IMG/VR virus record: IMGVR_UViG_3300020450_000008
Source: a virus
Taxonomy: Duplodnaviria; Caudoviricetes
Reading direction: 5' to 3' (one strand)
Length of the DNA stretch: 64,000 bases
A program made the position numbers and the translations under genes. The notes beneath the pieces are model-generated. The model had not been told where the DNA came from. It saw only the letters and a program-made list of their open reading frames with translations, and ran no database searches. The number at the start of each line of letters is the position of its first letter. Positions within the stretch are counted from its first letter, which is position 1. Shown one piece after another: positions 1-64,000 of this stretch.

Positions 1-29
1 GAAATGAAACATTTGGAGTTCTTGCATGA
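1..29 (+). CDS. 3' end of an upstream gene (partial, ...NETFGVLA*)
   Basis: Frame 3 is open from the window edge to TGA at 27-29, which overlaps the next ATG (ATGA), the coupling pattern used throughout this region. Confidence 0.4.
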
Positions 30-940
30 AATCACTATATTCAGAATATGCCCCTAATGATATATGTTGGTTTGTTGGAAAAGTCATCAGTAATACAGAT
101 CCTTTAAGACTTGGTCGGGTACAAGTAAGAGTTTTTGGAGTTCATAGTCATGATTTGGCAGAACTTCCTACTTCAGATCTTCCTTGGGCAAATGTTATGA
201 AAAGTGATGGTGGCACATCAGGTCTTGGATCTTTCATTCCCATGCAACCAGGTGCTTTTGTTTTTGGAGTATTTTTAGATGGTCAACATAAACAAATACC
301 TTTTGTTTTAGGAACAACAGAAACTGTTCAAGGCGTTTCAGGAATACAAAGAGATGATCCAAAATACGAAAATCTTGCGATGGAAATAAAGAGAAAGATA
401 GAGTCAAAAAGTCAGGCGTCAGATCCTGTAATATCAAACACTCCTACAGATGGAAAGACGTTAGATAATATTAATTCAACATTAGATGGTGGAGATAACG
501 CTGAAAAAATATTTAATTTCTTTACTTCAAATGGTTTTATACCTGAACAAGCTGTAGGATTCTTAGGAAACTTTTTTGCTGAGTCGAGATACGATCCAGG
601 AGCACTAAATCCTAATGATGTTGGAAAACCAGCTTTTGGTCTTGCTCAATGGAGAGCAGATAGGCTCGATGGATTGAAAGAGTTTTCATCAGCAAGAAGT
701 TTAGATTTTAAGAGTTTGCCTGCTCAATTAGAATGGACCGTTTATGAATTAAAAAACAAAGAAAGAAGAGCTGGAGGAAAGATAGCAGATGCAACAACAG
801 TTTTTGGTGCTACACTTGCAGTGTGTAGATTTTATGAAAGACCATCATACAGAATTGTAGATGGTAAATACACATCGCCATCTCTTGATTTAAGAATATC
901 AAAAGCAAAAGAAGAGTTTGAAAGGTTGGCAGTGGCATGA
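26..940 (+). CDS. gp5: Baseplate hub gp5 N-terminal OB-fold fused to a phage tail lysozyme (Phage_lysozyme2-like) domain
   Basis: N-term WFVGKV..TDPLRLGRVQVRVFGVH...LPWA is the gp5/VgrG OB-fold motif; C-term IFNFFTSNG..EQAVGFLGNFFAES..DP....GLAQW...R....QLEW..YEL is the tail-lysozyme signature with catalytic Glu in AES. Confidence 0.9.
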   Translation: MKSLYSEYAPNDICWFVGKVISNTDPLRLGRVQVRVFGVHSHDLAELPTSDLPWANVMKSDGGTSGLGSFIPMQPGAFVFGVFLDGQHKQIPFVLGTTETVQGVSGIQRDDPKYENLAMEIKRKIESKSQASDPVISNTPTDGKTLDNINSTLDGGDNAEKIFNFFTSNGFIPEQAVGFLGNFFAESRYDPGALNPNDVGKPAFGLAQWRADRLDGLKEFSSARSLDFKSLPAQLEWTVYELKNKERRAGGKIADATTVFGATLAVCRFYERPSYRIVDGKYTSPSLDLRISKAKEEFERLAVA

Positions 941-2490
941 GTAATTTTAACAAAGTACCTCTAAATAAAGTAAACACCACTCTCAAAAGAATTCCAATCA
1001 TAGGAGAGTTTAGTAAGAATGTTGGTCAAATAGATCAAGACGCGCTAAAATATTCAGCAACTCAAGGAACAATATTAGGATCTGAAATCAATGAAGTAAT
1101 TGGAGGTGTAAAAGCTCTTACACAATCAGATATATATCCTGATAAAGCTAATGGTGTTTCAAATCCAGCAATTGGTTTAGTTGAAGACTTAAGTATTTAC
1201 AAAGGTAATACTCAAAACGTTGAAGAAGTAGAAGCCGCCGAACTTGAGCCACTCAATAAATTATTTTCAAGTGAGTTTGCAAAAGCAGGTTGGATGGAAG
1301 CAAAAATTATTTTAGGTACACCTCAGGCAATTAAAAATAATTTCTTTGCACTAAGAAATGAAGATCCAACACCTGATTATTTAGAGCAGTTTAGTCCAAG
1401 TAATTTAAAAGCCTTTGTTGCCGAAGGAACTGGAGCGATGTCGCCCACTCAAGACTATAAGAATCAGATAAGTGGAGCGACTTCTGGAATTAAATTATCA
1501 ACTGCTAATATATCTAAAGCAACAAATGATATACTAGGAAATAAAAATGCTGGTGTAACTCAAAGAGCAACACTATCAACTCAAAATTATCTTGAAGAAT
1601 TTTTAAAAAATGTTTCGAAAGACAGCTTAACTGAACAAGAAGTAGATAAATCTGTTGATTTAATACTCGATGGTAAGAATAGTGAAGTGATTGATATTAT
1701 AAGCAATGCAGCTAAAAGAAAGGGTGTAACTTTAGATATATCAGAAGTTGAGAATCAAGTAACTAATGTTAATTCATCAATGTTTAATTCAGTATCTGTA
1801 TTACCAAAAGGCGCAAAATCGCCTACAAGGCAGACAAAAAATCTCGCGACATTAGGAAATGATTGGTCTGGATCAGGCACTTCACAATCATATACCTTTG
1901 AAAGAGTTCATAGCGTTGAAGAACTTGCAGCAGAATTTAAATCTATAACAAGAGAAATAACTGAAACAATTGTTCATTGGACTGCGCATTTTAATGATCA
2001 AGGTCATATTGGTGCTAGAGATATTCATAAGATAGGAGTTAATAGAGGTTTCAATGGATGTAGTTATCATTATGTAATTAAAAGAAATGGTGATATAGAA
2101 AGAGGAAGACCTGTTAATATTAGAGGAGCTCATGCAAAAGCTGCAGGTCATAATAAATTCAGTATAGGAGTGGCATTTGTTGCTGGATATAACTGTCCAT
2201 CTGGTACAAGAAGTCCTAATAGATTTATAAGTGCTGATTCAATCACACCAGCGCAGTTTAAAGCTTTAGAACAATATTTAAAAGCTTTCTTTATGGTATT
2301 TCCAGGCGGGCAAGTATTTGGTCATATGGATTTTGATCCAAATAAACCAGATCCAGGTTTTGATCTCAATGGTTATATTCAAGCAAAATTCAATAGATCA
2401 AATGTCATAAATCCAAATCAAGGTCCAGCAAGTCCTACACAAATAGCGAGCATTCTTGCTGAAACCACACAAGGAGAAAATATAGGATGA
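937..2490 (+). CDS. Baseplate-associated protein with C-terminal N-acetylmuramoyl-L-alanine amidase (Amidase_2, T7-lysozyme-like)
   Basis: TIVHWTA...YHYVIKRNGDIERGRP....GAH....NKFSIGVAFVAG...QFKAL...VFGHMD...KPDPGFD retains the Zn-ligand pattern (H, H, D); ATGA-coupled to both neighbours. Confidence 0.85.
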   Translation: MSNFNKVPLNKVNTTLKRIPIIGEFSKNVGQIDQDALKYSATQGTILGSEINEVIGGVKALTQSDIYPDKANGVSNPAIGLVEDLSIYKGNTQNVEEVEAAELEPLNKLFSSEFAKAGWMEAKIILGTPQAIKNNFFALRNEDPTPDYLEQFSPSNLKAFVAEGTGAMSPTQDYKNQISGATSGIKLSTANISKATNDILGNKNAGVTQRATLSTQNYLEEFLKNVSKDSLTEQEVDKSVDLILDGKNSEVIDIISNAAKRKGVTLDISEVENQVTNVNSSMFNSVSVLPKGAKSPTRQTKNLATLGNDWSGSGTSQSYTFERVHSVEELAAEFKSITREITETIVHWTAHFNDQGHIGARDIHKIGVNRGFNGCSYHYVIKRNGDIERGRPVNIRGAHAKAAGHNKFSIGVAFVAGYNCPSGTRSPNRFISADSITPAQFKALEQYLKAFFMVFPGGQVFGHMDFDPNKPDPGFDLNGYIQAKFNRSNVINPNQGPASPTQIASILAETTQGENIG

Positions 2491-4508
2491 CCGAGGTAAA
2501 TAACGATCTCGAAGATCGTATAAAGAAACAAGGCGAGGCTAATGTTTTAGGAGAAGGTAAGGGTCAAGATGCTTTTTCTGATCCTAGTGGATTATATCCA
2601 AAAACAGATTATCATGGTCAACCATCTTTAAATAAAGTTGCAAGAGGAGAAGGTGTTAACGAACTCGATGCAAGAAATGGTATACCTAATGTCAATACAA
2701 GTGCTAGTCAAAGAGTAACTACACAATATCCTATGGCTTCAACAAATGAGTCTGTATCTGGCCATATTATTGAAATAAATGATACTCCAGGTGGAGAAAG
2801 AATATTAATAAAACATAACACAGGTGCTGGCGTTGATATAAGACCAGACGGTACTATTGTGGTAAATGCCAAAAGTAATAGAGTTGAAATAGTTGATGGT
2901 GATATGCGAATGGCAGTTGAAGGTGATGGCAACATTTCATATTATGGAAACTTAAACATGAATGTATCTGGAGATTACAATCTAACTGTAGGCGGCGATT
3001 ATAACGTAAATGTTAATGGAAACTTTATTTTAAACGTAATACAATCCTTTAAAACTAAGGTTGTAGGAATAATGTCTGAGGTGGTGCAAAAATCGAAAGA
3101 CGTAAGGATATTAGGTCAAGCAACATATACACAATTAGGAAATGTACATAATATAATAAAAGGTAAGATGCAACAGCTAGTTCAAGGCAAGGCCGATTTT
3201 AATTATGGGGATGCTATGTTAACATCAGCTGAAAAAGAAATCAGCATGACCACACCAAAAATGAACTTGGGCGCTACAAACATGTCAGTTGTTGGAGCAT
3301 CAGGAACTTTTGGTGGAGAAAATATTATTTCATATGCTAAAAATATGTATTTAGGAAATACTTTGCACGCTAAAACAACGACAACTAATGCTTCATATGC
3401 AACTACATTTCATGGTTCTTTAAATGGAACAGCAAAAGATGCAGTTAAATCCTCTGTTTCTGGTGGTATTGGCGTAGTTCAAATTCCACCTGTCAATATT
3501 GATAATACGCAAAATGATGATACAGATACTCATAAAGCAACTGCGGGAGATATGTCAAATCTTTTAAACAAAACAGAGATGGGTGTCAAAGATGTTGAGA
3601 TAGATTCAAAAGATGAGATTAAAAACTTTTATGATAAGACTGTAACTAGTGGTGGAATTACCGATAGAAGTTTAAATACAAGAGAAATAAGATCAAAGTT
3701 AAAAGATACCAATAATAAAACTAATATTGAATTTATTGCAGACAGAATGGGCAGTGGATTGCTATCAGGTAGTTCAACAAATGCTGTTCCAGGAAAGATT
3801 GGAAGGGTTAGAGGAAAACAAACAACAGCAAGAATAGGACAAGATATTATCGGATCTGAAGGTATATCACTGCTTAAAAATAAGTATAAACCTTCTGATG
3901 CATCTGCAAAACCACGATCATATACTTTTCCAGTTGAAGCGCAATTTAATCCTGAAAATCAGTCTTTCATAACTGTTAACACACCATTAGCAAAAGGAGT
4001 TACGATATCAAAATTTACTGGTGGTGTAGGATCAAAAGTAAATTTAAACCATATAACAAATGCTGATGATAGAAAACAACTTGCCAGAAACTTATATGTT
4101 CAAGCTCAGGTAATAAAAAGTTTTTATTCAATAGGAGCATTAAAAAAATACAATATAGTGGTTGCAGAAGGAATATATGTAAAAGGTCCTGGAGAAACTA
4201 CTAGTGCTTTTAATAAGTTAGCTGAAACAGGACAGGCTGTAGCTTATGAAGTATATTCAACAGATGGAACTATTGCTTTAGATAAACTTTTTGATTTTGC
4301 TGAAATATTAAAAGATACTTTTAATTATGATAAGTTAGAATTAAGTTATGACACTTATGATCCAAGCGGTAGTTTACATGGACAATTATTAGTTGAGATT
4401 CCAAAAATGCCGTCTTCATTTAATGCATCATTTTCTATGAATATTGGTACATCATTTAATGGTGATGTCCAAAGTAATTCTGATTTGATGGAAATATTAG
4501 AAGAGTGA
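2487..4508 (+). CDS. gp5: gp5 C-terminal part (beta-helix needle) with a C-terminal degenerate peptidase M15-like domain
   Basis: ESVSGHIIEINDTPGGERILIKHNTG and V.GD..L.V.G.YN repeats match gp5-C; the C-term resembles the M15A fold without its catalytic residues. Confidence 0.8.
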   Translation: MTEVNNDLEDRIKKQGEANVLGEGKGQDAFSDPSGLYPKTDYHGQPSLNKVARGEGVNELDARNGIPNVNTSASQRVTTQYPMASTNESVSGHIIEINDTPGGERILIKHNTGAGVDIRPDGTIVVNAKSNRVEIVDGDMRMAVEGDGNISYYGNLNMNVSGDYNLTVGGDYNVNVNGNFILNVIQSFKTKVVGIMSEVVQKSKDVRILGQATYTQLGNVHNIIKGKMQQLVQGKADFNYGDAMLTSAEKEISMTTPKMNLGATNMSVVGASGTFGGENIISYAKNMYLGNTLHAKTTTTNASYATTFHGSLNGTAKDAVKSSVSGGIGVVQIPPVNIDNTQNDDTDTHKATAGDMSNLLNKTEMGVKDVEIDSKDEIKNFYDKTVTSGGITDRSLNTREIRSKLKDTNNKTNIEFIADRMGSGLLSGSSTNAVPGKIGRVRGKQTTARIGQDIIGSEGISLLKNKYKPSDASAKPRSYTFPVEAQFNPENQSFITVNTPLAKGVTISKFTGGVGSKVNLNHITNADDRKQLARNLYVQAQVIKSFYSIGALKKYNIVVAEGIYVKGPGETTSAFNKLAETGQAVAYEVYSTDGTIALDKLFDFAEILKDTFNYDKLELSYDTYDPSGSLHGQLLVEIPKMPSSFNASFSMNIGTSFNGDVQSNSDLMEILEE

Positions 4509-4516
4509 TATAAATA
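4509..4516 (+). promoter_or_regulatory. T4-type late promoter
   Basis: Exact TATAAATA in the short intergenic gap upstream of gp25. Confidence 0.8.
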
Positions 4517-4533
4517 GACCAAAGGATATTTAA

Positions 4534-4992
4534 ATGGTAACAAGCGCAGTTTCTAAAGAAGATGGTAATCAAAGTTCATCTATTATTGGTTCATCAATAA
4601 GGAAGAACTCTGATATTGATTTGCTGTTCACTCCAAAAAGAAGCACTGTATCTGGAGAAACAGGAGATATTTTTAAAAAAATAGACGCTGCAGCTGTAAA
4701 ACAGTCTGTAAAAAATATTATAATGACAAATCACTTTGAAAAACCGTTTAGTCCTCTGTTTGGCGGAAATGTTTCCGCGCAGCTCTTTGAACTTGCTGAC
4801 AATGATCTGGCAGAAGATCTTAAAGATGATATTGAGGAAGCTATTAATAATTATGAACCTAGAGCAAAAGTTCAAAAAGTTGAGGTTAATTATCAGCCTA
4901 ATCTAAATTCTGTTTCTGTAAGAATAGAATTTCAAGTTGTTAATTTAAATCAAACAGAAGTTATAGAAACAACAATAGCAAGGTTAAGATAA
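4534..4992 (+). CDS. gp25: Baseplate wedge subunit gp25
   Basis: DIDLLFTP...D..AVKQSVKNIIMTN..EKPF.P.FG.N....LFE....I...INNYEPRA.V..V. Confidence 0.92.
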   Translation: MVTSAVSKEDGNQSSSIIGSSIRKNSDIDLLFTPKRSTVSGETGDIFKKIDAAAVKQSVKNIIMTNHFEKPFSPLFGGNVSAQLFELADNDLAEDLKDDIEEAINNYEPRAKVQKVEVNYQPNLNSVSVRIEFQVVNLNQTEVIETTIARLR

Positions 4993-6836
4993 TGGCAACA
5001 AATATTTCATCAACAGCTTTAGATTTTATTAATATAAAAGAAAAGCTTAAAACTTATTTAGCAGCAAAAAGTGAATTTGCTGATTATGATTTTGAGGGAT
5101 CTGGTTTGTCGAATATTTTAGATGTTTTAGCGTATAATACACATTTTAATGGTATAGTTGCAAACATGGCTTTAAATGAAGCTTTTATACATACAGCTCA
5201 ATTAAGATCTTCTCTAGTTTCTCATGCTGAATCATTAGGTTTCAATATAAGATCTAAAACTTCAGCTCAAGCAAAATTTACAGCAACTTTAAATTTAAAC
5301 GGAGTTGCCGGTAGAGCTGCTTCGTATACTTTGCCAATAAATTCAGTCATAAGTGGATTTAATGAAGAAGGAACTTTTTCTTTTTTGACTCAAGAAGTTT
5401 ATACCGCGACAGATGATGGTGCTGGATTATATACGTTCAAAGATGCTGATGGAGTTGCTACAGTTACAGCTTTTGAAGGAAGCACTCAAACCAAAACATT
5501 TTTTGTAGGACAAAAAACTGATAGGCAAATATTTGTTATATCAGATGAGAATATTGATACTACAACTGCAGTAGTAAAAGTATTTCCAGATACTACATCA
5601 ACAGCTTTTGTAGAATTTACACCTTTAGAAAAAGCAATAAAAGTAGATTCTAATTCTACTTATTACACTTTAAGAGAAACACCTAATGGTGGATATGAAT
5701 TAAACTTTGGAGATGGAGTTACATTTGGAAAGGCTCCAGAAGCAGGAAGTAAGATAGTGGTAACTTACTTAAGATCAAATGGCCCTTTAGCAAATGATTG
5801 TAAACAATTCACAACTTCAATCGTATATCAAATCAATGCTGCTAATTATTCACTTAATATTGTTCCTACAACAACATCTGTAGGTGGCGGAGAAAAACAA
5901 TCCATAGAATCAATAAGACAATTAGCACCTTCGGCTTTTGCAACACAACAAAGACTTGTTACTTCTGAAGATTATAGAGCTACAATTGCTGCTAATTTTC
6001 CAACAGTATCAGACGTTTCAGTCTGGGGAGGTGAAGATAATATTCCAGTTGATTACGGAAAAGCATATATAAGTCTGACATTCAATGATGGATTAACTGA
6101 AGCATCAAAGACAATAATAAGAAATCAAATTAAAGAAAATTTTTCTGACAATCTTTCAGTTATGTCAATAACTCCTGAGTTTGTTGATCCAGCTGTGTGC
6201 AGAATAGAGATGATTGTATCATTTGCCTTTAATCCAGATTTGACAGGTTCGACAAGTACTGCATTGGAAGACAGAGCCCGTCAAGGTGTAAGAGATTATT
6301 TTACAACAATTAGTGGCTTTGGCAAAACATTTAGAAGATCAAACGTTCTTACTGATATAGACGAGTTAAGTGCTGCAGTGCTAAATTCCTCAATGATAAT
6401 AAAGTTACAGATGAGACTAGAACCCGTGTTAAATGCTGCAGGAAGTTATTCAATAGTTTATCCTGTTAAATTAGCTATACCAGATGATGTTAATCATATA
6501 GTTGAATCATCACTTTTTGAACATAGTGAAGCTGATGGAATTTGTAAAATTGTGAATCAATTAGGAACTAATGTTTTACAAATCGTAAATGTTTCAGATA
6601 ATAATGCAGTTGTAGTTGGTAATATAGGATCATACAGTAGTTCTTCAGGCGAAATAAAATTAGATAATTTTACGCCTACCACTATTCTTAGTGGAGATAA
6701 TTTTATTAAATTTTCTGCAACACCCGCAGATCAAACAACAGTCAAGGCTTTGAGAAACTTTACTTTTGAAATAGATGAAGATAAGTTTACAGTCGGAGCT
6801 ATAATAGATAGGGAAGATGTAAGAGTAACGCTATAA
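4992..6836 (+). CDS. gp6: Baseplate wedge subunit gp6
   Basis: LDF..IK..LK.YL....EF.DYDFEGSGLS.ILDVLAYNTH......NM..NE.F..TAQLRSS.VSHA..LG and APSAFATQQRLVT.EDY; 614 aa. Confidence 0.95.
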   Translation: MATNISSTALDFINIKEKLKTYLAAKSEFADYDFEGSGLSNILDVLAYNTHFNGIVANMALNEAFIHTAQLRSSLVSHAESLGFNIRSKTSAQAKFTATLNLNGVAGRAASYTLPINSVISGFNEEGTFSFLTQEVYTATDDGAGLYTFKDADGVATVTAFEGSTQTKTFFVGQKTDRQIFVISDENIDTTTAVVKVFPDTTSTAFVEFTPLEKAIKVDSNSTYYTLRETPNGGYELNFGDGVTFGKAPEAGSKIVVTYLRSNGPLANDCKQFTTSIVYQINAANYSLNIVPTTTSVGGGEKQSIESIRQLAPSAFATQQRLVTSEDYRATIAANFPTVSDVSVWGGEDNIPVDYGKAYISLTFNDGLTEASKTIIRNQIKENFSDNLSVMSITPEFVDPAVCRIEMIVSFAFNPDLTGSTSTALEDRARQGVRDYFTTISGFGKTFRRSNVLTDIDELSAAVLNSSMIIKLQMRLEPVLNAAGSYSIVYPVKLAIPDDVNHIVESSLFEHSEADGICKIVNQLGTNVLQIVNVSDNNAVVVGNIGSYSSSSGEIKLDNFTPTTILSGDNFIKFSATPADQTTVKALRNFTFEIDEDKFTVGAIIDREDVRVTL

Positions 6837-7918
6837 TGGCTCAACAAACTTTAACAGATTATGATCGCTTAGAAATAAGCTTTAAAAGGAATCTTGTAAG
6901 AGAAGTTCTTCCTGAATATTTTGCAGGTGAATATCCTAATATAATAACTTTTTTAGAAGGTTATTATGATTTCTTAGACAGTGCAGATAACTTTGGTGAT
7001 ATGATAAATGATTTATACACCATAAGAGATATTGAAGCTTCCTCACTTTTACATTTAGATAATATGTTTAAAGAATATGCTTTAGGAATGTCTCAAGATT
7101 TCTTTAAAAAACCTAGAGAAATATTAAGAAACTTTGCAAGATTCTTTAGAGTAAAAGGATCCAAGTATTCAGCTGAAGGTTTCTTTAGAGGATTTTTTGG
7201 TGAAGATATTGAAGTATCATATCCTAAAACAGATATATTTACTTTAAATGATTCTTCGCATGAGATAGGATCTCATAGTGTTAGTGTATTACAAGATGGA
7301 GAAGCATTTCAAATTTTATCAATTATGATAAAATCACCCTTGTCATTTAATAGATGGGGTGAGTTATATAAAAAGTTTGTACATCCAGTAGGATTCTTTT
7401 TATCGAATGAAGTATTGATAACAGCACAGAATGTAAGTACATTTAGTGCTCTTGGCGCGATATTTGATTCAACTAAAGGTGCTGATCTTCCATTACTTGT
7501 ATTTGATGAAATAACTGGTGTAATTGCCAATCCTTTTGCTGATACAACTATTATGGAGTTAATGGGTGCAACATCATACATACTGGACGGTGCAGGACGT
7601 GAAGTTAATTTTCCAACTACCAATGGAACATATACTGCACTTAGAACTCCAGCCTTTGGTTTAAATGATTCAACGATAAGTTATACTTCACATGATCCAG
7701 GAAGTAATACCGTATTTAATGTAAGATTGGATCCAGATGAGACGATAAGAAAATATAAAGACTTTTCAGTGGATAGTTTAGATACAACGTATGCATCTTT
7801 ATTTGAAATAGGAAAGGCAAGTAGTCCAAAATTTGATAGAGATTCTATTGATGGTGCTACAATTAGAATGTCAAATACAATTGAAAGATTTGACGAAGCT
7901 ACCTATGATTCTCACTGA
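6836..7918 (+). CDS. gp7: Baseplate wedge gp7-like protein (short form)
   Basis: Lies between gp6 and gp8; VREVLPEYF...YP....FLE.YYDFL, KGSKYS...FFR.FFGE...V.YPK..I and VHPVGF motifs; much shorter than T4 gp7. Confidence 0.65.
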   Translation: MAQQTLTDYDRLEISFKRNLVREVLPEYFAGEYPNIITFLEGYYDFLDSADNFGDMINDLYTIRDIEASSLLHLDNMFKEYALGMSQDFFKKPREILRNFARFFRVKGSKYSAEGFFRGFFGEDIEVSYPKTDIFTLNDSSHEIGSHSVSVLQDGEAFQILSIMIKSPLSFNRWGELYKKFVHPVGFFLSNEVLITAQNVSTFSALGAIFDSTKGADLPLLVFDEITGVIANPFADTTIMELMGATSYILDGAGREVNFPTTNGTYTALRTPAFGLNDSTISYTSHDPGSNTVFNVRLDPDETIRKYKDFSVDSLDTTYASLFEIGKASSPKFDRDSIDGATIRMSNTIERFDEATYDSH

Positions 7919-7925
7919 AAAAAGA

Positions 7926-7933
7926 TATAAATA
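7926..7933 (+). promoter_or_regulatory. T4-type late promoter
   Basis: Exact TATAAATA in the gp7-gp8 intergenic gap. Confidence 0.8.
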
Positions 7934-7958
7934 AACAAAAAAGAAATGGGAAAACGAT

Positions 7959-9302
7959 ATGGCCGCTATATTAACTGACAGATTAAAATTAAAAATAGTC
8001 GATGATATAGTTAAGATATTTGAGGATACTACAAATCCTGCTTACATCGGGTTTGCAAGATCTGAGCAATGGGATAGTACTGATACTGCACCTGCACCTC
8101 TTGCAAGCTTAAATGATGAAAGAAATTTTAATTATAGTCTACAATCAATAAAAAGAATTTCAGCCGTATCGACTGTTGTACCTCGAGTCAATTGGACTAA
8201 TGGAACAATATATCATCAATGGGACGATAAAACAGTAGGATATGGTACTAATTCATTCTATGTATTAACTGAAAATTTTAGTGTGTATATATGTTTAAGA
8301 TCTGGAAGGAATGCTGCAGGTCAATTAGTTCCTTCTACAGTTCAACCTACAGGATCTAATAACGATCCTTTTGTAACAGCCGATGGATATGTTTGGAAAT
8401 TTTTGTATACAATCAGTGAGATTGAAGCAAGAAGGTTTATGACTGCTGGATTCATGCCAACTAAAGTTGTAACTTCTACAGATTCAAACGCTACAGGAAT
8501 AGAATTAAAACAAGAAGAAATACAAAATACTGCTGATCCCAGAAGAATAACATCAGTAGTAGTAGAAAATGGTGGTACTGGCTACACATCAGCTCCTAAT
8601 ATTTTTATAAGAGGTGATGGTGACAGTAACTTTTCTTTAACTGCAACTATCAATGGTGGAGTAGTTACTAAAATAGAATTTGATGCTGATTCATCTACGT
8701 TAAAATACGCGGCTGGTTATACAAAAGCTACGGTTGACATAATTGGCGGCGGTGGATCCGGAGCAAAAGCTCGTGCAATTATAGGACCTGCTGAAGGATT
8801 TGGTAAGAATTCTAAATTAGATCTTAAAACTAGCGCATTAGTACTTCACTCTAAAGTTGAAGGAGCTGATAGTGATTTTATTTTAGGCAATGATTTCAGA
8901 CAAATTGGTATTTTGAGTCATGCTAAAAAGATTGGAAGTGATTCTACTTTTACTGCTCTTACTGGTTTAGTTTTAAATCACATGACCTTATCGGCGACAA
9001 GTCAAGTATTTTCAGCTGATAAGAAAATAGTAGGTGCGACTTCAGGTGCTAAAGCCTTTATAGATAAAGTAGATTCCAATTTAATTTTCTTTCATCAAAC
9101 TTCAGAAACTGGATTTAATTCTTTTTCAGCTGGTGAAACACTTACAGAAAGCAATGGAACAGGTAATGGTGTTATTGGTACTCCACTTATCAAAGGTGAA
9201 GTAGAACCACATTCGCATCAGTTGCTATATCTAAATAATAGAGGCGCGATTGAAAGATCTGCAACTCAGTCTGAAGACATAAAAATTATTATACAATTAT
9301 AA
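7959..9302 (+). CDS. gp8: Baseplate wedge subunit gp8
   Basis: YIGFARSEQW...P.P; VVPRVNWTNGTIY..WDD....YVLTENF.VY.CL; DGYVWKFLYTI; DFRQIGI; LLYLNNR..I.RS..Q.EDIKIIIQL. Confidence 0.93.
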   Translation: MAAILTDRLKLKIVDDIVKIFEDTTNPAYIGFARSEQWDSTDTAPAPLASLNDERNFNYSLQSIKRISAVSTVVPRVNWTNGTIYHQWDDKTVGYGTNSFYVLTENFSVYICLRSGRNAAGQLVPSTVQPTGSNNDPFVTADGYVWKFLYTISEIEARRFMTAGFMPTKVVTSTDSNATGIELKQEEIQNTADPRRITSVVVENGGTGYTSAPNIFIRGDGDSNFSLTATINGGVVTKIEFDADSSTLKYAAGYTKATVDIIGGGGSGAKARAIIGPAEGFGKNSKLDLKTSALVLHSKVEGADSDFILGNDFRQIGILSHAKKIGSDSTFTALTGLVLNHMTLSATSQVFSADKKIVGATSGAKAFIDKVDSNLIFFHQTSETGFNSFSAGETLTESNGTGNGVIGTPLIKGEVEPHSHQLLYLNNRGAIERSATQSEDIKIIIQL

Positions 9303-9312
9303 AGGTTAGTTC

Positions 9313-12300
9313 ATGCCTATTACATTTACAGAAAACATTTTTAACTCGCGCTACAAAGATGATTATGCGGATAGTGACGGATTTCATAAAATACTATTCA
9401 ATCCAAGAAGAGCGTTGCAGGCAAGAGAACTTACGCAACTTCAAACAATAATACAAAAAGAGGTTGAAAGATTTGGTCGTAACCTTTTTAAAGATGGTGC
9501 CGCTGTAAATTCTGGTGGACTTATAATAAATGATAATTATGAGTTTGTAAAAATAACAGACGCTAATTTTCCAGCAAATATTATTGGTGAAACGTTTACT
9601 GGACAAACATCAAATGTTCAAATAAGAGTTTTAGAAACCGTTGCAAGTTCAGGTTCTGATCCTAACACATTATATGTTAGATATACCAATAGTTCTTCAG
9701 GAACATCTGGTACAACCCCGATAAGATTAACACCAGGTGAGCAAATTGATGCTGATAATTTAAGTGTGAATATGACAGTTCAAACTGTTAACACTGCAGC
9801 AAATCCGGCGGTAGGAGCTGGAGTTAGAGTAAGTACTGGATCTGGAGATTTTTTTGTACAAGGAATTTTTGTAAATGCTCCTGCTCAATCAATAATTATT
9901 TCAAAATATAGCAGAGATAAAAGCATAGTAATAGGATTTAAAGTTGTACAAGATATTGTAACTGTAGATGATGATGTATCATTGTTTGATAATCAAGGTT
10001 CGGTTCCAAATCAAACCTCACCCGGAGCTGATAGACACAGAATTAGATTAATACTTACAACTAAAGATGATATAACTGCAACCGATACATTTGTATCTAT
10101 TGGAAAGATAGAAAATTCAAAAATTATAGATGTTGCAATAGGACAAAATCAGTATGGAAAAATAAATGATATAATTGCTCAAAGAACAAAAGAAGAATCT
10201 GGTAATTATATTTTAAGACCATTTACTGTTTCTTATGATTCAGCATCCTCATCAAACCTTAAGTTAACAATAAGTGAAGGGACGGCTTATGTTAATGGTT
10301 ATAGAGTTAATAATCCAACACCTACATTCATTGACGTACCAAGATCAACAAGCACAACAACATTTAACAATGAACCTATATCTTCAGAATATGGTAACTT
10401 TGTAATTGCAACTGAAATAAAAGGTGCAGCTGATATTACACAATTTTCTACTCAAACAATTGCGACAGATGCAAGTAATTTATCTGGAACGGCAATTGGA
10501 TCATGTAGAATTAGATCTGTAGAAGCTTTAAGCGATGGAACATTTAAAATTTATCTGTTCGATATACAGATGACTGGTAATAATAAATTTAGAACAGCAA
10601 GAGTTATAGGAACTTCAGCCACTAACGTCTCAACATTAAAACTTGGATTAGTCAATAACACCCTTGTTGCTGAACTTTTTGAAGCTGATAAAGAAGGATT
10701 ATTCTTTTCACTTCCAAGAACAAGACCTTCAGGTATTGCCGATATATCTTTTGTTGCACAAAGAAAATTTTCTGGAACAACAGATGGCTCAGGAAACTTA
10801 GGTATCTCTGTTACAGCACCGGGTGAAACGTTTGTTAATACAAGTGATTGGTTAGTATATAGAAACGATACTGGTGCTAAAATTACGCCATCATCAATAA
10901 CTGGTAATGCTACTACATCCTCCACAATAGCTACAGGTGTTAATTCTACGGCGGTATCGGTTTTAGTTTATGTTCAAAAAGCTCAAGCCGCACCTAAGAC
11001 TAAAGCTTTAGCAAATCATACGAAGACTGGAGCTTTAGCCGCTGATAGTGATGGATTAGGAAATGGAATTACTGCTTTAACTCTTGATGCAACAGATATT
11101 GTAGGCATAACATCTATTAAAGCTGATAGCGCAGGCGGTATAGATGTTTCACACATGTTTGATCTAGACAATGGTCAGAGAGATGGTTACTATGGACAAG
11201 GAAGAGTAATACTCAAAAGCAATTTTACGAGTCCAGGAACTGTTGTTGCGACTGTACAGCATTTTACTCATACAACAACTGGTGATTTCTTTTCAGCAAA
11301 TTCTTACAGCACTATTCCATATAAAACAATTCCATCATTTACTTCAAAGACAGGTAAGACTTTTAATTTAAGAGATGTTTTAGATTTTAGATCAGTCAAA
11401 GATGTAAGTGGTGCATTTACTGGATCAGGCGCAAGAGTTATAGAACTTCCAAAGAATACAGATGTAATAACAGCTGATAATTCGTATTATATGCCAAGAA
11501 ATGATAAAATAGTAATATCTGAAACTGGTGATCTTAAAGTAATACAAGGTGCATCAGCAATAGTTCCAAAATTTCCAGATACTCCAGCAAACACTATGGA
11601 ACTTTACAGAGTTAAAATGGGAGCTAACACTTTAGATGCGACTGATGTTGCATATGATCAAGTTAGCAAACAAGGCTATACGATGAAGGATATTGGAAAG
11701 ATTGAAAAAAGAGTTGAAAAATTAGAAGAACTTCATAGCTTAAGTTTATTAGAAATAGATACAAATAAATTATCAATTGTTGATTCTGCTGGAAATGAAA
11801 GAATAAAAGCCGGATTTGTTGTAGATAATTTTATTGATCATTTTCATTCTGATATTTCCAATACAGAATATAGAGCTTCAGTAGATCCAAAAGATCACAC
11901 ATTACATCCTGGCTTTTTTGAAAACAATATTGGTTTAGTATTTGATTCAACTGACGTTGATACATCAGGCGTTACAAGAAAAGGTGATAATCTATATGTC
12001 TCTTTTACAGATTCATCATACATTTCTCAAGATCAAGCATCAATAACTTTAGATGTAAATTCATTTGATACATTTCAATTTAATGGTAATATAACACTTT
12101 CTCCATCTTCTGATGAATGGAAGGAAGAAGGTGTTGGCACTAAGGCAATATCAGGTGGTACAAAGCTTTCAAATGATCAAAATGAATTATGGAATAGTTG
12201 GGAATGGAATTGGATAGGAACCGATGCTAATGGACTTGATGTAACAGAAGATGGTACTTCAGAAATAGATACAAGATCATTTAGCGAAAGAACAGGAGCT

Positions 12301-14400
12301 TTCTTAACGAGAGGACTAGAAAATGTAGAAAAAACTATTATTAACAGAGTTGTTCCTTCAGAAACCATAAGAAAGTCTGTAGATGAAAGAATTGTTGATG
12401 TCGCAATAGTTCCATTTATGCGATCAAGGTTAATAAAATTTGATGCTATTGGACTAAGACCAAATACAAGAGTATTTCCATATTTTGATAATGTTGATGT
12501 TTCAGCATTTTGCAGAGAAGAAGCATTTACATTTCATGCACAAGATTCTGATGGTAGTGAATTTGGAAATACCCAAGAGTATGCAACAGCACATCCATCA
12601 GGAAGTACAAATCTTGTAACTGATGGTGAGGGAAGAGTATCTGGATCATTTTTTATACCAAACACTCCATCAATAAGTTTTAGATCTGGCGCAAGAGAAT
12701 TTAAACTTCTTGATATAACCACATCTGATGAAACAAATGCATCAACAAAAGCCGCAGCATTGTTCAATTCAAGTGGAGCAATAGAAAAAAATAGAACTGG
12801 AGTTGTTACGACTAGGCATATAGCTGTTAGTGGAACAGATAAAAATGTACTTTCTGATAAAGTGATTGGTTCTACTGATACTAGAGGACGTATTGATCCT
12901 TTAGCTCAATCATTTTTTGTTAACAATGAAACTGGAGTTTTTGTTTCATCAATAGAACTTTATTTTAAATCAAAAGATGCTGATCTTCCAGTATGGATTC
13001 AATTAGTCCCTGTAGTAAATGGTTCACCATCAAGAGAAGTTATAGTTCCAGGATCAACAAAATATCTTTCATCAACTGCTGTTAATATATCAGATGATGC
13101 CACAACATCAACCACTTTTGAATTCGATGAGCCTATCTTTCTTGATTCATTTACAGAATATGTTATCGTTGTTCAGTCAGATAGTAAGACTTATAAACTA
13201 TGGGCGGCTCAAACAGGAGATTTAAATTTAGGTTCTACTGTTAAAAGAATATGCAAGCAAACAGAGGTTGGTGCATTATTTTTACCACAAAATTCTTACA
13301 AATGGGAACCTGTTTATAATAAAGATTTAAAATTTAAAATTAATAGATGTAAGTTTAACACAGGCGGATCTAACATCGCTATTTTAAATAATGCTGATGT
13401 TCCTCTTAAGCTTTTAGGAAACAATCCAATATCAACTGGATTAGATTCAAACACGATAACTGTTCTTCATCCAGATCATGGTCATGAAGTCGGTGATGTT
13501 GTAACAATAGCTGGTGGAGGTACTATAGGAGGATTAGCAGCTGATGGTGATAAAACAATAACACAAATAGATGGAACTGGTTACACATACGCAGGTTCTG
13601 GAACTGCAAATGCCACAACTTCAGGAGGTGGACTTGATGTTACTGCAACTCAAAATCTAGAATATGATTTAATCAATCCATATATTGAGACTCTTACACC
13701 GCAAAATACATCTGTTTCTGCGCAGATAAAACAAACAACTGCTAAATCATATGCAGGATCTGAAACTGCGTATGTAAAAGATACAAGTTATTTAGACGTA
13801 GTTATCAAACAAAGTAATTATTTAGAGGCACCAAAAAAAGTTACTCATAGAGTAAAAGGAGCTAAATCAGCTCAAGTAAAACTATCATTATCAACCTCAA
13901 ATAATTTTGTATCGCCAATTGTGGACTTACAAAGATCTTCTTTAATATTAATAGGTAATAGAATTGATAAACAAAGTCAATATGCCGCAGGAGCTGGTTT
14001 TAATATACCAATTGATTACGTCGATGAAACAGATAAAAATTCAGGTAGTCATCTATCTAAACACATTACTAAACCAATATCATTACTTACAGATGCTGTA
14101 GGATTGAAAGTATTATTAAGTGCAAATAGACCTTCCGTTGCTGATTTTGATTTATATTACAAGACAATATCAGAGGATCAAATACTTTCAACAATAAAAT
14201 GGAACTTAGCCACAAAAGAAGCTCTAGTACCAAGTGATGAAAATAGATCAGTATTTAGAGAGTATAGATATTTAATAGGAGGCGATGGTGGAACGTTAGT
14301 ACCATTTACAACTTTCCAATTAAAAATTGTATTTAAGTCAACTAATTCAAGTAAAGTTCCTATAATAAAAGACTTAAGAGCAATTGCGTTAGGAGTATAA
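9313..14400 (+). CDS. Large virion structural protein, VrlC/DUF4815-like
   Basis: DDY...FHKILF.P...LQARELTQLQ N-term; APGADR.RI-type, RTKEESGNY, GFVVDNF and DPLAQSF motifs; C-term VP.IKDLRAIAL, typical of this family in marine T4-like phages. Confidence 0.85.
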   Translation: MPITFTENIFNSRYKDDYADSDGFHKILFNPRRALQARELTQLQTIIQKEVERFGRNLFKDGAAVNSGGLIINDNYEFVKITDANFPANIIGETFTGQTSNVQIRVLETVASSGSDPNTLYVRYTNSSSGTSGTTPIRLTPGEQIDADNLSVNMTVQTVNTAANPAVGAGVRVSTGSGDFFVQGIFVNAPAQSIIISKYSRDKSIVIGFKVVQDIVTVDDDVSLFDNQGSVPNQTSPGADRHRIRLILTTKDDITATDTFVSIGKIENSKIIDVAIGQNQYGKINDIIAQRTKEESGNYILRPFTVSYDSASSSNLKLTISEGTAYVNGYRVNNPTPTFIDVPRSTSTTTFNNEPISSEYGNFVIATEIKGAADITQFSTQTIATDASNLSGTAIGSCRIRSVEALSDGTFKIYLFDIQMTGNNKFRTARVIGTSATNVSTLKLGLVNNTLVAELFEADKEGLFFSLPRTRPSGIADISFVAQRKFSGTTDGSGNLGISVTAPGETFVNTSDWLVYRNDTGAKITPSSITGNATTSSTIATGVNSTAVSVLVYVQKAQAAPKTKALANHTKTGALAADSDGLGNGITALTLDATDIVGITSIKADSAGGIDVSHMFDLDNGQRDGYYGQGRVILKSNFTSPGTVVATVQHFTHTTTGDFFSANSYSTIPYKTIPSFTSKTGKTFNLRDVLDFRSVKDVSGAFTGSGARVIELPKNTDVITADNSYYMPRNDKIVISETGDLKVIQGASAIVPKFPDTPANTMELYRVKMGANTLDATDVAYDQVSKQGYTMKDIGKIEKRVEKLEELHSLSLLEIDTNKLSIVDSAGNERIKAGFVVDNFIDHFHSDISNTEYRASVDPKDHTLHPGFFENNIGLVFDSTDVDTSGVTRKGDNLYVSFTDSSYISQDQASITLDVNSFDTFQFNGNITLSPSSDEWKEEGVGTKAISGGTKLSNDQNELWNSWEWNWIGTDANGLDVTEDGTSEIDTRSFSERTGAFLTRGLENVEKTIINRVVPSETIRKSVDERIVDVAIVPFMRSRLIKFDAIGLRPNTRVFPYFDNVDVSAFCREEAFTFHAQDSDGSEFGNTQEYATAHPSGSTNLVTDGEGRVSGSFFIPNTPSISFRSGAREFKLLDITTSDETNASTKAAALFNSSGAIEKNRTGVVTTRHIAVSGTDKNVLSDKVIGSTDTRGRIDPLAQSFFVNNETGVFVSSIELYFKSKDADLPVWIQLVPVVNGSPSREVIVPGSTKYLSSTAVNISDDATTSTTFEFDEPIFLDSFTEYVIVVQSDSKTYKLWAAQTGDLNLGSTVKRICKQTEVGALFLPQNSYKWEPVYNKDLKFKINRCKFNTGGSNIAILNNADVPLKLLGNNPISTGLDSNTITVLHPDHGHEVGDVVTIAGGGTIGGLAADGDKTITQIDGTGYTYAGSGTANATTSGGGLDVTATQNLEYDLINPYIETLTPQNTSVSAQIKQTTAKSYAGSETAYVKDTSYLDVVIKQSNYLEAPKKVTHRVKGAKSAQVKLSLSTSNNFVSPIVDLQRSSLILIGNRIDKQSQYAAGAGFNIPIDYVDETDKNSGSHLSKHITKPISLLTDAVGLKVLLSANRPSVADFDLYYKTISEDQILSTIKWNLATKEALVPSDENRSVFREYRYLIGGDGGTLVPFTTFQLKIVFKSTNSSKVPIIKDLRAIALGV

Positions 14401-14401
14401 A

Positions 14402-14617
14402 ATGAAACTAGTTAAAGTTGATAACAATTCAAATTTAGTAAAAGACGAAGAAACTGGTGCAGTTTTAAATAATAATGTTGAAGACGTAGAAAAGGCAAAA
14501 GAAATAAAAGAAAAAAGAATTGAAAAAGAAGAAGAACTTGTTCAATTAAAAAATGATGTAAGCGAGTTAAAAGATATGATGAAACAACTATTAGAAAAGA
14601 TGAATAACGATGGCTAG
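14402..14617 (+). CDS. Small conserved virion-cluster protein with coiled coil
   Basis: LVKV....NLVKDEETGAVLN followed by a coiled coil; GGAG SD-like upstream; coupled to the next ORF. Confidence 0.7.
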   Translation: MKLVKVDNNSNLVKDEETGAVLNNNVEDVEKAKEIKEKRIEKEEELVQLKNDVSELKDMMKQLLEKMNNDG

Positions 14618-15095
14618 AAAAACTTTTGTAGATTTAAGCGACACACTAAACGCTTTTAGAGTTAAGGCAAACCTAATCTCGTTCAATGTTGGAGATTTGG
14701 ATAGTCTTGCGGCATCACTACCTGATTCAGATTTAGTTCAAGCTATTAATCATTTAAACGGAGCTATTAGTGGAAATGACTCAGATATTGCGGCTCTACA
14801 AACATTTATTGGATTTGGTGGTGGAGGAGGAACAAGCCTTCTTCAACAAATATTAAATAATGATTCTGATATTGCTTCTTTACAAGTTGCAGATTCAGAT
14901 CTTTTAAATTTACAATCACAGATAACTAGCAATGATTCTGATATTGTTAATTTACAATCACAGATAACTGGTAATGATTCTGATATTGCTGCGATTAATA
15001 ATACTGGTTTAATAAGAACAGCAAGCTTAGCTATATTGAGATCTGATGGAAATGTAGTTAAAAGGATTTTTGGTTATACTGATTCAGGAGTATAA
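14610..15095 (+). CDS. Short fibre/coiled-coil protein with NDSDI repeats
   Basis: Four NDSDI(A/V) repeats in heptad register; 8 DS in 161 aa. Confidence 0.7.
   Translation: MARKTFVDLSDTLNAFRVKANLISFNVGDLDSLAASLPDSDLVQAINHLNGAISGNDSDIAALQTFIGFGGGGGTSLLQQILNNDSDIASLQVADSDLLNLQSQITSNDSDIVNLQSQITGNDSDIAAINNTGLIRTASLAILRSDGNVVKRIFGYTDSGV
14907..14990 (+). repeat. 42-bp tandem duplication (two heptads)
   Basis: aatttacaatcacagataact(agc/ggt)aatgattctgatattg(tt/ct) occurs twice in tandem. Confidence 0.9.
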
Positions 15096-15097
15096 CA

Positions 15098-16114
15098 ATG
15101 GCTTTTCGAAGACCTCTTAAAATTGAGAATGACAATCTTAAAGAAATGTCAGACGATGATATTCATAAATTACGTTTAAGAGCAATTGTTAATCATGGAA
15201 GAAAAAATTCAGTAAAAGTAAGTTACGTTTCAAATGGTGGTAACCTTGGAATTCTTCGTGATACAAGAAGAGTATCTACTAATGTTGTAGATCTTCAGAC
15301 AGCAGATTCTAATACTGCATCATCAACTACTCTTATCGAAACAAATTTCAGACACATGGATCTTCAGTATGATTCTCATTTCATGATGAGAATGGCTGAT
15401 AGTAATCTTATGAAATATCCTGTATTTTTTGACAGCGCGCTTGATGGTCAGCCTGAAGGCATAAGAGCAATGACCGAAACTGATTTTTATGATACCATAA
15501 TAAAGCCTGCAATAGATATAATTACAACTGGTAACATAAGTGACTCAACACAAGGGATCTACTATTTAAAAACGACAAACACTCCTACTTCAACTTTGAT
15601 AAATTCAAGTCCTATATTTACCGATACTACAGCAGATGTAACAAAATTCAATACCAAAGACAGTGCGGGTGAGTTTGTAGAACCATTAGACCAGCCAAGA
15701 ATTGAGCAAAATTATTACTTACATAAAGTTCAGTCAGACTCTGCTATATCACCTGGTGATAGACTTGCAAGACCTCTTCTTATTGGTGATATAAGTAATC
15801 ATGGTACAATTCAAGAAATGGATAGTAATTCTATTGATGATATGTTATGGCGAGGAATAAGATATGTTTCTCGAGATGTGAATGGTCATAAAATACGATA
15901 TCATATTGATTCAAGTTATTCTTCAGCGCCTGGAGGTAATAGAGTAGGAACTCTTGCTGTTGATAAATTTTATGACGCAGAAAAATTTATACAAAGACCA
16001 GTTGATTCAGCTGGCAATTCATATGGTGGATATGTTCCTTTTAGTGATACTGCAGATTCGACAAACTCACTTAGAATAAAAAGGGATTACGCTCTTAAAA
16101 TAACAAAAGAATAA
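15098..16114 (+). CDS. Hypothetical virion protein, DS-rich
   Basis: Long ORF with phage-like codon usage in the structural operon; 11 DS in 338 aa. Confidence 0.7.
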   Translation: MAFRRPLKIENDNLKEMSDDDIHKLRLRAIVNHGRKNSVKVSYVSNGGNLGILRDTRRVSTNVVDLQTADSNTASSTTLIETNFRHMDLQYDSHFMMRMADSNLMKYPVFFDSALDGQPEGIRAMTETDFYDTIIKPAIDIITTGNISDSTQGIYYLKTTNTPTSTLINSSPIFTDTTADVTKFNTKDSAGEFVEPLDQPRIEQNYYLHKVQSDSAISPGDRLARPLLIGDISNHGTIQEMDSNSIDDMLWRGIRYVSRDVNGHKIRYHIDSSYSSAPGGNRVGTLAVDKFYDAEKFIQRPVDSAGNSYGGYVPFSDTADSTNSLRIKRDYALKITKE

Positions 16115-16129
16115 AATGGGATTTATATT

Positions 16130-16555
16130 ATGGCATTATTCTCAAAAGGTTTCGTAACCGCAAACTTTGTTGACCCCTCAAAATCAGTAATACAAGTAAT
16201 TTATAAAGAAGGCGATGAATTCGTTAATCACTATGTAGATAACGCATGGGGTCATCCGGAGTTTGAAGCTTTACTAAAATTAATTGACCTTGAAGAAATA
16301 GAAAAGAAATGGGACGAAGGTATGAGATCTCAAGAAGAAACTCAAACCAAAGAAAAAAGCCCACTTGAGACATCAGAAGGTGTAATCAATTTTATAACAG
16401 AAAATAATACTAATATAAAATATGTTTTTCCTTTTAAAGTTCAAGCATTAAAAATAGCAACGACAAAAGAAGATAAAAAGAATATTCAAAGTGCAAAAAC
16501 AATATTTGAAGTTATCTCAATATTAGCAGATCATGAAAGGTCTGTAAATGGCTAA
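16130..16555 (+). CDS. Hypothetical protein at the head of the glycosyltransferase cassette
   Basis: 141-aa ORF overlapping the next start by 8 nt; no function recognised. Confidence 0.65.
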   Translation: MALFSKGFVTANFVDPSKSVIQVIYKEGDEFVNHYVDNAWGHPEFEALLKLIDLEEIEKKWDEGMRSQEETQTKEKSPLETSEGVINFITENNTNIKYVFPFKVQALKIATTKEDKKNIQSAKTIFEVISILADHERSVNG

Positions 16556-17306
16556 CTATATTGTTTACCTTCAATGGGGTGAAAGATACACACAACAACA
16601 CATTGATAGATTATTTGATCAAGTAAATAAAAATTGCTCAGTTCCTTTTGAATTTATGACAATGAGACAATGTCATGTCGGTGATGATTTTAATCATTTA
16701 CAATACATACAAAATCAAACTTATAGAGGTGATGGTGATCCAGAGTCTTCTATAACAGAGGAAACACAATCTATACTAAGAGAAGATGCTGGTGGGATGT
16801 GTCATTTTAGAAAATTTTTAATGTTTAGATATGATTGGGATTATTTTGAAGATGATGATACTATTTTATACTTGGATTTAGATTCAATAATACTAAAAGA
16901 TCTAGCATATTTTTTCGAACTCAAAAATGATAAACCTTGGATAGCTCGAAGTTATGATATGGATGAGAATGGTATGTGGCAAAGATTATACAGATACAGA
17001 AGCTGTCCATATTATAATAGTTCTGTTCTGGTTTGGAAGCCAGGACAAAATAGAAAGATTATTAATGAATTTAAAAGATCAGATATTGTATACAAAAATT
17101 TTTATCAGTATGGAATGATAGATAATTGGCTACATCATAGATTTGGACCTTGGGCCTACAATGATAAAAACCGTAATTGGTTTAATACATATCCTCCTGA
17201 TATTGTTAATACTAATGACAATAAAGTACTTACAGATGACACTATAATTAGATCCCTTGCGGGTATGACACAAAAAGAAAAGGATGAAATATTATGCTTG
17301 TCATAA
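16548..17306 (+). CDS. Glycosyltransferase, GT-A fold (GT8-like), paralog 1
   Basis: N-term VYLQWGERY; ILYLDLD (DxD motif); YNSSVLVWKP; D.W acceptor-site-like segment. Confidence 0.75.
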   Translation: MANYIVYLQWGERYTQQHIDRLFDQVNKNCSVPFEFMTMRQCHVGDDFNHLQYIQNQTYRGDGDPESSITEETQSILREDAGGMCHFRKFLMFRYDWDYFEDDDTILYLDLDSIILKDLAYFFELKNDKPWIARSYDMDENGMWQRLYRYRSCPYYNSSVLVWKPGQNRKIINEFKRSDIVYKNFYQYGMIDNWLHHRFGPWAYNDKNRNWFNTYPPDIVNTNDNKVLTDDTIIRSLAGMTQKEKDEILCLS

Positions 17307-17920
17307 AAGAAGAAGATGCTGGTTTATTTGAATCATTAAAAAACGCTTTTTTTAGATTAGACGGTAAGTATCAATTTTTAAGAGAAGAATTTTTAAAAAG
17401 TTTATCGCCAAGAATCATGCAAAGAACTATCTGGTGTTATGATGAGCTAGAAAAGTTGCGTATGGAATTTAAGAAGATTGGCGTATTGAACAGTGGTTAT
17501 CAGCATTTCCAAGGGATGTTTTGGAAACAACTTAAAGCCGAACATGTTTTTCTTTATAACCTGGATGAAAATGTAAAACATATTAATTGGGCTACTTTAG
17601 ATTATTTAAAAAAAGATAATATTCAATTAAACCAAAGAACTTTAGACATAACTATTGATAAACAATTCATAGATAATCCAGATTTGCTAGTAAACCTATC
17701 TTGTGAAAATACTTTTGACATGGCTGGATCTTGGGAAAAAGATTCATTCAATTCGCAGCCTATATATGCATTCAGTGGTACAAGACTTTATGAAAGAGGT
17801 CACATTAATTTTTGTGATAATTTAAAAGAATTTAAAAACACTCTTCCAAAATTTGATGAGATACTATATGAAGCTGAAAGAGAAGACTGTTTTTTTGTTA
17901 TAGGAAAATTTAATGAATAG
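17294..17920 (+). CDS. Class I SAM-methyltransferase-fold protein, paralog 1
   Basis: IGVLNSG motif-I-like strand, acidic residue after beta2 (YNLDE), LLVNLSCEN, GHIN....L.EFK; paralogous to 18562-19140. Confidence 0.5.
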   Translation: MLVIKEEDAGLFESLKNAFFRLDGKYQFLREEFLKSLSPRIMQRTIWCYDELEKLRMEFKKIGVLNSGYQHFQGMFWKQLKAEHVFLYNLDENVKHINWATLDYLKKDNIQLNQRTLDITIDKQFIDNPDLLVNLSCENTFDMAGSWEKDSFNSQPIYAFSGTRLYERGHINFCDNLKEFKNTLPKFDEILYEAEREDCFFVIGKFNE

Positions 17921-18572
17921 AATAATTTGTGCTAAGTGGGGTGATTATCAAGATAATACTATAACACAGTTATTTAATAATGTAAAGGAAAAAAGTTCAG
18001 TTCCTTTTACTTTTGAGTGTTTTACTGAATTTAGCGATGAATTTGATAAGTACCAGTATCAAAGAGATCACTGTCATCATTGGGATCAAGGTGGTCTTCC
18101 ACATGCTAATAAACTTCAGCTATTTAAATTAGATGAAAAGTTTGATAAAGAAGACAAAATACTTTATCTTGATCTTGACGTAACGATTACTGATGATATA
18201 GGTTACTTTTTTGAATTACCAAATGATAAGCCTTATATAATTTACAATCACTGGTGGTATGAACAGAATGATGATTGGAAAAGACAGTATAATATTGCGC
18301 ATTGTCCTTTATATAATAGTTCTGTAATGCTTTGGAAACCAGGACAAAATAAACCCATATATAGCTTTGTAAAAGAAAATACTGATAAAATATTTTTTAC
18401 GTATAGAGGAATAGATACCTTTATGTTTCATACATTTGGTCCATACTGTACAAAACCCAGAGCCAATCACTTTAATTATTTTAATGACGGCATAATTACA
18501 TCAGAAAGACTTCATGGTGAGGCAACGGGGATCGTTCATTCTTACGAAGGAATAGAAAAGAATGGAATATAA
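17913..18572 (+). CDS. Glycosyltransferase, GT-A fold (GT8-like), paralog 2
   Basis: ICAKWG; ILYLDLDV; CPLYNSSVMLWKPGQN nearly identical to paralog 1; GIDTF. Confidence 0.78.
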   Translation: MNRIICAKWGDYQDNTITQLFNNVKEKSSVPFTFECFTEFSDEFDKYQYQRDHCHHWDQGGLPHANKLQLFKLDEKFDKEDKILYLDLDVTITDDIGYFFELPNDKPYIIYNHWWYEQNDDWKRQYNIAHCPLYNSSVMLWKPGQNKPIYSFVKENTDKIFFTYRGIDTFMFHTFGPYCTKPRANHFNYFNDGIITSERLHGEATGIVHSYEGIEKNGI

Positions 18573-19140
18573 ATTTGCTGAAAGACTAGAAAGAGTTTTA
18601 AATAAAACTATTTGGTCATACCCTTTTGCCATTGAGCATGTACGTGATCAATTAGGAACTACAGAATTTAAGATTCAAAGATGGTGGGCTGATAAAATTG
18701 ACCTTAACGAAAAACGTGTCAATATATTAAACTCTGGCATTGGTTTTTATTCAGTTCCTTTTGCAGAAGAAAAAGGAGCAATTGAAATAAACACATACGA
18801 TATGGATCCTATGACTAGAGAAATAATTACTGGTAGTAATCATAATATTTGTAACACGATATTTGATATAGATGATATTAGTGAAGCAGAAGTTTGGATC
18901 AATACGAGTTGCGAACATACCTATCCTATGTATGATATAATTCCAAAAGGAACAACATGTGTAATGAGTTCTAATAATTTAAGAAAAAGAGGACATATTA
19001 ATCCCGCTTCTAGCCTTGATGAATTTAAAGAACAATTATATATTTCTGAATTGATAGAAATGGACATTTTAACTTTTGATTTTGAAGATGATGAAGGCAA
19101 AAGAAGTTATGACCAATACTTAGTGATAGGAGTAAAGTGA
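18562..19140 (+). CDS. Class I SAM-methyltransferase-fold protein, paralog 2
   Basis: VNILNSGIG motif I, YDMDP motif II, WINTSCEH, SSNN...GHIN..SLDEFKEQ, closing YDQYLVIGVK strand. Confidence 0.6.
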   Translation: MEYKFAERLERVLNKTIWSYPFAIEHVRDQLGTTEFKIQRWWADKIDLNEKRVNILNSGIGFYSVPFAEEKGAIEINTYDMDPMTREIITGSNHNICNTIFDIDDISEAEVWINTSCEHTYPMYDIIPKGTTCVMSSNNLRKRGHINPASSLDEFKEQLYISELIEMDILTFDFEDDEGKRSYDQYLVIGVK

Positions 19141-20003
19141 AAGAAGTAAATGGGCATGAACTTATTCCATGGGGTAAACCATGGTTTATTGAATCCTTAC
19201 TTGATTATAGAGGCAATATAACTTTTTTTGATCAAGAAAAAATACCTACTAAAAAAGAAATCATTGATATATTAACTGTGGTTCACGAAAGAATGCCTCA
19301 CAATAATATGAAATGGCATTACAAATTAAAAGTTTTAGGACCTGATGATGAGGAAATAAAAAGAAAACTTACAATAGGTTCGGTATGTCTTGAAAATGGA
19401 AGAGGTGCTGTAAAAAAATTTGATACACCAGAAAAATGGAAACCAATAGAAGAAGCTTATGATAAATGGAGAGCATACCAATTAGATGAAACAAGATGGA
19501 AGCAAAATAAGCACCATGTATGTGAAGATGGAACAATCATACCTTTTCCACACCAAGGATCCGATAATCCAGATATTAAAGGATTTAACGAGCAACTAAG
19601 AGCACCATGGGTAATATTATATCAAAAGGGAAAAAATAATTTATATCCAAGTATAAAGAAAAAAACACTTAAGTTATATGAACGGGGTGGTTGGGATAGT
19701 AAAGTAAAATCAGGAGAAATAGATATGAACATGGCGGCTATACAAATGGGACAGCACAGTACATTGACCTCATTGTTAGCATTAGAAGCTGGATTTGATG
19801 TATCTTATTGTAAATGTTTATTTCAGCCAGGACTAAAACAACTACAAATAGATGAAACAGATTTTGCACTTTCAATAGGTTATCCTACTTTACCTAGAAG
19901 ATCTCACTCACTGAGCTCTATACTACCTCCTTGTGAGGGTTATAAATATTCCGGAAGGCTTGGTAGATACCGACCAAAAATAAATGAAATAATTGAATGG
20001 TAA
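19137..20003 (+). CDS. Nitroreductase-fold (FMN oxidoreductase-like) protein
   Basis: LLDYR.NITFF..EKIP.KKEI..IL; P..N..W.Y...VLGP; RAPWVI; LLALEAGFDVSYCKC; SIGYP; GTG start overlapping the previous stop. Confidence 0.6.
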   Translation: MKEVNGHELIPWGKPWFIESLLDYRGNITFFDQEKIPTKKEIIDILTVVHERMPHNNMKWHYKLKVLGPDDEEIKRKLTIGSVCLENGRGAVKKFDTPEKWKPIEEAYDKWRAYQLDETRWKQNKHHVCEDGTIIPFPHQGSDNPDIKGFNEQLRAPWVILYQKGKNNLYPSIKKKTLKLYERGGWDSKVKSGEIDMNMAAIQMGQHSTLTSLLALEAGFDVSYCKCLFQPGLKQLQIDETDFALSIGYPTLPRRSHSLSSILPPCEGYKYSGRLGRYRPKINEIIEW

Positions 20004-20925
20004 AACTATGAAGAAGCGAATAATATTTTCAATGTATATTGATATTCCCGAAGACAAACTTGATGAAACAGGATATTCAAGAAGTGCTGCTGGTAATAGA
20101 CATCGAACTCCAAGAGCGGCGGAAACCAAAGACAAACTTAAAGCATTTAAAAATCATTTAATGTGGACACAAAAGGCTTATGCTGATCAGTGTGATGCTG
20201 ATTATATGCTTTTTGTTACTGATAAAATGTGGTTGGATTACTATATTAAATGTAGACAATATCATGATAAAATACCAATGTATCATATACTTAATTATTA
20301 TAAGCATCATTTGATGTATGTTTTAGCCGATGAATATGATGAAGTTTTTTATTGTGATATTGATATAATTCCTGTTACTAAAGAAAACATATTTGAAGTA
20401 CATGATATGTCTTACTTTTGGTCAAAAAATAATAATGAATTGGCTGAATATGGAAAAAATTGTGATCTTACAGAATATTTAAGTTGCGATAGAAATCCAG
20501 CAACTAAATATTGGAATGCATACGCATTACTTTTACAAGAAGGTTATGAACCTGAATGCGATGTAATTAATACTGGAACTATGATAGGTGGTAAACAAGT
20601 TATAAAAGAAGTCAACTGGCCAAATGAGCTTCCAGTTCTAATTGAAAAATTAAAATATTTACAAGAAGATAAAACCACTATGTTTCCAGATGCCTTACAT
20701 AGTAGATTTGCTTTTGATAATGAAACAATGTTTAGCTATCTTATTAAAGCAAAGGGTTTTAAATATGCATCTCTTACCGATGCATGGCATGGAAGATTGC
20801 CTGACAATGGAATAAATCCTGATCATAAAATTATTCATGCGATTAATAAGAAATTTGAATTTATTTGGCCAGATGCATATTCTGAATATGATGGTCGAAG
20901 CTTTGATGAAACCAGGCCATATTAA
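19993..20925 (+). CDS. Glycosyltransferase, GT-A fold (GT34/GT8-like); start may be the ATG at 20008
   Basis: YA..CDADY.LF; YK..L....YDEVFYCDIDI (DxD); INTG; DNETMFSY. Confidence 0.7.
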   Translation: MNGKTMKKRIIFSMYIDIPEDKLDETGYSRSAAGNRHRTPRAAETKDKLKAFKNHLMWTQKAYADQCDADYMLFVTDKMWLDYYIKCRQYHDKIPMYHILNYYKHHLMYVLADEYDEVFYCDIDIIPVTKENIFEVHDMSYFWSKNNNELAEYGKNCDLTEYLSCDRNPATKYWNAYALLLQEGYEPECDVINTGTMIGGKQVIKEVNWPNELPVLIEKLKYLQEDKTTMFPDALHSRFAFDNETMFSYLIKAKGFKYASLTDAWHGRLPDNGINPDHKIIHAINKKFEFIWPDAYSEYDGRSFDETRPY

Positions 20926-21593
20926 TGAAAGTATTTTGTTTAAGAATCGGGAACAAGTATGGACCCGAATATGAAAGATATATTGAAAAAAAGTTAGAAG
21001 ATTATGATTTAACTTGGGTTAGAGAGCCTCTTGATAAACGTGTCGCTTTACAATGGAATAAAATGTTTTTGATGGGTCTTGATATTGATGAGCCCATATG
21101 TGTAATTGACATTGATTTAATATTTCTCAATGACTATAAAAAGTTATTTGATTATCCAATACGCAGAGGTCAGTTTTTAACAATAAGAGCTTGGTGGGAT
21201 TCGTATCAAGATTTTAAAATCAATGGTGGTTTTTTTAAATATTACCCAAAAGACTGTAAATTTATGTTAGATAAGTTTATTAGCAATATTGAATATTGGC
21301 AAAGGATTTATATTACTAAAGGATTAACAACAGGTCCTGTGAATGGAGAACAATTTTTTGTAGAACAACATGCTGTTGAAGAACTCGACATACTTACATT
21401 TGATGATAGATGGGTAACCAACTGGAGTAATACTCCTGATTGGAATAATCAAGTTCATACTAAATATAAACAATATTATAATGAAACTTTAATTAGCGAT
21501 GATAAATTTAATGACCATATTAAATTAATACACTTTACAACTTCCAGAAACAAACCACATGAATGTGAACTGTTTAGCCACTTGTACACTTGA
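20925..21593 (+). CDS. Glycosyltransferase, GT-A fold, paralog 3
   Basis: FCLRIGNKYGPEY; WNK..L; CVIDIDL (DxD); INGGF; GEQ.F; IKLIHFT...KPH C-terminal motif typical of GT8-like enzymes. Confidence 0.75.
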   Translation: MKVFCLRIGNKYGPEYERYIEKKLEDYDLTWVREPLDKRVALQWNKMFLMGLDIDEPICVIDIDLIFLNDYKKLFDYPIRRGQFLTIRAWWDSYQDFKINGGFFKYYPKDCKFMLDKFISNIEYWQRIYITKGLTTGPVNGEQFFVEQHAVEELDILTFDDRWVTNWSNTPDWNNQVHTKYKQYYNETLISDDKFNDHIKLIHFTTSRNKPHECELFSHLYT

Positions 21594-21598
21594 ATCTG

Positions 21599-21606
21599 TA
21601 TAAATA
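21599..21606 (+). promoter_or_regulatory. T4-type late promoter followed by a leader hairpin (21615-21640)
   Basis: Exact TATAAATA intergenic; downstream GAGGTT-TAGA-AACCTC stem-loop, then AGGAG SD. Confidence 0.8.
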
Positions 21607-21668
21607 TAGTTAAATCTTGAGGTTTAGAAACCTCTTGAGAAGACTCATACAGCTAGGAGTAAAAATAA

Positions 21669-21875
21669 ATGGCACAACAGATTATAAACATTGGTGCAAT
21701 TGCCAATGATGGAACAGGTGATGATCTTAGAACTGCTGGTAACAAGATCAATCAAAACTTCACTGAACTATATTTAAAAGATTCTGATGGCATTATTGAC
21801 AAAGCCGAACTGCAAGCAGCAATGAATGCTTCAGATAGTTTTGGCTCCTTTAAGTCCGCAATACTTGCACTTTAA
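21669..21875 (+). CDS. Mini-protein consisting of a T4 gp9/gp10-type N-terminal module
   Basis: INIG..ANDGTGD.LR.AG.KIN.NF.ELY is the gp9/gp10 N-terminal motif; only 68 aa; strong SD. Confidence 0.8.
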   Translation: MAQQIINIGAIANDGTGDDLRTAGNKINQNFTELYLKDSDGIIDKAELQAAMNASDSFGSFKSAILAL

Positions 21876-21884
21876 GGAGATGAT

Positions 21885-22274
21885 ATGGCACAATATGAAG
21901 ATTTAATAGTAGACCAAGGCAGTGATGTAGAGATAAAACTCGAACTATTCAATCCTGATGGTTCTAGAAAAATCCTCAACAAATATAATCAAGCAACAAA
22001 TACTCTTATTCCACTTTTTTCTGCAAATGGCAAGATAAAAAAATCTTTCAATTCAAAAGATTCTGATACAACTTCTTTTGGAACGACAACAATATCTCCG
22101 ACTAATGAAGAAAATTGCGTATTTTTGAGTCTCTCAAATACAACAACTGACGCTATGAAAGCAGGTAGATACGTTTATGATGTTGAAATATCTGCAACTG
22201 ATAGTTTCGGAGTAACGACTATAGAAAGAATTTTGGAAGGAAAACTAACGGTTTCACCTTCTGTAACGAAGTAG
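21885..22274 (+). CDS. Conserved hypothetical virion protein (Ig-like/BppU-like)
   Basis: L.VDQG.D...; LSL....T..MKAGRYVYDVEI......RILEG...VSP.VT; AAGGAG SD. Confidence 0.7.
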   Translation: MAQYEDLIVDQGSDVEIKLELFNPDGSRKILNKYNQATNTLIPLFSANGKIKKSFNSKDSDTTSFGTTTISPTNEENCVFLSLSNTTTDAMKAGRYVYDVEISATDSFGVTTIERILEGKLTVSPSVTK

Positions 22275-22283
22275 GAAACGCTT

Positions 22284-22571
22284 ATGGCGGAAATTAAAGT
22301 AGTCTCTGGAAAGACAATTATCAAAAAGATAACTGTTGGTGTTCCAGTAAGAGCTGTTAAAGCCTTTGATGTTAAAACAACGGTAGGTCAATTGACCGAT
22401 GTTGTTGTAGCTGGTGGCAAATACAGAGATGGCTACCTTTTAGTTTTTGATAGTAGTAGAGCACAGTGGACAGCTAAAGGCGTTTTAAATAGACAAAGAA
22501 TAGATGGTGGAGATACCTTTGCAATGGATTCTTTACCTCCATCACCAGATCAATATTTTCCGTTAAGTTAG
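22284..22571 (+). CDS. Hypothetical structural protein
   Basis: IKKITVGVP; L.DV.......G.LLVFD.....W...IDGG, typical of fibre-associated small proteins. Confidence 0.6.
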   Translation: MAEIKVVSGKTIIKKITVGVPVRAVKAFDVKTTVGQLTDVVVAGGKYRDGYLLVFDSSRAQWTAKGVLNRQRIDGGDTFAMDSLPPSPDQYFPLS

Positions 22572-22579
22572 GAATGTAA

Positions 22580-25500
22580 ATGCCGTCATTAATTCAGATA
22601 AAAAGATCAGCCACCGAGCTCAAACCCGATAAGTTAAGGGTTGGTGAACTTGCCTACTCATATGCTGATAGTTCATTAAAACTATTCATAGGTGTTGGAA
22701 ATGCTGATTCATTTCAAATGGCAGACAGCATTCAGGTTATTGGTGGTAGATTTTACACAAATTTATTAGATGTTGATAGTGCTGGTGTATCTGATCCTGG
22801 TAAATATTTACTATTAGGAGATTCAAGAAATACAGACTTTTTAAAACTTGATTCGGCTAGTATCAATGTATTAAGAACTATAGACAATTTAGTAGTTCCT
22901 GTTGGAACTGATTCTCAAAGACCTTCACCCTTTGCCGTAGGTCAAATAAGATTTAATGTTTCAACTACTCAATTTGAAGGTTATGATGGAAATGCTTGGG
23001 GATCTTTAGGTGGAATAAAAGATATTGACCAAGATACCTTTATAAGTGCAGAAACAAGTCCAAATGCCGACAATGATGATTTAAGATTTTTTACTGCTGG
23101 TACTGGTCGATTAGAAATTGATCAATCAGGAGAGATTGTTGCTGCTGCTGGGTATAGTCCTGATAGTACTCAATCTCTTACAACAAAAGTATATGTTGAT
23201 AACGTTAAAGCAGGTAATCCTTTAGATGGAGATTGGTCAGATGGCGCATACAGATTTTTTAAAGATAGTGACAGAGTTACAGACGTTTTAGATGGTTTGA
23301 ACGAAGCTCTTAACAATGTGAGAAATAATACTTTTGTAAGAGCTTTATCATTTGTTGCTAATCCATTGCAAGGTGGTGCAGGATTTACAACTACGCTTAC
23401 TATTACTAATGATGGTAATCCAAATAGATTTGATATAGACTGGGGTGATGGAAGTGTAGATTCTGGAGTTGCAACTACTACGCCAACACATGTATATACT
23501 GATCCACTTTCAAGTCCAGCTTCAATTGCTATAAGAGCATACAATACAAATGCAAGTGGTGTTGGAAATGAAGCACATAAAACAAATGAAAACTATGTTA
23601 CAATATTTACGGCCGATCCAGTTTCTGATTATGAATTATTCAGAGCACCAACTGGTGGTGTTGCGTTAACTGGCAATGACCTGTATGTTATTGAAGGTCA
23701 ACCACTTTACCTAGACAATGAAACAACATTTACACAAGTTGCTAACAAAGCTGGATTAGCCTTTGTTACATACAATATTGACTGGGGTGATGGTACTGCT
23801 GCTCAAACTATTGCAAGTGATTCAGATGCTGGAGGTGTGATTGGTACGCGATTATCTCATACATGGGGAGCTGGAACAAACACAGGAACTGGTAGAGATA
23901 ATGTTATTTTAACTCTTGCATCTCATACAACTGCTGATCCAGCAACTATTCCAAATACAAATACAAAACAATTAAAAGTTTATGATCCCAATATATCAGC
24001 TCCAAATGGACTAAACACTAAAACTATTTCATTTGTTGGTAATACAGGAATTGATCCTAGACTTCCTGCAGGATTTACTAATAGAATAGGTGGTGGGGCT
24101 ATAACAACTGTAGGTTCTGCAGTTAATAGAACAACCTCTACATCAGGTACTGTCGACACTAGTATTATTTCAAGTTTTGCATTTTCAGCAAACTCCGGAG
24201 TTTTATCAGCCCAAGTTAATAATGTTGCTAATGGTCAGGTAACAATGGACACAACAAGTAAAAATGGATCATACACAAGTTTAAATGTTACAGATCATAG
24301 TGATTATAATCTTCTAAACGCTGGTGGTACAACAATTCCATTTGCTTCAACAATATATCACCCAGGACTTTATTTTGGATTTAAAGCGAGAATTCAAAAA
24401 ACTGCATCAGCAATAAACACTGGTTTAAATAGTTTTGCACTAAATCATACAACAACTGGTTCAACAAATATAGTAGAGTTTGTAAAAGATGATTTAACAG
24501 CTACACCAACAACAAGTGCTGGAACATTAACACAAAATGTAGCTGGTACTTTTAGATATGTAAGTGGAATTCCTTACTATAACACTGGATCTCCAAGTTT
24601 AACATTAAGTGGCGTGCAAATTTCAAACTGGATAGGAAAGGCTTATCGTGGCACTGCACAACCTGTACAAATTCGAAGTGGAACAAATTATGAAAATACT
24701 TCACAATCAGCAATAGTATCAAATCTAAATTATACTTATGCGCAAGTTGATGGATCAACGACATATTTGACTGGAGGAATACCACAAGAAGATACAGGAA
24801 ATGGTGTGGCGTATTCAATTGGTAATTTAACGATTCCAATAACTTCAAATAGTGTACGAACAGTCGAAGATCTTAGAATTAGAACTTTAAACGTGAATGG
24901 AACAGGTTCATACACAAACATAACAGCAACAAAAGTTCAAGTACATACAGCGTCTCAGTCTGGAGTAAATGAAATTAATACTTCTGTAAATGTTGGTGGA
25001 ACATATTCAGATGGTGGAGTTAGAGTATTTGACTTTAACGGAGCAACTATAAATACTCCTAGTTATAGTGGTTCAACTAATTTTTATACAAATAGTCCAT
25101 ATACTGAAGCTACTGATCCAGGAGTTGTAGGAACAAAAGAAGCAACAGTAAGACTAGGAATACTAAAACATGATGTAACTAATTATAGCTCTGGATTTCT
25201 TCCAGTAGGACCAAATAGATCTGGCGATACTGGAAATCAATATTTTACTATGGCATTTCGTAGAACTGCAGTTGCGAACATTGGAATAAACATAACAAGT
25301 GCTACTGGTGTTGTAGGAGTATTTTTAGCCGCACCAGGAACATCAATTGATAACACGAGCACTTTAAACGGTTGGCTTGATTGTTCGGTACAATTTGCAG
25401 GATCTGGAGTTCCAGGAGCAAATATTGGACAAGGTGGAAATGGAAGTAATGGAAGTGCAAGTACTGGAGGTGATAGAATACAGTCAGGAGTTGGATTAAG

Positions 25501-25618
25501 TGGAACATATACGCAAACACTTGGTACTGAAAACTTGACAAATGCGACAGGTAATGTTTGTTTGATAAGAATAGTTTTAAGTTCGGGGCAGTCAGTAACT
25601 GCTTTGAGTATTACATAA
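22580..25618 (+). CDS. Fibre/baseplate protein with Mtd_N-like N-terminus and two PKD-like domains
   Basis: IQIKRS......L..GELAYS....KLFIG; GQIRFN.....FEGYDG.AWGSLGG; two IDWGDG PKD motifs; Thr/Gly-rich beta C-terminal region. Confidence 0.75.
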   Translation: MPSLIQIKRSATELKPDKLRVGELAYSYADSSLKLFIGVGNADSFQMADSIQVIGGRFYTNLLDVDSAGVSDPGKYLLLGDSRNTDFLKLDSASINVLRTIDNLVVPVGTDSQRPSPFAVGQIRFNVSTTQFEGYDGNAWGSLGGIKDIDQDTFISAETSPNADNDDLRFFTAGTGRLEIDQSGEIVAAAGYSPDSTQSLTTKVYVDNVKAGNPLDGDWSDGAYRFFKDSDRVTDVLDGLNEALNNVRNNTFVRALSFVANPLQGGAGFTTTLTITNDGNPNRFDIDWGDGSVDSGVATTTPTHVYTDPLSSPASIAIRAYNTNASGVGNEAHKTNENYVTIFTADPVSDYELFRAPTGGVALTGNDLYVIEGQPLYLDNETTFTQVANKAGLAFVTYNIDWGDGTAAQTIASDSDAGGVIGTRLSHTWGAGTNTGTGRDNVILTLASHTTADPATIPNTNTKQLKVYDPNISAPNGLNTKTISFVGNTGIDPRLPAGFTNRIGGGAITTVGSAVNRTTSTSGTVDTSIISSFAFSANSGVLSAQVNNVANGQVTMDTTSKNGSYTSLNVTDHSDYNLLNAGGTTIPFASTIYHPGLYFGFKARIQKTASAINTGLNSFALNHTTTGSTNIVEFVKDDLTATPTTSAGTLTQNVAGTFRYVSGIPYYNTGSPSLTLSGVQISNWIGKAYRGTAQPVQIRSGTNYENTSQSAIVSNLNYTYAQVDGSTTYLTGGIPQEDTGNGVAYSIGNLTIPITSNSVRTVEDLRIRTLNVNGTGSYTNITATKVQVHTASQSGVNEINTSVNVGGTYSDGGVRVFDFNGATINTPSYSGSTNFYTNSPYTEATDPGVVGTKEATVRLGILKHDVTNYSSGFLPVGPNRSGDTGNQYFTMAFRRTAVANIGINITSATGVVGVFLAAPGTSIDNTSTLNGWLDCSVQFAGSGVPGANIGQGGNGSNGSASTGGDRIQSGVGLSGTYTQTLGTENLTNATGNVCLIRIVLSSGQSVTALSIT

Positions 25619-25627
25619 GGATAAGAA

Positions 25628-28600
25628 ATGGCAATTTCTACTGATCAAAAGTTAGACTTTTTATGGAAGAAACTCGGTTATGGTAAAACTAAAACCGATA
25701 TTAATTCTATTAAAGCAGCCACAAACGAAGCGATTCCAAGTCCGCTTCTCCTTACTGGTACCGACTTATGGACTGATGCTTATCAAATACCTGGAACAAA
25801 ACCATCTGCTGATACCACTGTAATAGGTCTATATCAGGACGCAGCTGGAGGTGCAAGTAGTGTAGAATGTATCGCTGATGGTACAGCATCGGCTAATCGA
25901 ACTTGGAAAACAAATCTTACTAATTGGATCCCACCTCAGTTTGGCTCAACTTATGGAATTAAAGTTTATTTAGATAACGCTAGTCAAGCTAATCCACAAA
26001 GTACAGGTACAGAATTATTTGCCGCTGGTTCTGGAAATAATGATGAATGGTTTTTTGATTATGCATCTGGTGTTCTTAATTTTATTGGAACAAATCTTCC
26101 AAGCGGTATAGCAGGAAAAAAGATATATATCGTTGGTGCTCGATATATAGGTAAGCTTGGAAATAGATTTACAGCTCTTTATGTTGATTCAGCGGAAATA
26201 AATCATCTTATAGTTGATTCATCAGAAGTTACTTTAACTAATATTATAGAAGCATATATCGATTCTGCGGATATAATGCATGCAATCATAGATTCTGCCG
26301 ATATAACACTTGGTAAGATAGGAACAGCAACATTAACGAACATGACTGCAGATTCTGCTCATGTTAAAACTTTAAGTGCTGATACAATTTACACACCACA
26401 ACTTGATGTTAACATAGTTGTTGCTAATCAGTTACAAGGACCTGCAGAATTAATTATTGATCCTGCAGCTACGGGTGATAATACTGGAAATGTTAAGATA
26501 CTTGGTGGACTTCAAGTTGAAGGGACTACAACCACCGTTAACTCAACAACAGTAAGTTTAAACGATAAGAATTTAGTATTAGCAGACTCTGCTCCAAATC
26601 CTGCCGCTGCTGATGGAGGCGGTATAACTGTAGGTGGTGCAAATGCAACTCTTGAATATAAAGTACTAGGTGATAAATGGGAAGTTAATAAACCATTTCA
26701 TGCTCCTGAATTACATGCTGATTCTGGAGAAATAGTTTCACTTACAGCGACTTCAGGTACAATAGGATCTGTAACTATTGATAGCGCTACTATAAGTCAA
26801 ATTAGTGGTGATTCTGCTCATATTAAATTTATTAAATCAGACTCAGCAGATATAATATTTGGAAAATTTGACTCAGCTAAAATTGATTTTGCAGAAGTAG
26901 ATTTTATTGATGCAAGTTATGGTAATGTTGATTCAGTTGATATTGGTACAGCTAGAATTAATAGTTTACAATTAGCTGGTCAAATACCAAATAGGTTTAT
27001 GGTAAGTGACAGTCTTGGAAACATGACTACTGTGACGGATGCTCAGTTTGGTCCATCTCTTGTCAATCTGTATCAAGGTGCTTTTCAAGTTCAATCTAAT
27101 GGTAATGTTGGAATAGGTAATCAACTAACAGTTGGTGGTGTTACAGTTGAAAGAACTGGAATGACTATTCCACATTTAACAACTGATAAAGTTGTAATAA
27201 CATCATTATCTGATCAACATATTCCTTTTGTTTCAAATAATGATTCTTTAGCACAAAGTGTTAACTTTCAATTTGGTTCAAAATCATCGCAATATGCTCC
27301 AGGAACTTTTGATGGTTTATTAATAGGTTGGAATCCTCTTCAAGACTCTGGTACTTATCGATTTAATGTTGATCAGACTTCAGGTAAAGTAACATCATAT
27401 GGTGGTGCAAAACTTGGTAGACACAACAGAATGGCAGTTGGCCAGTACATTCAGAATTTTCCACAAGGTGATCCTAATTCGTTTAATAGAGATTTCTTTG
27501 GATTAGAAATTTCAAATGATTCTGGTAACTTAATATCAACTGCTTACAAAAATATATTTAAATCACCCATGCCAACTGAAATTACTGGAACGGGACCTGA
27601 TAGCGCGTATGTTTTTGAAATTAGATCTTTTCCAGATCCAGGTTATGAGGACAGTACTCTTTTTGCTGTACGAAGAGATGGATCTATTGCCATCAGAGGA
27701 AATCTTTTAAAAGGCGACAATATAACTGGCTTTTCTGCTGGTGGGATATTTAATCAAAATGAATCAAGTAGAGATGCATTTTATTTTAATGATCCAGCTG
27801 AATATGGACCAACAGGTAGCAAAAGTATAAATCATTATACTTTTGGAAGAGTTGGTCTAGGAACTAAAACTCCACTATATTCTTTTAGCACTGAAGGCAA
27901 CTTTGCATCTAGAGGCGAAATAGACTCTAATAAACTAGAACATTTATTATATAGACCAAAATATTATGGTTATACTGATGATAGTTCTAGAGCTAGATTA
28001 GCATTCATTCCAAGTAAGGCAATGACACGTGGTGGATTCTTTAAGGATAGTAGTTTTAATTCAAATGTAATGGGAATGTTCTCAACAGCGTTTGGTGCTG
28101 AAACAATAGCAACAGGCGTAGGTACATTTGCCGCTGGTTGGGCATCAAAGGCTTTAGGTGATCATGCAATTGCAATAGGCCACAATAATACAACTGGAAA
28201 TACTGGAAACAAAGCTGGAGTTGCAATTGGTGTATTCAACCAGTTTGATTCAAGTTTTGGTCAGGCAGATCATTCAATTGCTATTGGTTTAGAAAATAGA
28301 GTTCGTGGTGATTTTGCTACTGCAATAGGAGAAAGAAATACAGTTGCAGGAAATAATGCTGGTATATTTGGATCTAAAAACTCTATTGGACTTTATGCAG
28401 ATGGAACTTCAGGCACCGTTAATGGAGCAAATTCATACGCCATTGGTAATAATAATGAAATTGGAAAAGCTGTAAGTGCATTACAGTTTGGTACTAATAA
28501 TATTACATCGACTGGTGCATCAACTTCTATTGCTATTGGTTTTAATCATAAAGTAAGAAATCAGCAAGCAATAGCAATAGGTACAAATAATATTATTAAT

Positions 28601-31600
28601 CCTAGAGGCGGTGTTGCAATAGGTCAAAGTATTGAGCTGGATTCAACTGCTGAGTATAGTTTTGCAGTAGGATTGGATGCTGGAGGTACCACAAGAAGAA
28701 CAATTGCTCCTAATATTATGTCAATTAGAGGTGGTAACCTAAATATCGGTGGTGATTCTGATCACTTTACATCTCAGGCTTATAATGCTGAAGGAAACCT
28801 CTATGTAGCTGGAACACTTATAGTTGAAGGCGAAATTCAGCAGGTTGTTGGCGCTGGATTTAGTTCAGCTTCTCCATGGACAGATGGAGGACAATATGTT
28901 ACTTCACAACTACCAGATGGTAGACAGTACGCGGTAGAAAAAGCTGCAGCTCATCAAGATTTTGATATATTAGGTCCTGATGGATTTATTATTGAAGGTA
29001 CTCAAAGAGCTATAACAAGAATAGATCCTAATTTAGCAGGTAGAGTTTTAGATGATGGAGAAGTCAGACATTCTCCTGCTACAGGTGGAGATTCAAACTA
29101 TCCATTTGATAGTGCATTTTTTAATCCTGTATCTACTCACAGAAGTATAATGAGTTATGTTCCAAAGGCTCAAGTATTGAGAATTGGAAACTTTACAAAT
29201 AATGATTATCTCACCAATGCAAAAATTGGTTACGCATCTACAGCAATTGGTCAAGATAACAGAGTTGCTGGTCTATACAGCATGGCATTTGGTAAAGATA
29301 ATGATCTTAGAAGACTTGACTCATCTCAATACTTGGGACAAGATGGTAGCTACTTTAGAGTTTTTGGTGATGAGAATATTGGAGAAAGCAATGCGCACCA
29401 CAATATAATAATTGGTAGTTCCAATAGAATAAAAGGAACAACTAATAACGCTTTTATTATTGGTAGAAATAACGAAGTATCACTTGCTGACAGCACTATG
29501 ATAATCTTAAGACAGGGTACTCATGTTGGTGACAGTTCACTTAATGGTACAAGAGTATTAATAGGAAAAGACGAAAGACTTATAGGTAATCCAGCTGCTG
29601 GCGGGGGAAGAACTGATAGCGCGTTTGCTCTTGACGTAAGAGGTGATATACATCTTGATAGTCCTGGGACAATATACTTTGGAAGCAGAAATATCAGACA
29701 ATATCTTGGATTTGGTGAGGAAGAGACAAAGACCACTACACCTACAACAAATCCACAAAATACTACATCCACTGGATTTATATCTAGAATCCAATCAATA
29801 AGCCAAAAACTTAAAATTACTACAACATCCAATCATGGCTTCACTCAAGGTGGTAACCTTGCTATTAATCTCTTAGGTGTTCCATCTTCTGGAACTAACT
29901 ATATTTCAAATATAAGTCCACCTAATTATTATTTTCCAGTTATTCTTGACGCTACTTCATTTAATTTAAGACATGATTCTCCAACTGGTCCTTTCTTAGA
30001 CTATGATAACGCTGGTGCTGAAAATAGCATTACCAGATATACAACAGCAACACTAGTTGGTGATGATGCTCAAATTGATTATACTGGGACGCAACTAAGA
30101 GAATTGTATTGGGAACCGGCAGCTATTTTACCTGCTGATCTAGATGTAGCAGGTGACTTAAGAGTTGCTGGTACAGGTCCAGGTGGTACACTTGGATTGG
30201 TTGCAGATTCGGCTGGAGTAAAATTTACTGCTAATGCTTTATCTCCTTCTACTGCAACGTATGAATATGAGATGCGTATTGATGGTTTAAAACTTAATGG
30301 TGTTGGTGTAGATAGTCACGTTGTTTTAAGATCAGGTGGATTATTCAATAGTGAAGTTCAAAACATCATTGATTCAGCATATGTACAATTAAGAGCAAGT
30401 AATGATGAGTTTTGGGTAAATGCGGCTAACTCTCTTTATTATGACCCAGCAACTACTGTAAAACCTGTACAAATAGGTCTTAATGATAATGATACCACAG
30501 CCTCAGAAAAATCTAAATATTCTTTACATATTAAGCCAAGAACAACTACTGGTGCCATTAACATAAAAACAAATGGTGCTGGTATACAGTCAAATCAAAG
30601 CCCCATTGATATAGATGGAAGCCCATGGCCGACCAAAGCTTACCTAACACAAAGTGGTTTGATAGATGCCACTTATGTTAATAGTGTTGTCAGTGTAAGC
30701 GCTTCAACAATACAAAACTTTATTGATAATAGCTATGTTAAGAGTATTGCAGATAGTGCTTATATTATTAGTATTGCTTCTGAAATAGCTAATGATAGTT
30801 CTACATGGCAAAGAAATGGTGATACATTATTCTTTGGAACCTATCCAAATGTTGCTAATGTTAATGTTGGAATTGGTATTGAAGATCCTAGAGCAAAATT
30901 TGAAGTTGATGGATCGGTAAGATTTGGAACTAGAACAGGATTTCCAAATTATATAAGTCCTAACATAGCAGTAGACTCCGCTAGATTTGGTGGAAAGTTA
31001 GTAGTAAAAGGTGAAACCGTAACACAAGATCAGGCTTTCGAATTTCATTTTGACTCATCTCATTTACTAGTTGATCAAGGTGGAGCAAACAACAAGACAT
31101 TCTCAGGTGATGCGCCTGGAGCTTCTACAGATGTTACAAGATTAATACTTAACAATCCTTTAGACTCTGGCTATTTTGAAGTTAATCTTGGTGGTGTTAC
31201 TGATGGAAGAGATGGATTTCTTAGAGTATTTAAACAAAATCAAGATCCTGGTGGAAGCATTGATGATTCAAGCACTGAATTACGTCAAGGTCATTATGTA
31301 GATCTCGCGACAAAATACAGAGGCGATTGGTACTTTAAGCCAATAAGTGCAACAGAAGTAAGTACACAATACATTTTAGTTAGAGAAGGTGCTTTTGCTA
31401 CTTCAAATCTTGTAGAAAATCCTCCAGGTACTGGTGCTAGATTTGGAGTTCTAGATCATAGTCTTGTTGTAAAAGACAGATTTGCGCCAACATCTATAAC
31501 ATTCTCTGGTAATGATATGGATGATAGTGCATTGATTTATAATACCACACACAGTACAATATCTCTACACGATAGTACGCTTCAAACTTTTGAAGGTGCA

Positions 31601-34600
31601 AATTCAATACATAGAAATCCATTAAGTGGTACAGACAGTTTTAGCGGGTCATTAAGATACTTAAATCTTGATAACTATAACTTTAATTTTATTAATGGAA
31701 ATTCTTTTTCAGTACAGATAAATGATTCACATAGTCTAGGTGATATATGGCAGATACAAGATAGATCACCTAAGCAAACAACATCTATGGATGTTAGTGG
31801 GCCTGTTATATTTAGAAGAGGAACCGAAGATAATGCCAACGGTGCAGTTGTTATTGAAGATTCAGCTGTAATAGGAAAACTTAGAGTAGATGGTAATTCA
31901 CACTTTAGAGGTGATTCAAGTAGATTTGATGGAAATCTTCAAGTTAGAGAATTAAGAATCGATTCAGACTTTCTAGATAACTCTGGAAATACTATTAGTA
32001 AGGGTGCATTTAGAATGCATCTACCAACTCAATTCTTCATAGGTGAGAAAAACTTTGACTCAAATGTTGAAAGAGTTATTGATTCAGATTATGTTGCCGC
32101 AAGGACAACTCATTTAAATATTTGGAATCAAGGAAATCTTGCCGGTGACGGTATACCAGGTGATGGATTAGAGTACGATTTTGTAAATTATGCAGGTGGT
32201 GGCGCAGTCATAATAGGTTCACCTAGTGAACTTCAAGCTGGAGACAGTGATACTAAATTCATAGTAGATCGCGGAAACGTTTTATTTAAAGATGGCGGAT
32301 CTTGGGATGGAAGCGGTATTGCTGATCCAAATAACTGGAATGCATCTTATGACAGAATTCCAAACTTAGGTGCTGGCGCACGAATGATGTTCATTCCAAA
32401 GCGTGGAGCTTTCAGAGTTGGTGCAGTATCGGATGATCAATGGAGTGATGATAATGTTGGTGTAGGTTCTGTAGGAATTGGATATAATACAGAAGCATCT
32501 AAATTATCTGTAGCTATTGGTACAAATGTTAAGTCTGGTAATAGATCAGTTTATGGATTAAATAATGCTTCAGAAAGATATGTAAAAACAAAAGCAACTT
32601 CTATCGGTTTTGATATTAACAATTATATTCAAGAAGGTGTTGCTGTTGGTTACGATATTAATCATTCAACATCGTTTACTGGAACATATGGTAATCAAAC
32701 AAGAAACGTTTCTTTTGGTCATACAATCAATGCAACTAACTCATCAGATGCAGTTTCAATTGGAAGAAATATATTCCAAAACAACGGAGGAGTTGTTGTA
32801 GGTAAAAATGCTCGAGCTGGTGCTACTAGTCAAGGTAGTGGAGTTGCGATAGGACAAGATGTAGACGCAAGATATAGTGGTACCGCAATAGGTAGAAATG
32901 TCACGGCTAGTTCTTCTTCAACTTCTGTTGGAATTGGTATTTCTAATACAGCAACATCAGGTGGTGTTGTAATTGGTAAAAGTAGCAGCACTTCAACATC
33001 AGGCGGTGTTGCTGTTGGTAGTAGTGTAAGGGCATCTACTGGTTCTGGAGTCGTTGTAGGTTCTTCTTCAACGGTTTCATATGGAGGAGTTGTACTAGGT
33101 TCAAACAATAGTAGCTCAGGTAATACTATTATTGGAACTGGAAACACATCAGGTGGTTCTTATTACAGAGGTGCAATAATTGGTACAAACAATAGCTCTA
33201 CGTATGGTGGAGTTATAATAGGTGTTGGTAATGAAAATAATGTTCGTTCTGGAATATCCATTGGATATTACAATTACCAAAATGATTATTACATTTATGC
33301 TATAGGTGAAAGAAATTATAATAACAATCGAAGCATTAATATATTTGGAAGACAAAACTATAATAACAGTGGTTATTCTACGAGTTCTAGAGATCAAATC
33401 TTTGGTAATTATAACCAATACAACACATACTCAAGTACTGATCAAGCTGTTAGTTACAGATCCATATTTGGACATGAAAACAAATATAACTACAGTGGTA
33501 CAATAATAGGAAATTATAACGAGTATAATAGTGGTCTTAACATATACGGTGATAATAATACTAACAACTTAAAAGGTGCTGGTAGTGCTACATATGGTGG
33601 CGCTGGATACATTTATGGTCGCCAAACTATAGTTAAAGATGGTGGTATGGCATTTGGCCACGGAAATATTGCTGAATATAATGGGTTTGTATTTGGTTCT
33701 GGAAATACTTCAATACGAGAAGGTTATAGCTATGGTACTGGAAACCGAGCTGTTCTAAAAGGTTATGCCTTTGGATACGATAATACTTTATTAGGTGATA
33801 GTAATGCTATAGGAACTACTGAATTTCCAATGACATTTGGTAGGGATAACATCGCTACAAATGGTGGTATAGCATTTGGTGAAACAAATACAGTATCAAA
33901 TAGAGGTATTGCGCTAGGTGGTGGAAACACATCTTCTGGTACACGTTCAGTGGTTATAGGTTCAGCTATGACAGTATCAGGTAACTATTCTGTTGGAATA
34001 GGTCTTGATGATAATTTTTCTGGAACTGTAACCGCAAATAATACAATGGCAATTGTCGGAGGTGGGGTTGCGATAGGAAATACCTCGGTGTCAGGAGCAG
34101 TAGGTAACACTTTACTCGAAGTTTCTGGTAATGTAAATGTAGTTGGACCTTATGATTACTATAGACATGGTAAAGTATTATCTAGTTACATAACAGATGA
34201 TGTTATCAATAATAACTATATTTTAAATATTGTAGATTCAGATTATGTTAAATCAGCCGCTGATGTAGCGCATTTACGTAATATCATGACATCGCAGTAT
34301 TTCTTCCAAAGTAATTTAAGTAATAATAACTTAACATATGCTGGAACGGGTCGTGTTGGAATCGGCAGAGATCCTATAGCGATACCAGGTCATAACGATC
34401 CTATGCTAGATGTTGATGGTAATCTATCATTATCAGGAGAAATTTTTATCAATGGTGTAAGAGTCGTTCCAAGGATTGACAATGTGGATTCATTTGTGGC
34501 AGAATATCATAATGATCCATTGTACATTGGTACTGAAAGTGCAGAAGTTTACTTTGATTCGGCTTATGTAATTCTCAGAGCTCAGGCTGCAATCGATGCA

Positions 34601-36529
34601 GGAGTAGCAAGAGTTGATGAACAGTATATAGAAGATAGAATTGATCCATTAATGTTCTTAGACTCAAATCAGGCTTTGATATTAGTTGACGAAAGAATGG
34701 ATCAAAGACAAGTATTTCAGTTTGATGGTACAAAAAGAACTCAATTAACAACAGCAGAAACTGGTGGATTTCCTGTAAGAGTTGGTCTTGGTACCGCACC
34801 TGATCCTACATCAGGTACTGATCCTAGCGTTTTAAAAGTTGGCGGTAATACAACAATTGACGGTCAATTAAAAATCAATGGTAATAACGCTGGAATAATA
34901 ATTAATGGAACTCTTTTCGAACCAACCGAACCTGGATTTAAACTTAACAATCTTGGAGATTTAGAAATAAATCCAACTTATGGTTCTGTTGATGTTGGAA
35001 TAGGAATATCTGGAGTTGCTTCAGCAAAACTAGATGTTGGTGGTGCTGTAAATGCCACAGATCTTAAAATTAGTGGACAAAGTATAGACGATAGATTTAA
35101 TGCAGCTTACGTACAAGCAAATCAGCTATTAATTGACTCGGAATCAATTATACAATTAATCGATTCTGATTATGTAAAATTTATTGCTGACAGTAACTAC
35201 ATTTTATCTGCAGCAGATTCACAACATATCCAGACTTATGCTGACATATTCTGGATTAGAGAAAATGCCGATAGTAATTATATTAGGACTGCAGCTGATA
35301 GTTCATATATTAAACCAATAATTGATCAACACTACATACAGTTTAATGCAGATTCAGCTTATATAAGATCTGCTGCTGATAGTGATTACATCCACACTGC
35401 CGCTGACTCTTCTTACTTAAAACCAATAATTGATCAAAAATATATTAGATTTAATGCCGATAGTAATTATATTAGATCAGCAACTGATAGTGCATATCTC
35501 AAACCTATTATAGATGAAACATACATAAGAGGTCATGCAGATTCAGAATGGATTCTTTCAATAGCGGATTCTTTACATGTAAGAAGGATAATGGATTCTG
35601 CATTTGTTGGTTCAATAACTGGAATTGGAAATAGAAGTGTAAGTTTTGGTCAACACAATATTGAATTTCAAAATCAAGCTTCTACTCCGATAGGATTTCC
35701 AAATGCTACCAATAACACTGGTAATGTTTATGTTGCCCTTAATGACAATAAGCCATATGTTTCTGCAGCAGGTCAATGGAATAGATTTCCAATTGTTGAT
35801 GATATTCCAAATATTGTAGATTCAGATTATGTTCAAGCTAGACAAAAACTATTAGATTCCGCAGCTGTTCTTGGTTTGATCGACTCAGATTATGTTCTTG
35901 GAATAACAGCACAACAAATTGCAAATTCTTTAAGTTCAGGTATTGGTGGACAAACAGTAGTACGTGCACATAATTATACAGCTACACAAGGACAAACAAT
36001 ATTCGAGGGTGCTGATTTATCTGGTATAACGTTGTCATACATCATTGGTTCAGTTATAGTAACCGTGAATGGTGTAACAATGACAAATGGCGTTGATTAT
36101 AACGCAACTACCGGAACAAGAATAACATTTACATCAGCACTTGACGCACAAGATGACGTGACAGTCTATTCCACAGTTCATGCTGGAGGCGGTGAAAACA
36201 TTGCGGATTCCTCAGTTGTATCAACTGGAACAGAAGTTATTATTGATCAGTTTGCGCATCTAGGTAAAATGAGATCAGCCGATTATATCATTCACATGGA
36301 TGATTCATCTGCATCTGGTTCTCATTCAAGAGTGAGTAGAATACATTTAACATATAACAGATCAGTTGTAAATATGACTGAATTTGGTGTGGTTACAACC
36401 TTTGAAACTAAAGACAGTGACATGGGTACATTAGCCGCTGATGAAAATGCTGGAGTGATTAGACTTAAATTTACAAGATCATACGGTAGAGGTGATGTTA
36501 CTGTGAAGACTAATAAGACTATTATATAA
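25628..36529 (+). CDS. Giant tail fibre/adhesin (3633 aa) with three YadA-like beta-roll blocks and DS-repeat shafts
   Basis: Continuous 10.9-kb ORF; 13-14-aa S/G.AIG..N repeats; 10-aa and 9-aa DS repeats; conserved C-terminal D.F....RSA.Y.I domain. Confidence 0.88.
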   Translation: MAISTDQKLDFLWKKLGYGKTKTDINSIKAATNEAIPSPLLLTGTDLWTDAYQIPGTKPSADTTVIGLYQDAAGGASSVECIADGTASANRTWKTNLTNWIPPQFGSTYGIKVYLDNASQANPQSTGTELFAAGSGNNDEWFFDYASGVLNFIGTNLPSGIAGKKIYIVGARYIGKLGNRFTALYVDSAEINHLIVDSSEVTLTNIIEAYIDSADIMHAIIDSADITLGKIGTATLTNMTADSAHVKTLSADTIYTPQLDVNIVVANQLQGPAELIIDPAATGDNTGNVKILGGLQVEGTTTTVNSTTVSLNDKNLVLADSAPNPAAADGGGITVGGANATLEYKVLGDKWEVNKPFHAPELHADSGEIVSLTATSGTIGSVTIDSATISQISGDSAHIKFIKSDSADIIFGKFDSAKIDFAEVDFIDASYGNVDSVDIGTARINSLQLAGQIPNRFMVSDSLGNMTTVTDAQFGPSLVNLYQGAFQVQSNGNVGIGNQLTVGGVTVERTGMTIPHLTTDKVVITSLSDQHIPFVSNNDSLAQSVNFQFGSKSSQYAPGTFDGLLIGWNPLQDSGTYRFNVDQTSGKVTSYGGAKLGRHNRMAVGQYIQNFPQGDPNSFNRDFFGLEISNDSGNLISTAYKNIFKSPMPTEITGTGPDSAYVFEIRSFPDPGYEDSTLFAVRRDGSIAIRGNLLKGDNITGFSAGGIFNQNESSRDAFYFNDPAEYGPTGSKSINHYTFGRVGLGTKTPLYSFSTEGNFASRGEIDSNKLEHLLYRPKYYGYTDDSSRARLAFIPSKAMTRGGFFKDSSFNSNVMGMFSTAFGAETIATGVGTFAAGWASKALGDHAIAIGHNNTTGNTGNKAGVAIGVFNQFDSSFGQADHSIAIGLENRVRGDFATAIGERNTVAGNNAGIFGSKNSIGLYADGTSGTVNGANSYAIGNNNEIGKAVSALQFGTNNITSTGASTSIAIGFNHKVRNQQAIAIGTNNIINPRGGVAIGQSIELDSTAEYSFAVGLDAGGTTRRTIAPNIMSIRGGNLNIGGDSDHFTSQAYNAEGNLYVAGTLIVEGEIQQVVGAGFSSASPWTDGGQYVTSQLPDGRQYAVEKAAAHQDFDILGPDGFIIEGTQRAITRIDPNLAGRVLDDGEVRHSPATGGDSNYPFDSAFFNPVSTHRSIMSYVPKAQVLRIGNFTNNDYLTNAKIGYASTAIGQDNRVAGLYSMAFGKDNDLRRLDSSQYLGQDGSYFRVFGDENIGESNAHHNIIIGSSNRIKGTTNNAFIIGRNNEVSLADSTMIILRQGTHVGDSSLNGTRVLIGKDERLIGNPAAGGGRTDSAFALDVRGDIHLDSPGTIYFGSRNIRQYLGFGEEETKTTTPTTNPQNTTSTGFISRIQSISQKLKITTTSNHGFTQGGNLAINLLGVPSSGTNYISNISPPNYYFPVILDATSFNLRHDSPTGPFLDYDNAGAENSITRYTTATLVGDDAQIDYTGTQLRELYWEPAAILPADLDVAGDLRVAGTGPGGTLGLVADSAGVKFTANALSPSTATYEYEMRIDGLKLNGVGVDSHVVLRSGGLFNSEVQNIIDSAYVQLRASNDEFWVNAANSLYYDPATTVKPVQIGLNDNDTTASEKSKYSLHIKPRTTTGAINIKTNGAGIQSNQSPIDIDGSPWPTKAYLTQSGLIDATYVNSVVSVSASTIQNFIDNSYVKSIADSAYIISIASEIANDSSTWQRNGDTLFFGTYPNVANVNVGIGIEDPRAKFEVDGSVRFGTRTGFPNYISPNIAVDSARFGGKLVVKGETVTQDQAFEFHFDSSHLLVDQGGANNKTFSGDAPGASTDVTRLILNNPLDSGYFEVNLGGVTDGRDGFLRVFKQNQDPGGSIDDSSTELRQGHYVDLATKYRGDWYFKPISATEVSTQYILVREGAFATSNLVENPPGTGARFGVLDHSLVVKDRFAPTSITFSGNDMDDSALIYNTTHSTISLHDSTLQTFEGANSIHRNPLSGTDSFSGSLRYLNLDNYNFNFINGNSFSVQINDSHSLGDIWQIQDRSPKQTTSMDVSGPVIFRRGTEDNANGAVVIEDSAVIGKLRVDGNSHFRGDSSRFDGNLQVRELRIDSDFLDNSGNTISKGAFRMHLPTQFFIGEKNFDSNVERVIDSDYVAARTTHLNIWNQGNLAGDGIPGDGLEYDFVNYAGGGAVIIGSPSELQAGDSDTKFIVDRGNVLFKDGGSWDGSGIADPNNWNASYDRIPNLGAGARMMFIPKRGAFRVGAVSDDQWSDDNVGVGSVGIGYNTEASKLSVAIGTNVKSGNRSVYGLNNASERYVKTKATSIGFDINNYIQEGVAVGYDINHSTSFTGTYGNQTRNVSFGHTINATNSSDAVSIGRNIFQNNGGVVVGKNARAGATSQGSGVAIGQDVDARYSGTAIGRNVTASSSSTSVGIGISNTATSGGVVIGKSSSTSTSGGVAVGSSVRASTGSGVVVGSSSTVSYGGVVLGSNNSSSGNTIIGTGNTSGGSYYRGAIIGTNNSSTYGGVIIGVGNENNVRSGISIGYYNYQNDYYIYAIGERNYNNNRSINIFGRQNYNNSGYSTSSRDQIFGNYNQYNTYSSTDQAVSYRSIFGHENKYNYSGTIIGNYNEYNSGLNIYGDNNTNNLKGAGSATYGGAGYIYGRQTIVKDGGMAFGHGNIAEYNGFVFGSGNTSIREGYSYGTGNRAVLKGYAFGYDNTLLGDSNAIGTTEFPMTFGRDNIATNGGIAFGETNTVSNRGIALGGGNTSSGTRSVVIGSAMTVSGNYSVGIGLDDNFSGTVTANNTMAIVGGGVAIGNTSVSGAVGNTLLEVSGNVNVVGPYDYYRHGKVLSSYITDDVINNNYILNIVDSDYVKSAADVAHLRNIMTSQYFFQSNLSNNNLTYAGTGRVGIGRDPIAIPGHNDPMLDVDGNLSLSGEIFINGVRVVPRIDNVDSFVAEYHNDPLYIGTESAEVYFDSAYVILRAQAAIDAGVARVDEQYIEDRIDPLMFLDSNQALILVDERMDQRQVFQFDGTKRTQLTTAETGGFPVRVGLGTAPDPTSGTDPSVLKVGGNTTIDGQLKINGNNAGIIINGTLFEPTEPGFKLNNLGDLEINPTYGSVDVGIGISGVASAKLDVGGAVNATDLKISGQSIDDRFNAAYVQANQLLIDSESIIQLIDSDYVKFIADSNYILSAADSQHIQTYADIFWIRENADSNYIRTAADSSYIKPIIDQHYIQFNADSAYIRSAADSDYIHTAADSSYLKPIIDQKYIRFNADSNYIRSATDSAYLKPIIDETYIRGHADSEWILSIADSLHVRRIMDSAFVGSITGIGNRSVSFGQHNIEFQNQASTPIGFPNATNNTGNVYVALNDNKPYVSAAGQWNRFPIVDDIPNIVDSDYVQARQKLLDSAAVLGLIDSDYVLGITAQQIANSLSSGIGGQTVVRAHNYTATQGQTIFEGADLSGITLSYIIGSVIVTVNGVTMTNGVDYNATTGTRITFTSALDAQDDVTVYSTVHAGGGENIADSSVVSTGTEVIIDQFAHLGKMRSADYIIHMDDSSASGSHSRVSRIHLTYNRSVVNMTEFGVVTTFETKDSDMGTLAADENAGVIRLKFTRSYGRGDVTVKTNKTII
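32455..34050 (+). repeat. About 30 coils of YadA/Hep_Hag-like beta-roll repeats
   Basis: Consensus G.(V/A/I)(I/V/F)G..N... with 13-14-aa period (GGVVIGKSSSTSTS, GGVAVGSSVRASTG, GGIAFGETNTVSN, etc.). Confidence 0.85.
35132..35617 (+). repeat. 18 consecutive 9-aa (27-bp) repeats, consensus (A/I)DSxY(I/V)xxx
   Basis: IDSESIIQL IDSDYVKFI ADSNYILSA ... MDSAFVGSI; exact 27-nt phase checked from 35132 to 35591. Confidence 0.92.
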
Positions 36530-36532
36530 ATA
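36525..36532 (+). promoter_or_regulatory. T4-type late promoter overlapping the stop codon of the 3633-aa gene
   Basis: Exact TATAAATA, 34 nt before the next ATG. Confidence 0.78.
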
Positions 36533-36566
36533 GAAAAATAAACTAACGCCACGGGGAAAGTGAACT

Positions 36567-39500
36567 ATGGCAGATAAAGATTTTAAGGTCAAACGCGGCC
36601 TTGAAGTACAAGATAACGCATTAGTTAGAGGTAACATACAAGTTGTTAGTTCTACTGGTGTAGTTTCAGATCTAGTAGATTCTAATAATAACATTGTTGT
36701 TGTTTCTAATATAAGAGGGCCATCAACACTTGTAATAGATCCGGCTGCTCATGATTCGAATTCTGGTACTGTACGCATACTTGGAAATTTACAAGTTGAA
36801 GGTACAACAACTACAATAAATTCTGCCACAGTTAGTTTAAATGATAAGAATTTAGTTCTTGCTGATTCTGCAGCTAATGCTGCAGCTGCTGACGGCGCCG
36901 GGATTACCATAAATGGTGCCAACGCGACTTTAACATACAACGCAGCTGGCGATAAATTTGTATTCAATAAACCTATCGAAACTAGCGCTCTTACAGGAAA
37001 TATAACTGGTACTGTATCAAGTATTGCTAATCATAGTACTGATGATTTAAGCGAAGGTAGTAGTAATTTATATTATACAGATGGTAGAGTTGCAACAGCA
37101 ATTCCAACTACAGTTACTTCTTCTTATGTTCAAGCTCGAGCTGATAGCGATTATATTAAAACTGCTGCAGATTCAGATTATATTAAAACCGCGATAACAG
37201 CATCTTATATTCAAGCAAATCAAACACCTTCAGATGTTGTTTCTGATACGACACCTCAGTTAGGCGGAAACTTAGATTTAAACAGTAAAAACATTACAGG
37301 TACTGGTAATATAGACATTACAGGTACTTCAGCAGTTAGTGGACTTAATACTCTTGGCGGGGCCCAATTCACAGGAAACATAACACCTACTACTGGAGCA
37401 GGTGTTGAAATATTTGCTCCTAATTCTTCAACAGGTCAAGTACAAGCATTTAACAGAGGTGGGGCCGCCTTTAATAAACTAATAGTCAAAGGTGATCCAG
37501 TCGAAATCTATGATGGGTCTACAAAGAGAATAGAAACAACGGGTTCTGGTGTTACAGTATCTGGAACTCTTACTGCTACGTCATTCTCTGGAGATGGATC
37601 TAATTTAACAAATCTTCCTACTGGTGGTTTACTATCAAATATTGTAGAAGATACAACTCCTCAACTTGGTGGCAACTTAGATTTAAATAGCAAAAATATT
37701 ACAGGCACTGGTAAAATACAGATCACAGGTAACATAGAATTACCTGATAATTATGAAGTAAGACTTGGAACCGGACTTGATTTAACTTTTGCTCACTATG
37801 GTGGAAATTCTGAAATAAGAAACAGAACTGGTGAACTTAAAATCTTAGGCGATAATATAAAAATCAGAAATGACGCTAACAGTGAAGTATATATTTCTGC
37901 TGTTAACAATGGCGCTGTAGAACTTTATCATAACAACATTAAGAAATTAGAAACAACATCCGGTGGTACTACAGTAACTGGAACAGTAACAGCTACAGCA
38001 TTTTCAGGAGATGGTTCTAATTTAACAGGCTTGAATATAGTAACAGACACTTCACCTCAACTTGGTGGTGATCTGGCCAGTAATGGAAATAATATTAACA
38101 TTGCTGATGGTGACTTTATTAAAGTAGGTACTGGAAATGATTTAGAAATATACCATCAGTCAAACGTATCTTATTTAAAATCTACAAACACGGCAGCACC
38201 TATAAGACTACAAGCTCCTGCTGGTGAAATAATGGCAAATTTTGCGCCTAATGCTGGCGTTGAGATATACTATGATGGAACAAAGAAATTTGAAACGACA
38301 TCAGCGGGTGCAACAGTAACTGGAACTCTCAATGCAGATACCTTTTCGCTTGCTGATAATGCAAAAATTAATGTTGGTGCTGGTAATGATCTACAAATCT
38401 ATCATGATGGATCTCACAGTCGTATTGAAGATGTAGGAACCGGATATTTAATAATAAAATCCAGTGAGGTACAAATACAATCTTCAAATGGTGAAGATAT
38501 GGCTAAATTTGAGCCAGATGGAGCAGTAAGACTTTATCACGACAATATAGAAAAAATCACGACAACTTCAGGTGGTGCTACAGTAGCTGGTAATATAGTT
38601 GTCTCTGGAACAGTTGATGGTAGAGATATTGCAACAGATGGTACCAAGTTAGATGGGATTGATGTTAGTGCTACAGCCAATCCTATAACAGGTGCACAGG
38701 CCGATAGAATAATAACATCAGGTGGTGGTAAGGCGTTAACTGCTCAGGCTGACTTTCAATTTGATGGTACTAACTTATTCATTCCAGCAGAAATGCGGCA
38801 TCTTGGAGATCCAGATACTAAACTAGGATTTACTACTGATACGATTACATTAACTGCTGGTGGAGTTGCAGCGCAAACCATTACTGCAACTAGTACAACC
38901 ATAGCTGGTAACTTAATAGTTAATGGTACAACCACAACAATTAACAGTTCAACACTGGATGTAGATGATCTCAATATTACTGTTGCAAAAGGTGCGGGAT
39001 CTGCTGCAGCGGCTAATGGTGCAGGACTTACTGTTGACGGTGCCAGTGCAACTTTATTATATCAAAATACTGGAGATAAATGGGTATTTAATAAACCACT
39101 TGAAGCAACATCGTTTACTGGTAACGTAACTTCAACTAGTGTTAATATAGACGGTGGCGCGATTGATGGTACAAATATTGGAGCTACTACACCAGGTACA
39201 GGTGCTTTTACAACATTAACTGGAAATACGATAGGTGGGTTTAGTCACTTAAGTGCTGTTGGTGGAGGTAGCACTGTTGAAATTGTCGTCACTGTTGCTT
39301 CAAAAACTGCAGCTCATAGATATAACGGATCTGGTTCTGGACTTGGTTATGTTCTTGATGGAGTTCAAGCTCCTTATCTTACACTCACACCAGGTAGAAC
39401 ATATAGGTTTAAACAAGATGACGGATCAAACTCTGGTCATCCTTTTAGATTTTATTACGATGCTGCAAAGACTACAGCTTATACTACAAACGTAACTACT

Positions 39501-42500
39501 AATTTATCTGCAGGACAAACAGGTTCATATACGCAGATAGTGGTTGATGAAAATACTCCAGCTGTATTACACTATCAGTGTTCTGCTCATGGATTAATGG
39601 GTAATGCGGCTAGAATGGGAACTCGAAACTTTACTGGTTTTACTACAGATAATGTTACTGAAGGTTCAACAAATCTTTATTATACAGATGCTCGTGTGCA
39701 AGCAGTATCAATTAACAATGTTGTTGAAGATACAAGCCCATCTCTTGGTGGGACTCTAGATGCTAATGGTAATACAATTGATATGGGTACAAATGTTTTA
39801 TCCGATACCAATTTAGGCCAGTTTATTACAGCTTATGGCTGGGGAAATCATGCCAGTGTAGGTTACCTAACAGGAATAACTGGACAATCAATAAATCAAT
39901 TATCAGATGTCAATACAGCTGGAATTGCAACGGGAAATATTCTTAAATGGAATGGTAGTGCTTTCACCGCTCAAGCTGATGCGGGCGGTTTAGATTCAGC
40001 CCTTATAACTCAATTAGTCGACTCAGCTTATGTACAATCTAGACAAACTTCTGGCGGAGGTGGTGGTGGTTCGCTTTCTATTAAAGATGAAGGTTCTGCA
40101 CTATCTTCAGCCGCTACTACACTTAACTTTGTTGGTGCTGGAGTTGTAGCTTCAGGTACAGGTGCGGAGAAAACAATTACAATATCTGGCGGCGGTAGTG
40201 GTATTACAGTACAAGATGAAGGTTCATCACTATCTACAGTTGGAACAACTCTTAACTTTGTAGGTTCTGGTGTTACTGCATCAGGTACAGGATCGACAAA
40301 GACTATTACTATCTCAGGTGGAGGCGGCGGAGGAGGTAGTGGTACAGTTGACTCTGCAGCCACAATTACTCTTATACAAAGTACAGTAGATTCAGCTTAT
40401 GTACAAGCTAGACAAACTTCTGGAGGAGGTGGAGGAGCTAGCGGAGTGGATTCTGCCGCAGTAACAGCATTAATTAATAATGCTTATATTCAAACAAGAG
40501 TTGATCTTGTTGATTCATCTGAAATACTTAATCTAGTCGATTCCGATTACATACAATCAAGAATACTTGGAATTAACGCAAGTAAGATCACAGAATTTAA
40601 GTACATTGCCGATTCAGGTCAGACTGTATTTTCTGGAAATGATGAGAATGGAAATCCTTTAGCGATCACAGCATCAAACCATGAAGTCTACTTAAATGGT
40701 ATAAGACTCTTAAATGCAGATTTTGCAACAGACGCAAGTGCAAATAGTGTTACTTTAGCTCAAGGATTAGATAGTGCAGATGAACTCGTAATAGTTACTC
40801 AAGGTTCTGTTACAACAAATGACAGATTTGTAGTAGGAGCAGGAACACAAAGATTTTTCTACAATACTGATTCTGGTCAATCTTTATTTTTTGGAAATGA
40901 TAAGCATGGAAATTCTTTAACATTTGACTCAGGACAGATCGATGTATATTTAAACGGTATACTATTAACAAATGATGACTTTCATGGAAATGCAGTTACA
41001 AATAGACTTCACTTGTCATCACCTGCTGATAGTGGAGACGATTTAGCTGTAATTGCTTACAATGCCACACTTGCTGCAGAATTTACGGCTGGTACAGGAA
41101 CTCTTAATACATTTAAGTTTACTTTATCAAACGCTCAAACACTTGTTGAGGGAGGTGACCAAAAAGGTAACACACTCGCGTACATTCCAGGCAATGAATT
41201 AGTATTCTTAAACGGTTTATTGTTACAAGACAGTGATGATTATGCAAGAACTTCGACCACAGTAATTACTCTAACAACAGGCGCAAATCCTGGTGATGAA
41301 TTAGTAATTCAAGATTACTCATCAAAATTTTCTGGTAATACTGCTGGAATAATAAATCCTGAATTTAAAGAGTTCAAATACATTGCTGACTCTGGTGATG
41401 CAACATTTTCAGGGGCTGACGCTAATGGTAATACCTTATCACTTACAACAGCCAATCAAGAAGTATTTTTAAATGGAATCAGACTTTTAGCTTCAGATTA
41501 TACAGCTAATACTTCTACTAATACAATAACATTAAATGGATTTACTGCAGTTGATAGTGATGAAATTGTAATTAGTACTTTAGTAGGAAACGTTAGATTT
41601 AATGGTGCACAAACAGTAAGTCAAATCGTTGACTCAGCATATATTGCGGCAAGAACGGAAGCTGGAACTGATTCTTCAACTGTATTAGCACTTATTCAAA
41701 ATACAGTAAATGGAGCTTATGTACAAGCAAGGCAAGTCGATGCTGTTAGAGATTCAGCTTTTATAACTGGTTTAATTGATTCAGCATATATCAATGCTAG
41801 AGTTTCTACAGTTGATTCAGCGCAAGTATTAGGAATTGTAGATAGTGATTATATAAATCTTGTAACTGGAATAGGTCAAAGAGATGTAGACTTTGGCACA
41901 AATAAAATACTCTATTCAAACAACTATGCAAATCTTGCAGCCTTACCAAGTGCTAGCACATATCATGGAATGTTTGCACATGTGCATGGTCAAGGAAAAG
42001 CTTACTACGCGCACGCTGGGAACTGGGTACAATTAGCTGATAAATCGGAAACATTAGATTCATATTACACTTCAGCACTTATTGATTCAGCTTATGTAAA
42101 CTCTAAGTTTGATGGAACAGTTGATCCAAAGTTTACGGACTTCTTGTTTACAGTTGATTCTGGAACAACAACCATAACTGGATTAAGTGATGCTGGAGAT
42201 TCATTAAGTATTGGGACAAATAACTTTGCAGTATTCCTAAATGGTATTAAATTACAAGACATAGACTTTACCGATAGTTCTGCTAATAATAGAATAACAT
42301 TAAATAATCCTCTTGATAGTGCTGATGAAATACTTGTTCAAACGGTTACTTCAACAAGAACTTCATCATTGCCAGCTATATTAGGAACTGTTGATTCGGC
42401 ATACATTCAACAAAGACTTACTGAAATGACTCCTGCTACATCTACGTTCTCGACGTTTAGATATGTGGCAACTGAAGGACAAAGGCTGTACACTGGCAAT

Positions 42501-43043
42501 GATGCTAATGGCAATAGTTTATCAATTGATTCAAATGCAGTACAAGTATTTGCAAATGGGCTTCTTCTTACTCGAAATGAAGACTTTGTTGACAGCACAA
42601 CAACTAATAGATTAACGCTGCTCGATTCAATCAACGCTGGTTCAGAAATTGTAATTAATAATTATGCGACTAGTTTTAGAGCAAAGCAGATTAGCACAGA
42701 AGTTGTTACTGAGATAGTTGATTCAGATTATGTTCAAGCGAGAGCATTAGGAGGTCAAACTTATAATGCTACTTCAAGTAATATAACATTAGCAAAAGCA
42801 AATGCATATATAGTAGATACATCATCGGCAAGAACACTAACTTTACCAGCAACTGCTACTTTAGGTGATGAGATAAAAATCATAGACGGGACAGGTCAAG
42901 CTAACACTAATAACATAACTATAAATAGAAACGGTCATAAGATACAAGGATTGACTGATAATCTAGTAATTAATATAAGTCGAGCCGCAACTGGTTTGGT
43001 TTATTATAATGCAGCTCAAGGCTGGATACTAACTGAAAATTAA
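36567..43043 (+). CDS. Long tail fibre-like protein (2158 aa) with a cupredoxin-like domain and six repeated beta domains
   Basis: MADKDFKVK N-term; DT(T/S)PQLGG.L repeats; H...C..H..M site; six F.Y...GQ..F.G.D.NG..L......V.LNG domains; C-term VDTS..RTLTLP...LGDEIKIID...NNITINRNG.KIQG tip. Confidence 0.88.
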   Translation: MADKDFKVKRGLEVQDNALVRGNIQVVSSTGVVSDLVDSNNNIVVVSNIRGPSTLVIDPAAHDSNSGTVRILGNLQVEGTTTTINSATVSLNDKNLVLADSAANAAAADGAGITINGANATLTYNAAGDKFVFNKPIETSALTGNITGTVSSIANHSTDDLSEGSSNLYYTDGRVATAIPTTVTSSYVQARADSDYIKTAADSDYIKTAITASYIQANQTPSDVVSDTTPQLGGNLDLNSKNITGTGNIDITGTSAVSGLNTLGGAQFTGNITPTTGAGVEIFAPNSSTGQVQAFNRGGAAFNKLIVKGDPVEIYDGSTKRIETTGSGVTVSGTLTATSFSGDGSNLTNLPTGGLLSNIVEDTTPQLGGNLDLNSKNITGTGKIQITGNIELPDNYEVRLGTGLDLTFAHYGGNSEIRNRTGELKILGDNIKIRNDANSEVYISAVNNGAVELYHNNIKKLETTSGGTTVTGTVTATAFSGDGSNLTGLNIVTDTSPQLGGDLASNGNNINIADGDFIKVGTGNDLEIYHQSNVSYLKSTNTAAPIRLQAPAGEIMANFAPNAGVEIYYDGTKKFETTSAGATVTGTLNADTFSLADNAKINVGAGNDLQIYHDGSHSRIEDVGTGYLIIKSSEVQIQSSNGEDMAKFEPDGAVRLYHDNIEKITTTSGGATVAGNIVVSGTVDGRDIATDGTKLDGIDVSATANPITGAQADRIITSGGGKALTAQADFQFDGTNLFIPAEMRHLGDPDTKLGFTTDTITLTAGGVAAQTITATSTTIAGNLIVNGTTTTINSSTLDVDDLNITVAKGAGSAAAANGAGLTVDGASATLLYQNTGDKWVFNKPLEATSFTGNVTSTSVNIDGGAIDGTNIGATTPGTGAFTTLTGNTIGGFSHLSAVGGGSTVEIVVTVASKTAAHRYNGSGSGLGYVLDGVQAPYLTLTPGRTYRFKQDDGSNSGHPFRFYYDAAKTTAYTTNVTTNLSAGQTGSYTQIVVDENTPAVLHYQCSAHGLMGNAARMGTRNFTGFTTDNVTEGSTNLYYTDARVQAVSINNVVEDTSPSLGGTLDANGNTIDMGTNVLSDTNLGQFITAYGWGNHASVGYLTGITGQSINQLSDVNTAGIATGNILKWNGSAFTAQADAGGLDSALITQLVDSAYVQSRQTSGGGGGGSLSIKDEGSALSSAATTLNFVGAGVVASGTGAEKTITISGGGSGITVQDEGSSLSTVGTTLNFVGSGVTASGTGSTKTITISGGGGGGGSGTVDSAATITLIQSTVDSAYVQARQTSGGGGGASGVDSAAVTALINNAYIQTRVDLVDSSEILNLVDSDYIQSRILGINASKITEFKYIADSGQTVFSGNDENGNPLAITASNHEVYLNGIRLLNADFATDASANSVTLAQGLDSADELVIVTQGSVTTNDRFVVGAGTQRFFYNTDSGQSLFFGNDKHGNSLTFDSGQIDVYLNGILLTNDDFHGNAVTNRLHLSSPADSGDDLAVIAYNATLAAEFTAGTGTLNTFKFTLSNAQTLVEGGDQKGNTLAYIPGNELVFLNGLLLQDSDDYARTSTTVITLTTGANPGDELVIQDYSSKFSGNTAGIINPEFKEFKYIADSGDATFSGADANGNTLSLTTANQEVFLNGIRLLASDYTANTSTNTITLNGFTAVDSDEIVISTLVGNVRFNGAQTVSQIVDSAYIAARTEAGTDSSTVLALIQNTVNGAYVQARQVDAVRDSAFITGLIDSAYINARVSTVDSAQVLGIVDSDYINLVTGIGQRDVDFGTNKILYSNNYANLAALPSASTYHGMFAHVHGQGKAYYAHAGNWVQLADKSETLDSYYTSALIDSAYVNSKFDGTVDPKFTDFLFTVDSGTTTITGLSDAGDSLSIGTNNFAVFLNGIKLQDIDFTDSSANNRITLNNPLDSADEILVQTVTSTRTSSLPAILGTVDSAYIQQRLTEMTPATSTFSTFRYVATEGQRLYTGNDANGNSLSIDSNAVQVFANGLLLTRNEDFVDSTTTNRLTLLDSINAGSEIVINNYATSFRAKQISTEVVTEIVDSDYVQARALGGQTYNATSSNITLAKANAYIVDTSSARTLTLPATATLGDEIKIIDGTGQANTNNITINRNGHKIQGLTDNLVINISRAATGLVYYNAAQGWILTEN

Positions 43044-43061
43044 TAAGAGAGGTAATTAATA

Positions 43062-43322
43062 ATGGCGGAAAATAATGAAAATGTAACACCTGTTACTACA
43101 CCAATCAATATCACTATAAATGATTTGATTGTCGTGAGAAGCGTGATAGATGCTGCTACTCGTGGAGGAGTTTTGACTGCACAAGATTTAAGTGTTGTAG
43201 GTACAGTGCATGATAAAATACACGGTGTTGTAGAAGATTTTTTAGCAAAACAAAAAGAAGCGGAAGCTGAAGGTCAAGTTGATGCTGCACCTAAAACAGA
43301 AACTGGAGAAGTAAAAAAGTAA
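43062..43322 (+). CDS. Small hypothetical protein, possible fibre chaperone
   Basis: ITINDL...RSVIDAAT..G...A.DLS.VG..HDKI; follows a fibre gene; GAGG SD. Confidence 0.65.
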   Translation: MAENNENVTPVTTPINITINDLIVVRSVIDAATRGGVLTAQDLSVVGTVHDKIHGVVEDFLAKQKEAEAEGQVDAAPKTETGEVKK

Positions 43323-43323
43323 A

Positions 43324-46300
43324 ATGACAATATCTAAAGGAAGAGCTTTATCAGCAACAGTAAATAGTGCAACATCAATAATTAAATCGTCTATTGATGG
43401 TACTGCAACTATTGCAACTCTTGAGCAATCTGCTCAGCAGTACGCTAGTGCTGAAGCTCTTCCTAGTGTTGGTAATACTTTTGGAGAAATGGCACTTGTG
43501 CAGTCTACAAACAGAATGTATGTTTGGAATGGATCAGGCTGGTACAACGTAGCTTTAATCAATACGAATCCAACATTTACTACTTCACCAGATACAAATT
43601 ATACGTTTGATGGTGATTCTCCGAGAAGCAATATTACTATTGCTGTTGCAGCTTCTGACCCTGAAAGCTTAGGAGTATCATTTACTTTTGAGACTGGTGG
43701 TAGTATGGATTCTATGGCTAGTGTTACTCAAGACTCGAGTATCTTCACTTTAGTTCCTAAAGGAAATGATAGTCTGACTGAAGGTGCAAGTTTAACTGGA
43801 TCTTTAACAATTAAGGCAAGTGATGGAGTTAACATAGTTCCGGCAGTTTCTCAATTTACATTGACTTTTGTTTTAACAGTTGCAGGCTCTTCTGGAAATA
43901 GATTTTTATTAAAAGCTAACGGAACGGGCAATAATACAACGCCTACAGATGCATCTACAAGTAATCATTCATTGACAATGGCTGGTGCCACTGCATCACT
44001 AGGTACATTCAGTCCTTATCGTCATGGAGGATACAGCCATCTCTTTGATGGTAGTGGTGATTATTTAAGAGATGATACTATAGCAGATGCCTTTGATTCG
44101 AATGGACACTGCGATAACTTCACGATTGAGATGTGGGTATGGAACAATGATGCCACATCAGAATCTAATTACGTTATAGGCTCTAATGCAGTTTCAAATG
44201 GTGCAAATGATTTTCTTTTGGGTACTAGGAAAGTATATTGGAATGCAGCAGAGTTATCAGATTATGGTGATGAGCGTACTAATCAATACGAATGGTTTCA
44301 TCTAGTTTGTGTTCATGAACATGATCCTACTGGTCCTAATAATGAGACATTATCTGTTTGGATAAATGGAAGGCGAACAGGTAGACATACCGGTCTAGCT
44401 AGAATAAGTTTTGCTAATAATACTTGGGCTTTTGGTACAGAAGCGGATGCAGGAAGCTTTGGTTCTTTAGGTAACTATCACAATGGTTTCATACATGATG
44501 TAAAGATAACTAAAGCTGTACTGTATGGAGATACAGCAGTCATACCCGTACCAACAGAACCGAGCACACCACATGCAACCGCTAACATTTTTCATGGATT
44601 TCAAAAAGGATTCATAGATCCAAGATTTACTATAGGTGGAGACGTTTCTATTGACGAATGGACACCTCTTGATTATAGTGGATTAAAAGAAGAAAATGGT
44701 GGATCTGCTAGTTTTCCAGGAACATCTGATGAAATCAAAACTACAGATGGATCGACAAACACGATTGGTTTAGGAAGTGGTGATTTTACTGTAGAGTTTT
44801 GGATCTATAAAAATAATGCAACTTCTGCAACATGGGAAGCATTGATAAGTCAAAAGTATGGTTCCACCGGTGGTTGGAGAATATATAAATCTACTGGTAA
44901 TGGACGATTGAGATGGTATGCTGGTTCGACAGATACTTTGCTATCAAACTCTACTAATCCAATTAGACAAAATTGTTGGTGTCATGCGGCAATAGTAAGA
45001 TCCAGTGGAACATTGACTTGGTATATTAATGGAAAAAATTCAGGATCTACTTCGTCCCATACGTACAATTATACTGGCGGTGGAGCTGAGGTTGAAATAG
45101 GAAAAGGAACAGTCGGCTCAACTTATCCAACAGATGCACATTTTTCAGACGTAAGAATAGTAAATGGAACTGCTGTTTACACAGGAGATTTTACACCACC
45201 TAGTGGTCCCCTTACTACAACTGGTGGTACATATCCATCAACAACAAATGTTAATACATCAATTCCTTCAGGACACACTAAGCTGCTGTTAAACATGACT
45301 CAAGCAAAAATAGTTGATAAAAGTCAGAGTCGTAATATTCCACTTATAGGAAATGTTGCGGCTTCATCCGCACAGCAACATTATGGAGAAAACACATTGG
45401 CCTTTGATGGAAATGGCGATCGCATAAAAATTGAAAGAGTCATTCCGCTTGGAGATGACATTGATTGGACAATTGAAACTTGGGTTCGGTCACCAAGTGC
45501 TGATGGCTCAAGAGTAGATTTAATTAGTCAATACGAAGCGTCTCCTGCAGCTGGAAGAATGGGAATATATTTTCTTAATGGTAAACTTTCATATTTTCAA
45601 AGCAATCTTAGTCCTACTTCAGTGGCAGGTACTACCAATGTTGTTAATAATCAATGGCATCATGTTGCAGCTACTAATCATGAAGGAATTAGAAGAATTT
45701 ATTTAGACGGAAACTTTGAAGGATCTACCAGCGGTACTGGTCATATATTAGCCACTGATACTGTAATAGGAGATCTTGGAGATGGATTGAGTAATGGTGC
45801 TGAATTAAATGGATATCTGCATGATTTAAGAATCACTCAAGGTTTAGTTCGTTATCCTTACATTGCAAAGCCTAAAATATTATCTCAGACTAATTCTAAT
45901 ATGGAAAAACCAGGTGGAACATTTCCTACTGTTTCGAACGCAAGTAATACGTTATTTTTAATTGGACATACCAATTCAATAGTTGATGGAAGTTCTAATA
46001 GCACTTCGATTACAACCCATGGAAATACTCAGATGTCAGCAGGTCTTGTTCCAAACGGTGCCGAGGTTGGAATGAACTCTATTCATTTTGATGGAACTGG
46101 TGATTACTTATCAGCGACAACAGCTTCTGCTCTTGGAACTGGTGACTGGACTGTAGAGTATTGGGTATGGCATGATGAGTTTGGTTCGAATCAAATACAT
46201 TTAGCCTTTGGTGCTTATGAACCGGCCTTTTATTATAGGCATTCAAGTAGTACGTTTAAATTTTCATTTTATCAATCAGGCGCAGGTTTATCAGGCAACG

Positions 46301-46566
46301 TATGGACAACTTACGCTCCTACTCCTAACAAATGGTATCACCTAGCTTGGGTTCATGATGATTCAGAAAACAAATTAGCATTGTTTGTAAACGGAGCTTT
46401 CTGGGGTGATGTTACATATACAGGCAATACTACTTCTACTAGTTTGAGAGTTGGTGACGATACTACGAGTGCATGGATGGATGGAAATATATCAAACTTA
46501 AGAATTGTTAAAGAAAAACTCTATACCCATAACTTTACGCCTTCAACAAGCGCTATTGTTGCTTAG
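43324..46566 (+). CDS. Lectin-like virion protein with four LamG/concanavalin-A-like domains
   Basis: Four units of S..FDG.GDY..., (F/W)T(I/V)E.W, W.H.A.V, ...(I/V)NG, G..(S/H)D.RI; N-terminal cadherin-like segment (NTNPTFTT...A.DPE). Confidence 0.85.
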   Translation: MTISKGRALSATVNSATSIIKSSIDGTATIATLEQSAQQYASAEALPSVGNTFGEMALVQSTNRMYVWNGSGWYNVALINTNPTFTTSPDTNYTFDGDSPRSNITIAVAASDPESLGVSFTFETGGSMDSMASVTQDSSIFTLVPKGNDSLTEGASLTGSLTIKASDGVNIVPAVSQFTLTFVLTVAGSSGNRFLLKANGTGNNTTPTDASTSNHSLTMAGATASLGTFSPYRHGGYSHLFDGSGDYLRDDTIADAFDSNGHCDNFTIEMWVWNNDATSESNYVIGSNAVSNGANDFLLGTRKVYWNAAELSDYGDERTNQYEWFHLVCVHEHDPTGPNNETLSVWINGRRTGRHTGLARISFANNTWAFGTEADAGSFGSLGNYHNGFIHDVKITKAVLYGDTAVIPVPTEPSTPHATANIFHGFQKGFIDPRFTIGGDVSIDEWTPLDYSGLKEENGGSASFPGTSDEIKTTDGSTNTIGLGSGDFTVEFWIYKNNATSATWEALISQKYGSTGGWRIYKSTGNGRLRWYAGSTDTLLSNSTNPIRQNCWCHAAIVRSSGTLTWYINGKNSGSTSSHTYNYTGGGAEVEIGKGTVGSTYPTDAHFSDVRIVNGTAVYTGDFTPPSGPLTTTGGTYPSTTNVNTSIPSGHTKLLLNMTQAKIVDKSQSRNIPLIGNVAASSAQQHYGENTLAFDGNGDRIKIERVIPLGDDIDWTIETWVRSPSADGSRVDLISQYEASPAAGRMGIYFLNGKLSYFQSNLSPTSVAGTTNVVNNQWHHVAATNHEGIRRIYLDGNFEGSTSGTGHILATDTVIGDLGDGLSNGAELNGYLHDLRITQGLVRYPYIAKPKILSQTNSNMEKPGGTFPTVSNASNTLFLIGHTNSIVDGSSNSTSITTHGNTQMSAGLVPNGAEVGMNSIHFDGTGDYLSATTASALGTGDWTVEYWVWHDEFGSNQIHLAFGAYEPAFYYRHSSSTFKFSFYQSGAGLSGNVWTTYAPTPNKWYHLAWVHDDSENKLALFVNGAFWGDVTYTGNTTSTSLRVGDDTTSAWMDGNISNLRIVKEKLYTHNFTPSTSAIVA

Positions 46567-46582
46567 TTCTGCATATTTTCTA

Positions 46583-46590
46583 TATAAATA
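46583..46590 (+). promoter_or_regulatory. T4-type late promoter
   Basis: Exact TATAAATA intergenic, upstream of gp13. Confidence 0.82.
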
Positions 46591-46616
46591 GTAAAAAACT
46601 ATTTGTGGAATGAAAA

Positions 46617-47372
46617 ATGGCTACAGTAAATTCAAGAGATACATTATCTGAATATTCTTTAAGAAAGCTTGGAGCGCCTGTGATTGATATTAATGTCGAT
46701 CAAGATCAAATAGATGATCGTATAGACGAAGCATTACAAACATTTCAAGAATTTCATAGTGATGCTACTCATAGAACGTATCTTAAACATAAAGTTACAG
46801 AAACAGATTTGACAAACAATTATATTACTGTTCCAGATTCTGTTCATATTGTAACTAGATTATTACCTTTATCAAACGCAATCAATAGTTCAACTAACAT
46901 GTTTAGTGTTAAGTATCAAATGATGTTGAATGATATTGCAGACTTACAAAATTTTGCTGGTGATTTAGCATATTATAATCAAATGCAACAATATTTAACT
47001 TTGATTGATATGCAACTTAATGGAAAACCATTGGTACAATTTGCAAGACACCAACACAGATTACATATACTTGGAGACTTAAATGATGGTGATATTCAAA
47101 AAGATGATTTTATAATTGCTGAAGTGTATCAATTAATAGATCCTGAAGCCTTCACAAGTGTATACAATGATAGGTTTGTAAAAGCATACACAACAGCGTT
47201 GATAAAGCAGCAATGGGGTATGAATTTAATTAAGTTCGAAGGAATGCAACTTCCTGGTGGGGTTACTTTAAATGGAAGACAATTATATGATGATGCAACT
47301 CAAGAACTAGAAAGATTAAAAGAAGATCTAAGGTTAGAACACGAAATGCCTCCAGATTTTTTTGTGGGGTGA
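46617..47372 (+). CDS. gp13: Neck protein gp13
   Basis: LRKLGAPVIDINVD.DQIDDRIDEALQ.F.E.H.D; ALIK.QWG.NLIKF.GMQLPGGVTLNG. Confidence 0.95.
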   Translation: MATVNSRDTLSEYSLRKLGAPVIDINVDQDQIDDRIDEALQTFQEFHSDATHRTYLKHKVTETDLTNNYITVPDSVHIVTRLLPLSNAINSSTNMFSVKYQMMLNDIADLQNFAGDLAYYNQMQQYLTLIDMQLNGKPLVQFARHQHRLHILGDLNDGDIQKDDFIIAEVYQLIDPEAFTSVYNDRFVKAYTTALIKQQWGMNLIKFEGMQLPGGVTLNGRQLYDDATQELERLKEDLRLEHEMPPDFFVG

Positions 47373-47375
47373 TCC

Positions 47376-48350
47376 ATGGCTACAAACCATTACTTCAGTC
47401 AAAAGGTTCGATCAGAGCAGCAACTCTATGAAGACATTGTTATAGAGTCACTGAAGATATATGGTCAAGATGTTTATTACCTTCCAAGAACATTAGTAAA
47501 CGAAGATAGACTTTTAGGCGAAGATATTCCTTCTAAGTTTGGAAATGCTTATAAGATTGAAATGTACATTGAAAACATTGAAGGATTTGACGGTGAAGGA
47601 GATATATTTACTAGGTTTGGCGTTGAAATAAGAGATGAAGCTACATTTGTTGTTTCACGAAGAAGATGGAATCATGTTTTTTCTCAGGTCGATCCTGATA
47701 TAGACATACAAAGACCTAAAGAAGGAGATATAATTTATTTAACTCTTTCTAATAAGATGTTTAAAATCATGCATGTAGAGCATGAGCAACCATTTTATCA
47801 ATTAAGTAATGTTCCAACTTTTAAAATGCGTTGTGAGCTCTTTTCTTATTCAGATGAAGACTTTGATACAGGAATTGAAGCTATTGATGGCGTTGAAGGA
47901 GAAGGTTATAAACTATCATTAAGATTAAATGTTGGCATAGACAGCCAAGTTCCAGATTTCTTTAAAGGTGAAATTGTTCATCAAAGAAGAGCTGATGGTG
48001 TAACTATGAGAGGTGAAATATTATCTTATAATAGAACAACAAATATTGTGGAGCTTGTACATATTGGACCAGATAGTGGTGGCTTTGGTGCTTTCCAAAT
48101 AAGTAAAACTGTACCTGATAGCAACTTCAATACTTGGTTAATAAATGATAGATTAGAAACTCCGTTCCAAGGAGTTAGTGGCGATTCAGATCCAAGAAGA
48201 CAAATACTTTCAATAGCTGAAAGTACAAATGAATTATTAATAGGAGCGCAAAATAGCGTATTTGATGCAGCTGATGGAAATAGTTTATTTGATTTTAATT
48301 TCTTAGACTTTACTGAGAGAAATCCATTTGGTGATGCGGAGGATAATTAA
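47376..48350 (+). CDS. gp14: Neck protein gp14 with extra C-terminal segment
   Basis: EQ.LYED.V.ESLKIYG.DVYYLPR; FG.EIRDE.TFVVSRRRW; RP.EGD.IY; C-term DF.E.NPFG. Confidence 0.93.
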   Translation: MATNHYFSQKVRSEQQLYEDIVIESLKIYGQDVYYLPRTLVNEDRLLGEDIPSKFGNAYKIEMYIENIEGFDGEGDIFTRFGVEIRDEATFVVSRRRWNHVFSQVDPDIDIQRPKEGDIIYLTLSNKMFKIMHVEHEQPFYQLSNVPTFKMRCELFSYSDEDFDTGIEAIDGVEGEGYKLSLRLNVGIDSQVPDFFKGEIVHQRRADGVTMRGEILSYNRTTNIVELVHIGPDSGGFGAFQISKTVPDSNFNTWLINDRLETPFQGVSGDSDPRRQILSIAESTNELLIGAQNSVFDAADGNSLFDFNFLDFTERNPFGDAEDN

Positions 48351-49210
48351 TGTTTGAATATTTTTATCATCAAAAAATTAGAAAAGCTGTTGCTATGTTT
48401 GGTACGATGTTTAATAATATTAATATTGTTAGACAAAATGCAAGTGGTGCAACAGTAAGTCAGATAAGAGTACCTCTTGCATATGCACCTAGAGAAAAAT
48501 ATTTAGCTAGAATACAATCTGATCCAGATCTTAGAAGAGATCAAAAAATAGCTCTTAAGCTTCCAAGACTTTCTTTTGAAATTACATCAATTCAATACGA
48601 TCCTAATAGAAAAGTACCTAAGCTTAATAAGTTTAGTGTGGCAAAAGCTGGACAAACAAATTCTGGATTAAGAGGCCAATTATATTCTCCAGTGCCTTAT
48701 ATTATTAGTTTTCAATTAAATGCTTTCACAAAAAATCAAGATGATGCATTACAAATAGTAGAACAAATTATTCCGTATTTTTCACCACAATATACTTTGA
48801 CAATAAAACCTTTTGAAGAATATCCAAGTATAAAAGAAGATGTTCCAATAACTATTCAAAGCGTAAACTTTCAAGATGATTTTGAAGGGCCTTTGGAACA
48901 AAGAAGAACTATCATTTATACACTTGATTTTACCATGAATATCAATTTTTATGGCCCAATAAGAGAGAATGCGCTTATAAATAGAGCTATAGCCAATGTT
49001 GAATTCCCAGGAGATTCTGCATCAGCACCGAATCAAATTGTTACACAAACAGTAGTAACACCGAATCCAGCTGATGCATCTCCTGATGAAACATTTGGTT
49101 TTGCTGTAGAGTTCTTGGATGACTTTACAGAAGATAAGACTGAGTTAGGTAAGTACGTAAAACCTGGTTATTTAACACCAAAGTATGTTGAAGATAAAAC
49201 AGTTAGTTAA
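48350..49210 (+). CDS. gp15: Tail sheath stabiliser/terminator gp15
   Basis: YFYH..IRK.V..FGT.FNNI.I.R; IRVPLAYAP.EK.LAR; LPRLSFEI; PVPY...F.L; QI.EQI.PYF.P; R.IIYTL.F. Confidence 0.95.
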   Translation: MFEYFYHQKIRKAVAMFGTMFNNINIVRQNASGATVSQIRVPLAYAPREKYLARIQSDPDLRRDQKIALKLPRLSFEITSIQYDPNRKVPKLNKFSVAKAGQTNSGLRGQLYSPVPYIISFQLNAFTKNQDDALQIVEQIIPYFSPQYTLTIKPFEEYPSIKEDVPITIQSVNFQDDFEGPLEQRRTIIYTLDFTMNINFYGPIRENALINRAIANVEFPGDSASAPNQIVTQTVVTPNPADASPDETFGFAVEFLDDFTEDKTELGKYVKPGYLTPKYVEDKTVS

Positions 49211-49223
49211 GGAGCAAGAATAG

Positions 49224-51728
49224 ATGGTAATTGTATTAAGAAGCAGTAAAGATAGTGCTTTATCTTTTGCGGAAATGGATGGGAATTTTACGGACCTGGA
49301 CACACGAATTAGTGCAATCGATTCAGCTCATATAAAACAAATTGCTGGAACTGATTCAGCAAACATGAGATTAGTTATTCAAGATCATGCTGATTCAACT
49401 TATGTCAAAGGATTTATAAGTCAATCTTATGTAAGAGATTTTATTGACTCGAATTATATAGCAAAATTTTCTTTGGATTCTGATGAGGTAATTAAATCAA
49501 TAGTTGATTCTGATTATGTACAGGCTAGACAAGGTGGACAGCCTTTATTTAATCATATCAGAGTAAAACATGATGCTAATATTCAGTCATTTATGGTAAC
49601 TATTGATACTAAAAATGCTGAACATAGATATAATGGTTCAGGTGCAGCTGATGGATATAAAATAGGTGGTATCTTTTCTCCACATATTCAATTAGTACCA
49701 GGTAGATCTTATAGGTTTGATCAGTCAGATACAACAAACACAGGACGTTTATTAAAATTTTATTATGAAGCTAATAAAACTACACCTTACACCACAGGTG
49801 TTACAGTAAACGGAACAGCAGGAAGTGCTGGAGCATACACTCAAATAGATGTTGGTGATAACACACCTAAAGTGTTACACTATATGGATTCATCAGCTAA
49901 CTTTGTAGGAAATCAAATAAGCACTGATACAAGAAACTTTACAGGTTTTACTACAGGAGATTTAGTTGAAGGTTCAAATCTTTACTATACGACAGCAAGA
50001 GTTGATACAAGAATTCAAACAATAGTTGATGCTAATTATATACAAGCAAGACAAAATTTTAGAGATTCTGAATTTGTTACAAGCATAGTTGATTCAGCTT
50101 ATGTTCTTGGAATACAAGACATGACTGATGTTAAGACTGATATTATTCCAAACGCTGATAGTGCTTTTGATCTAGGAAGTCCTACAAAAAGATTTAAAGA
50201 TTTACATTTAAGTGGAAGTACAATAAATCTTGGATCACTTAAATTAAAAGATAGTGGCGGATCCCTTTCACTAACAGATTCTACTGGTGATCTAAAACAA
50301 ATGAAGTTTAAAGATCAGTTTGATTCATCAACTACTGTTGGTGTAATAAATTCAACAGTTGATAACTCTTATGTTCAAGCACGACAAGATAAAAATTATG
50401 CATCGCTTGTTGGTGCACCCACAATACCAGATGCTCACAGAATACTTGCAGGAAATACTGACATATCAATTACCGATATTGGAACAGGAAAGATACAAGT
50501 TGTAACAGATGGTGTTAATCGATTTACTATTGAAGGAAATGATTTAAAACCTAATGCCAATAATGGAATCAATATAGGTGGTACTTCAAATAGAATTAAT
50601 GATATACAAACAACTGATATTGCGGCGACTGGAACAGCAACTCTTTCAGGTACGGTAAATTTTGGAGGAGCCACAATACAAGGATTAGATGTAGTTGATT
50701 CAGCTTCTATAGTTCAATTGATAGATTCAGCATACGTGCAGTCGAGAGAAACCGTTTATGGCAATGCTGAAGTAACTGCTTTAGTAGACGCCGCATATGT
50801 ACAGGCAAGACAATTAAACTTTGATGCACTGTTAGACTCATCTGAAGTAATACAACTTATTGACTCAAATTATGTTAGTGGTAGAGTTGATCGTGGACTT
50901 TTTGTAGATTCAGAAGAAGTAAAAGGATTTATTGACTCAGACTATATTCAATTACATCAAAAGCCAGAACAAGACACATTAACAACAATTACAGGAAGAG
51001 GCGCATCTACTTCAAATGCAATAACATTAACTGGTGGATTATCAGTTACAGGAATTCTTACAACAGATTCAATACAAAATGCTGGAATAGGATTTGGAAC
51101 ACTAACAAGTGGTAGTGACATTCAACTTAATGCTGTCGGAGATGTTAATGTACTTAGTAGTAAGATAACAAATGTTGGAGCTCCAGTGGCCAATACTGAT
51201 GCGGCTACAAAATTATATGTAGATAGTAATGCTGCTGTTCAAGGTGTAAATGATTTCTTTGTAGCAAAACTAGCGGCACAAACTACAACCACAACAACAG
51301 CCTCACCTCTTAATTTTGATAATACGCCACTCATGGACTATAGTCCTTCAATTGGTTATTCATTTTCAGGTACTAATGCTGTTGCAACTGATACTCCTGG
51401 ATACTATAAGATTGAAGGAGATGTGACTTGGTATAAAGCAGCGGGTGAAGGTGAGCTTAAAATAATAATTGAAAAAGGATCAGGCGGTAGTTTTTCTGAA
51501 ATTCCGGGAGCAAGAGCTGTCATATTCCTTCCAAATGGTGCTGGACATGGATCAAGTCATGTTCAAGGTATGGTTCAAATGGCGGCAAATGATGCCGTTA
51601 GATTAGTAGTTGATCAAGTAAGTTATGGATCAACATCTAATACTGGAAACTATGTATCATCTAATACAATATCTGGTTCAGCCAGTTTTCCAGGAGCCAC
51701 TACATTTACGATAATGAAAGTTGGATAA
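49224..51728 (+). CDS. Fibre protein (834 aa) with DS repeats, a degenerate cupredoxin-like domain and a C1q/TNF-like tip
   Basis: LRS.K.SALS..EMD.NF..L N-term; IDSxYVQAR repeats; C-term F.A......F....GYY.I...V...GMVQMAANDAVRL. Confidence 0.8.
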   Translation: MVIVLRSSKDSALSFAEMDGNFTDLDTRISAIDSAHIKQIAGTDSANMRLVIQDHADSTYVKGFISQSYVRDFIDSNYIAKFSLDSDEVIKSIVDSDYVQARQGGQPLFNHIRVKHDANIQSFMVTIDTKNAEHRYNGSGAADGYKIGGIFSPHIQLVPGRSYRFDQSDTTNTGRLLKFYYEANKTTPYTTGVTVNGTAGSAGAYTQIDVGDNTPKVLHYMDSSANFVGNQISTDTRNFTGFTTGDLVEGSNLYYTTARVDTRIQTIVDANYIQARQNFRDSEFVTSIVDSAYVLGIQDMTDVKTDIIPNADSAFDLGSPTKRFKDLHLSGSTINLGSLKLKDSGGSLSLTDSTGDLKQMKFKDQFDSSTTVGVINSTVDNSYVQARQDKNYASLVGAPTIPDAHRILAGNTDISITDIGTGKIQVVTDGVNRFTIEGNDLKPNANNGINIGGTSNRINDIQTTDIAATGTATLSGTVNFGGATIQGLDVVDSASIVQLIDSAYVQSRETVYGNAEVTALVDAAYVQARQLNFDALLDSSEVIQLIDSNYVSGRVDRGLFVDSEEVKGFIDSDYIQLHQKPEQDTLTTITGRGASTSNAITLTGGLSVTGILTTDSIQNAGIGFGTLTSGSDIQLNAVGDVNVLSSKITNVGAPVANTDAATKLYVDSNAAVQGVNDFFVAKLAAQTTTTTTASPLNFDNTPLMDYSPSIGYSFSGTNAVATDTPGYYKIEGDVTWYKAAGEGELKIIIEKGSGGSFSEIPGARAVIFLPNGAGHGSSHVQGMVQMAANDAVRLVVDQVSYGSTSNTGNYVSSNTISGSASFPGATTFTIMKVG

Positions 51729-51730
51729 TA

Positions 51731-53311
51731 ATGAGTACAGAAGATCAAAAGGCGTCCACCGTTACTTTATGTAAAGGTGTTGATACTACAAAATTCATGG
51801 AAGATATGGCTAAAGGTGGCTATGAGCTTCACGATGAAAATGTACCAAGCCTAAGAAATTTTGATTATGTATTATCACCAACTCAAATAAACACTTTAAA
51901 ATCAGATTCAAGAATAATTGATATACGATATGGTACTCAAGAAGAGAATGGAATAAAATTACTTCCTAGTGCTCTTAGAGCTCCATTTGATTTTAAAAAA
52001 GATGGAACACTTTCTGGTGGTAACTGGGGTCTGCCTGCATGTATAGACAATAGTGATTTATGGTCTGGTGTTGCAGGAACTTTAAATAATTATAGAGCAC
52101 CATTTACATTAACAGGAGCTAATGTGGATGTTGTCGTACAAGATAGTGGAATACAAACTGATCACCCAGAATGGAAAGATACTCCAAGAGAAGGAAACGT
52201 GGTTGGTGGTTCTTCATTTGGAACATCAAGGTATCAAACAGTCGACTGGCCAACTATAAGTGGACAACAAGCTTTTTATACACAAGATGCAAACTTTCAT
52301 AGAGATTTAGATGGGCATGGGACTCATGTTGCATCTATAATTGCTGGGAAACTGTATGGTTGGGCTAATGAAGCAAAAATTTATAGTTTAAAACTTAAAA
52401 ATTTATCTGATACTACTGGATTCGAAACAAATCATTCTTTAACAATGTTAAGGCATTGGCATAATTCAAAATCAGGTTCAAGACCAACTATTTGTAATAT
52501 GAGCTGGACTACAGTTTCTACGTATGCAAACATTGCTGGTGGAGTTTATAGAGGATCAAACTTTTCAGGAAGCAAAGGTGATGTAGCAAATGGTTCTTTA
52601 CAACAGTATGGAATAGTCCCAATAACAGCAGATGGTAGTGGTGATTATTTTGTTCCTATAAGAGATGCTTCAATTGATGCAGATATAGAAGATTGTATAG
52701 ATGCAGGTGTAATAATGGTAGGCGCTGCCGGAGATTATAGAATGCGAATGGATATTTTTGGTGGTGCAGATTATGATAATTATTTTAATTACACTGACAT
52801 AAGTGGTTTAGCGCAAACAAGAAGATATCATAGAGGTGGAACACCAGGTGCAACTGATAGCGTTATATGTGTTGGAGCAATAGGAGCTTCATATAATTCA
52901 GGAAAAGAAAATATTTGGGAAAATGGAAATAGAGGTCCAAGAATTGATGTATTTGCACCAGGTCAATATATCATGGGTGCCTTATCAACTTCACATTCAT
53001 CAAATAATGCAGCTGGTAATTCTAATTATCCTTTAGATTCTAATACATTTAAATCAAATGGTTTTACAGGATCAAGTTTTGCAGCTGCTCAAGTGACAGG
53101 TTTATTAGCCTGTTTATTACAAATAAGACAAAATTTAACACAAGCTGAATGTTTACAATTTTTAAAAGATAATGCACAAAATAATAGATTACAAGACGAT
53201 ACTACAGGAACACCTGCAAATGATTATGCTAATGGAACAGCATTACATGGTGCAGCTAATAGATTTTTAAAACAACCATTTAATGGTTCAATAGCTTTTG
53301 GATTTAGATAA
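51731..53311 (+). CDS. Subtilisin-like serine protease (S8) with N-terminal propeptide
   Basis: VDVVVQDSGI (Asp), DGHGTHVAS (His), GSSFAA (Ser); VGA...R.DVFAPG..I; oxyanion position reads AAGD. Confidence 0.88.
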   Translation: MSTEDQKASTVTLCKGVDTTKFMEDMAKGGYELHDENVPSLRNFDYVLSPTQINTLKSDSRIIDIRYGTQEENGIKLLPSALRAPFDFKKDGTLSGGNWGLPACIDNSDLWSGVAGTLNNYRAPFTLTGANVDVVVQDSGIQTDHPEWKDTPREGNVVGGSSFGTSRYQTVDWPTISGQQAFYTQDANFHRDLDGHGTHVASIIAGKLYGWANEAKIYSLKLKNLSDTTGFETNHSLTMLRHWHNSKSGSRPTICNMSWTTVSTYANIAGGVYRGSNFSGSKGDVANGSLQQYGIVPITADGSGDYFVPIRDASIDADIEDCIDAGVIMVGAAGDYRMRMDIFGGADYDNYFNYTDISGLAQTRRYHRGGTPGATDSVICVGAIGASYNSGKENIWENGNRGPRIDVFAPGQYIMGALSTSHSSNNAAGNSNYPLDSNTFKSNGFTGSSFAAAQVTGLLACLLQIRQNLTQAECLQFLKDNAQNNRLQDDTTGTPANDYANGTALHGAANRFLKQPFNGSIAFGFR

Positions 53312-53691
53312 TGACAGACAAACCTGATGAAAATGTAGAAAACGACTATGAATATTCTAAAAGAACATATTACGATCTTATAGAAAAAGGTCAAAATGCT
53401 TTAGATGATATGATAGACGTTGCAAGAAACTTAGAACACCCACGAGCGTACGAAGTACTATCAGGTATGATTAAAAACGTATCTGATGTAAATGACAGAT
53501 TGATGGATTTAAATAAAAAGAAAAAAGATTTTTATAAGAACGACACGAAACAAATTGAAGGTAATACTACTAATAATAATCTCTTTGTTGGATCAACGAC
53601 TGATCTGCAAAGAATGCTAAAGAATGTAAGCGATAACGATAATGTTATCGATATAAATGAGAGAAAACCTTCTGATGATGAAAATAGTTGA
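53311..53691 (+). CDS. gp16: Terminase small subunit gp16
   Basis: DYEYS..TYY.LIEKGQ.AL....VA...EHPRAYEV....IK.V.D....LMDL; TNNNLFVGST.DLQ. Confidence 0.93.
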   Translation: MTDKPDENVENDYEYSKRTYYDLIEKGQNALDDMIDVARNLEHPRAYEVLSGMIKNVSDVNDRLMDLNKKKKDFYKNDTKQIEGNTTNNNLFVGSTTDLQRMLKNVSDNDNVIDINERKPSDDENS

Positions 53692-55264
53692 TGCATATCT
53701 TGGCAACCCAAACGTAAAGAAAGATGGTGTTGTACAAACTTGGACCAATGAAGAAGTTCAAGAATATGCTCGATGTATGAATGATCCTGCTTATTTTGCC
53801 AGAAAATATTGTAAAATAATATCTCTTGATGAAGGATTAGTAGACTTCAATCTATATCCATACCAAGAAAAAATGTTTAAAGCTTTTAATACTAACAGGT
53901 TTAATATAGTATTAGCTTGTCGTCAATCGGGTAAATCCATCTCTTCAGTTGCGTATCTTTTGTGGTTTGTATTATTTCATCCAGAAAGAATAGTAGCTAT
54001 TATGGCTAACAAAGGAGCTACTGCTCGTGAGATGTTAGGGCGTGTGACATTAATGTTAGAGAACTTGCCTTTCTTCCTTCAACCTGGCTGTAAAGCTTTG
54101 AACAAAGGTTCGATCGAGTTTTCAAATAACTCTCGGATTGTGGCAGCTGCAACGAGCGGGTCATCAATTCGTGGTATGTCAGTTTCACTCCTGTATTTAG
54201 ATGAGTTTGCTTTTGTGGAAAGAGCGTCTGAGTTTTATACATCTACATATCCTGTTATTTCATCGGGTAAAGAGACTAAAGTTATTATTACATCTACTGC
54301 AAATGGTATTGGTAATGTATTCCATAAACTTTGGGAAGGAGCCACTCAAGGAGTAAATGAATATAACGCTTTTAGAGTTGATTGGTGGGACGTTCCAGGT
54401 CGAGATGACAAGTGGAAAGCGCAAACAATAGCTAATACGTCGCAACTTCAGTTTGATCAAGAATTTGGAAATACGTTTTTTGGAACTGGCGATACACTTA
54501 TTCATGCTGAAACATTATTAAATTTAAGAAGAAGAGAACCAATAAAGATCTCTAATGATCAAGTTAAAATTTACAAAGAACCAATAAAAGGTCATCAATA
54601 CACTATGACCGTAGATGTAGCAAGGGGAAGAGGACAGGATTATTCAACTTTTAATTTAATCGATATAAGTACGAACCCCTTTGAGCAAGTAGCTGTATAT
54701 CGCAACAACACTATCTCTCCATTACTCTTCCCTAATATTATATATAAGTATGCAAATCTTTACAACCAAGCATTAGTTGTTATTGAATCAAATGATGCTG
54801 GACAGGTTGTATGTAATGGACTGTATCATGATTTAGAATATGAGAACATGTTTGTTGAATCCACTATTAAAAATTCTGGATTAGGTTTGAATATGACAAG
54901 AAAGGTCAAACGAATTGGTTGTTCTGCATTTAAAGATTTAATAGAACATGGAAAAATTAATATATGCGATGAAGACACTATATTAGAAATATCAACTTTT
55001 GTCGCAAAGGGGCAGTCATACGAAGCGTCAGAAGGAAACCATGATGATCTAGTTATGAATTACATTCTTTTTGGATTCTTTGTAGGTACAACTTATTTTA
55101 GCGAACTTACAGATATTAGTATAAAGAAACTTATGTTTGAACAAAGAATGCTAGAAATAGAAAACGATGTTGTACCTTTTGGAATAATAGATGATGGTCT
55201 AGAAGATACTTATGAAAAGACTGAAGATGGTTGGGCCATAGAACATACTAATCAAAATTTTTAA
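53657..55264 (+). CDS. gp17: Terminase large subunit gp17 (true start probably 53675 or 53678)
   Basis: YLGNPN.K; Walker A CRQSGKS; Walker B LLYLDEFAF; ITSTANG; nuclease TVDVARG...DYS and HDDLVM; no intein or intron. Confidence 0.97.
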   Translation: MRENLLMMKIVDAYLGNPNVKKDGVVQTWTNEEVQEYARCMNDPAYFARKYCKIISLDEGLVDFNLYPYQEKMFKAFNTNRFNIVLACRQSGKSISSVAYLLWFVLFHPERIVAIMANKGATAREMLGRVTLMLENLPFFLQPGCKALNKGSIEFSNNSRIVAAATSGSSIRGMSVSLLYLDEFAFVERASEFYTSTYPVISSGKETKVIITSTANGIGNVFHKLWEGATQGVNEYNAFRVDWWDVPGRDDKWKAQTIANTSQLQFDQEFGNTFFGTGDTLIHAETLLNLRRREPIKISNDQVKIYKEPIKGHQYTMTVDVARGRGQDYSTFNLIDISTNPFEQVAVYRNNTISPLLFPNIIYKYANLYNQALVVIESNDAGQVVCNGLYHDLEYENMFVESTIKNSGLGLNMTRKVKRIGCSAFKDLIEHGKINICDEDTILEISTFVAKGQSYEASEGNHDDLVMNYILFGFFVGTTYFSELTDISIKKLMFEQRMLEIENDVVPFGIIDDGLEDTYEKTEDGWAIEHTNQNF

Positions 55265-55276
55265 AAAACTTTTTAT

Positions 55277-55284
55277 TATAAATA
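55277..55284 (+). promoter_or_regulatory. T4-type late promoter
   Basis: Exact TATAAATA intergenic, ~75 nt upstream of gp18. Confidence 0.82.
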
Positions 55285-55358
55285 TAGTATAATTGAACAT
55301 AACCGTATCATGATTTTTAAAAACTTATAATTAATCACTTGGAAAAAGGAAACGAGAC

Positions 55359-57110
55359 ATGGCTTTATTCGCACCATCAGAGTCTCCGGCCGTCGTAGTT
55401 AAGGAAATAGACCTTACGAGTAGTGTCCCAAATGTTCAGTCATCGACTGGCGCAATTGTAATGACATCTCGTTGGGGACCTGTTGACGAGCCAAGACTAG
55501 TAGCCAATGAGCAAGGACTCATTGACATTTACGCATCTCCCGACGATGCGCACGCAATCGACTTTCACAACGCAAGTTATTTTCTAAGATATTCTAATGC
55601 ATTACAAATAGTTAGAATGTGTGGTACAGGAGCAACTAACGCACATAGTGGCGATAGCGCAACTCTTGCACTAAAAATAGATAACGAAGATGACTTTAAC
55701 GCTTCACTAGCAGCATTAGATTCCGATAATGTAGGTGTCTTAGCTAAATATCCTGGAGCACTAGGAAACTCACTTAAATTGGAAACATTTGCCGCTGACG
55801 CGTCAGGTGCCACAGGTGACTTTGCTTCATGGCCCTTCAAAGCTTTCTTTGATGCCGCACCAGGAACCAGTGCATCAGCAACCGCAGATGGATCAACTCA
55901 CGACGAAGTACACGTGGCAGTTGTAGATCAAGACGGTTTAATCACTGGTACTAAAGGTGAAGTATTAGAAACTTATGCATATGTATCCGTTGCTGAAAAT
56001 GCAAAGAATACAGATGGAACATCAAACTATCTAAAAGATGTGATCAATAGACAATCCAGATATATTTGGATTCCTGATATCACACAAGTAGGTGGAGCAA
56101 ATGGTTTAGGTAATGCCGCTGGTACTGCCACTTCCACAGGTAAAAACTATGGAACAGGTAGAACTTCTCAGCGACAGCAAATTTCTCTAACAGACGGTGC
56201 TGACGGCGCCGCTCTAACTACAGGGCAAATTGCTACTGGTTTCGACCATTTTGAAGATCCAGATACTATAGAAGTTGATTTTTTGATTGCACCAGGAATG
56301 GGAACATCATCAGATCAAGTTACTGTAGTAAATGATCTAGTTGCCACAGCTTCCTCTCTTAGAAAAGACTGTGTAGTAGTTACATCACCAAACAGAGCTG
56401 CAGTTGTTAATAACGCTGCAAGTGCAGTAGCTGACGTTGCTACGGCTGTAACTAATTTTACTAAAAGTTCTTATCTAATCGTAGACAATAATTATCTTAA
56501 AGTCTATGATAAATTTAATGATAAGTTCATTTTCATACCGGCAGCATCTTCTACAGCTGGTATTATGGCCGCAACAGATAGAACAGCCGCTCCGTTCTTC
56601 TCACCGGCTGGAAGTAGAAGAGGCCAATACCTTGGCGTAACCTCTCTAGCATATAATCCAAAAAAATCTGATAGAGATACTCACTACAAGATTGGAGTCA
56701 ATCCTGTAGCAAATCTTCCTGGTCAGGGAATATTACTATTTGGTGATAAAACCCACCAGAGCCGACCATCAGCTTTTGACAGAATAAATGTTAGAAGACT
56801 ATTCTTAGTTATCGAAAGAGCAATATCAACAGCTGCAAAAGCTACGATTTTTGAATTCAACGATGAATTTACGAGATCAGAGTTTGTGGCTATCGTTGAA
56901 CCAGTTCTTCGAAACATAAAGGGTAGACGTGGAATTACAGACTTTAAAGTAGTATGTGATGACACAAACAATGGTCCAGAGATCATTGACACAAATCAAT
57001 TTGTTGCTAACATCTTCATCAAACCTGCAAGATCTGTCAACTTCATAACACTTAACTTTGTTGGTGTTAGATCAGGCGTAGAGTTCAGTGAAGTTGTTGG
57101 AACAGTATAA
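55359..57110 (+). CDS. gp18: Contractile tail sheath gp18
   Basis: SP.VVVKEIDLT; WGPV.EP; KYPG.LGN.L; PFFSPAG..RG; FGDKT....SAFDRINVRRLF; FEFNDEFTR; IKPARS.NFI.LNFV. Confidence 0.98.
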   Translation: MALFAPSESPAVVVKEIDLTSSVPNVQSSTGAIVMTSRWGPVDEPRLVANEQGLIDIYASPDDAHAIDFHNASYFLRYSNALQIVRMCGTGATNAHSGDSATLALKIDNEDDFNASLAALDSDNVGVLAKYPGALGNSLKLETFAADASGATGDFASWPFKAFFDAAPGTSASATADGSTHDEVHVAVVDQDGLITGTKGEVLETYAYVSVAENAKNTDGTSNYLKDVINRQSRYIWIPDITQVGGANGLGNAAGTATSTGKNYGTGRTSQRQQISLTDGADGAALTTGQIATGFDHFEDPDTIEVDFLIAPGMGTSSDQVTVVNDLVATASSLRKDCVVVTSPNRAAVVNNAASAVADVATAVTNFTKSSYLIVDNNYLKVYDKFNDKFIFIPAASSTAGIMAATDRTAAPFFSPAGSRRGQYLGVTSLAYNPKKSDRDTHYKIGVNPVANLPGQGILLFGDKTHQSRPSAFDRINVRRLFLVIERAISTAAKATIFEFNDEFTRSEFVAIVEPVLRNIKGRRGITDFKVVCDDTNNGPEIIDTNQFVANIFIKPARSVNFITLNFVGVRSGVEFSEVVGTV

Positions 57111-57113
57111 ATA
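57106..57113 (+). promoter_or_regulatory. T4-type late promoter overlapping the gp18 stop codon
   Basis: Exact TATAAATA 18 nt before the gp19 ATG; AAGGAG SD follows. Confidence 0.8.
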
Positions 57114-57131
57114 ACGTTAAGGAGATAAAAA

Positions 57132-57749
57132 ATGGCCGTATTAGGTATTAATGATTTTAAATCTGCCTTATCTGGAGGTGGCGCACGTCCTAATCTGTAT
57201 AAGGTGACTGTTACTGCTCCTCTAACGCTTGGAGTTATTGAAGGTATCGGCGGAGCCGATGCTGCAAATTTCTCTTTCATGTGTAGAGCCGCTCAGCTAC
57301 CAGCCTCAATAATGGGAGTCGCACCGGTTCCTTTTAGAGGAAGAGTACTGCAAGTGGCAGGGGACAGAGTATTCGAACCATGGATTGTTACTGTTTATAA
57401 CGACACTAACTTCAAAATTCGTTCAGGTTGTGAAGCCTGGATGAATGCTATAAACGCACATGAAGATAATGTTGGAGTAACAAATCCTGCAGACTATCAA
57501 TCTGATTTAATTGTTGAACAGCTCGATAAGAGCGGTAAGCAAATTTACAGATATGATTTCCGCGGAACTTTCCCAACAAATATTTCTGATATTCCACTAG
57601 CATATGATGCTAATGATGTAATTGAAGAATTTACCATTGAATTTCAAGTTCAGTATTGGGAAAGCTTTAAAGGAACCTTAGGTCCTGCTGGAGGAAGAGG
57701 CACACAAGTTGCTGGAGCCGAAGGCGCTGGACTTTTACAAGGTCCTTAA
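57132..57749 (+). CDS. gp19: Tail tube gp19
   Basis: GGGARPNLY.V; CRAAQLPAS.MG...VPFRGR..QVAGDR.FEPW.VTVYND..F.IR...E.W; IEEFT.EFQ.QYW. Confidence 0.97.
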   Translation: MAVLGINDFKSALSGGGARPNLYKVTVTAPLTLGVIEGIGGADAANFSFMCRAAQLPASIMGVAPVPFRGRVLQVAGDRVFEPWIVTVYNDTNFKIRSGCEAWMNAINAHEDNVGVTNPADYQSDLIVEQLDKSGKQIYRYDFRGTFPTNISDIPLAYDANDVIEEFTIEFQVQYWESFKGTLGPAGGRGTQVAGAEGAGLLQGP

Positions 57750-57764
57750 TATTGAATAAATAAA

Positions 57765-57790
57765 TGTGGGGGGCAGAAATGCCCCTCATA
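57765..57790 (+). terminator. GC-rich GNRA stem-loop between gp19 and gp20 (terminator or 5' stabiliser), preceded by a late-promoter variant AATAAATA at 57755-57762
   Basis: GGGGCA-GAAA-TGCCCC core stem extendable with G:U pairs; no clear poly-U on the + strand. Confidence 0.55.
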
Positions 57791-57807
57791 ATTAGAAAAG
57801 GATTGTA

Positions 57808-59352
57808 ATGGCGGAAGAAAATGCAATAAAGCTTTTTGGTTTTGAAATCAAAAGAGCAAATAAAAATAAAAGTGAAAAACTAAGATCTGTAGTTCCTCCA
57901 GCTGGCGATGATGGTGCTGGATACGTTACCGCAAACGCTAGTTATTATGGGCAATACGTCGATATTGATGGTAACAATGCTAAAGATAACTATTCATTAA
58001 TAATGAAATATAGAGGAGTCGCCACTCATCCGGAAGTGGACGCGGCAATAGAGGATATTGTCAATGAAGCAATAGTAGTTGATGATGAAGCCGATGTGGT
58101 TTCATTAGCGTTAGATGACATAGAAGCTACTGATCAAATAAAAGAATCAATAAAAGAAGAATTTAAAAACATTTTATCCATGCTTAATTTTAATGAGCTG
58201 GGACATGATATATTTAAAAGATGGTACACAGATGGAAGACTTTATCATCATTTAGTACTTCCTGATGGTAATGAAAAAGGTGGTATTCAAGAAATACGTT
58301 TTATCGACGCTCTTAAGATGAGAAAAGTAAGAGAAGTCAAGAAAGAAAAAGATCCTAAGACAAATACAGATATTGTAAAAGAAGTAAAAGAGTATTATAT
58401 ATTTCAAGAGAAACCAGGTGTAAGTGCATTAAATAACGCGGTAAAGTTTCATCTTGATTCGATAAGTTACGTAACATCTGGTTTGTTAGATGAAAAAAGA
58501 GCCAAAGTTGTTTCACATTTACATAAGGCAATAAAGCCTATAAACCAACTGAGAATGATGGAAGACTCTCTTGTTATTTACAGATTAGCAAGAGCCCCGG
58601 AAAGAAGAATATTCTATGTTGATGTTGGTAACCTTCCAAAAGGTAAAGCCGAAGAGTACATGAAAAGTATAATGACTAAGTTTCGAAACAAACTTGTTTA
58701 TGATGCTAACACTGGTGAACTTAAAGATGACAGAAAACATATGTCAATGCTTGAAGATTTTTGGCTACCAAGAAGAGAAGGTGGTAGAGGTACCGAAGTA
58801 TCTGCATTACCAGGTGGTGAAAATCTTGGACAAATAGATGATATAGTATATTTTCAAAAAAGAGTTTACAGAGCTCTTAATGTTCCCATAAACAGATTAG
58901 AACAAGAAGCTCAGTTCTCACTTGGTAGAAGTACAGAAATATCTCGTGATGAAGTTAAATTTCAAAAATTTATCGATAGATTAAGAAACAAATTTTCTTC
59001 ATTGTTTATGGATATTCTTAAAAAACAACTGATACTTAAAAAAGTTATTACTGAGGCAGATTGGGATTCTTGGAAAGAAGATATAACTGTTGAATATGCT
59101 CGAGATAATTACTTTAGCGAGCTTAAAGAAAGCGAATTATTAAAGGAAAGAATACAGACATTAGATATGATTCAACCTCATGTTGGAGAATACTTCACAA
59201 AAGACTGGGTTATGAAAAATGTTCTTAAACTCAGTGAAGAAGATACCAAAGAACTTGATAAAGAAGTTGATGATGAAAATCAAGATGAAGTTGATAAAGC
59301 TGAAAAAGGTGCACCTGCTAAAGAAGTAGATAAAGATTCAGATGAAGCATAA
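57808..59352 (+). CDS. gp20: Portal vertex protein gp20
   Basis: LFGFEI; HPEVD.AI.DIVNEAIV; WY.DGR.Y.H; NQLRMMEDSLVIYR..RAPERRIFYVDVGNLPK.KAE.Y; EDFWLPRREGGRGTE. Confidence 0.98.
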   Translation: MAEENAIKLFGFEIKRANKNKSEKLRSVVPPAGDDGAGYVTANASYYGQYVDIDGNNAKDNYSLIMKYRGVATHPEVDAAIEDIVNEAIVVDDEADVVSLALDDIEATDQIKESIKEEFKNILSMLNFNELGHDIFKRWYTDGRLYHHLVLPDGNEKGGIQEIRFIDALKMRKVREVKKEKDPKTNTDIVKEVKEYYIFQEKPGVSALNNAVKFHLDSISYVTSGLLDEKRAKVVSHLHKAIKPINQLRMMEDSLVIYRLARAPERRIFYVDVGNLPKGKAEEYMKSIMTKFRNKLVYDANTGELKDDRKHMSMLEDFWLPRREGGRGTEVSALPGGENLGQIDDIVYFQKRVYRALNVPINRLEQEAQFSLGRSTEISRDEVKFQKFIDRLRNKFSSLFMDILKKQLILKKVITEADWDSWKEDITVEYARDNYFSELKESELLKERIQTLDMIQPHVGEYFTKDWVMKNVLKLSEEDTKELDKEVDDENQDEVDKAEKGAPAKEVDKDSDEA

Positions 59353-62300
59353 TGGCAGACATATTAAAATACAGATTACCAGATGGAACAGAGGCAGAAG
59401 TAACATCTAACACTTCTAGTGTAACTCTTCCTTTCACAACTCCACATTTAGACTTTACTGTAATACTCGATCAACTTGCTGTTAATCCAGGTGAGGTTCG
59501 TGGTTGGTATGTTTCGTCAAGTACTTACTTTTCTCCTACATTATCAGGCAATTACAATTATAGACTTGAACTTATTGAGGGACAAACTAGAACAGTTACT
59601 ATACAAACTGTTGATGCTAAGAATACTTCTGATTTAAATTCAGGAAGATTTAGTTCTTTTAGAGATAACTTTTCTATAACAGTAACAAGAGGATCTGCTC
59701 CAGCAGATTCATCTGCTGATTCAACTACTCAATCATTTTTAACTTTTCCAGATAGTGATGCAAGGTTAACAATTGAAGGAAATCAGATTGTTTTAACTGA
59801 TAGTAATTTTCAGTTTAATATTTCTGCACTTGATGTTATTGATTCTGCATACATTCAAGCCCGACAAGCATTTAGTACTTTTGATTCAAATGAAGTTGTT
59901 GCATTAATAAATGCAAATACACCTACTTTAATTGAAAATTCAGTTCCTCTGGATTCTTCTACTGTAAGTGCCATAATAAACAATCAAGTAGATTCTAACT
60001 ATGTATCAGGAAGACAAATAATAGGAAGTGATTCAGCTTCTATAATTACTATTGTCAATAGCATAGTTGATTCAGCATATGTTTCACTAAGAGATAGAGT
60101 ACAGGATTCTGGGTTTGTAACTGGAATCGTAGATGCTGCATATGTCCAAGCAAGAGATAGAATAAGAGACTCTGGTTTTGTAACAAATGTAATTGATTCA
60201 AATTATATCATATCTATACTTGACGACAGTTCATTAACTATTGATGGTAATGGCTTAAATAACGGTGTAACTATATCGGATGGTTCTATTGTTATGAGAA
60301 CAGGAACTGGAAGTGTTGCCGCTATTGATATGTATTGTGAAGTTAATAATATACATAGAGTAAGATTAAAGGCACCTTCACATTCTAACTTCAGTGGTAA
60401 TCCAGATGTCATATTACCAAACACTTCCGGAACTATTGCTCTTACATCAGATATTACCGGAACCGTAACAGCTTCTTACATTCAAGCAAACCAAACAAAA
60501 TTTTTAGATTCATCTCTTGCAACTCAACTTATAGATGCTTCTTACATTCAAGCCCGACAGCTTTTTGATTCAGATACTTTAAGAGACTCTGGTTTTATAA
60601 CTGGAATAATAACTCCAGAATATATTCAAGCAAGACAAATGTTTGACTCAGATACTTTAAGAGATTCTGGATTTATAACTGGAATTATAGATTCAGACTA
60701 TATTAATAATAGAACCGCTTCTGGAACTGATTCTACAGCTGTATTAGCAATGATAACCACAACAATTACTCCAGGTTATATTCAGGCAAGACAGCTTTTT
60801 GACTCAGATACTAAAGTAGATTCGGCCTTTGTAACTAGTATAGTTGATGCCGCTTATGTTCAAGCAAGAGATAGAATAAGAGACTCTGGTTTTGTAACTG
60901 ATATTTTATTACCTAATGAGTTTGCAAAAGATAGTGCAGTAAAATTATACTTTGCTGGTACCAAAAAATTTGAAACAACAGACTCAGGCGTTGATGTTCA
61001 AGGTGATCTTACACTTGTACAAAATAATGCTAGAATTAAACTCGGTGGACTGATACTTAGAGATAGTAATGGAGCACTTGCAATAAAAGATTCAGCAGGA
61101 ATTGCAACCTCAATAACTTTTTCAAATCAGTTTGATTCTTCAACAGCATTATCTTTAATTGACTCTGCGTATGTACAGGCAAGACAAGTTGATCTTCAAA
61201 GAGAGTCTGGTTTTATAATTGGTATTGTGGATACAGCATATGTTCAAGCAAGACAGAGTTTTGGCGCTGCTGGTGATTCCACGAGCACGATTGCTATTAT
61301 ACAAAGCGTTGTTAATAATTCTTATGTTCAGGCTAGACAAACTAATTTTGATTTTTTAGATTCAGGAGAAGTTATAAATCTTATAGATTCTAATTATGTT
61401 CAGGCAAGGCAGGTTGATCTTCAAAGAGACTCTGGATTTGTAACTGGAATAATAACTCCAGAATATATTCAAGCAAGGCAACTATTTGATTCAGATACCG
61501 ATACTTTAAGAGATTCTGGATTTATAACTGGAATAATAGATTCAGATTACATTAACAATAGAACTTCAAGTGGTGTTGATTCTGCTACCGTTTTGTCAAT
61601 TGTTGATTCAGATTATATATCTGCAGTTGCAGGTGGATTTGCTAGTCCTAGATTTAAAGACTTTAAATATATAGCAACAAATGCACAAACTACATTTACT
61701 GGTAACGATGCTAATAGTAAAACACTGGCATTAAAAGATAGCAACTTTGCTGTATATTTAAATGGTATAAGACTATTAAGATCTGATTATACATCAACAA
61801 ATACAAGCGTTGTTTTGGATAGCGCGGCAAGTACTGGAGATGAGATAGTAATTAGTGCAATGACAGCTGATTTTCGTGGTTCAGCTGATCTTATCGATTC
61901 CGCTTATATACAAGAGAGAATTGGAGGAGTTATTTCTCCAATATTTACAAACTTTAAATTTATTGCTGATGGAAATCAAACAGAATTTTTTGGTAACGAT
62001 GCTAATGGAAATGGTCTAACTTTTGATTCACATAACTTTAATGTATTGCTTAATGGTATACAATTAGATAGATCAGATTATCATGCTGATGCTGGTGCTA
62101 ATAAAATATTTTTAGTGTCAGGTGCTACTGCATCTGATGAACTTGTAGTTAATACACTTAAGTCAACCATAACATCAACGTTACAAGCAGTTAAAGATAT
62201 AGTAACTCCAGAATATATTCAAGCAAGACAGCTTTTTGACTCAGATACCGATACCAATCTTTCATCTACTGATAGTTTATCTGAAGGATCAACTAATTTG

Positions 62301-63239
62301 TATTTTACAAATGAAAGAGTTGATGACCGTGTAGGCTCACTAATAACAGCAGGCGTTAATGTTGCAACAACGTATGACGATGCAGCTGGAACACTTGAAA
62401 TAAGAGTCCCATTTGAAAACATTGATGATAGAGTTGGAACTATTTTAACTGCCGGTAACGGTATTAATATTAATTATGACGATCCAAATGCCACAATTAC
62501 AATAACTAACACACTTAATACAAGTGATTTTGCAGATTCAGCAACCGTAATCAGTTTGATCGATTCAGCTTTTGGACAGTTAAATGTTGGAGTTATTGAT
62601 ACTGATAACGTATTTCTTCAAGGTGCGACAGATCACGCAGGTATTGCTTTTGGTAGTACTTCTGTTCTTCCTTTTAGAAACGGCAATTATTCAAACGCTA
62701 CTACTGACTTAGGTCACTCTGTTGCCGGCGCTTTCAAAGACGCTTACTTATCGGGTGGACTATACGTTGGTGGAACTGGGTCGGCAAACTATTTAGATGA
62801 CTATGAAGAAGGAACATGGACTCCTACGATTGTTGGTACTTCTAATACTCCTACCTTTTATAATCGAGTTGGAAGATACACAAAAATAGGTAGGTTAGTA
62901 ACACTTCAATGTTTTTTGCAAACTAATGTAGCTCCAACATATTCAAATGCTAATACTCAATTTAAAATATCAGGAGTTCCTTTTAATCTTCTAGCTATTG
63001 GTTATACAGGTGCTCAAGGAACTGTAAATTCACAAGCATTAAGATATGTTTCTGGTGACAACGACCAAAATGCTGGTGCTAGTACTGGTGGTGGTCATCT
63101 AACTTGTGGTATACATGCTGATGAACAATTAATATTTCATGTTACTGGTAGTGGTCAATCAAGAGGTTTTGTTGAAAATAGTGGCACAACTTCAGGATTT
63201 ATTCTTGAAGCAACAATAAGTTATTTTACAGATGCGTAG
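59352..63239 (+). CDS. Fibre protein (1295 aa), extremely DS-rich
   Basis: About 47 DS; RDSGF.TG/IDSxYVQAR repeats; two repeated beta domains; C-term AN.LDDYEEGTWTP...G.YTKIGRLV tip; TAATG coupling to gp20. Confidence 0.85.
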   Translation: MADILKYRLPDGTEAEVTSNTSSVTLPFTTPHLDFTVILDQLAVNPGEVRGWYVSSSTYFSPTLSGNYNYRLELIEGQTRTVTIQTVDAKNTSDLNSGRFSSFRDNFSITVTRGSAPADSSADSTTQSFLTFPDSDARLTIEGNQIVLTDSNFQFNISALDVIDSAYIQARQAFSTFDSNEVVALINANTPTLIENSVPLDSSTVSAIINNQVDSNYVSGRQIIGSDSASIITIVNSIVDSAYVSLRDRVQDSGFVTGIVDAAYVQARDRIRDSGFVTNVIDSNYIISILDDSSLTIDGNGLNNGVTISDGSIVMRTGTGSVAAIDMYCEVNNIHRVRLKAPSHSNFSGNPDVILPNTSGTIALTSDITGTVTASYIQANQTKFLDSSLATQLIDASYIQARQLFDSDTLRDSGFITGIITPEYIQARQMFDSDTLRDSGFITGIIDSDYINNRTASGTDSTAVLAMITTTITPGYIQARQLFDSDTKVDSAFVTSIVDAAYVQARDRIRDSGFVTDILLPNEFAKDSAVKLYFAGTKKFETTDSGVDVQGDLTLVQNNARIKLGGLILRDSNGALAIKDSAGIATSITFSNQFDSSTALSLIDSAYVQARQVDLQRESGFIIGIVDTAYVQARQSFGAAGDSTSTIAIIQSVVNNSYVQARQTNFDFLDSGEVINLIDSNYVQARQVDLQRDSGFVTGIITPEYIQARQLFDSDTDTLRDSGFITGIIDSDYINNRTSSGVDSATVLSIVDSDYISAVAGGFASPRFKDFKYIATNAQTTFTGNDANSKTLALKDSNFAVYLNGIRLLRSDYTSTNTSVVLDSAASTGDEIVISAMTADFRGSADLIDSAYIQERIGGVISPIFTNFKFIADGNQTEFFGNDANGNGLTFDSHNFNVLLNGIQLDRSDYHADAGANKIFLVSGATASDELVVNTLKSTITSTLQAVKDIVTPEYIQARQLFDSDTDTNLSSTDSLSEGSTNLYFTNERVDDRVGSLITAGVNVATTYDDAAGTLEIRVPFENIDDRVGTILTAGNGININYDDPNATITITNTLNTSDFADSATVISLIDSAFGQLNVGVIDTDNVFLQGATDHAGIAFGSTSVLPFRNGNYSNATTDLGHSVAGAFKDAYLSGGLYVGGTGSANYLDDYEEGTWTPTIVGTSNTPTFYNRVGRYTKIGRLVTLQCFLQTNVAPTYSNANTQFKISGVPFNLLAIGYTGAQGTVNSQALRYVSGDNDQNAGASTGGGHLTCGIHADEQLIFHVTGSGQSRGFVENSGTTSGFILEATISYFTDA
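60540..61570 (+). repeat. Near-identical DNA repeats encoding LFDSDTLRDSGFITGIITPEYIQARQ-type units
   Basis: actccagaatatattcaagcaag occurs at ~60613, ~61454 and ~62205; gatactttaagaga(c/t)tctgg occurs three times. Confidence 0.85.
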
Positions 63240-63254
63240 TAAGGAGAGGATAAA

Positions 63255-63512
63255 ATGGCAATAACAAAAGAAGTAGTACAAGATAAAATAGAGATAGTGG
63301 GAGAGTTTAAAAAAATTCATGTACGAACTGCTACTGTAATAAAAGAAGACGGTGTAGAGTTGTCACGATCTTTCCATCGTCATGTTGTAGGACCAGATAG
63401 CGATATTTCAGGCGAAAGCGCAGAAGTACAAGCAATTTGTAATGTAGTACACACTGACGCAGTAAAGTCTGCATATGCTACATATAAAGCTGCGCTTGAA
63501 GGAGGGGGATAG
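63255..63512 (+). CDS. Small fibre-associated protein (chaperone-like)
   Basis: MAITKE..QDKIEIVG.FK.I.VRTATVIKEDGVELSRSFHRHV, a family that commonly follows LDDYEEGTWTP-type fibres; AAGGAG SD. Confidence 0.75.
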   Translation: MAITKEVVQDKIEIVGEFKKIHVRTATVIKEDGVELSRSFHRHVVGPDSDISGESAEVQAICNVVHTDAVKSAYATYKAALEGGG

Positions 63513-64000
63513 TGAGTAGAGCAAGAAATTTTGCAGATTTAATAAACGGAATCGCTGCTAATAAGATTACAAGTGGCTCATTAGATGCTGCCCGTATACC
63601 AGACTTACCGACTTCTAAAATTACATCTGGAACTTTTGCCGATGCTAGACTTTCTTCTAGTTCTGTTACCCAACATGTTGATTTAACTGCACTATCAGCA
63701 AGCAATCTTACATCTGGTACTGTACCATCTGCACGATTATCATTATCTGCTAGTGATGTTCCAAATTTAGCTACATCAAAAATTACAAGTGGTACGTTTG
63801 ATGATGCTCGAATAAGTTCCTCGTCTGTTACTGCTCATGTAGATTTATCAAATCTTAACGCAAGTAATCTAACATCTGGTACAGTTCCAAACGCTAGATA
63901 CGGAACTCCTACATTTTCTGCGGCAAACTTAACAAGTGTTCCAGCGGCATCTGCTGTAACTGGCACTTGGACACCTGGAGTTAGTTCTGGTTCTATTACT
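63512..64000 (+). CDS. Fibre-like protein, partial (runs off the window; not in the ORF track)
   Basis: GTG start after GGAGG; open frame MSRAR(N)FADL...SKITSGTF.DAR...ASNLTSGTVP.AR repeats, with no stop in 163 codons. Confidence 0.8.
   Translation, partial: MSRARNFADLINGIAANKITSGSLDAARIPDLPTSKITSGTFADARLSSSSVTQHVDLTALSASNLTSGTVPSARLSLSASDVPNLATSKITSGTFDDARISSSSVTAHVDLSNLNASNLTSGTVPNARYGTPTFSAANLTSVPAASAVTGTWTPGVSSGSIT

Follow-up and report, generated by a model that had tools for sequence, protein, structure and literature searches.

The Asp-Ser excess of marine T4-like phage fibres as the likely signature of a modular shaft-repeat family

The dipeptide Asp-Ser (DS) is over-represented in a set of proteins encoded in the window, by which we mean the whole 64,000-nucleotide stretch of viral record IMGVR_UViG_3300020450_000008 analyzed here. 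This excess probably betrays a family of modular repeats from which a large, uncultured group of marine T4-like phages builds its fibre shafts. Most DS stand at the beginning of a short repeat widely shared among fibres, in which Asp would cap a small helix as a matter of ordinary protein architecture. We read the pair as a structural idiom, serving caps and turns in a family of marine fibre repeats that has gone without annotation, and not as a sign of chemical modification. The features concerned are collected in Table 1.

Table 1. Location and DS content of the features discussed (coordinates refer to the window).
Feature	Coordinates	Strand	DS observed/expected	Remarks
gp7-like and gp8 baseplate proteins	6836..9302	+	7/2.8 (gp7-like, ORF 6836); 7/2.5 (gp8, ORF 7959)	
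Fibritin-like protein, 161 aa	14610..15095	+	8/2.1	weak Fibritin_C match
Non-repeat protein, 338 aa, no assigned function	15098..16114	+	11/3.3	
Eight-ORF enzyme cassette, including GT-A-like (nucleotide-diphospho-sugar transferase-like) paralogues	16130..21593	+		no DS excess
Giant fibre, 3633 aa	25628..36529	+	76/25.0	
10-residue DSAxIxxxxphi repeats, giant-fibre residues 170-470	26135..27037	+		AF2, low confidence
Uninterrupted 9-residue array, giant-fibre residues ~3170-3330	35135..35617	+		
2158-aa fibre	36567..43043	+	37/13.5	
834-aa fibre	49224..51728	+	22/7.1	flanked by gp15 and S8 subtilase gene
1295-aa fibre	59352..63239	+	47/12.7	downstream of portal gene
Modelled segment, residues 575-770 of the 59352 protein	61074..61661	+		AF2

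Pooled over the nine DS-rich ORFs of the window, 226 DS were observed versus 75 expected (z = 17.4), making DS the top dipeptide with YV as runner-up (z = 6.2), and for the four big fibres 2,000 shuffles per ORF never yielded as many DS as were observed. All remaining ORFs contained 43 DS versus 55.6 expected. Within the nine, SD was close to expectation, DT stood at 0.58-fold and ES at 0.22-fold. A compositional artefact was rejected on the basis of the observed-to-expected excess and the shuffle tests per ORF. A DNA-level motif was likewise rejected: AGY made up 27% of the Ser codons within DS and 32% of those elsewhere, a near-background mix that places the signal at the level of the protein and not of a DNA word. 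The hand counts of the earlier note were exact (47 for ORF 59352, 22 for 49224, 11 for 15098, 8 for 14610 and 7 each for the gp7-like ORF and gp8), and its list lacked two of the DS-richest ORFs, 25628 and 36567. Following Bonferroni correction over 35 ORFs, the excess was significant only in 25628, 59352, 36567, 49224 and 15098 (0.023 for the last), with corrected values of 0.056 for ORF 14610, 0.47 for gp8 and 0.92 for the gp7-like ORF. The excess that the note had proposed is thus real, top-ranking and a property of the protein, but the part of it assigned to gp7 and gp8 amounts to no more than chance.

The excess also turned out to be modular rather than proteome-wide, being limited to modules of shaft-like character and not extending to heads or globular domains. 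There is none in the C-terminal head of the 59352 protein, in residues 200-1000 of 36567 or in the LamG protein 43324 past residue 200. In the 59352 protein, modules of short, apparently DS-capped helices make up residues ~150-770, and the head (~1100-1295) is devoid of DS. Similarly, the DS of 36567 lie nearly all in residues 1-200 and 1140-2158, with a single one in 201-1000. In the giant fibre, decad repeats and a nonad array occur alongside many DS that lie outside repeats; every unit of the 9-residue array contains Asp, and Ser is sometimes replaced by Q or E. The DS-poor contrast drawn previously was borne out, with no DS in gp16 and gp17 together and 4 in the seven cassette ORFs at 16548-21593, where 5.7 were expected.

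The smaller carriers differ in kind. ORF 14610 contains as many SD as DS (8), and five of its eight DS fall within NDSD-I-x-x-L-Q units spaced ~14 residues apart. In ORF 15098, the excess was found only in relatives at least 90% identical; distant homologues (22-34% identity) carry 0-2 DS, so it was not inherited with a fold and looks lineage-specific as judged from these comparisons. This pattern counts against capping as an explanation for that protein. None of the DS of gp8 are shared with gp8 of phages C48C1 or HTVC008M.

Roughly half of all DS stand at the head of a nine-residue unit, phi-phi-D-S-x-[YF]-[IV]-x-x. The commonest module approximates (I/V)-D-S-x-(Y/F)-(I/V)-x-x-phi, with IDSAYVQARQ as its longer form. 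Surrounding DS, we found enrichment of hydrophobic residues at -2/-1, of A/D/N/S at +2 (Ala being the commonest residue after DS), of Y (5.9-fold) and F (2.5-fold) at +3 and of I/V (3.3-3.5-fold) at +4, and the pattern repeats at -5, -2 and -1, that is, with a period of 9. The pair preceding xY[IV]QxR in the window was DS in 13 cases, DA in 5, TP in 4, NN in 2 and TS, NG, DN and DT in one each; its first residue was D, T or N in 28/28. These three are classic N-cap residues, and TP-E is a well-known way of starting a helix (Richardson & Richardson 1988; Aurora & Rose 1998). A pair of hydrophobic residues at N' and N4, the hydrophobic staple, accompanied 71% of repeat-class DS versus 15% of Asp without a following Ser. 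The exchange of DS within shared motifs, pointed out in the earlier note, is present as described (KKFETTDSG versus KKFETTSAG and KKLETTSGG; YIADSGQ versus YIATNAQ and YVATEGQ).

From these patterns, the structural models and the capping statistics of the literature we infer the following arrangement. Each unit of the commonest module would form a short alpha-helix with Asp as its N-cap, the Asp side chain pairing with the backbone NH groups that the first turn leaves free, Ser serving as the first helical residue, and the hydrophobic residues ahead of Asp and four residues past it forming a staple-like pair. An AF2 model of residues 575-770 of the 59352 protein (pLDDT 68.5, pTM 0.21) is consistent with it, although at this pTM only the local secondary structure of this helical segment is trustworthy. 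Its 14 helices are 7-14 residues long, and the residue in front is D in 11 of them and E, N or T in the others. An N-cap residue (S/T/D/N) stands ahead of the first helical residue in 13 of the 14, the remaining one being preceded by E, and for 10 of the 12 DS in the segment Asp is the non-helical N-cap and Ser the first helical residue. When modelled in three copies, the segment assembled parallel and in register, with an ipSAE of 0.58 versus 0.00 for the best control; of proteins with solved structures, 20 of the 30 that are pairs of one chain attained the mark used, as did 1 of the 23 single chains. Across three such runs at least 39% of contacts were common and partner pLDDT was at least 58. 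The lowest-error contacts ran from residue i to residue i at +3, +4, +7 and +8 from Asp, positions that would pack along the axis of the trimer, and DS contacted one neighbouring chain only. For giant-fibre residues 170-470 the model consisted of beta-strands at low confidence (pLDDT 58.6, pTM 0.44), in which Asp closes a strand and Ser lies in the turn that follows, suggesting that DS may be reused at the strand-to-turn junctions of 10-residue beta repeats and in scattered turns of the same proteins.

These models bear on two claims of the earlier note. Its statement that DS occurs in more than one secondary-structure class is upheld, DS taking chain-reversal positions at nonad helix N-termini and, at low confidence, at decad strand ends and turns. 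In the helical modules, the models place DS at helix N-caps and partly buried, the outcome that the note itself had named as speaking against its reading. The further reading implied there, that structure cannot account for the motif and that something else, such as a ladder of modified residues, is called for, is not supported: a single local requirement, in which Asp caps a helix or sits in a turn beside a small polar residue, would cover most DS.

Several observations nevertheless weigh against capping as a full account. Model confidence is moderate for the helical segment and low for the decads, and PDB sequence searches with fibres 59352 and 49224 yielded no solved structure for comparison, with no match at E up to 1. 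The N3 position is occupied by Y or F where a capping box would have E/Q/D, and Ser at the first helical position is ~90% conserved, more than generic capping statistics require. Finally, non-repeat DS are conserved and twofold over expectation yet lack the staple signature (106 cases, of which 16% have the pair, versus 15% for any Asp). The idiom explains the excess outside canonical repeats, conserved at 33% identity, only partly.

The high conservation of Ser, beyond what capping alone needs, raises the alternative that DS has a further task between the subunits of the trimer, where Asp could contact Arg or Gln of a neighbouring chain or the pair could help to coordinate ions or water; this would explain the preference for exactly DS over other cap dipeptides. 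The confident contact of modelled DS with one neighbour, next to a core at +3, +4, +7 and +8, fits this idea, and so does the conserved Q-A-R that follows the aromatic residue in the canonical unit, RQ and AR being among the most over-represented dipeptides of the family. On the other hand, the short nonads of the giant fibre keep DS without the Q-A-R part, and DS is found in beta repeats and non-repeat regions too. We regard such a role as unlikely, and retain capping as the main reading.

Having characterized the module in the window, we found it to be widespread in metagenomes. A library search returned 1252 protein clusters, at most 50% identical to each other, that share the 9-residue module. 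In the best 150 of these, pooled DS numbered 5459 versus 1688 expected (3.23-fold, median 3.2), with DT at 0.51-fold, DD at 0.43-fold and SD at 1.03-fold. The cap dipeptide ahead of xY[IV]QxR was DS in 767/858 cases among the same 150 clusters; its first residue was D in 833, N in 13 and T in 11 (857/858 together), and its second S in 777, A in 42 and T in 15. The exact word DSAYVQARQ occurred in at least 120 IMG/VR stretches, motif-bearing records having been gathered with a degenerate DNA pattern scan. Rather than a lineage-specific gain in these fibres, as had been considered, DS is a hallmark of the repeat family at large (1252 clusters, with the best 150 at 3.2-fold). Modules have probably been duplicated and swapped between fibre genes, which would account for the occurrence of the idiom in four genes of the window and in many others elsewhere.

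Database searches added little by way of annotation. No Pfam family scored above cut-off for the four fibres, and 80 module segments gave only scattered Pfam matches, each in 1-2 members. A PHROG scan of the fibres returned no informative function family. There was no match for the nonad segment in a tblastn search of 50,697 deposited phage genomes, nor for window positions 1-20000 in a near-identity DNA search against phage genomes. A full-text literature search yielded no paper on the motif string or on helix N-caps in tail fibres.

Orthologous fibres indicate that the pair is maintained, and that Asp is kept more than Ser. Mosaicism limited the alignments to full-length matches, three for 49224 and four for 25628. 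Among the three orthologues of 49224 (43-46% identity), Asp of DS was kept in 48/57 cases (84%) and Ser in 35/57 (61%), versus 60/126 (48%) for other Asp and 53/159 (33%) for other Ser; replacements of DS were DT, DG, DD, DN and DA. The four orthologues of the giant fibre (~33% identity) carry 88-124 DS each versus 27-38 expected. In these, repeat-class DS kept Asp in 113/156 and Ser in 107/156 cases, and non-repeat DS kept Asp in 55/110, Ser in 49/110 and the whole pair in 39/110, compared with 223/594 for other Asp and 226/937 for other Ser. The twin record G001 also kept DS-Ser slightly better than other Ser (130/131 versus 574/607, P = 0.02, seven ORF pairs), but at ~97% identity it is too close for a test of conservation. 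The view that selection acts on the protein, put forward previously, is thus backed both by the codon mix and by DS being kept far better than other Asp or Ser at 33-46% identity.

This conservation also bears on whether the excess is repeat redundancy only, generated by recent duplication of one DS unit without any selection on DS. It is true that 118/226 DS lie in periodic or nonad units and that the fibres are mosaic with shared modules. However, once repeat units were masked DS was still the top dipeptide both in the window (108 versus 54.6 expected, 1.98-fold, z = 7.2) and in the best 150 homologues (1.75-fold), the excess thereby outlasting the correction for composition and repeats on which the earlier note had staked its claim. 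The pair is moreover kept across clusters no more than 50% identical as well as across the orthologues, and both Ser codon families are used at background proportions. We find redundancy alone extremely improbable.

The enzyme cassette lies between the whisker and fibre genes, and two of its ORFs resemble nucleotide-diphospho-sugar transferases, with a weak Glyco_transf_8 match and an Atlas feature score of 0.98 to like-named viral clusters. Its place inside the fibre gene cluster makes it conceivable that DS is a sequon whose serines form a ladder of sites for the GT-A-like and methyltransferase-like enzymes of the cassette, which would attach O-glycans or modify the residues in another way. 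In the three-copy model DS is regular and largely peripheral along the shaft, and the conserved, roughly twofold excess outside canonical repeats would also suit a sequon. A precedent is provided by mycobacteriophages, where virion glycosylation is attributed to phage enzymes (Freeman et al. 2023, PMC10527164, as cited in PMC12801897). Phage-encoded glycosyltransferase genes lying in or next to structural genes are a feature common to that system and this one. The present case differs in that some genomes with DS-rich fibres have no homologue of any of three cassette proteins (16548, 19993 and 20925): none was found in the motif-bearing records G015 (100% complete), G020 and G022 (84-86%), and G005 had a homologue of 20925 only. 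This co-occurrence comparison is underpowered, covering only four records at least 84% complete because most IMG/VR records are fragments (7-40% complete). Judged by homologues of these three proteins, the cassette is not required for DS-rich fibres elsewhere.

The residues themselves are also difficult to reconcile with modification. Of the two residues Asp is the better kept; in place of Ser one finds G, A, N, D, Q or R, none of which could carry an O-glycan, and TP and DA fill the same position as DS. The modelled Ser, moreover, belongs to a helix and touches the neighbouring chain. The general O-glycosylation sequon of Bacteroidota is D-(S/T)-(A/I/L/V/M/T) (Fletcher et al. 2009; Coyne et al. 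2013). Likeness to it is limited to Asp directly ahead of Ser and to Ala as the commonest next residue. Thr is disfavoured after Asp (DT at 0.5-0.6-fold in the window and the 150 homologues), and the residue following DS belongs to A/I/L/V/M/T in 92/226 cases (41%) versus 40% background, D, S, N or G taking that place in 116. With the third position at background share there is no third-position rule of the Bacteroidota type, and a sequon of that type was rejected. Bacteroidota substrates are exported across the cytoplasmic membrane, whereas the proteins considered here are virion proteins of a T4-like phage, assembled in the cytoplasm, and none of the nine DS-rich proteins showed a signal-peptide-like N-terminus in its first 30 residues by eye. 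Were the serines modified after all, the fibres of an abundant group of uncultured marine myoviruses would be sugar-coated at a simple D-S sequon. We consider a sequon read by the cassette enzymes highly unlikely, and place marginally less credence in the general form of the idea, in which serines every ~9-10 residues along the shaft are substrates of a phage-encoded modification system, here the cassette. The notion of a sugar-enzyme cassette decorating the fibres at DS thereby loses most of its support.

Helix N-capping with a hydrophobic staple is a general protein motif (Richardson & Richardson 1988; Aurora & Rose 1998; Munoz et al. 1995). The DS modules resemble it in having a D/N/T/S-type residue before the helix, a small polar residue or Pro at N1 and hydrophobic residues at N' and N4, and in accommodating TP-E and DA variants at the same position. 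They differ in being strictly periodic, every 9 residues in a predicted trimeric shaft, with an aromatic residue at N3 and an N1 Ser that is ~90% conserved. Similarly, the parallel in-register homotrimer predicted here, with its short repeats and hydrophobic axis, resembles T4 fibritin, the triple beta-helix of T4 gp5/gp12 and the triple beta-spiral of adenovirus and reovirus. Unlike those shafts, it would have a period of 9 (composite units of 18-26) and a helix break at every Asp, and the module is without Pfam, PHROG-function or PDB sequence match. A heptad coiled coil of the fibritin type, a continuous helix with hydrophobic residues spaced 3-4 at period 7, does not describe it either, the predicted core lying at +3/+4/+7/+8 of a 9-residue period.

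The dipeptide bias is ordinary in its cause, yet it marks a large shaft family that has neither a Pfam model nor a solved structure, with 1252 clusters at 50% identity in metagenomes and no representative among the deposited phage genomes. Should a structure confirm it, the predicted broken-helix trimer of period 9 would be a new shaft geometry. For annotation, DS at three times expectation combined with DSxY[IV]QxR units would offer a simple signature of fibre shafts in uncultured marine T4-like phages. Finally, the C-terminal domain of the 59352 protein resembles tail fibres of Pelagibacter, Roseobacter and Methylophilales phages.

The long ORFs of the window all lie on one strand at 31-38% G+C and make up a T4-like phage structural module (see table). 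Among named phages, the closest were C48C1 (gp6 39% identical), cyanomyoviruses and pelagiphage HTVC008M (31-34%); a near twin is the 39.7 kb IMG/VR record G001. The gp5-like hub appears to be encoded in pieces, by three ORFs whose stops and starts overlap: an N-terminal gp5-like protein (304 aa), an amidase-domain protein (517 aa) and a gp5 C-terminal-like protein (673 aa). The S8 subtilase gene (Peptidase_S8, E 1.6e-26) occupies an unusual position for a protease and may be linked to fibre maturation.

Features of the window (ORFs are named by their start coordinates)
Feature	Position	Strand	Remarks
Baseplate hub and wedge genes	26-9302	+	gp5-, gp25-, gp6-, gp7-like, gp8-like
Split gp5-like hub	26-4508	+	three ORFs
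VrlC-like protein	between baseplate genes and 14610	+	1695 aa
Fibritin-like protein	14610	+	
Protein of no known function	15098	+	338 aa
Enzyme cassette	16130-21593	+	eight ORFs
Fibre-assembly protein	after cassette	+	
Large fibre-like protein	22580	+	
Large fibre-like protein (giant fibre)	25628	+	3633 aa
IDP...VNS-type module of giant fibre	26390-26800	+	residues ~255-390
Large fibre-like protein	36567	+	2158 aa
Large fibre-like protein	43324	+	four LamG domains
gp13, gp14, gp15	downstream of 43324	+	
Fibre	49224	+	DS-rich; after gp15
S8 subtilase	51731-53311	+	directly 3' of 49224, within gp15-gp16 interval
gp16, gp17, gp18, gp19, gp20 portal	after subtilase, in this order	+	
Fibre	59352	+	after gp20
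C-terminal head of 59352	62544-63227	+	residues ~1065-1292

Recounting reproduced every Asp-Ser (DS) number counted by hand in the earlier note, and the motif swaps it quoted are present in the window. Two larger carriers were missing from its list: 25628 (76 DS versus 25.0 expected) and 36567 (37 versus 13.5). Pooled over nine DS-rich ORFs, we found 226 DS against 75 expected (z = 17.4), which makes DS their most over-represented dipeptide (runner-up z = 6.2); SD was close to expectation, while DT (0.58x) and ES (0.22x) were depleted. All remaining ORFs held 43 DS against 55.6 expected. After Bonferroni correction over the 35 ORFs tested, the excess survived in the four fibres 25628, 59352, 36567 and 49224, in each of which 0 of 2000 shuffles per ORF reached the observed count, and in 15098; 14610 was borderline. 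The excess is thus real for the fibres. That of the gp7-like and gp8 proteins (7 versus ~2.6 expected) was lost, and no gp8 DS is common to gp8 of C48C1 or HTVC008M. Serine codons within DS were AGY in 27% of cases versus 32% for other Ser; the TCN/AGY mix being alike, the bias acts on the protein rather than on DNA, as had been proposed.

The excess follows a modular pattern: shaft-like stretches show it strongly, and none is seen in the 59352 C-terminal head, in 36567 residues 200-1000 or in the LamG portion of 43324. The flanks of the 226 DS are enriched in hydrophobic residues at -2/-1, A/D/N/S at +2, Tyr/Phe at +3 and Ile/Val at +4, a pattern repeated nine residues upstream. About half of the sites (118/226) sit in 9-residue units, 10-residue units (DSAxI type, in the giant fibre) or composite units 18-26 residues long (for example DSxxVxxLIDSxYVQAR). 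In the window, the dipeptide preceding xY[IV]QxR was DS (13), DA (5), TP (4), NN (2) or TS, NG, DN and DT (1 each), its first residue being D, T or N without exception.

The earlier note had placed DS at turns of unrelated folds and argued that a single fold requirement does not easily explain it. The placement at turns and the action on the protein hold; the implied lack of any structural requirement does not, as most DS are most likely explained by a modular trimeric shaft whose secondary-structure elements are very short and have their N-termini or turns capped by Asp. We modelled residues 575-770 of 59352 with AlphaFold2 on an alignment of 79 homologous segments (pLDDT 68.5, pTM 0.21); this model can be read for local secondary structure but not for global arrangement. 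It contains 14 predicted helices of 7-14 residues, each preceded by D (11 helices), E, N or T. Of the 12 modelled DS, 10 place Asp at this non-helical position and start the helix with Ser, a predicted N-cap/N1 arrangement. Hydrophobic residues at both N' (before the N-cap) and N4 accompany 71% of DS in repeat units versus 15% of other Asp. Because nine residues make 2.5 turns, a continuous helix cannot hold a period-9 stripe on one face, and we therefore infer a helix break at every Asp. A three-copy model of this segment gave an ipSAE of 0.58 (best control 0.00), with at least 39% of contacts agreeing between runs and partner pLDDT of at least 58; among proteins of solved structure, 20 of 30 pairs of one chain and 1 of 23 single chains attained the ipSAE mark, rates that hold only roughly for three copies since calibration used two copies with their own alignments. 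The lowest-error inter-chain contacts are predicted between i and i, at +3, +4, +7 and +8 from Asp, which would indicate a parallel, in-register trimer. On such a trimer, where surface exposure of DS had been in question, the predicted position is peripheral, yet touches one neighbouring chain. For the 10-residue repeats, a model of giant-fibre residues 170-470 (pLDDT 58.6) predicts beta-strands that end at Asp, with Ser falling in the turn, which is only a lead. Its best-predicted part (pLDDT 70-86) is an IDP...GD..G.V.I.G.L.V.GTTT.VNS-type module between two decad blocks, followed by DKN.VLADSA and present in many fibres across the retrieved loci.

Of the DS sites compared between 49224 and three full-length orthologues (43-46% identity), 48/57 kept Asp and 35/57 kept Ser, versus 60/126 for other Asp and 53/159 for other Ser; DT, DG, DD, DN and DA were the replacements. 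Similarly, in four giant-fibre orthologues (~33% identity), repeat-class DS kept Asp in 113/156 and Ser in 107/156 cases and non-repeat DS in 55/110 and 49/110 (whole pair 39/110), versus 223/594 and 226/937 for other residues; here N, Q, T, R, G and V replaced Ser. Thus, Asp is more constrained than Ser. This bears on a rival reading of DS as a modification sequon for cassette enzymes, a fair hypothesis because the cassette holds GT-A-like paralogues (16548 and 17913, 34% identical), with weak Glyco_transf_8 matches and Atlas feature matches to viral nucleotide-diphospho-sugar transferase clusters. Judging from the alignments, however, Ser often gives way to residues that are not O-modifiable. 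Moreover, Thr is avoided after Asp, the third residue is A/I/L/V/M/T in 41% of cases versus 40% background, and the fibre proteins lack signal-peptide-like N-termini. Among motif-bearing records at least 84% complete, three (G015, 100% complete, G020 and G022) had no homologue of 16548, 19993 or 20925, and G005 had one of 20925 only; with these three queries and mostly fragmentary records, this is evidence against a necessary link, not proof of absence. No Pfam or PHROG family was found for most cassette ORFs. ORFs 17294 and 18562 are also paralogues (24% identity), and 20925 homologues are common, occurring in 14 of 49 related IMG/VR records. HTVC008M likewise has an enzyme cluster embedded in its structural module, between fibre and neck genes (36403-39682), with four 2OG-Fe(II)/phytanoyl-CoA dioxygenase-like genes and a ferrochelatase-like gene.

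The chief value of the finding is the repeat family itself. Residues 150-770 of 59352, used as the query of an exhaustive HMMER search, matched 1252 representative clusters with E no higher than 1e-3 (357 at 1e-10); many of these proteins are 1000-4600 residues long and match in several places. The best 150 clusters held 5459 DS versus 1688 expected (3.23x; median 3.2), with more than twice the expectation in 124. DS preceded xY[IV]QxR in 767 of 858 cases; position 1 was D in 833, N in 13 and T in 11, and position 2 was S in 777, A in 42 and T in 15. DT (0.51x), DD (0.43x), ES (0.45x) and NS (0.70x) were depleted and SD was neutral. The excess is therefore a family property and no peculiarity of this phage. 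The word DSAYVQARQ, scanned at the DNA level with TCN-coded Ser only, was present on at least 120 IMG/VR contig stretches (33-45% G+C), many of which encode gp13-gp15 sharing 50-80% identity with those of the window. In C48C1, HTVC008M and HTVC011P, the fibres showed no DS excess and essentially no such units; the module had no tblastn match among 50,697 deposited phage genomes, matched no Pfam family and had no PDB sequence relative. The family appears undescribed. Its modules have probably been exchanged between fibre genes and so spread within a large group of uncultured marine myoviruses. The 59352 head matches (33-57% identity over 60-230 residues) tail-fibre or hypothetical proteins of Pelagibacter, Roseobacter and Methylophilales phages and also cyanophage proteins, which suggests that receptor-binding domains are exchanged across phage types and hints at the group's host range.

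Composition and repeat redundancy, raised earlier as possible sources of the excess, do not account for it in the fibres. With repeat-type units masked, DS was still the top dipeptide, at 1.98x in the window; the 150 homologues gave 1.75x. The sites left after masking show no N'/N4 staple signature but are conserved, and we read them as putative turns or caps set in different local surroundings. In 15098, a single protein with 11 DS versus 3.3 expected (corrected P 0.02), distant homologues have 0-2 DS, and its DS therefore look like lineage-specific gains.

Across the DS-rich ORFs and the 150 homologues, Glu-Ser was strongly avoided, and likewise Asp-Asp (0.43-0.54x) and Asp-Thr (0.5-0.6x); in the near twin, DS stands in place of two of the window's ES. 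In the masked homologues, YC (59 versus 6.4 expected) and QC were strongly over-represented, a Y.C..HG.M motif occurred in 19 of 150, and the DS at residue 222 of 49224 aligned with CY in two orthologues.

Follow-up and report, generated by a model that had tools for sequence, protein, structure and literature searches.

Asp-Ser-rich distal virion proteins beside a glycosyltransferase/methyltransferase cassette in an uncultured marine T4-like phage: a possible case of virion O-glycosylation

Pelagimyophages and cyanomyophages, two groups that count among the commonest phages of the ocean, characteristically carry islands rich in glycosyltransferase (GT) genes within the region of their tail fibres. 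The function of these islands has so far only been guessed, the usual guess being modification of host LPS, and the locus described here raises the question of whether such enzymes could act on the virion itself. The stretch of DNA analysed (64,000 nucleotides, referred to below as the window) comes from an uncultured marine T4-like phage of the pelagimyophage type and makes up its structural module. The gene of the giant baseplate protein VrlC/DUF4815 (9313..14400, + strand), which delimits the pelagimyophage host recognition cluster on its left, and that of a T4 neck protein (47376-48350) flank a GT/methyltransferase (MTase) cassette and a series of fibre genes. The region corresponds to the host recognition cluster as it is defined, an island from VrlC to the neck protein gp14 that contains fibres and GT8 genes. 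Islands of this kind, in which GT8 genes are interleaved with tail fibre genes, have already been described in marine T4-like phages related to HTVC008M and Mosig and were read as serving host O-chain modification (Zaragoza-Solas et al. 2020, PMC7029224). The present locus differs by an Asp-Ser bias, a pairing of GT and MTase genes and a possible link to virion proteins, none of which is reported in that paper.

The cassette (16548-21593) is composed of seven tightly packed or overlapping ORFs on the + strand, four of them GT-like, two MTase-like and one an orphan. GT-a (16548..17306) is a GT8-like glycosyltransferase of the GT-A type with DLD, NSS and HxFGP motifs. It is followed by X-a (17294..17920), which is class I SAM methyltransferase-like and a paralogue of X-b; by GT-b (17913..18572), GT8-like and a paralogue of GT-a with 34% identity; and by X-b (18562..19140), for which a class I SAM methyltransferase fold is predicted. 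After the orphan ORF of 288 aa (19137..20003) come GT-c (19993..20925), DxD glycosyltransferase-like and the best conserved gene of the cassette (65-77% identity), and GT-d (20925..21593), nucleotide-diphospho-sugar transferase-like, with IDID, NGG and HF..NKP motifs.

The presence of four GT-like and two MTase-like genes had been proposed in a first-pass annotation of the window, and the structural comparisons bear this out. The AlphaFold model of GT-a (pLDDT 91) matches retaining enzymes of the GT-A fold (Foldseek E 1e-7 to 1e-5, TM ~0.5), namely UGGT, PBCV-1 A64R (2p6w), glycogenin, LgtC, 3tzt, XXYLT1, GlyE/GlyF, WaaJ, WaaO and RfaI. Several of these nearest solved structures are enzymes for protein-linked glycans (PBCV-1 A64R, UGGT, XXYLT1, glycogenin, GlyE/GlyF); the LPS-core enzymes LgtC, WaaJ and WaaO have equal rank among the neighbours. 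GT-b, as a paralogue, probably shares the fold. The nearest ESM Atlas neighbours of GT-c and GT-d are clusters of GT8 or nucleotide-diphospho-sugar transferases, and alignment of GT-d to GT-a with hhalign gives a probability of 62%. The DxD motif is invariant, at D110/D112 in 26 GT-a/b sequences, at D122/D124 in GT-c and at D62/D64 in GT-d. The Pfam family GT8 (PF01501) is matched by 16 of the 26 GT-a/b family members at E <=0.01 (best 1.2e-6), the GT-a of the window itself falling below the gathering cut-off (19 bits vs 24.3); GT-b, GT-c and GT-d have no Pfam match. Judging from their sequences, the four GTs are divergent relatives of GT8 rather than clean members of PF01501. As for X-b, the top 50 PDB matches of its model (pLDDT 84) are all class I SAM methyltransferases (E 2e-8 to 1e-6). 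The alignment of the X proteins contains conserved ..N-S-G-x-G-F.. and Y-D-M-D-P segments, which may stand for the glycine-rich loop of motif I, in a variant of the canonical GxGxG, and for the acidic residue expected after strand 2.

Relatives of the cassette proteins are rare in reference collections. Searches of PDB sequences, PHROGs and GenBank phages gave almost no matches apart from GT-c, which is 30% identical to a gene of Mosig EXVC030M. The X proteins match nothing in Pfam or among PDB sequences, and a profile search for named MTase homologues returned unnamed metagenomic proteins only. In 50,697 GenBank phage records the GT-a/b and X families have no homologue except for one weak match of X-b, in Ralstonia phage RsoM2USA (25% identity, E 5e-6). 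The 288-aa orphan ORF, which had no match in any search, is present only in the window genome and a near-identical contig and is missing from more distant relatives.

The cassette had also been placed within a late structural operon, and its overlapping ORFs and two T4-type late-promoter motifs, TATAAATA, support this placement. One motif (7926..7933, + strand) is found 33 nt upstream of a gp8-like gene and, on sequence grounds, is likely the start of a unit that runs through the cassette. Up to 21593 this unit contains no terminator and no further intergenic late-promoter motif, the copy at 19941 being located within the orphan ORF. The other (21599..21606, + strand) is directly 3' of the cassette, before a gp9/10_N-like gene of 68 aa (21669-21875). 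The GT and MTase genes, which are paired with overlapping codons, would be co-transcribed late in the unit bounded by these motifs. The start of GT-a is overlapped by the gene of P141 (16130..16555, + strand), a conserved 141-aa protein with no Asp-Ser, which may be a tail assembly chaperone, as the C48C1 gene at the same position is annotated. As far as gene arrangement can tell, this co-location of soluble GTs with structural genes resembles self-glycosylation of the mycobacteriophage and chlorovirus type.

The proposed link to virion proteins comes from the dipeptide Asp-Ser (DS). In nine distal virion proteins (10,238 aa; ORFs starting at 6836, 7959, 14610, 15098, 22580, 25628, 36567, 49224 and 59352) DS occurs 226 times against 74.5 expected (z 19) and is by far the top dipeptide, the runner-up having a z <7. 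In the same proteins the reverse dipeptide SD is flat (74 vs 75 expected), and both DT (44 vs 76 expected, z -4.2) and ES (6 vs 27 expected) are depleted. The other 24 ORFs of the window (~10,217 aa) contain 41 DS for 52 expected. The serines of DS are encoded by AGY in 29% of cases, compared to 31% elsewhere. Given the unaltered serine codons, the level count of SD and the shortage of DT and ES, selection acts on the peptide, Asp then Ser, and not on DNA. A GANTC (CcrM/HinfI) DNA motif generated by GAY-TCN was rejected as the source of the excess, the AGY share being equal and GANTC being enriched solely in codon phase 0; so was recent tandem duplication, as only three short DNA tandem repeats are present. 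The first-pass annotation had described a DS excess on virion proteins from 14610 onwards and none on the enzymes. The former part holds and extends upstream, two DS-rich proteins (6836-7918 and 7959-9302) preceding that start, whereas for the latter the counts in the seven cassette ORFs (4 DS vs ~5.7 expected) are too small for a claim of depletion.

All nine proteins are encoded on the + strand. Two belong to the baseplate wedge, a gp7-region protein (PF23786; 6836..7918, 7 DS vs 2.8 expected) and the gp8-like protein (7959..9302, 7 vs 2.5). A fibritin-like protein with N-D-S-D-I repeats (14610..15095, 8 vs 2.1) and P338, a conserved 338-aa protein (15098..16114, 11 vs 3.3), lie between VrlC and the cassette. 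Beyond it are a 1012-aa virion protein (22580..25618, 11 vs 6.0; orthologues z 2-5), a giant fibre of 3633 aa (25628..36529, 76 vs 25) with runs of the 9-residue repeat x-D-S-x-Y-I-x-x-x (e.g. 35093-35707), a tail fibre protein of 2158 aa (36567..43043, 37 vs 13.4), an 834-aa tail-fibre-like protein after gp15 (49224..51728, 22 vs 7.1) and a 1295-aa fibre after the portal gene (59352..63239, 47 vs 12.7). The sheath, VrlC (11 DS vs 12 expected) and a lectin-domain protein are exposed, yet they are not enriched in DS. The excess is also found in non-repetitive proteins of unrelated folds (the gp8-like, gp7-region, P338 and 1012-aa proteins), and in the fibres it persists after removal of a periodic motif (124 vs ~58). 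This strongly periodic motif, hh-D-S-x-Y-[IV], contains about 1/4 of the fibre DS sites and could be purely structural; within the 9-residue repeats D-S recurs as regularly as Y-I, and its Ser is at times exchanged for Q or E, a pattern that looks like a structural turn.

A likeness of DS to the O-glycosylation sequon of Bacteroidota, suggested earlier, does not survive closer comparison. That sequon, D-(S/T)-(A/I/L/V/M/T), is used in periplasmic en-bloc transfer (PMC8550257, PMC12871550). It has in common with the phage sites an Asp directly before a hydroxy-amino acid, and Ala is the commonest residue following DS in the nine distal proteins. Thr is accepted in Bacteroidota, whereas DT is depleted in the phage proteins, also when followed by the sequon residues (DT[AILVMT] 22 vs 31 expected). 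The third position, restricted there, is free here: DS[AILVMT] (92 vs 30) and DS[other] (134 vs 45) are both enriched 3.0x. The host is more likely SAR11-like than a member of Bacteroidota.

The distribution of DS was then compared in 56 related contigs and in the isolates HTVC008M, Mosig and C48C1. The P338 gene precedes the GT/MTase genes in most of the contigs that reach far enough. Seven P338 sequences, with 38% pairwise identity, contain 9-16 DS sites each, a number that stays at 3-4x expectation, and these sites are spread over 40 distinct alignment columns, of which 19 are unique to one sequence and 0 universal. In this fast-evolving protein the positions of DS turn over at the background rate while their count stays high. 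The gp8-like protein has five DS sites that are invariant in the clade with the cassette; outgroups have ES, GT, GD, SS or gaps there. The distal domains of the 59352 fibre are common to fibres of SAR11 and roseobacter podophages, which have no cassette and show DT, SS, TS, AS or DA where the 59352 fibre has DS. DS as a general trait of fibre folds was rejected, no excess being found in these domain-sharing podophage fibres or in HTVC008M, Mosig and C48C1.

Every DS-rich orthologue of P338 or gp8 belongs to one clade (support 100/99), which is the clade with GT-a/b and X pairs, and the DS excess and the GT-a/b and MTase pairs occur together in all related contigs of sufficient length for a judgement. 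There is no DS excess in 31 sister rows or in HTVC008M, Mosig and C48C1, the three nearest isolates; these isolates and the sister lineages are also without the GT-a/b and MTase pairs. Equally DS-rich fibres in relatives lacking the cassette, named in the first-pass annotation as the finding that would count against virion glycosylation, were looked for across the 56 relatives, and the outcome did not refute the idea. The expected correlation of DS with the cassette is only partly upheld. Both are found in the same clade throughout, but their co-occurrence is essentially a single evolutionary origin, and phylogeny alone could therefore give rise to the pattern. A second lineage carrying a sister type of GT-a/b (L073) has DS-rich fibres (46 vs 11.5 and 17 vs 3.9). 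Contigs of the L058 type have a DS-rich fibre and only distant GT8-like genes, and in L027 and L028 GT-a/b is present, yet the visible proteins show a weak DS excess (z ~2). GT-c, GT-d, MTase or other GT8-like genes are found at the same spot in Mosig and ~30 sister contigs, without DS excess; therefore an island function independent of DS exists. Mosig also has aminotransferase, carbamoyltransferase and epimerase genes there. No over-represented dipeptide that could serve as another sequon was found for the individual sister clades, the best being DG with z 4-5 in one group. A subtilase (51731-53311) was discarded as a DS-linked enzyme, since it is not clade-specific and is common to many cyanomyoviruses.

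The best explanation of these results is, in our view, O-glycosylation of the virion at DS by the phage's own cassette, a tentative reading to which we give somewhat less than an even chance. GT-a to GT-d, as soluble GT-A enzymes expressed late, would act in the cytoplasm with host UDP-sugars, in an order that we infer, and would assemble a short O-linked glycan at exposed Asp-Ser sites, on the serine. The acceptor context would be loose (D-S preceded by a hydrophobic residue or Ala and followed by A/D/S/N, in many cases with an aromatic residue next), and the targets would be the distal virion proteins, i.e. the baseplate periphery, the whisker-like protein, P338 and the fibres. Each MTase, translationally coupled to its GT8-like partner, may O-methylate the sugar added by that partner, in the manner of PBCV-1 A064R, and the glycan could have a role in shielding, stability or adhesion. 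Modelling of GT-a in complex with a DS fragment of 73 aa (score 0.00) spoke neither for nor against this reading. In a wider form, which we regard as rather doubtful taken as a whole, an abundant uncultured clade of marine T4-like phages would have its own cytoplasmic O-glycosylation, with a two-residue Asp-Ser sequon and a methylated oligosaccharide on the fibres and outer baseplate. Sites would be gained and lost as in the glycan shields of animal viruses, and the GT/MTase sets of other islands would be alternative virion-glycosylation chemistries and not host-LPS enzymes.

Partial precedents exist. In mycobacteriophages, GTs encoded beside structural genes reportedly O-glycosylate virion proteins made in the cytoplasm, as Freeman et al. 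are said to have described in 2023 (Cell Host Microbe; cited in PMC12801897 and PMC11256854). These phages are, reportedly, actinobacterial siphoviruses in which the targets are the capsid and tail tube, not fibres, and they are said to lack both a defined dipeptide sequon and paired methyltransferases. A closer analogue of the cassette is offered by PBCV-1 A064R, whose GT-A, GT and class I MTase domains act on capsid glycans (PMC9614988). GT-a has the DxD retaining GT-A domain of this protein (2p6w) among its best structural matches, and in A064R (with A061L), as may be the case here by analogy, soluble virus-encoded enzymes couple a GT to a SAM methyltransferase for the sugar just added (PMC9614988). 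A064R differs in being a single multidomain protein, expressed early, of a eukaryotic giant virus, with N-linked glycans on the major capsid protein and no DS motif; the cassette consists of separate genes. Cytoplasmic O-glycosylation of Ser flanked by Asp is carried out by SdgA/SdgB on fibrous surface adhesins of staphylococci, where it is protective (PMC3794999, PMC8561734). These bacterial enzymes are of the GT-B/GT4 type, add GlcNAc and modify long uninterrupted (SD)n tracts, whereas the phage DS sites are isolated, SD is at expectation and the GTs have a GT-A fold, so the phage proteins do not qualify as SD-repeat substrates.

Two other readings have to be set against virion glycosylation. 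The GT/MTase genes could serve, late in infection, to remodel the capsule or LPS O-chain of the host, so as to exclude superinfection or to keep progeny from sticking to debris, and would be located among fibre genes since both track the host surface type; the DS excess would in that case be a structural trait of the clade's fibres with no connection to the cassette. This is possible but unlikely. It agrees with the published reading of GT8 genes in the cluster from VrlC to gp14 (PMC7029224), with the presence of LgtC, WaaJ, WaaO and RfaI among the GT8 fold neighbours, and with relatives such as Mosig that have other GT/MTase and sugar-modifying sets at the same spot and no DS excess. It leaves unexplained a DS excess that is specific to a clade and to the order of the two residues, its presence in unrelated folds, the turnover of sites and the replacement of DT, SS, TS or AS by DS. 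The genes would also lie in a late structural unit and not among early genes, although late expression is compatible with host remodelling. A purely structural or physico-chemical role of DS, fixed in the distal proteins of the clade and foreign to the action of the GTs and MTases, seems to us distinctly unlikely. DS would form an Asx/Ser turn that leads into a beta strand, and it might bind Ca2+/Mg2+ or the host glycan. The flanks are indeed turn-then-strand-like (V/A/I/L at -1, Y/F at +2, I/V at +3) with a 9-residue periodicity, the five gp8 sites are clade-fixed as structural positions would be, and podophages have small polar turn residues at the homologous positions. On the other hand, the turn-forming pairs SD, NS, DG and DT are unenriched or depleted in the nine distal proteins, DS is dispensable for the orthologous folds of HTVC008M, Mosig, C48C1 and sister contigs, and DS positions in P338 change at the background rate under a high count.

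The idea that the GTs and MTases modify phage DNA bases or synthesise a small molecule, and merely happen to be located in the structural region, is highly improbable. Glucosylation of hmC DNA is the classic role of phage GTs, but T4 DNA glucosyltransferases have a GT-B fold, in contrast to the GT8-like GT-A fold of the cassette, which in addition would be late and part of the structural unit. This idea, too, leaves DS unexplained.

A clade-specific Asp-Ser excess with site turnover, beside a defined GT/MTase set, would make the function of such an island testable; the six small soluble enzymes can be co-expressed in E. coli with a piece of protein that carries DS, and neither the phage nor its own host has to be grown. 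Virion glycosylation, if confirmed, would give the T4-like phages their first described system of self-glycosylation. It would provide a simple sequon for glyco-engineering, change the reading of 'auxiliary' glycan genes in marine viromes, and have consequences for adsorption, for how stable particles are in seawater and for the grazing or decay of virions. If it is refuted, an unusually strong dipeptide bias of fibres will still need a structural explanation.

A scan of cellular genome contigs for GT-a homologues produced a single match, in an 8.9-kb contig made up of GT/MTase genes alone (GC 0.33). It had been binned into a Lewinella MAG and is probably a mis-binned phage fragment.

Nine distal virion proteins of the window show a real and unusually strong excess of the Asp-Ser dipeptide (DS). 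All are encoded on the + strand, and the expected numbers were obtained by shuffling each protein. Observed and expected counts are 7 and 2.8 for the wedge protein (from 6836), 7 and 2.5 for the gp8-like protein (7959), 8 and 2.1 for a fibritin-like protein (14610), 11 and 3.3 for P338, a conserved 338-aa protein (15098), 11 and 6.0 for a 1012-aa protein (22580), 76 and 25 for the giant fibre (25628), 37 and 13.4 for a 2158-aa fibre (36567), 22 and 7.1 for an 834-aa fibre-like protein (49224), and 47 and 12.7 for a 1295-aa fibre (59352). When the nine are pooled, DS (226 vs 74.5 expected, z 19) is by far the top dipeptide, the runner-up having z < 7; SD is flat (74 vs 75 expected), and DT (44 vs 76), ES (6 vs 27) and DD are depleted. 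No DS excess was found in the other 24 ORFs (41 vs 52 expected), which include gp5, gp6, gp25, VrlC, neck, sheath, tube, portal, terminase, the enzyme cassette at 16548-21593 and a 1080-aa protein with four concanavalin-A-like (Laminin_G_3) domains (43324-46566). The latter, probably a carbohydrate-binding receptor protein judging from its domains, is not enriched (6 DS vs 6.4 expected), unlike the adjoining fibres.

Inside DS, Ser codons are chosen as they are elsewhere, which places the signal on the peptide rather than on GANTC. Tandem repetition at the DNA level is negligible (three repeats in 50 kb of fibre genes); one of them, a 42-bp repeat of 2.3 copies at 14892-14988, encodes the fibritin-like unit L-Q-S-Q-I-T-x-N-D-S-D-I-x-N. 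One motif that recurs, hh-D-S-[ADN]-Y-[IV]-x, accounts for about one quarter of fibre DS sites, in places as strict 9-residue repeats, and the fibres still contain twice the expected DS once these sites are removed. Flanking residues are alike in repetitive and non-repetitive proteins: V/A/I/L at -1, A/D/S/N at +1 and an aromatic residue at +2.

The cassette is composed of seven + strand ORFs whose codons overlap or abut. The first-pass annotation had recognized four glycosyltransferase (GT)-like and two methyltransferase (MT)-like genes in it, which proves right at fold level. GT-a (16548-17306) and GT-b (17913-18572) are paralogues; for GT-a, modelled at pLDDT 91, the structural matches are GT-A retaining enzymes of GT8/GT24 type (UGGT, PBCV-1 A64R, glycogenin, XXYLT1, LgtC, GlyE/GlyF, WaaJ/WaaO). 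Pfam GT8 is matched by 16 of 26 members of this family, the window's GT-a being below the gathering score; the motifs DLD, NSS and HxFGP are invariant or nearly so. GT-c (19993-20925) and GT-d (20925-21593) have an invariant DxD and GT8-like ESM Atlas neighbours; in profile comparisons GT-d aligned with GT-a at probability 62%, and the GT-c match was confined to the DxD surroundings. X-a (17294-17920) and X-b (18562-19140) are also paralogues, and the 50 top PDB matches of the X-b model (pLDDT 84) are all class I SAM methyltransferases. An orphan ORF of 288 aa with a GTG start (19137-20003) is inserted between X-b and GT-c; besides this genome it occurs only in the IMG/VR contig that matches the genome at 91-98% identity, and it has no match in Pfam, PHROG or PDB.

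The window has 11 copies of the T4 late-promoter consensus TATAAATA, a count no higher than chance overall. None is on the - strand, and seven occupy tiny intergenic gaps immediately 5' of genes (4509, 7926, 21599, 36525, 46583, 55277 and 57106). An eighth, at 19941, is near the 3' end of the orphan ORF, immediately 5' of GT-c. Together with these positions, the contiguity of genes throughout 7959-21593 and the absence of terminator-like sites between them predict late co-transcription of the cassette with gp8, VrlC, the fibritin-like protein, P338 and P141 (a conserved 141-aa protein, 16130-16555).

Metagenomes yielded 27 homologues of GT-a, and 50,697 GenBank phage records yielded none. Long contigs with GT-a carry the core GT-a, X-a, GT-b, X-b, GT-c and GT-d at an identical place, preceded by VrlC, a small ORF, the fibritin-like gene, P338 and P141, and followed by a gp9/10_N-like gene, an LtfC-like gene, the 1012-aa protein and the giant fibre. 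All of them show the DS excess in the same orthologues, VrlC and the enzymes being without it. A P338 profile retrieved 56 IMG/VR loci, which split cleanly when scored by per-family HMMs and DS statistics. In the P338 tree a single clade (20 rows, support 100/99) holds all strong GT-a/b genes and every DS-rich P338 protein bar one; the exception (L035) is a long branch from a 4.3-kb contig that is uninformative on the cassette. That locus aside, the other 31 rows have 0-3 DS vs about 2 expected, and other GT/MT sets are present. The isolates HTVC008M, Mosig EXVC030M and C48C1 all lack the DS excess: HTVC008M has 2OG oxygenases only and no GTs, and Mosig, whose P338 orthologue has 0 DS and in which no other dipeptide is prominent, has homologues of GT-c (30% identical), GT-d and the MTase in a large sugar-modification island. 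The association amounts to one evolutionary origin on these sequence comparisons. Equally DS-rich fibres in relatives lacking the cassette had been named in the first-pass annotation as evidence against glycosylation of the phage's own fibres; the 56 loci and three isolates leave that idea standing. Partial extra contrasts come from a locus whose GT8-like gene is sister to GT-a/b and whose fibres are very DS-rich with the same motif (L073), from its sister L042, without DS excess on a contig that excludes fibres, and from a more distant GT8-like subclade with moderately DS-rich proteins (L058, L051, L037 and L060).

The Mosig island (L015, 48320-89147), which lies between VrlC and the tail fibres, holds about 25 enzymes. 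Besides the GT-c, GT-d and MTase homologues, these are radical SAM proteins, 2OG dioxygenases, Asp/Arg hydroxylases, nitroreductase-like proteins and one each of a DegT-type sugar aminotransferase, carbamoyltransferase, acetyltransferase and epimerase. In most of the 56 contigs reaching far enough (L018-L073), GT and/or MT genes of varying families directly follow the P338 homologue and the ~150-aa gene next to it (window 15098-16555). The spot 3' of P338 resembles a conserved hot spot for insertions, or else P338 may be functionally tied to these enzymes.

Within the clade, the P338 signal looks like one of density rather than position. Seven clade sequences (38% pairwise identity) have 9-16 DS each, a count holding at 3-4x expectation, in 40 distinct alignment columns of which 19 are unique to one sequence and none is universal; sites are therefore shared at about background rate. 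In gp8, which evolves more slowly, the clade has five fixed DS sites at which outgroups show ES, GT, GD, SS, NS or gaps, and in a ~65-aa domain common to podophage fibres the window has DS where podophages have DT, DA, SS, TS or AS. This pattern of turnover and replacement fits selection for the dipeptide itself, as expected of a sequon or other recognition motif, and is accounted for less easily by inherited structural positions. The periodic fibre repeats could be structural, and that DS is purely a structural or metal-binding motif is a rather unlikely reading.

We rank first, tentatively, the explanation that the cassette enzymes would O-glycosylate virion proteins at DS, because it is the sole model joining two clade-specific novelties, the cassette and DS, and has working precedents. 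In PBCV-1 A064R, a GT-A domain is joined to a second GT and to a class I MTase, the last of which methylates the rhamnose once added (PMC9614988); SdgA/SdgB glycosylate Ser adjoining Asp (PMC3794999), in an SD-repeat system unlike the window in enzyme fold and substrate layout; and mycobacteriophage virions are glycosylated according to work cited in PMC12801897. The Bacteroidota sequon, D-(S/T)-(A/I/L/V/M/T) (PMC8550257), proposed earlier as an analogy, is unmatched: that system is periplasmic and accepts Thr, whereas the window proteins avoid Thr and leave the third position unrestricted. Remodelling of the host surface by the GT/MT genes, the published reading of this gene island (PMC7029224), is possible with a somewhat lower probability; it leaves the DS excess unjoined to the cassette, but is still strong because related phages keep GT/MT genes in the same island without DS excess. 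Modification of DNA or small molecules, which would likewise leave the two apart, is very improbable. Glycosylation at DS is plausible and testable, and unproven. Although the island was already known (PMC7029224), the DS signature, its link to the cassette, and the GT-a/b and X families with their pairing appear to be new, no report of them having been found in the literature searched.

The only GT-a family match in 185,579 species genomes (L074, CAJXMP010000108.1, 8.9 kb, GC 0.33) contains only GT/MT cassette genes; it is assigned to the bin of an uncultured Lewinella MAG and is probably phage DNA placed there in error, not a host clue. Distal domains of the 1295-aa fibre (59352-63239) are 32-53% identical to SAR11 and roseobacter podophage tail fibres, which suggests a SAR11-like host. 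Its gene is directly 3' of the portal gene, an unusual place in a T4-like phage, and its C-terminal domain and repeated ~65-aa domain, both common to those podophage fibres, give hints on host range and on an exchange of modules between phage families.

The window has its substantial ORFs all on the + strand and a GC content of ~0.34, and PHROGs and Pfam identified a T4-type structural module: gp5-like hub pieces with an amidase (26-4508), gp25 (from 4534), gp6 (from 4992), the wedge protein, gp8, the giant VrlC/DUF4815 protein (9313-14400), gp13, gp14 and gp15 (46617-49210), a subtilase, TerS, TerL, sheath and tube, and the portal (from 57808). The closest isolates, all Kyanoviridae, are Phage C48C1 (gp6 39% identical), cyanomyoviruses and Pelagibacter phage HTVC008M. 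The hub is formed by three ORFs, the middle one (937-2490) having an N-acetylmuramoyl-L-alanine amidase domain in place of the T4 lysozyme domain. The subtilisin-family protease of this late module (51731-53311; Peptidase_S8, E 2e-26) is encoded between the genes of the DS-rich fibre-like protein and of TerS, the small terminase subunit, and many cyanomyoviruses have homologues annotated "subtilisin-like serine protease".
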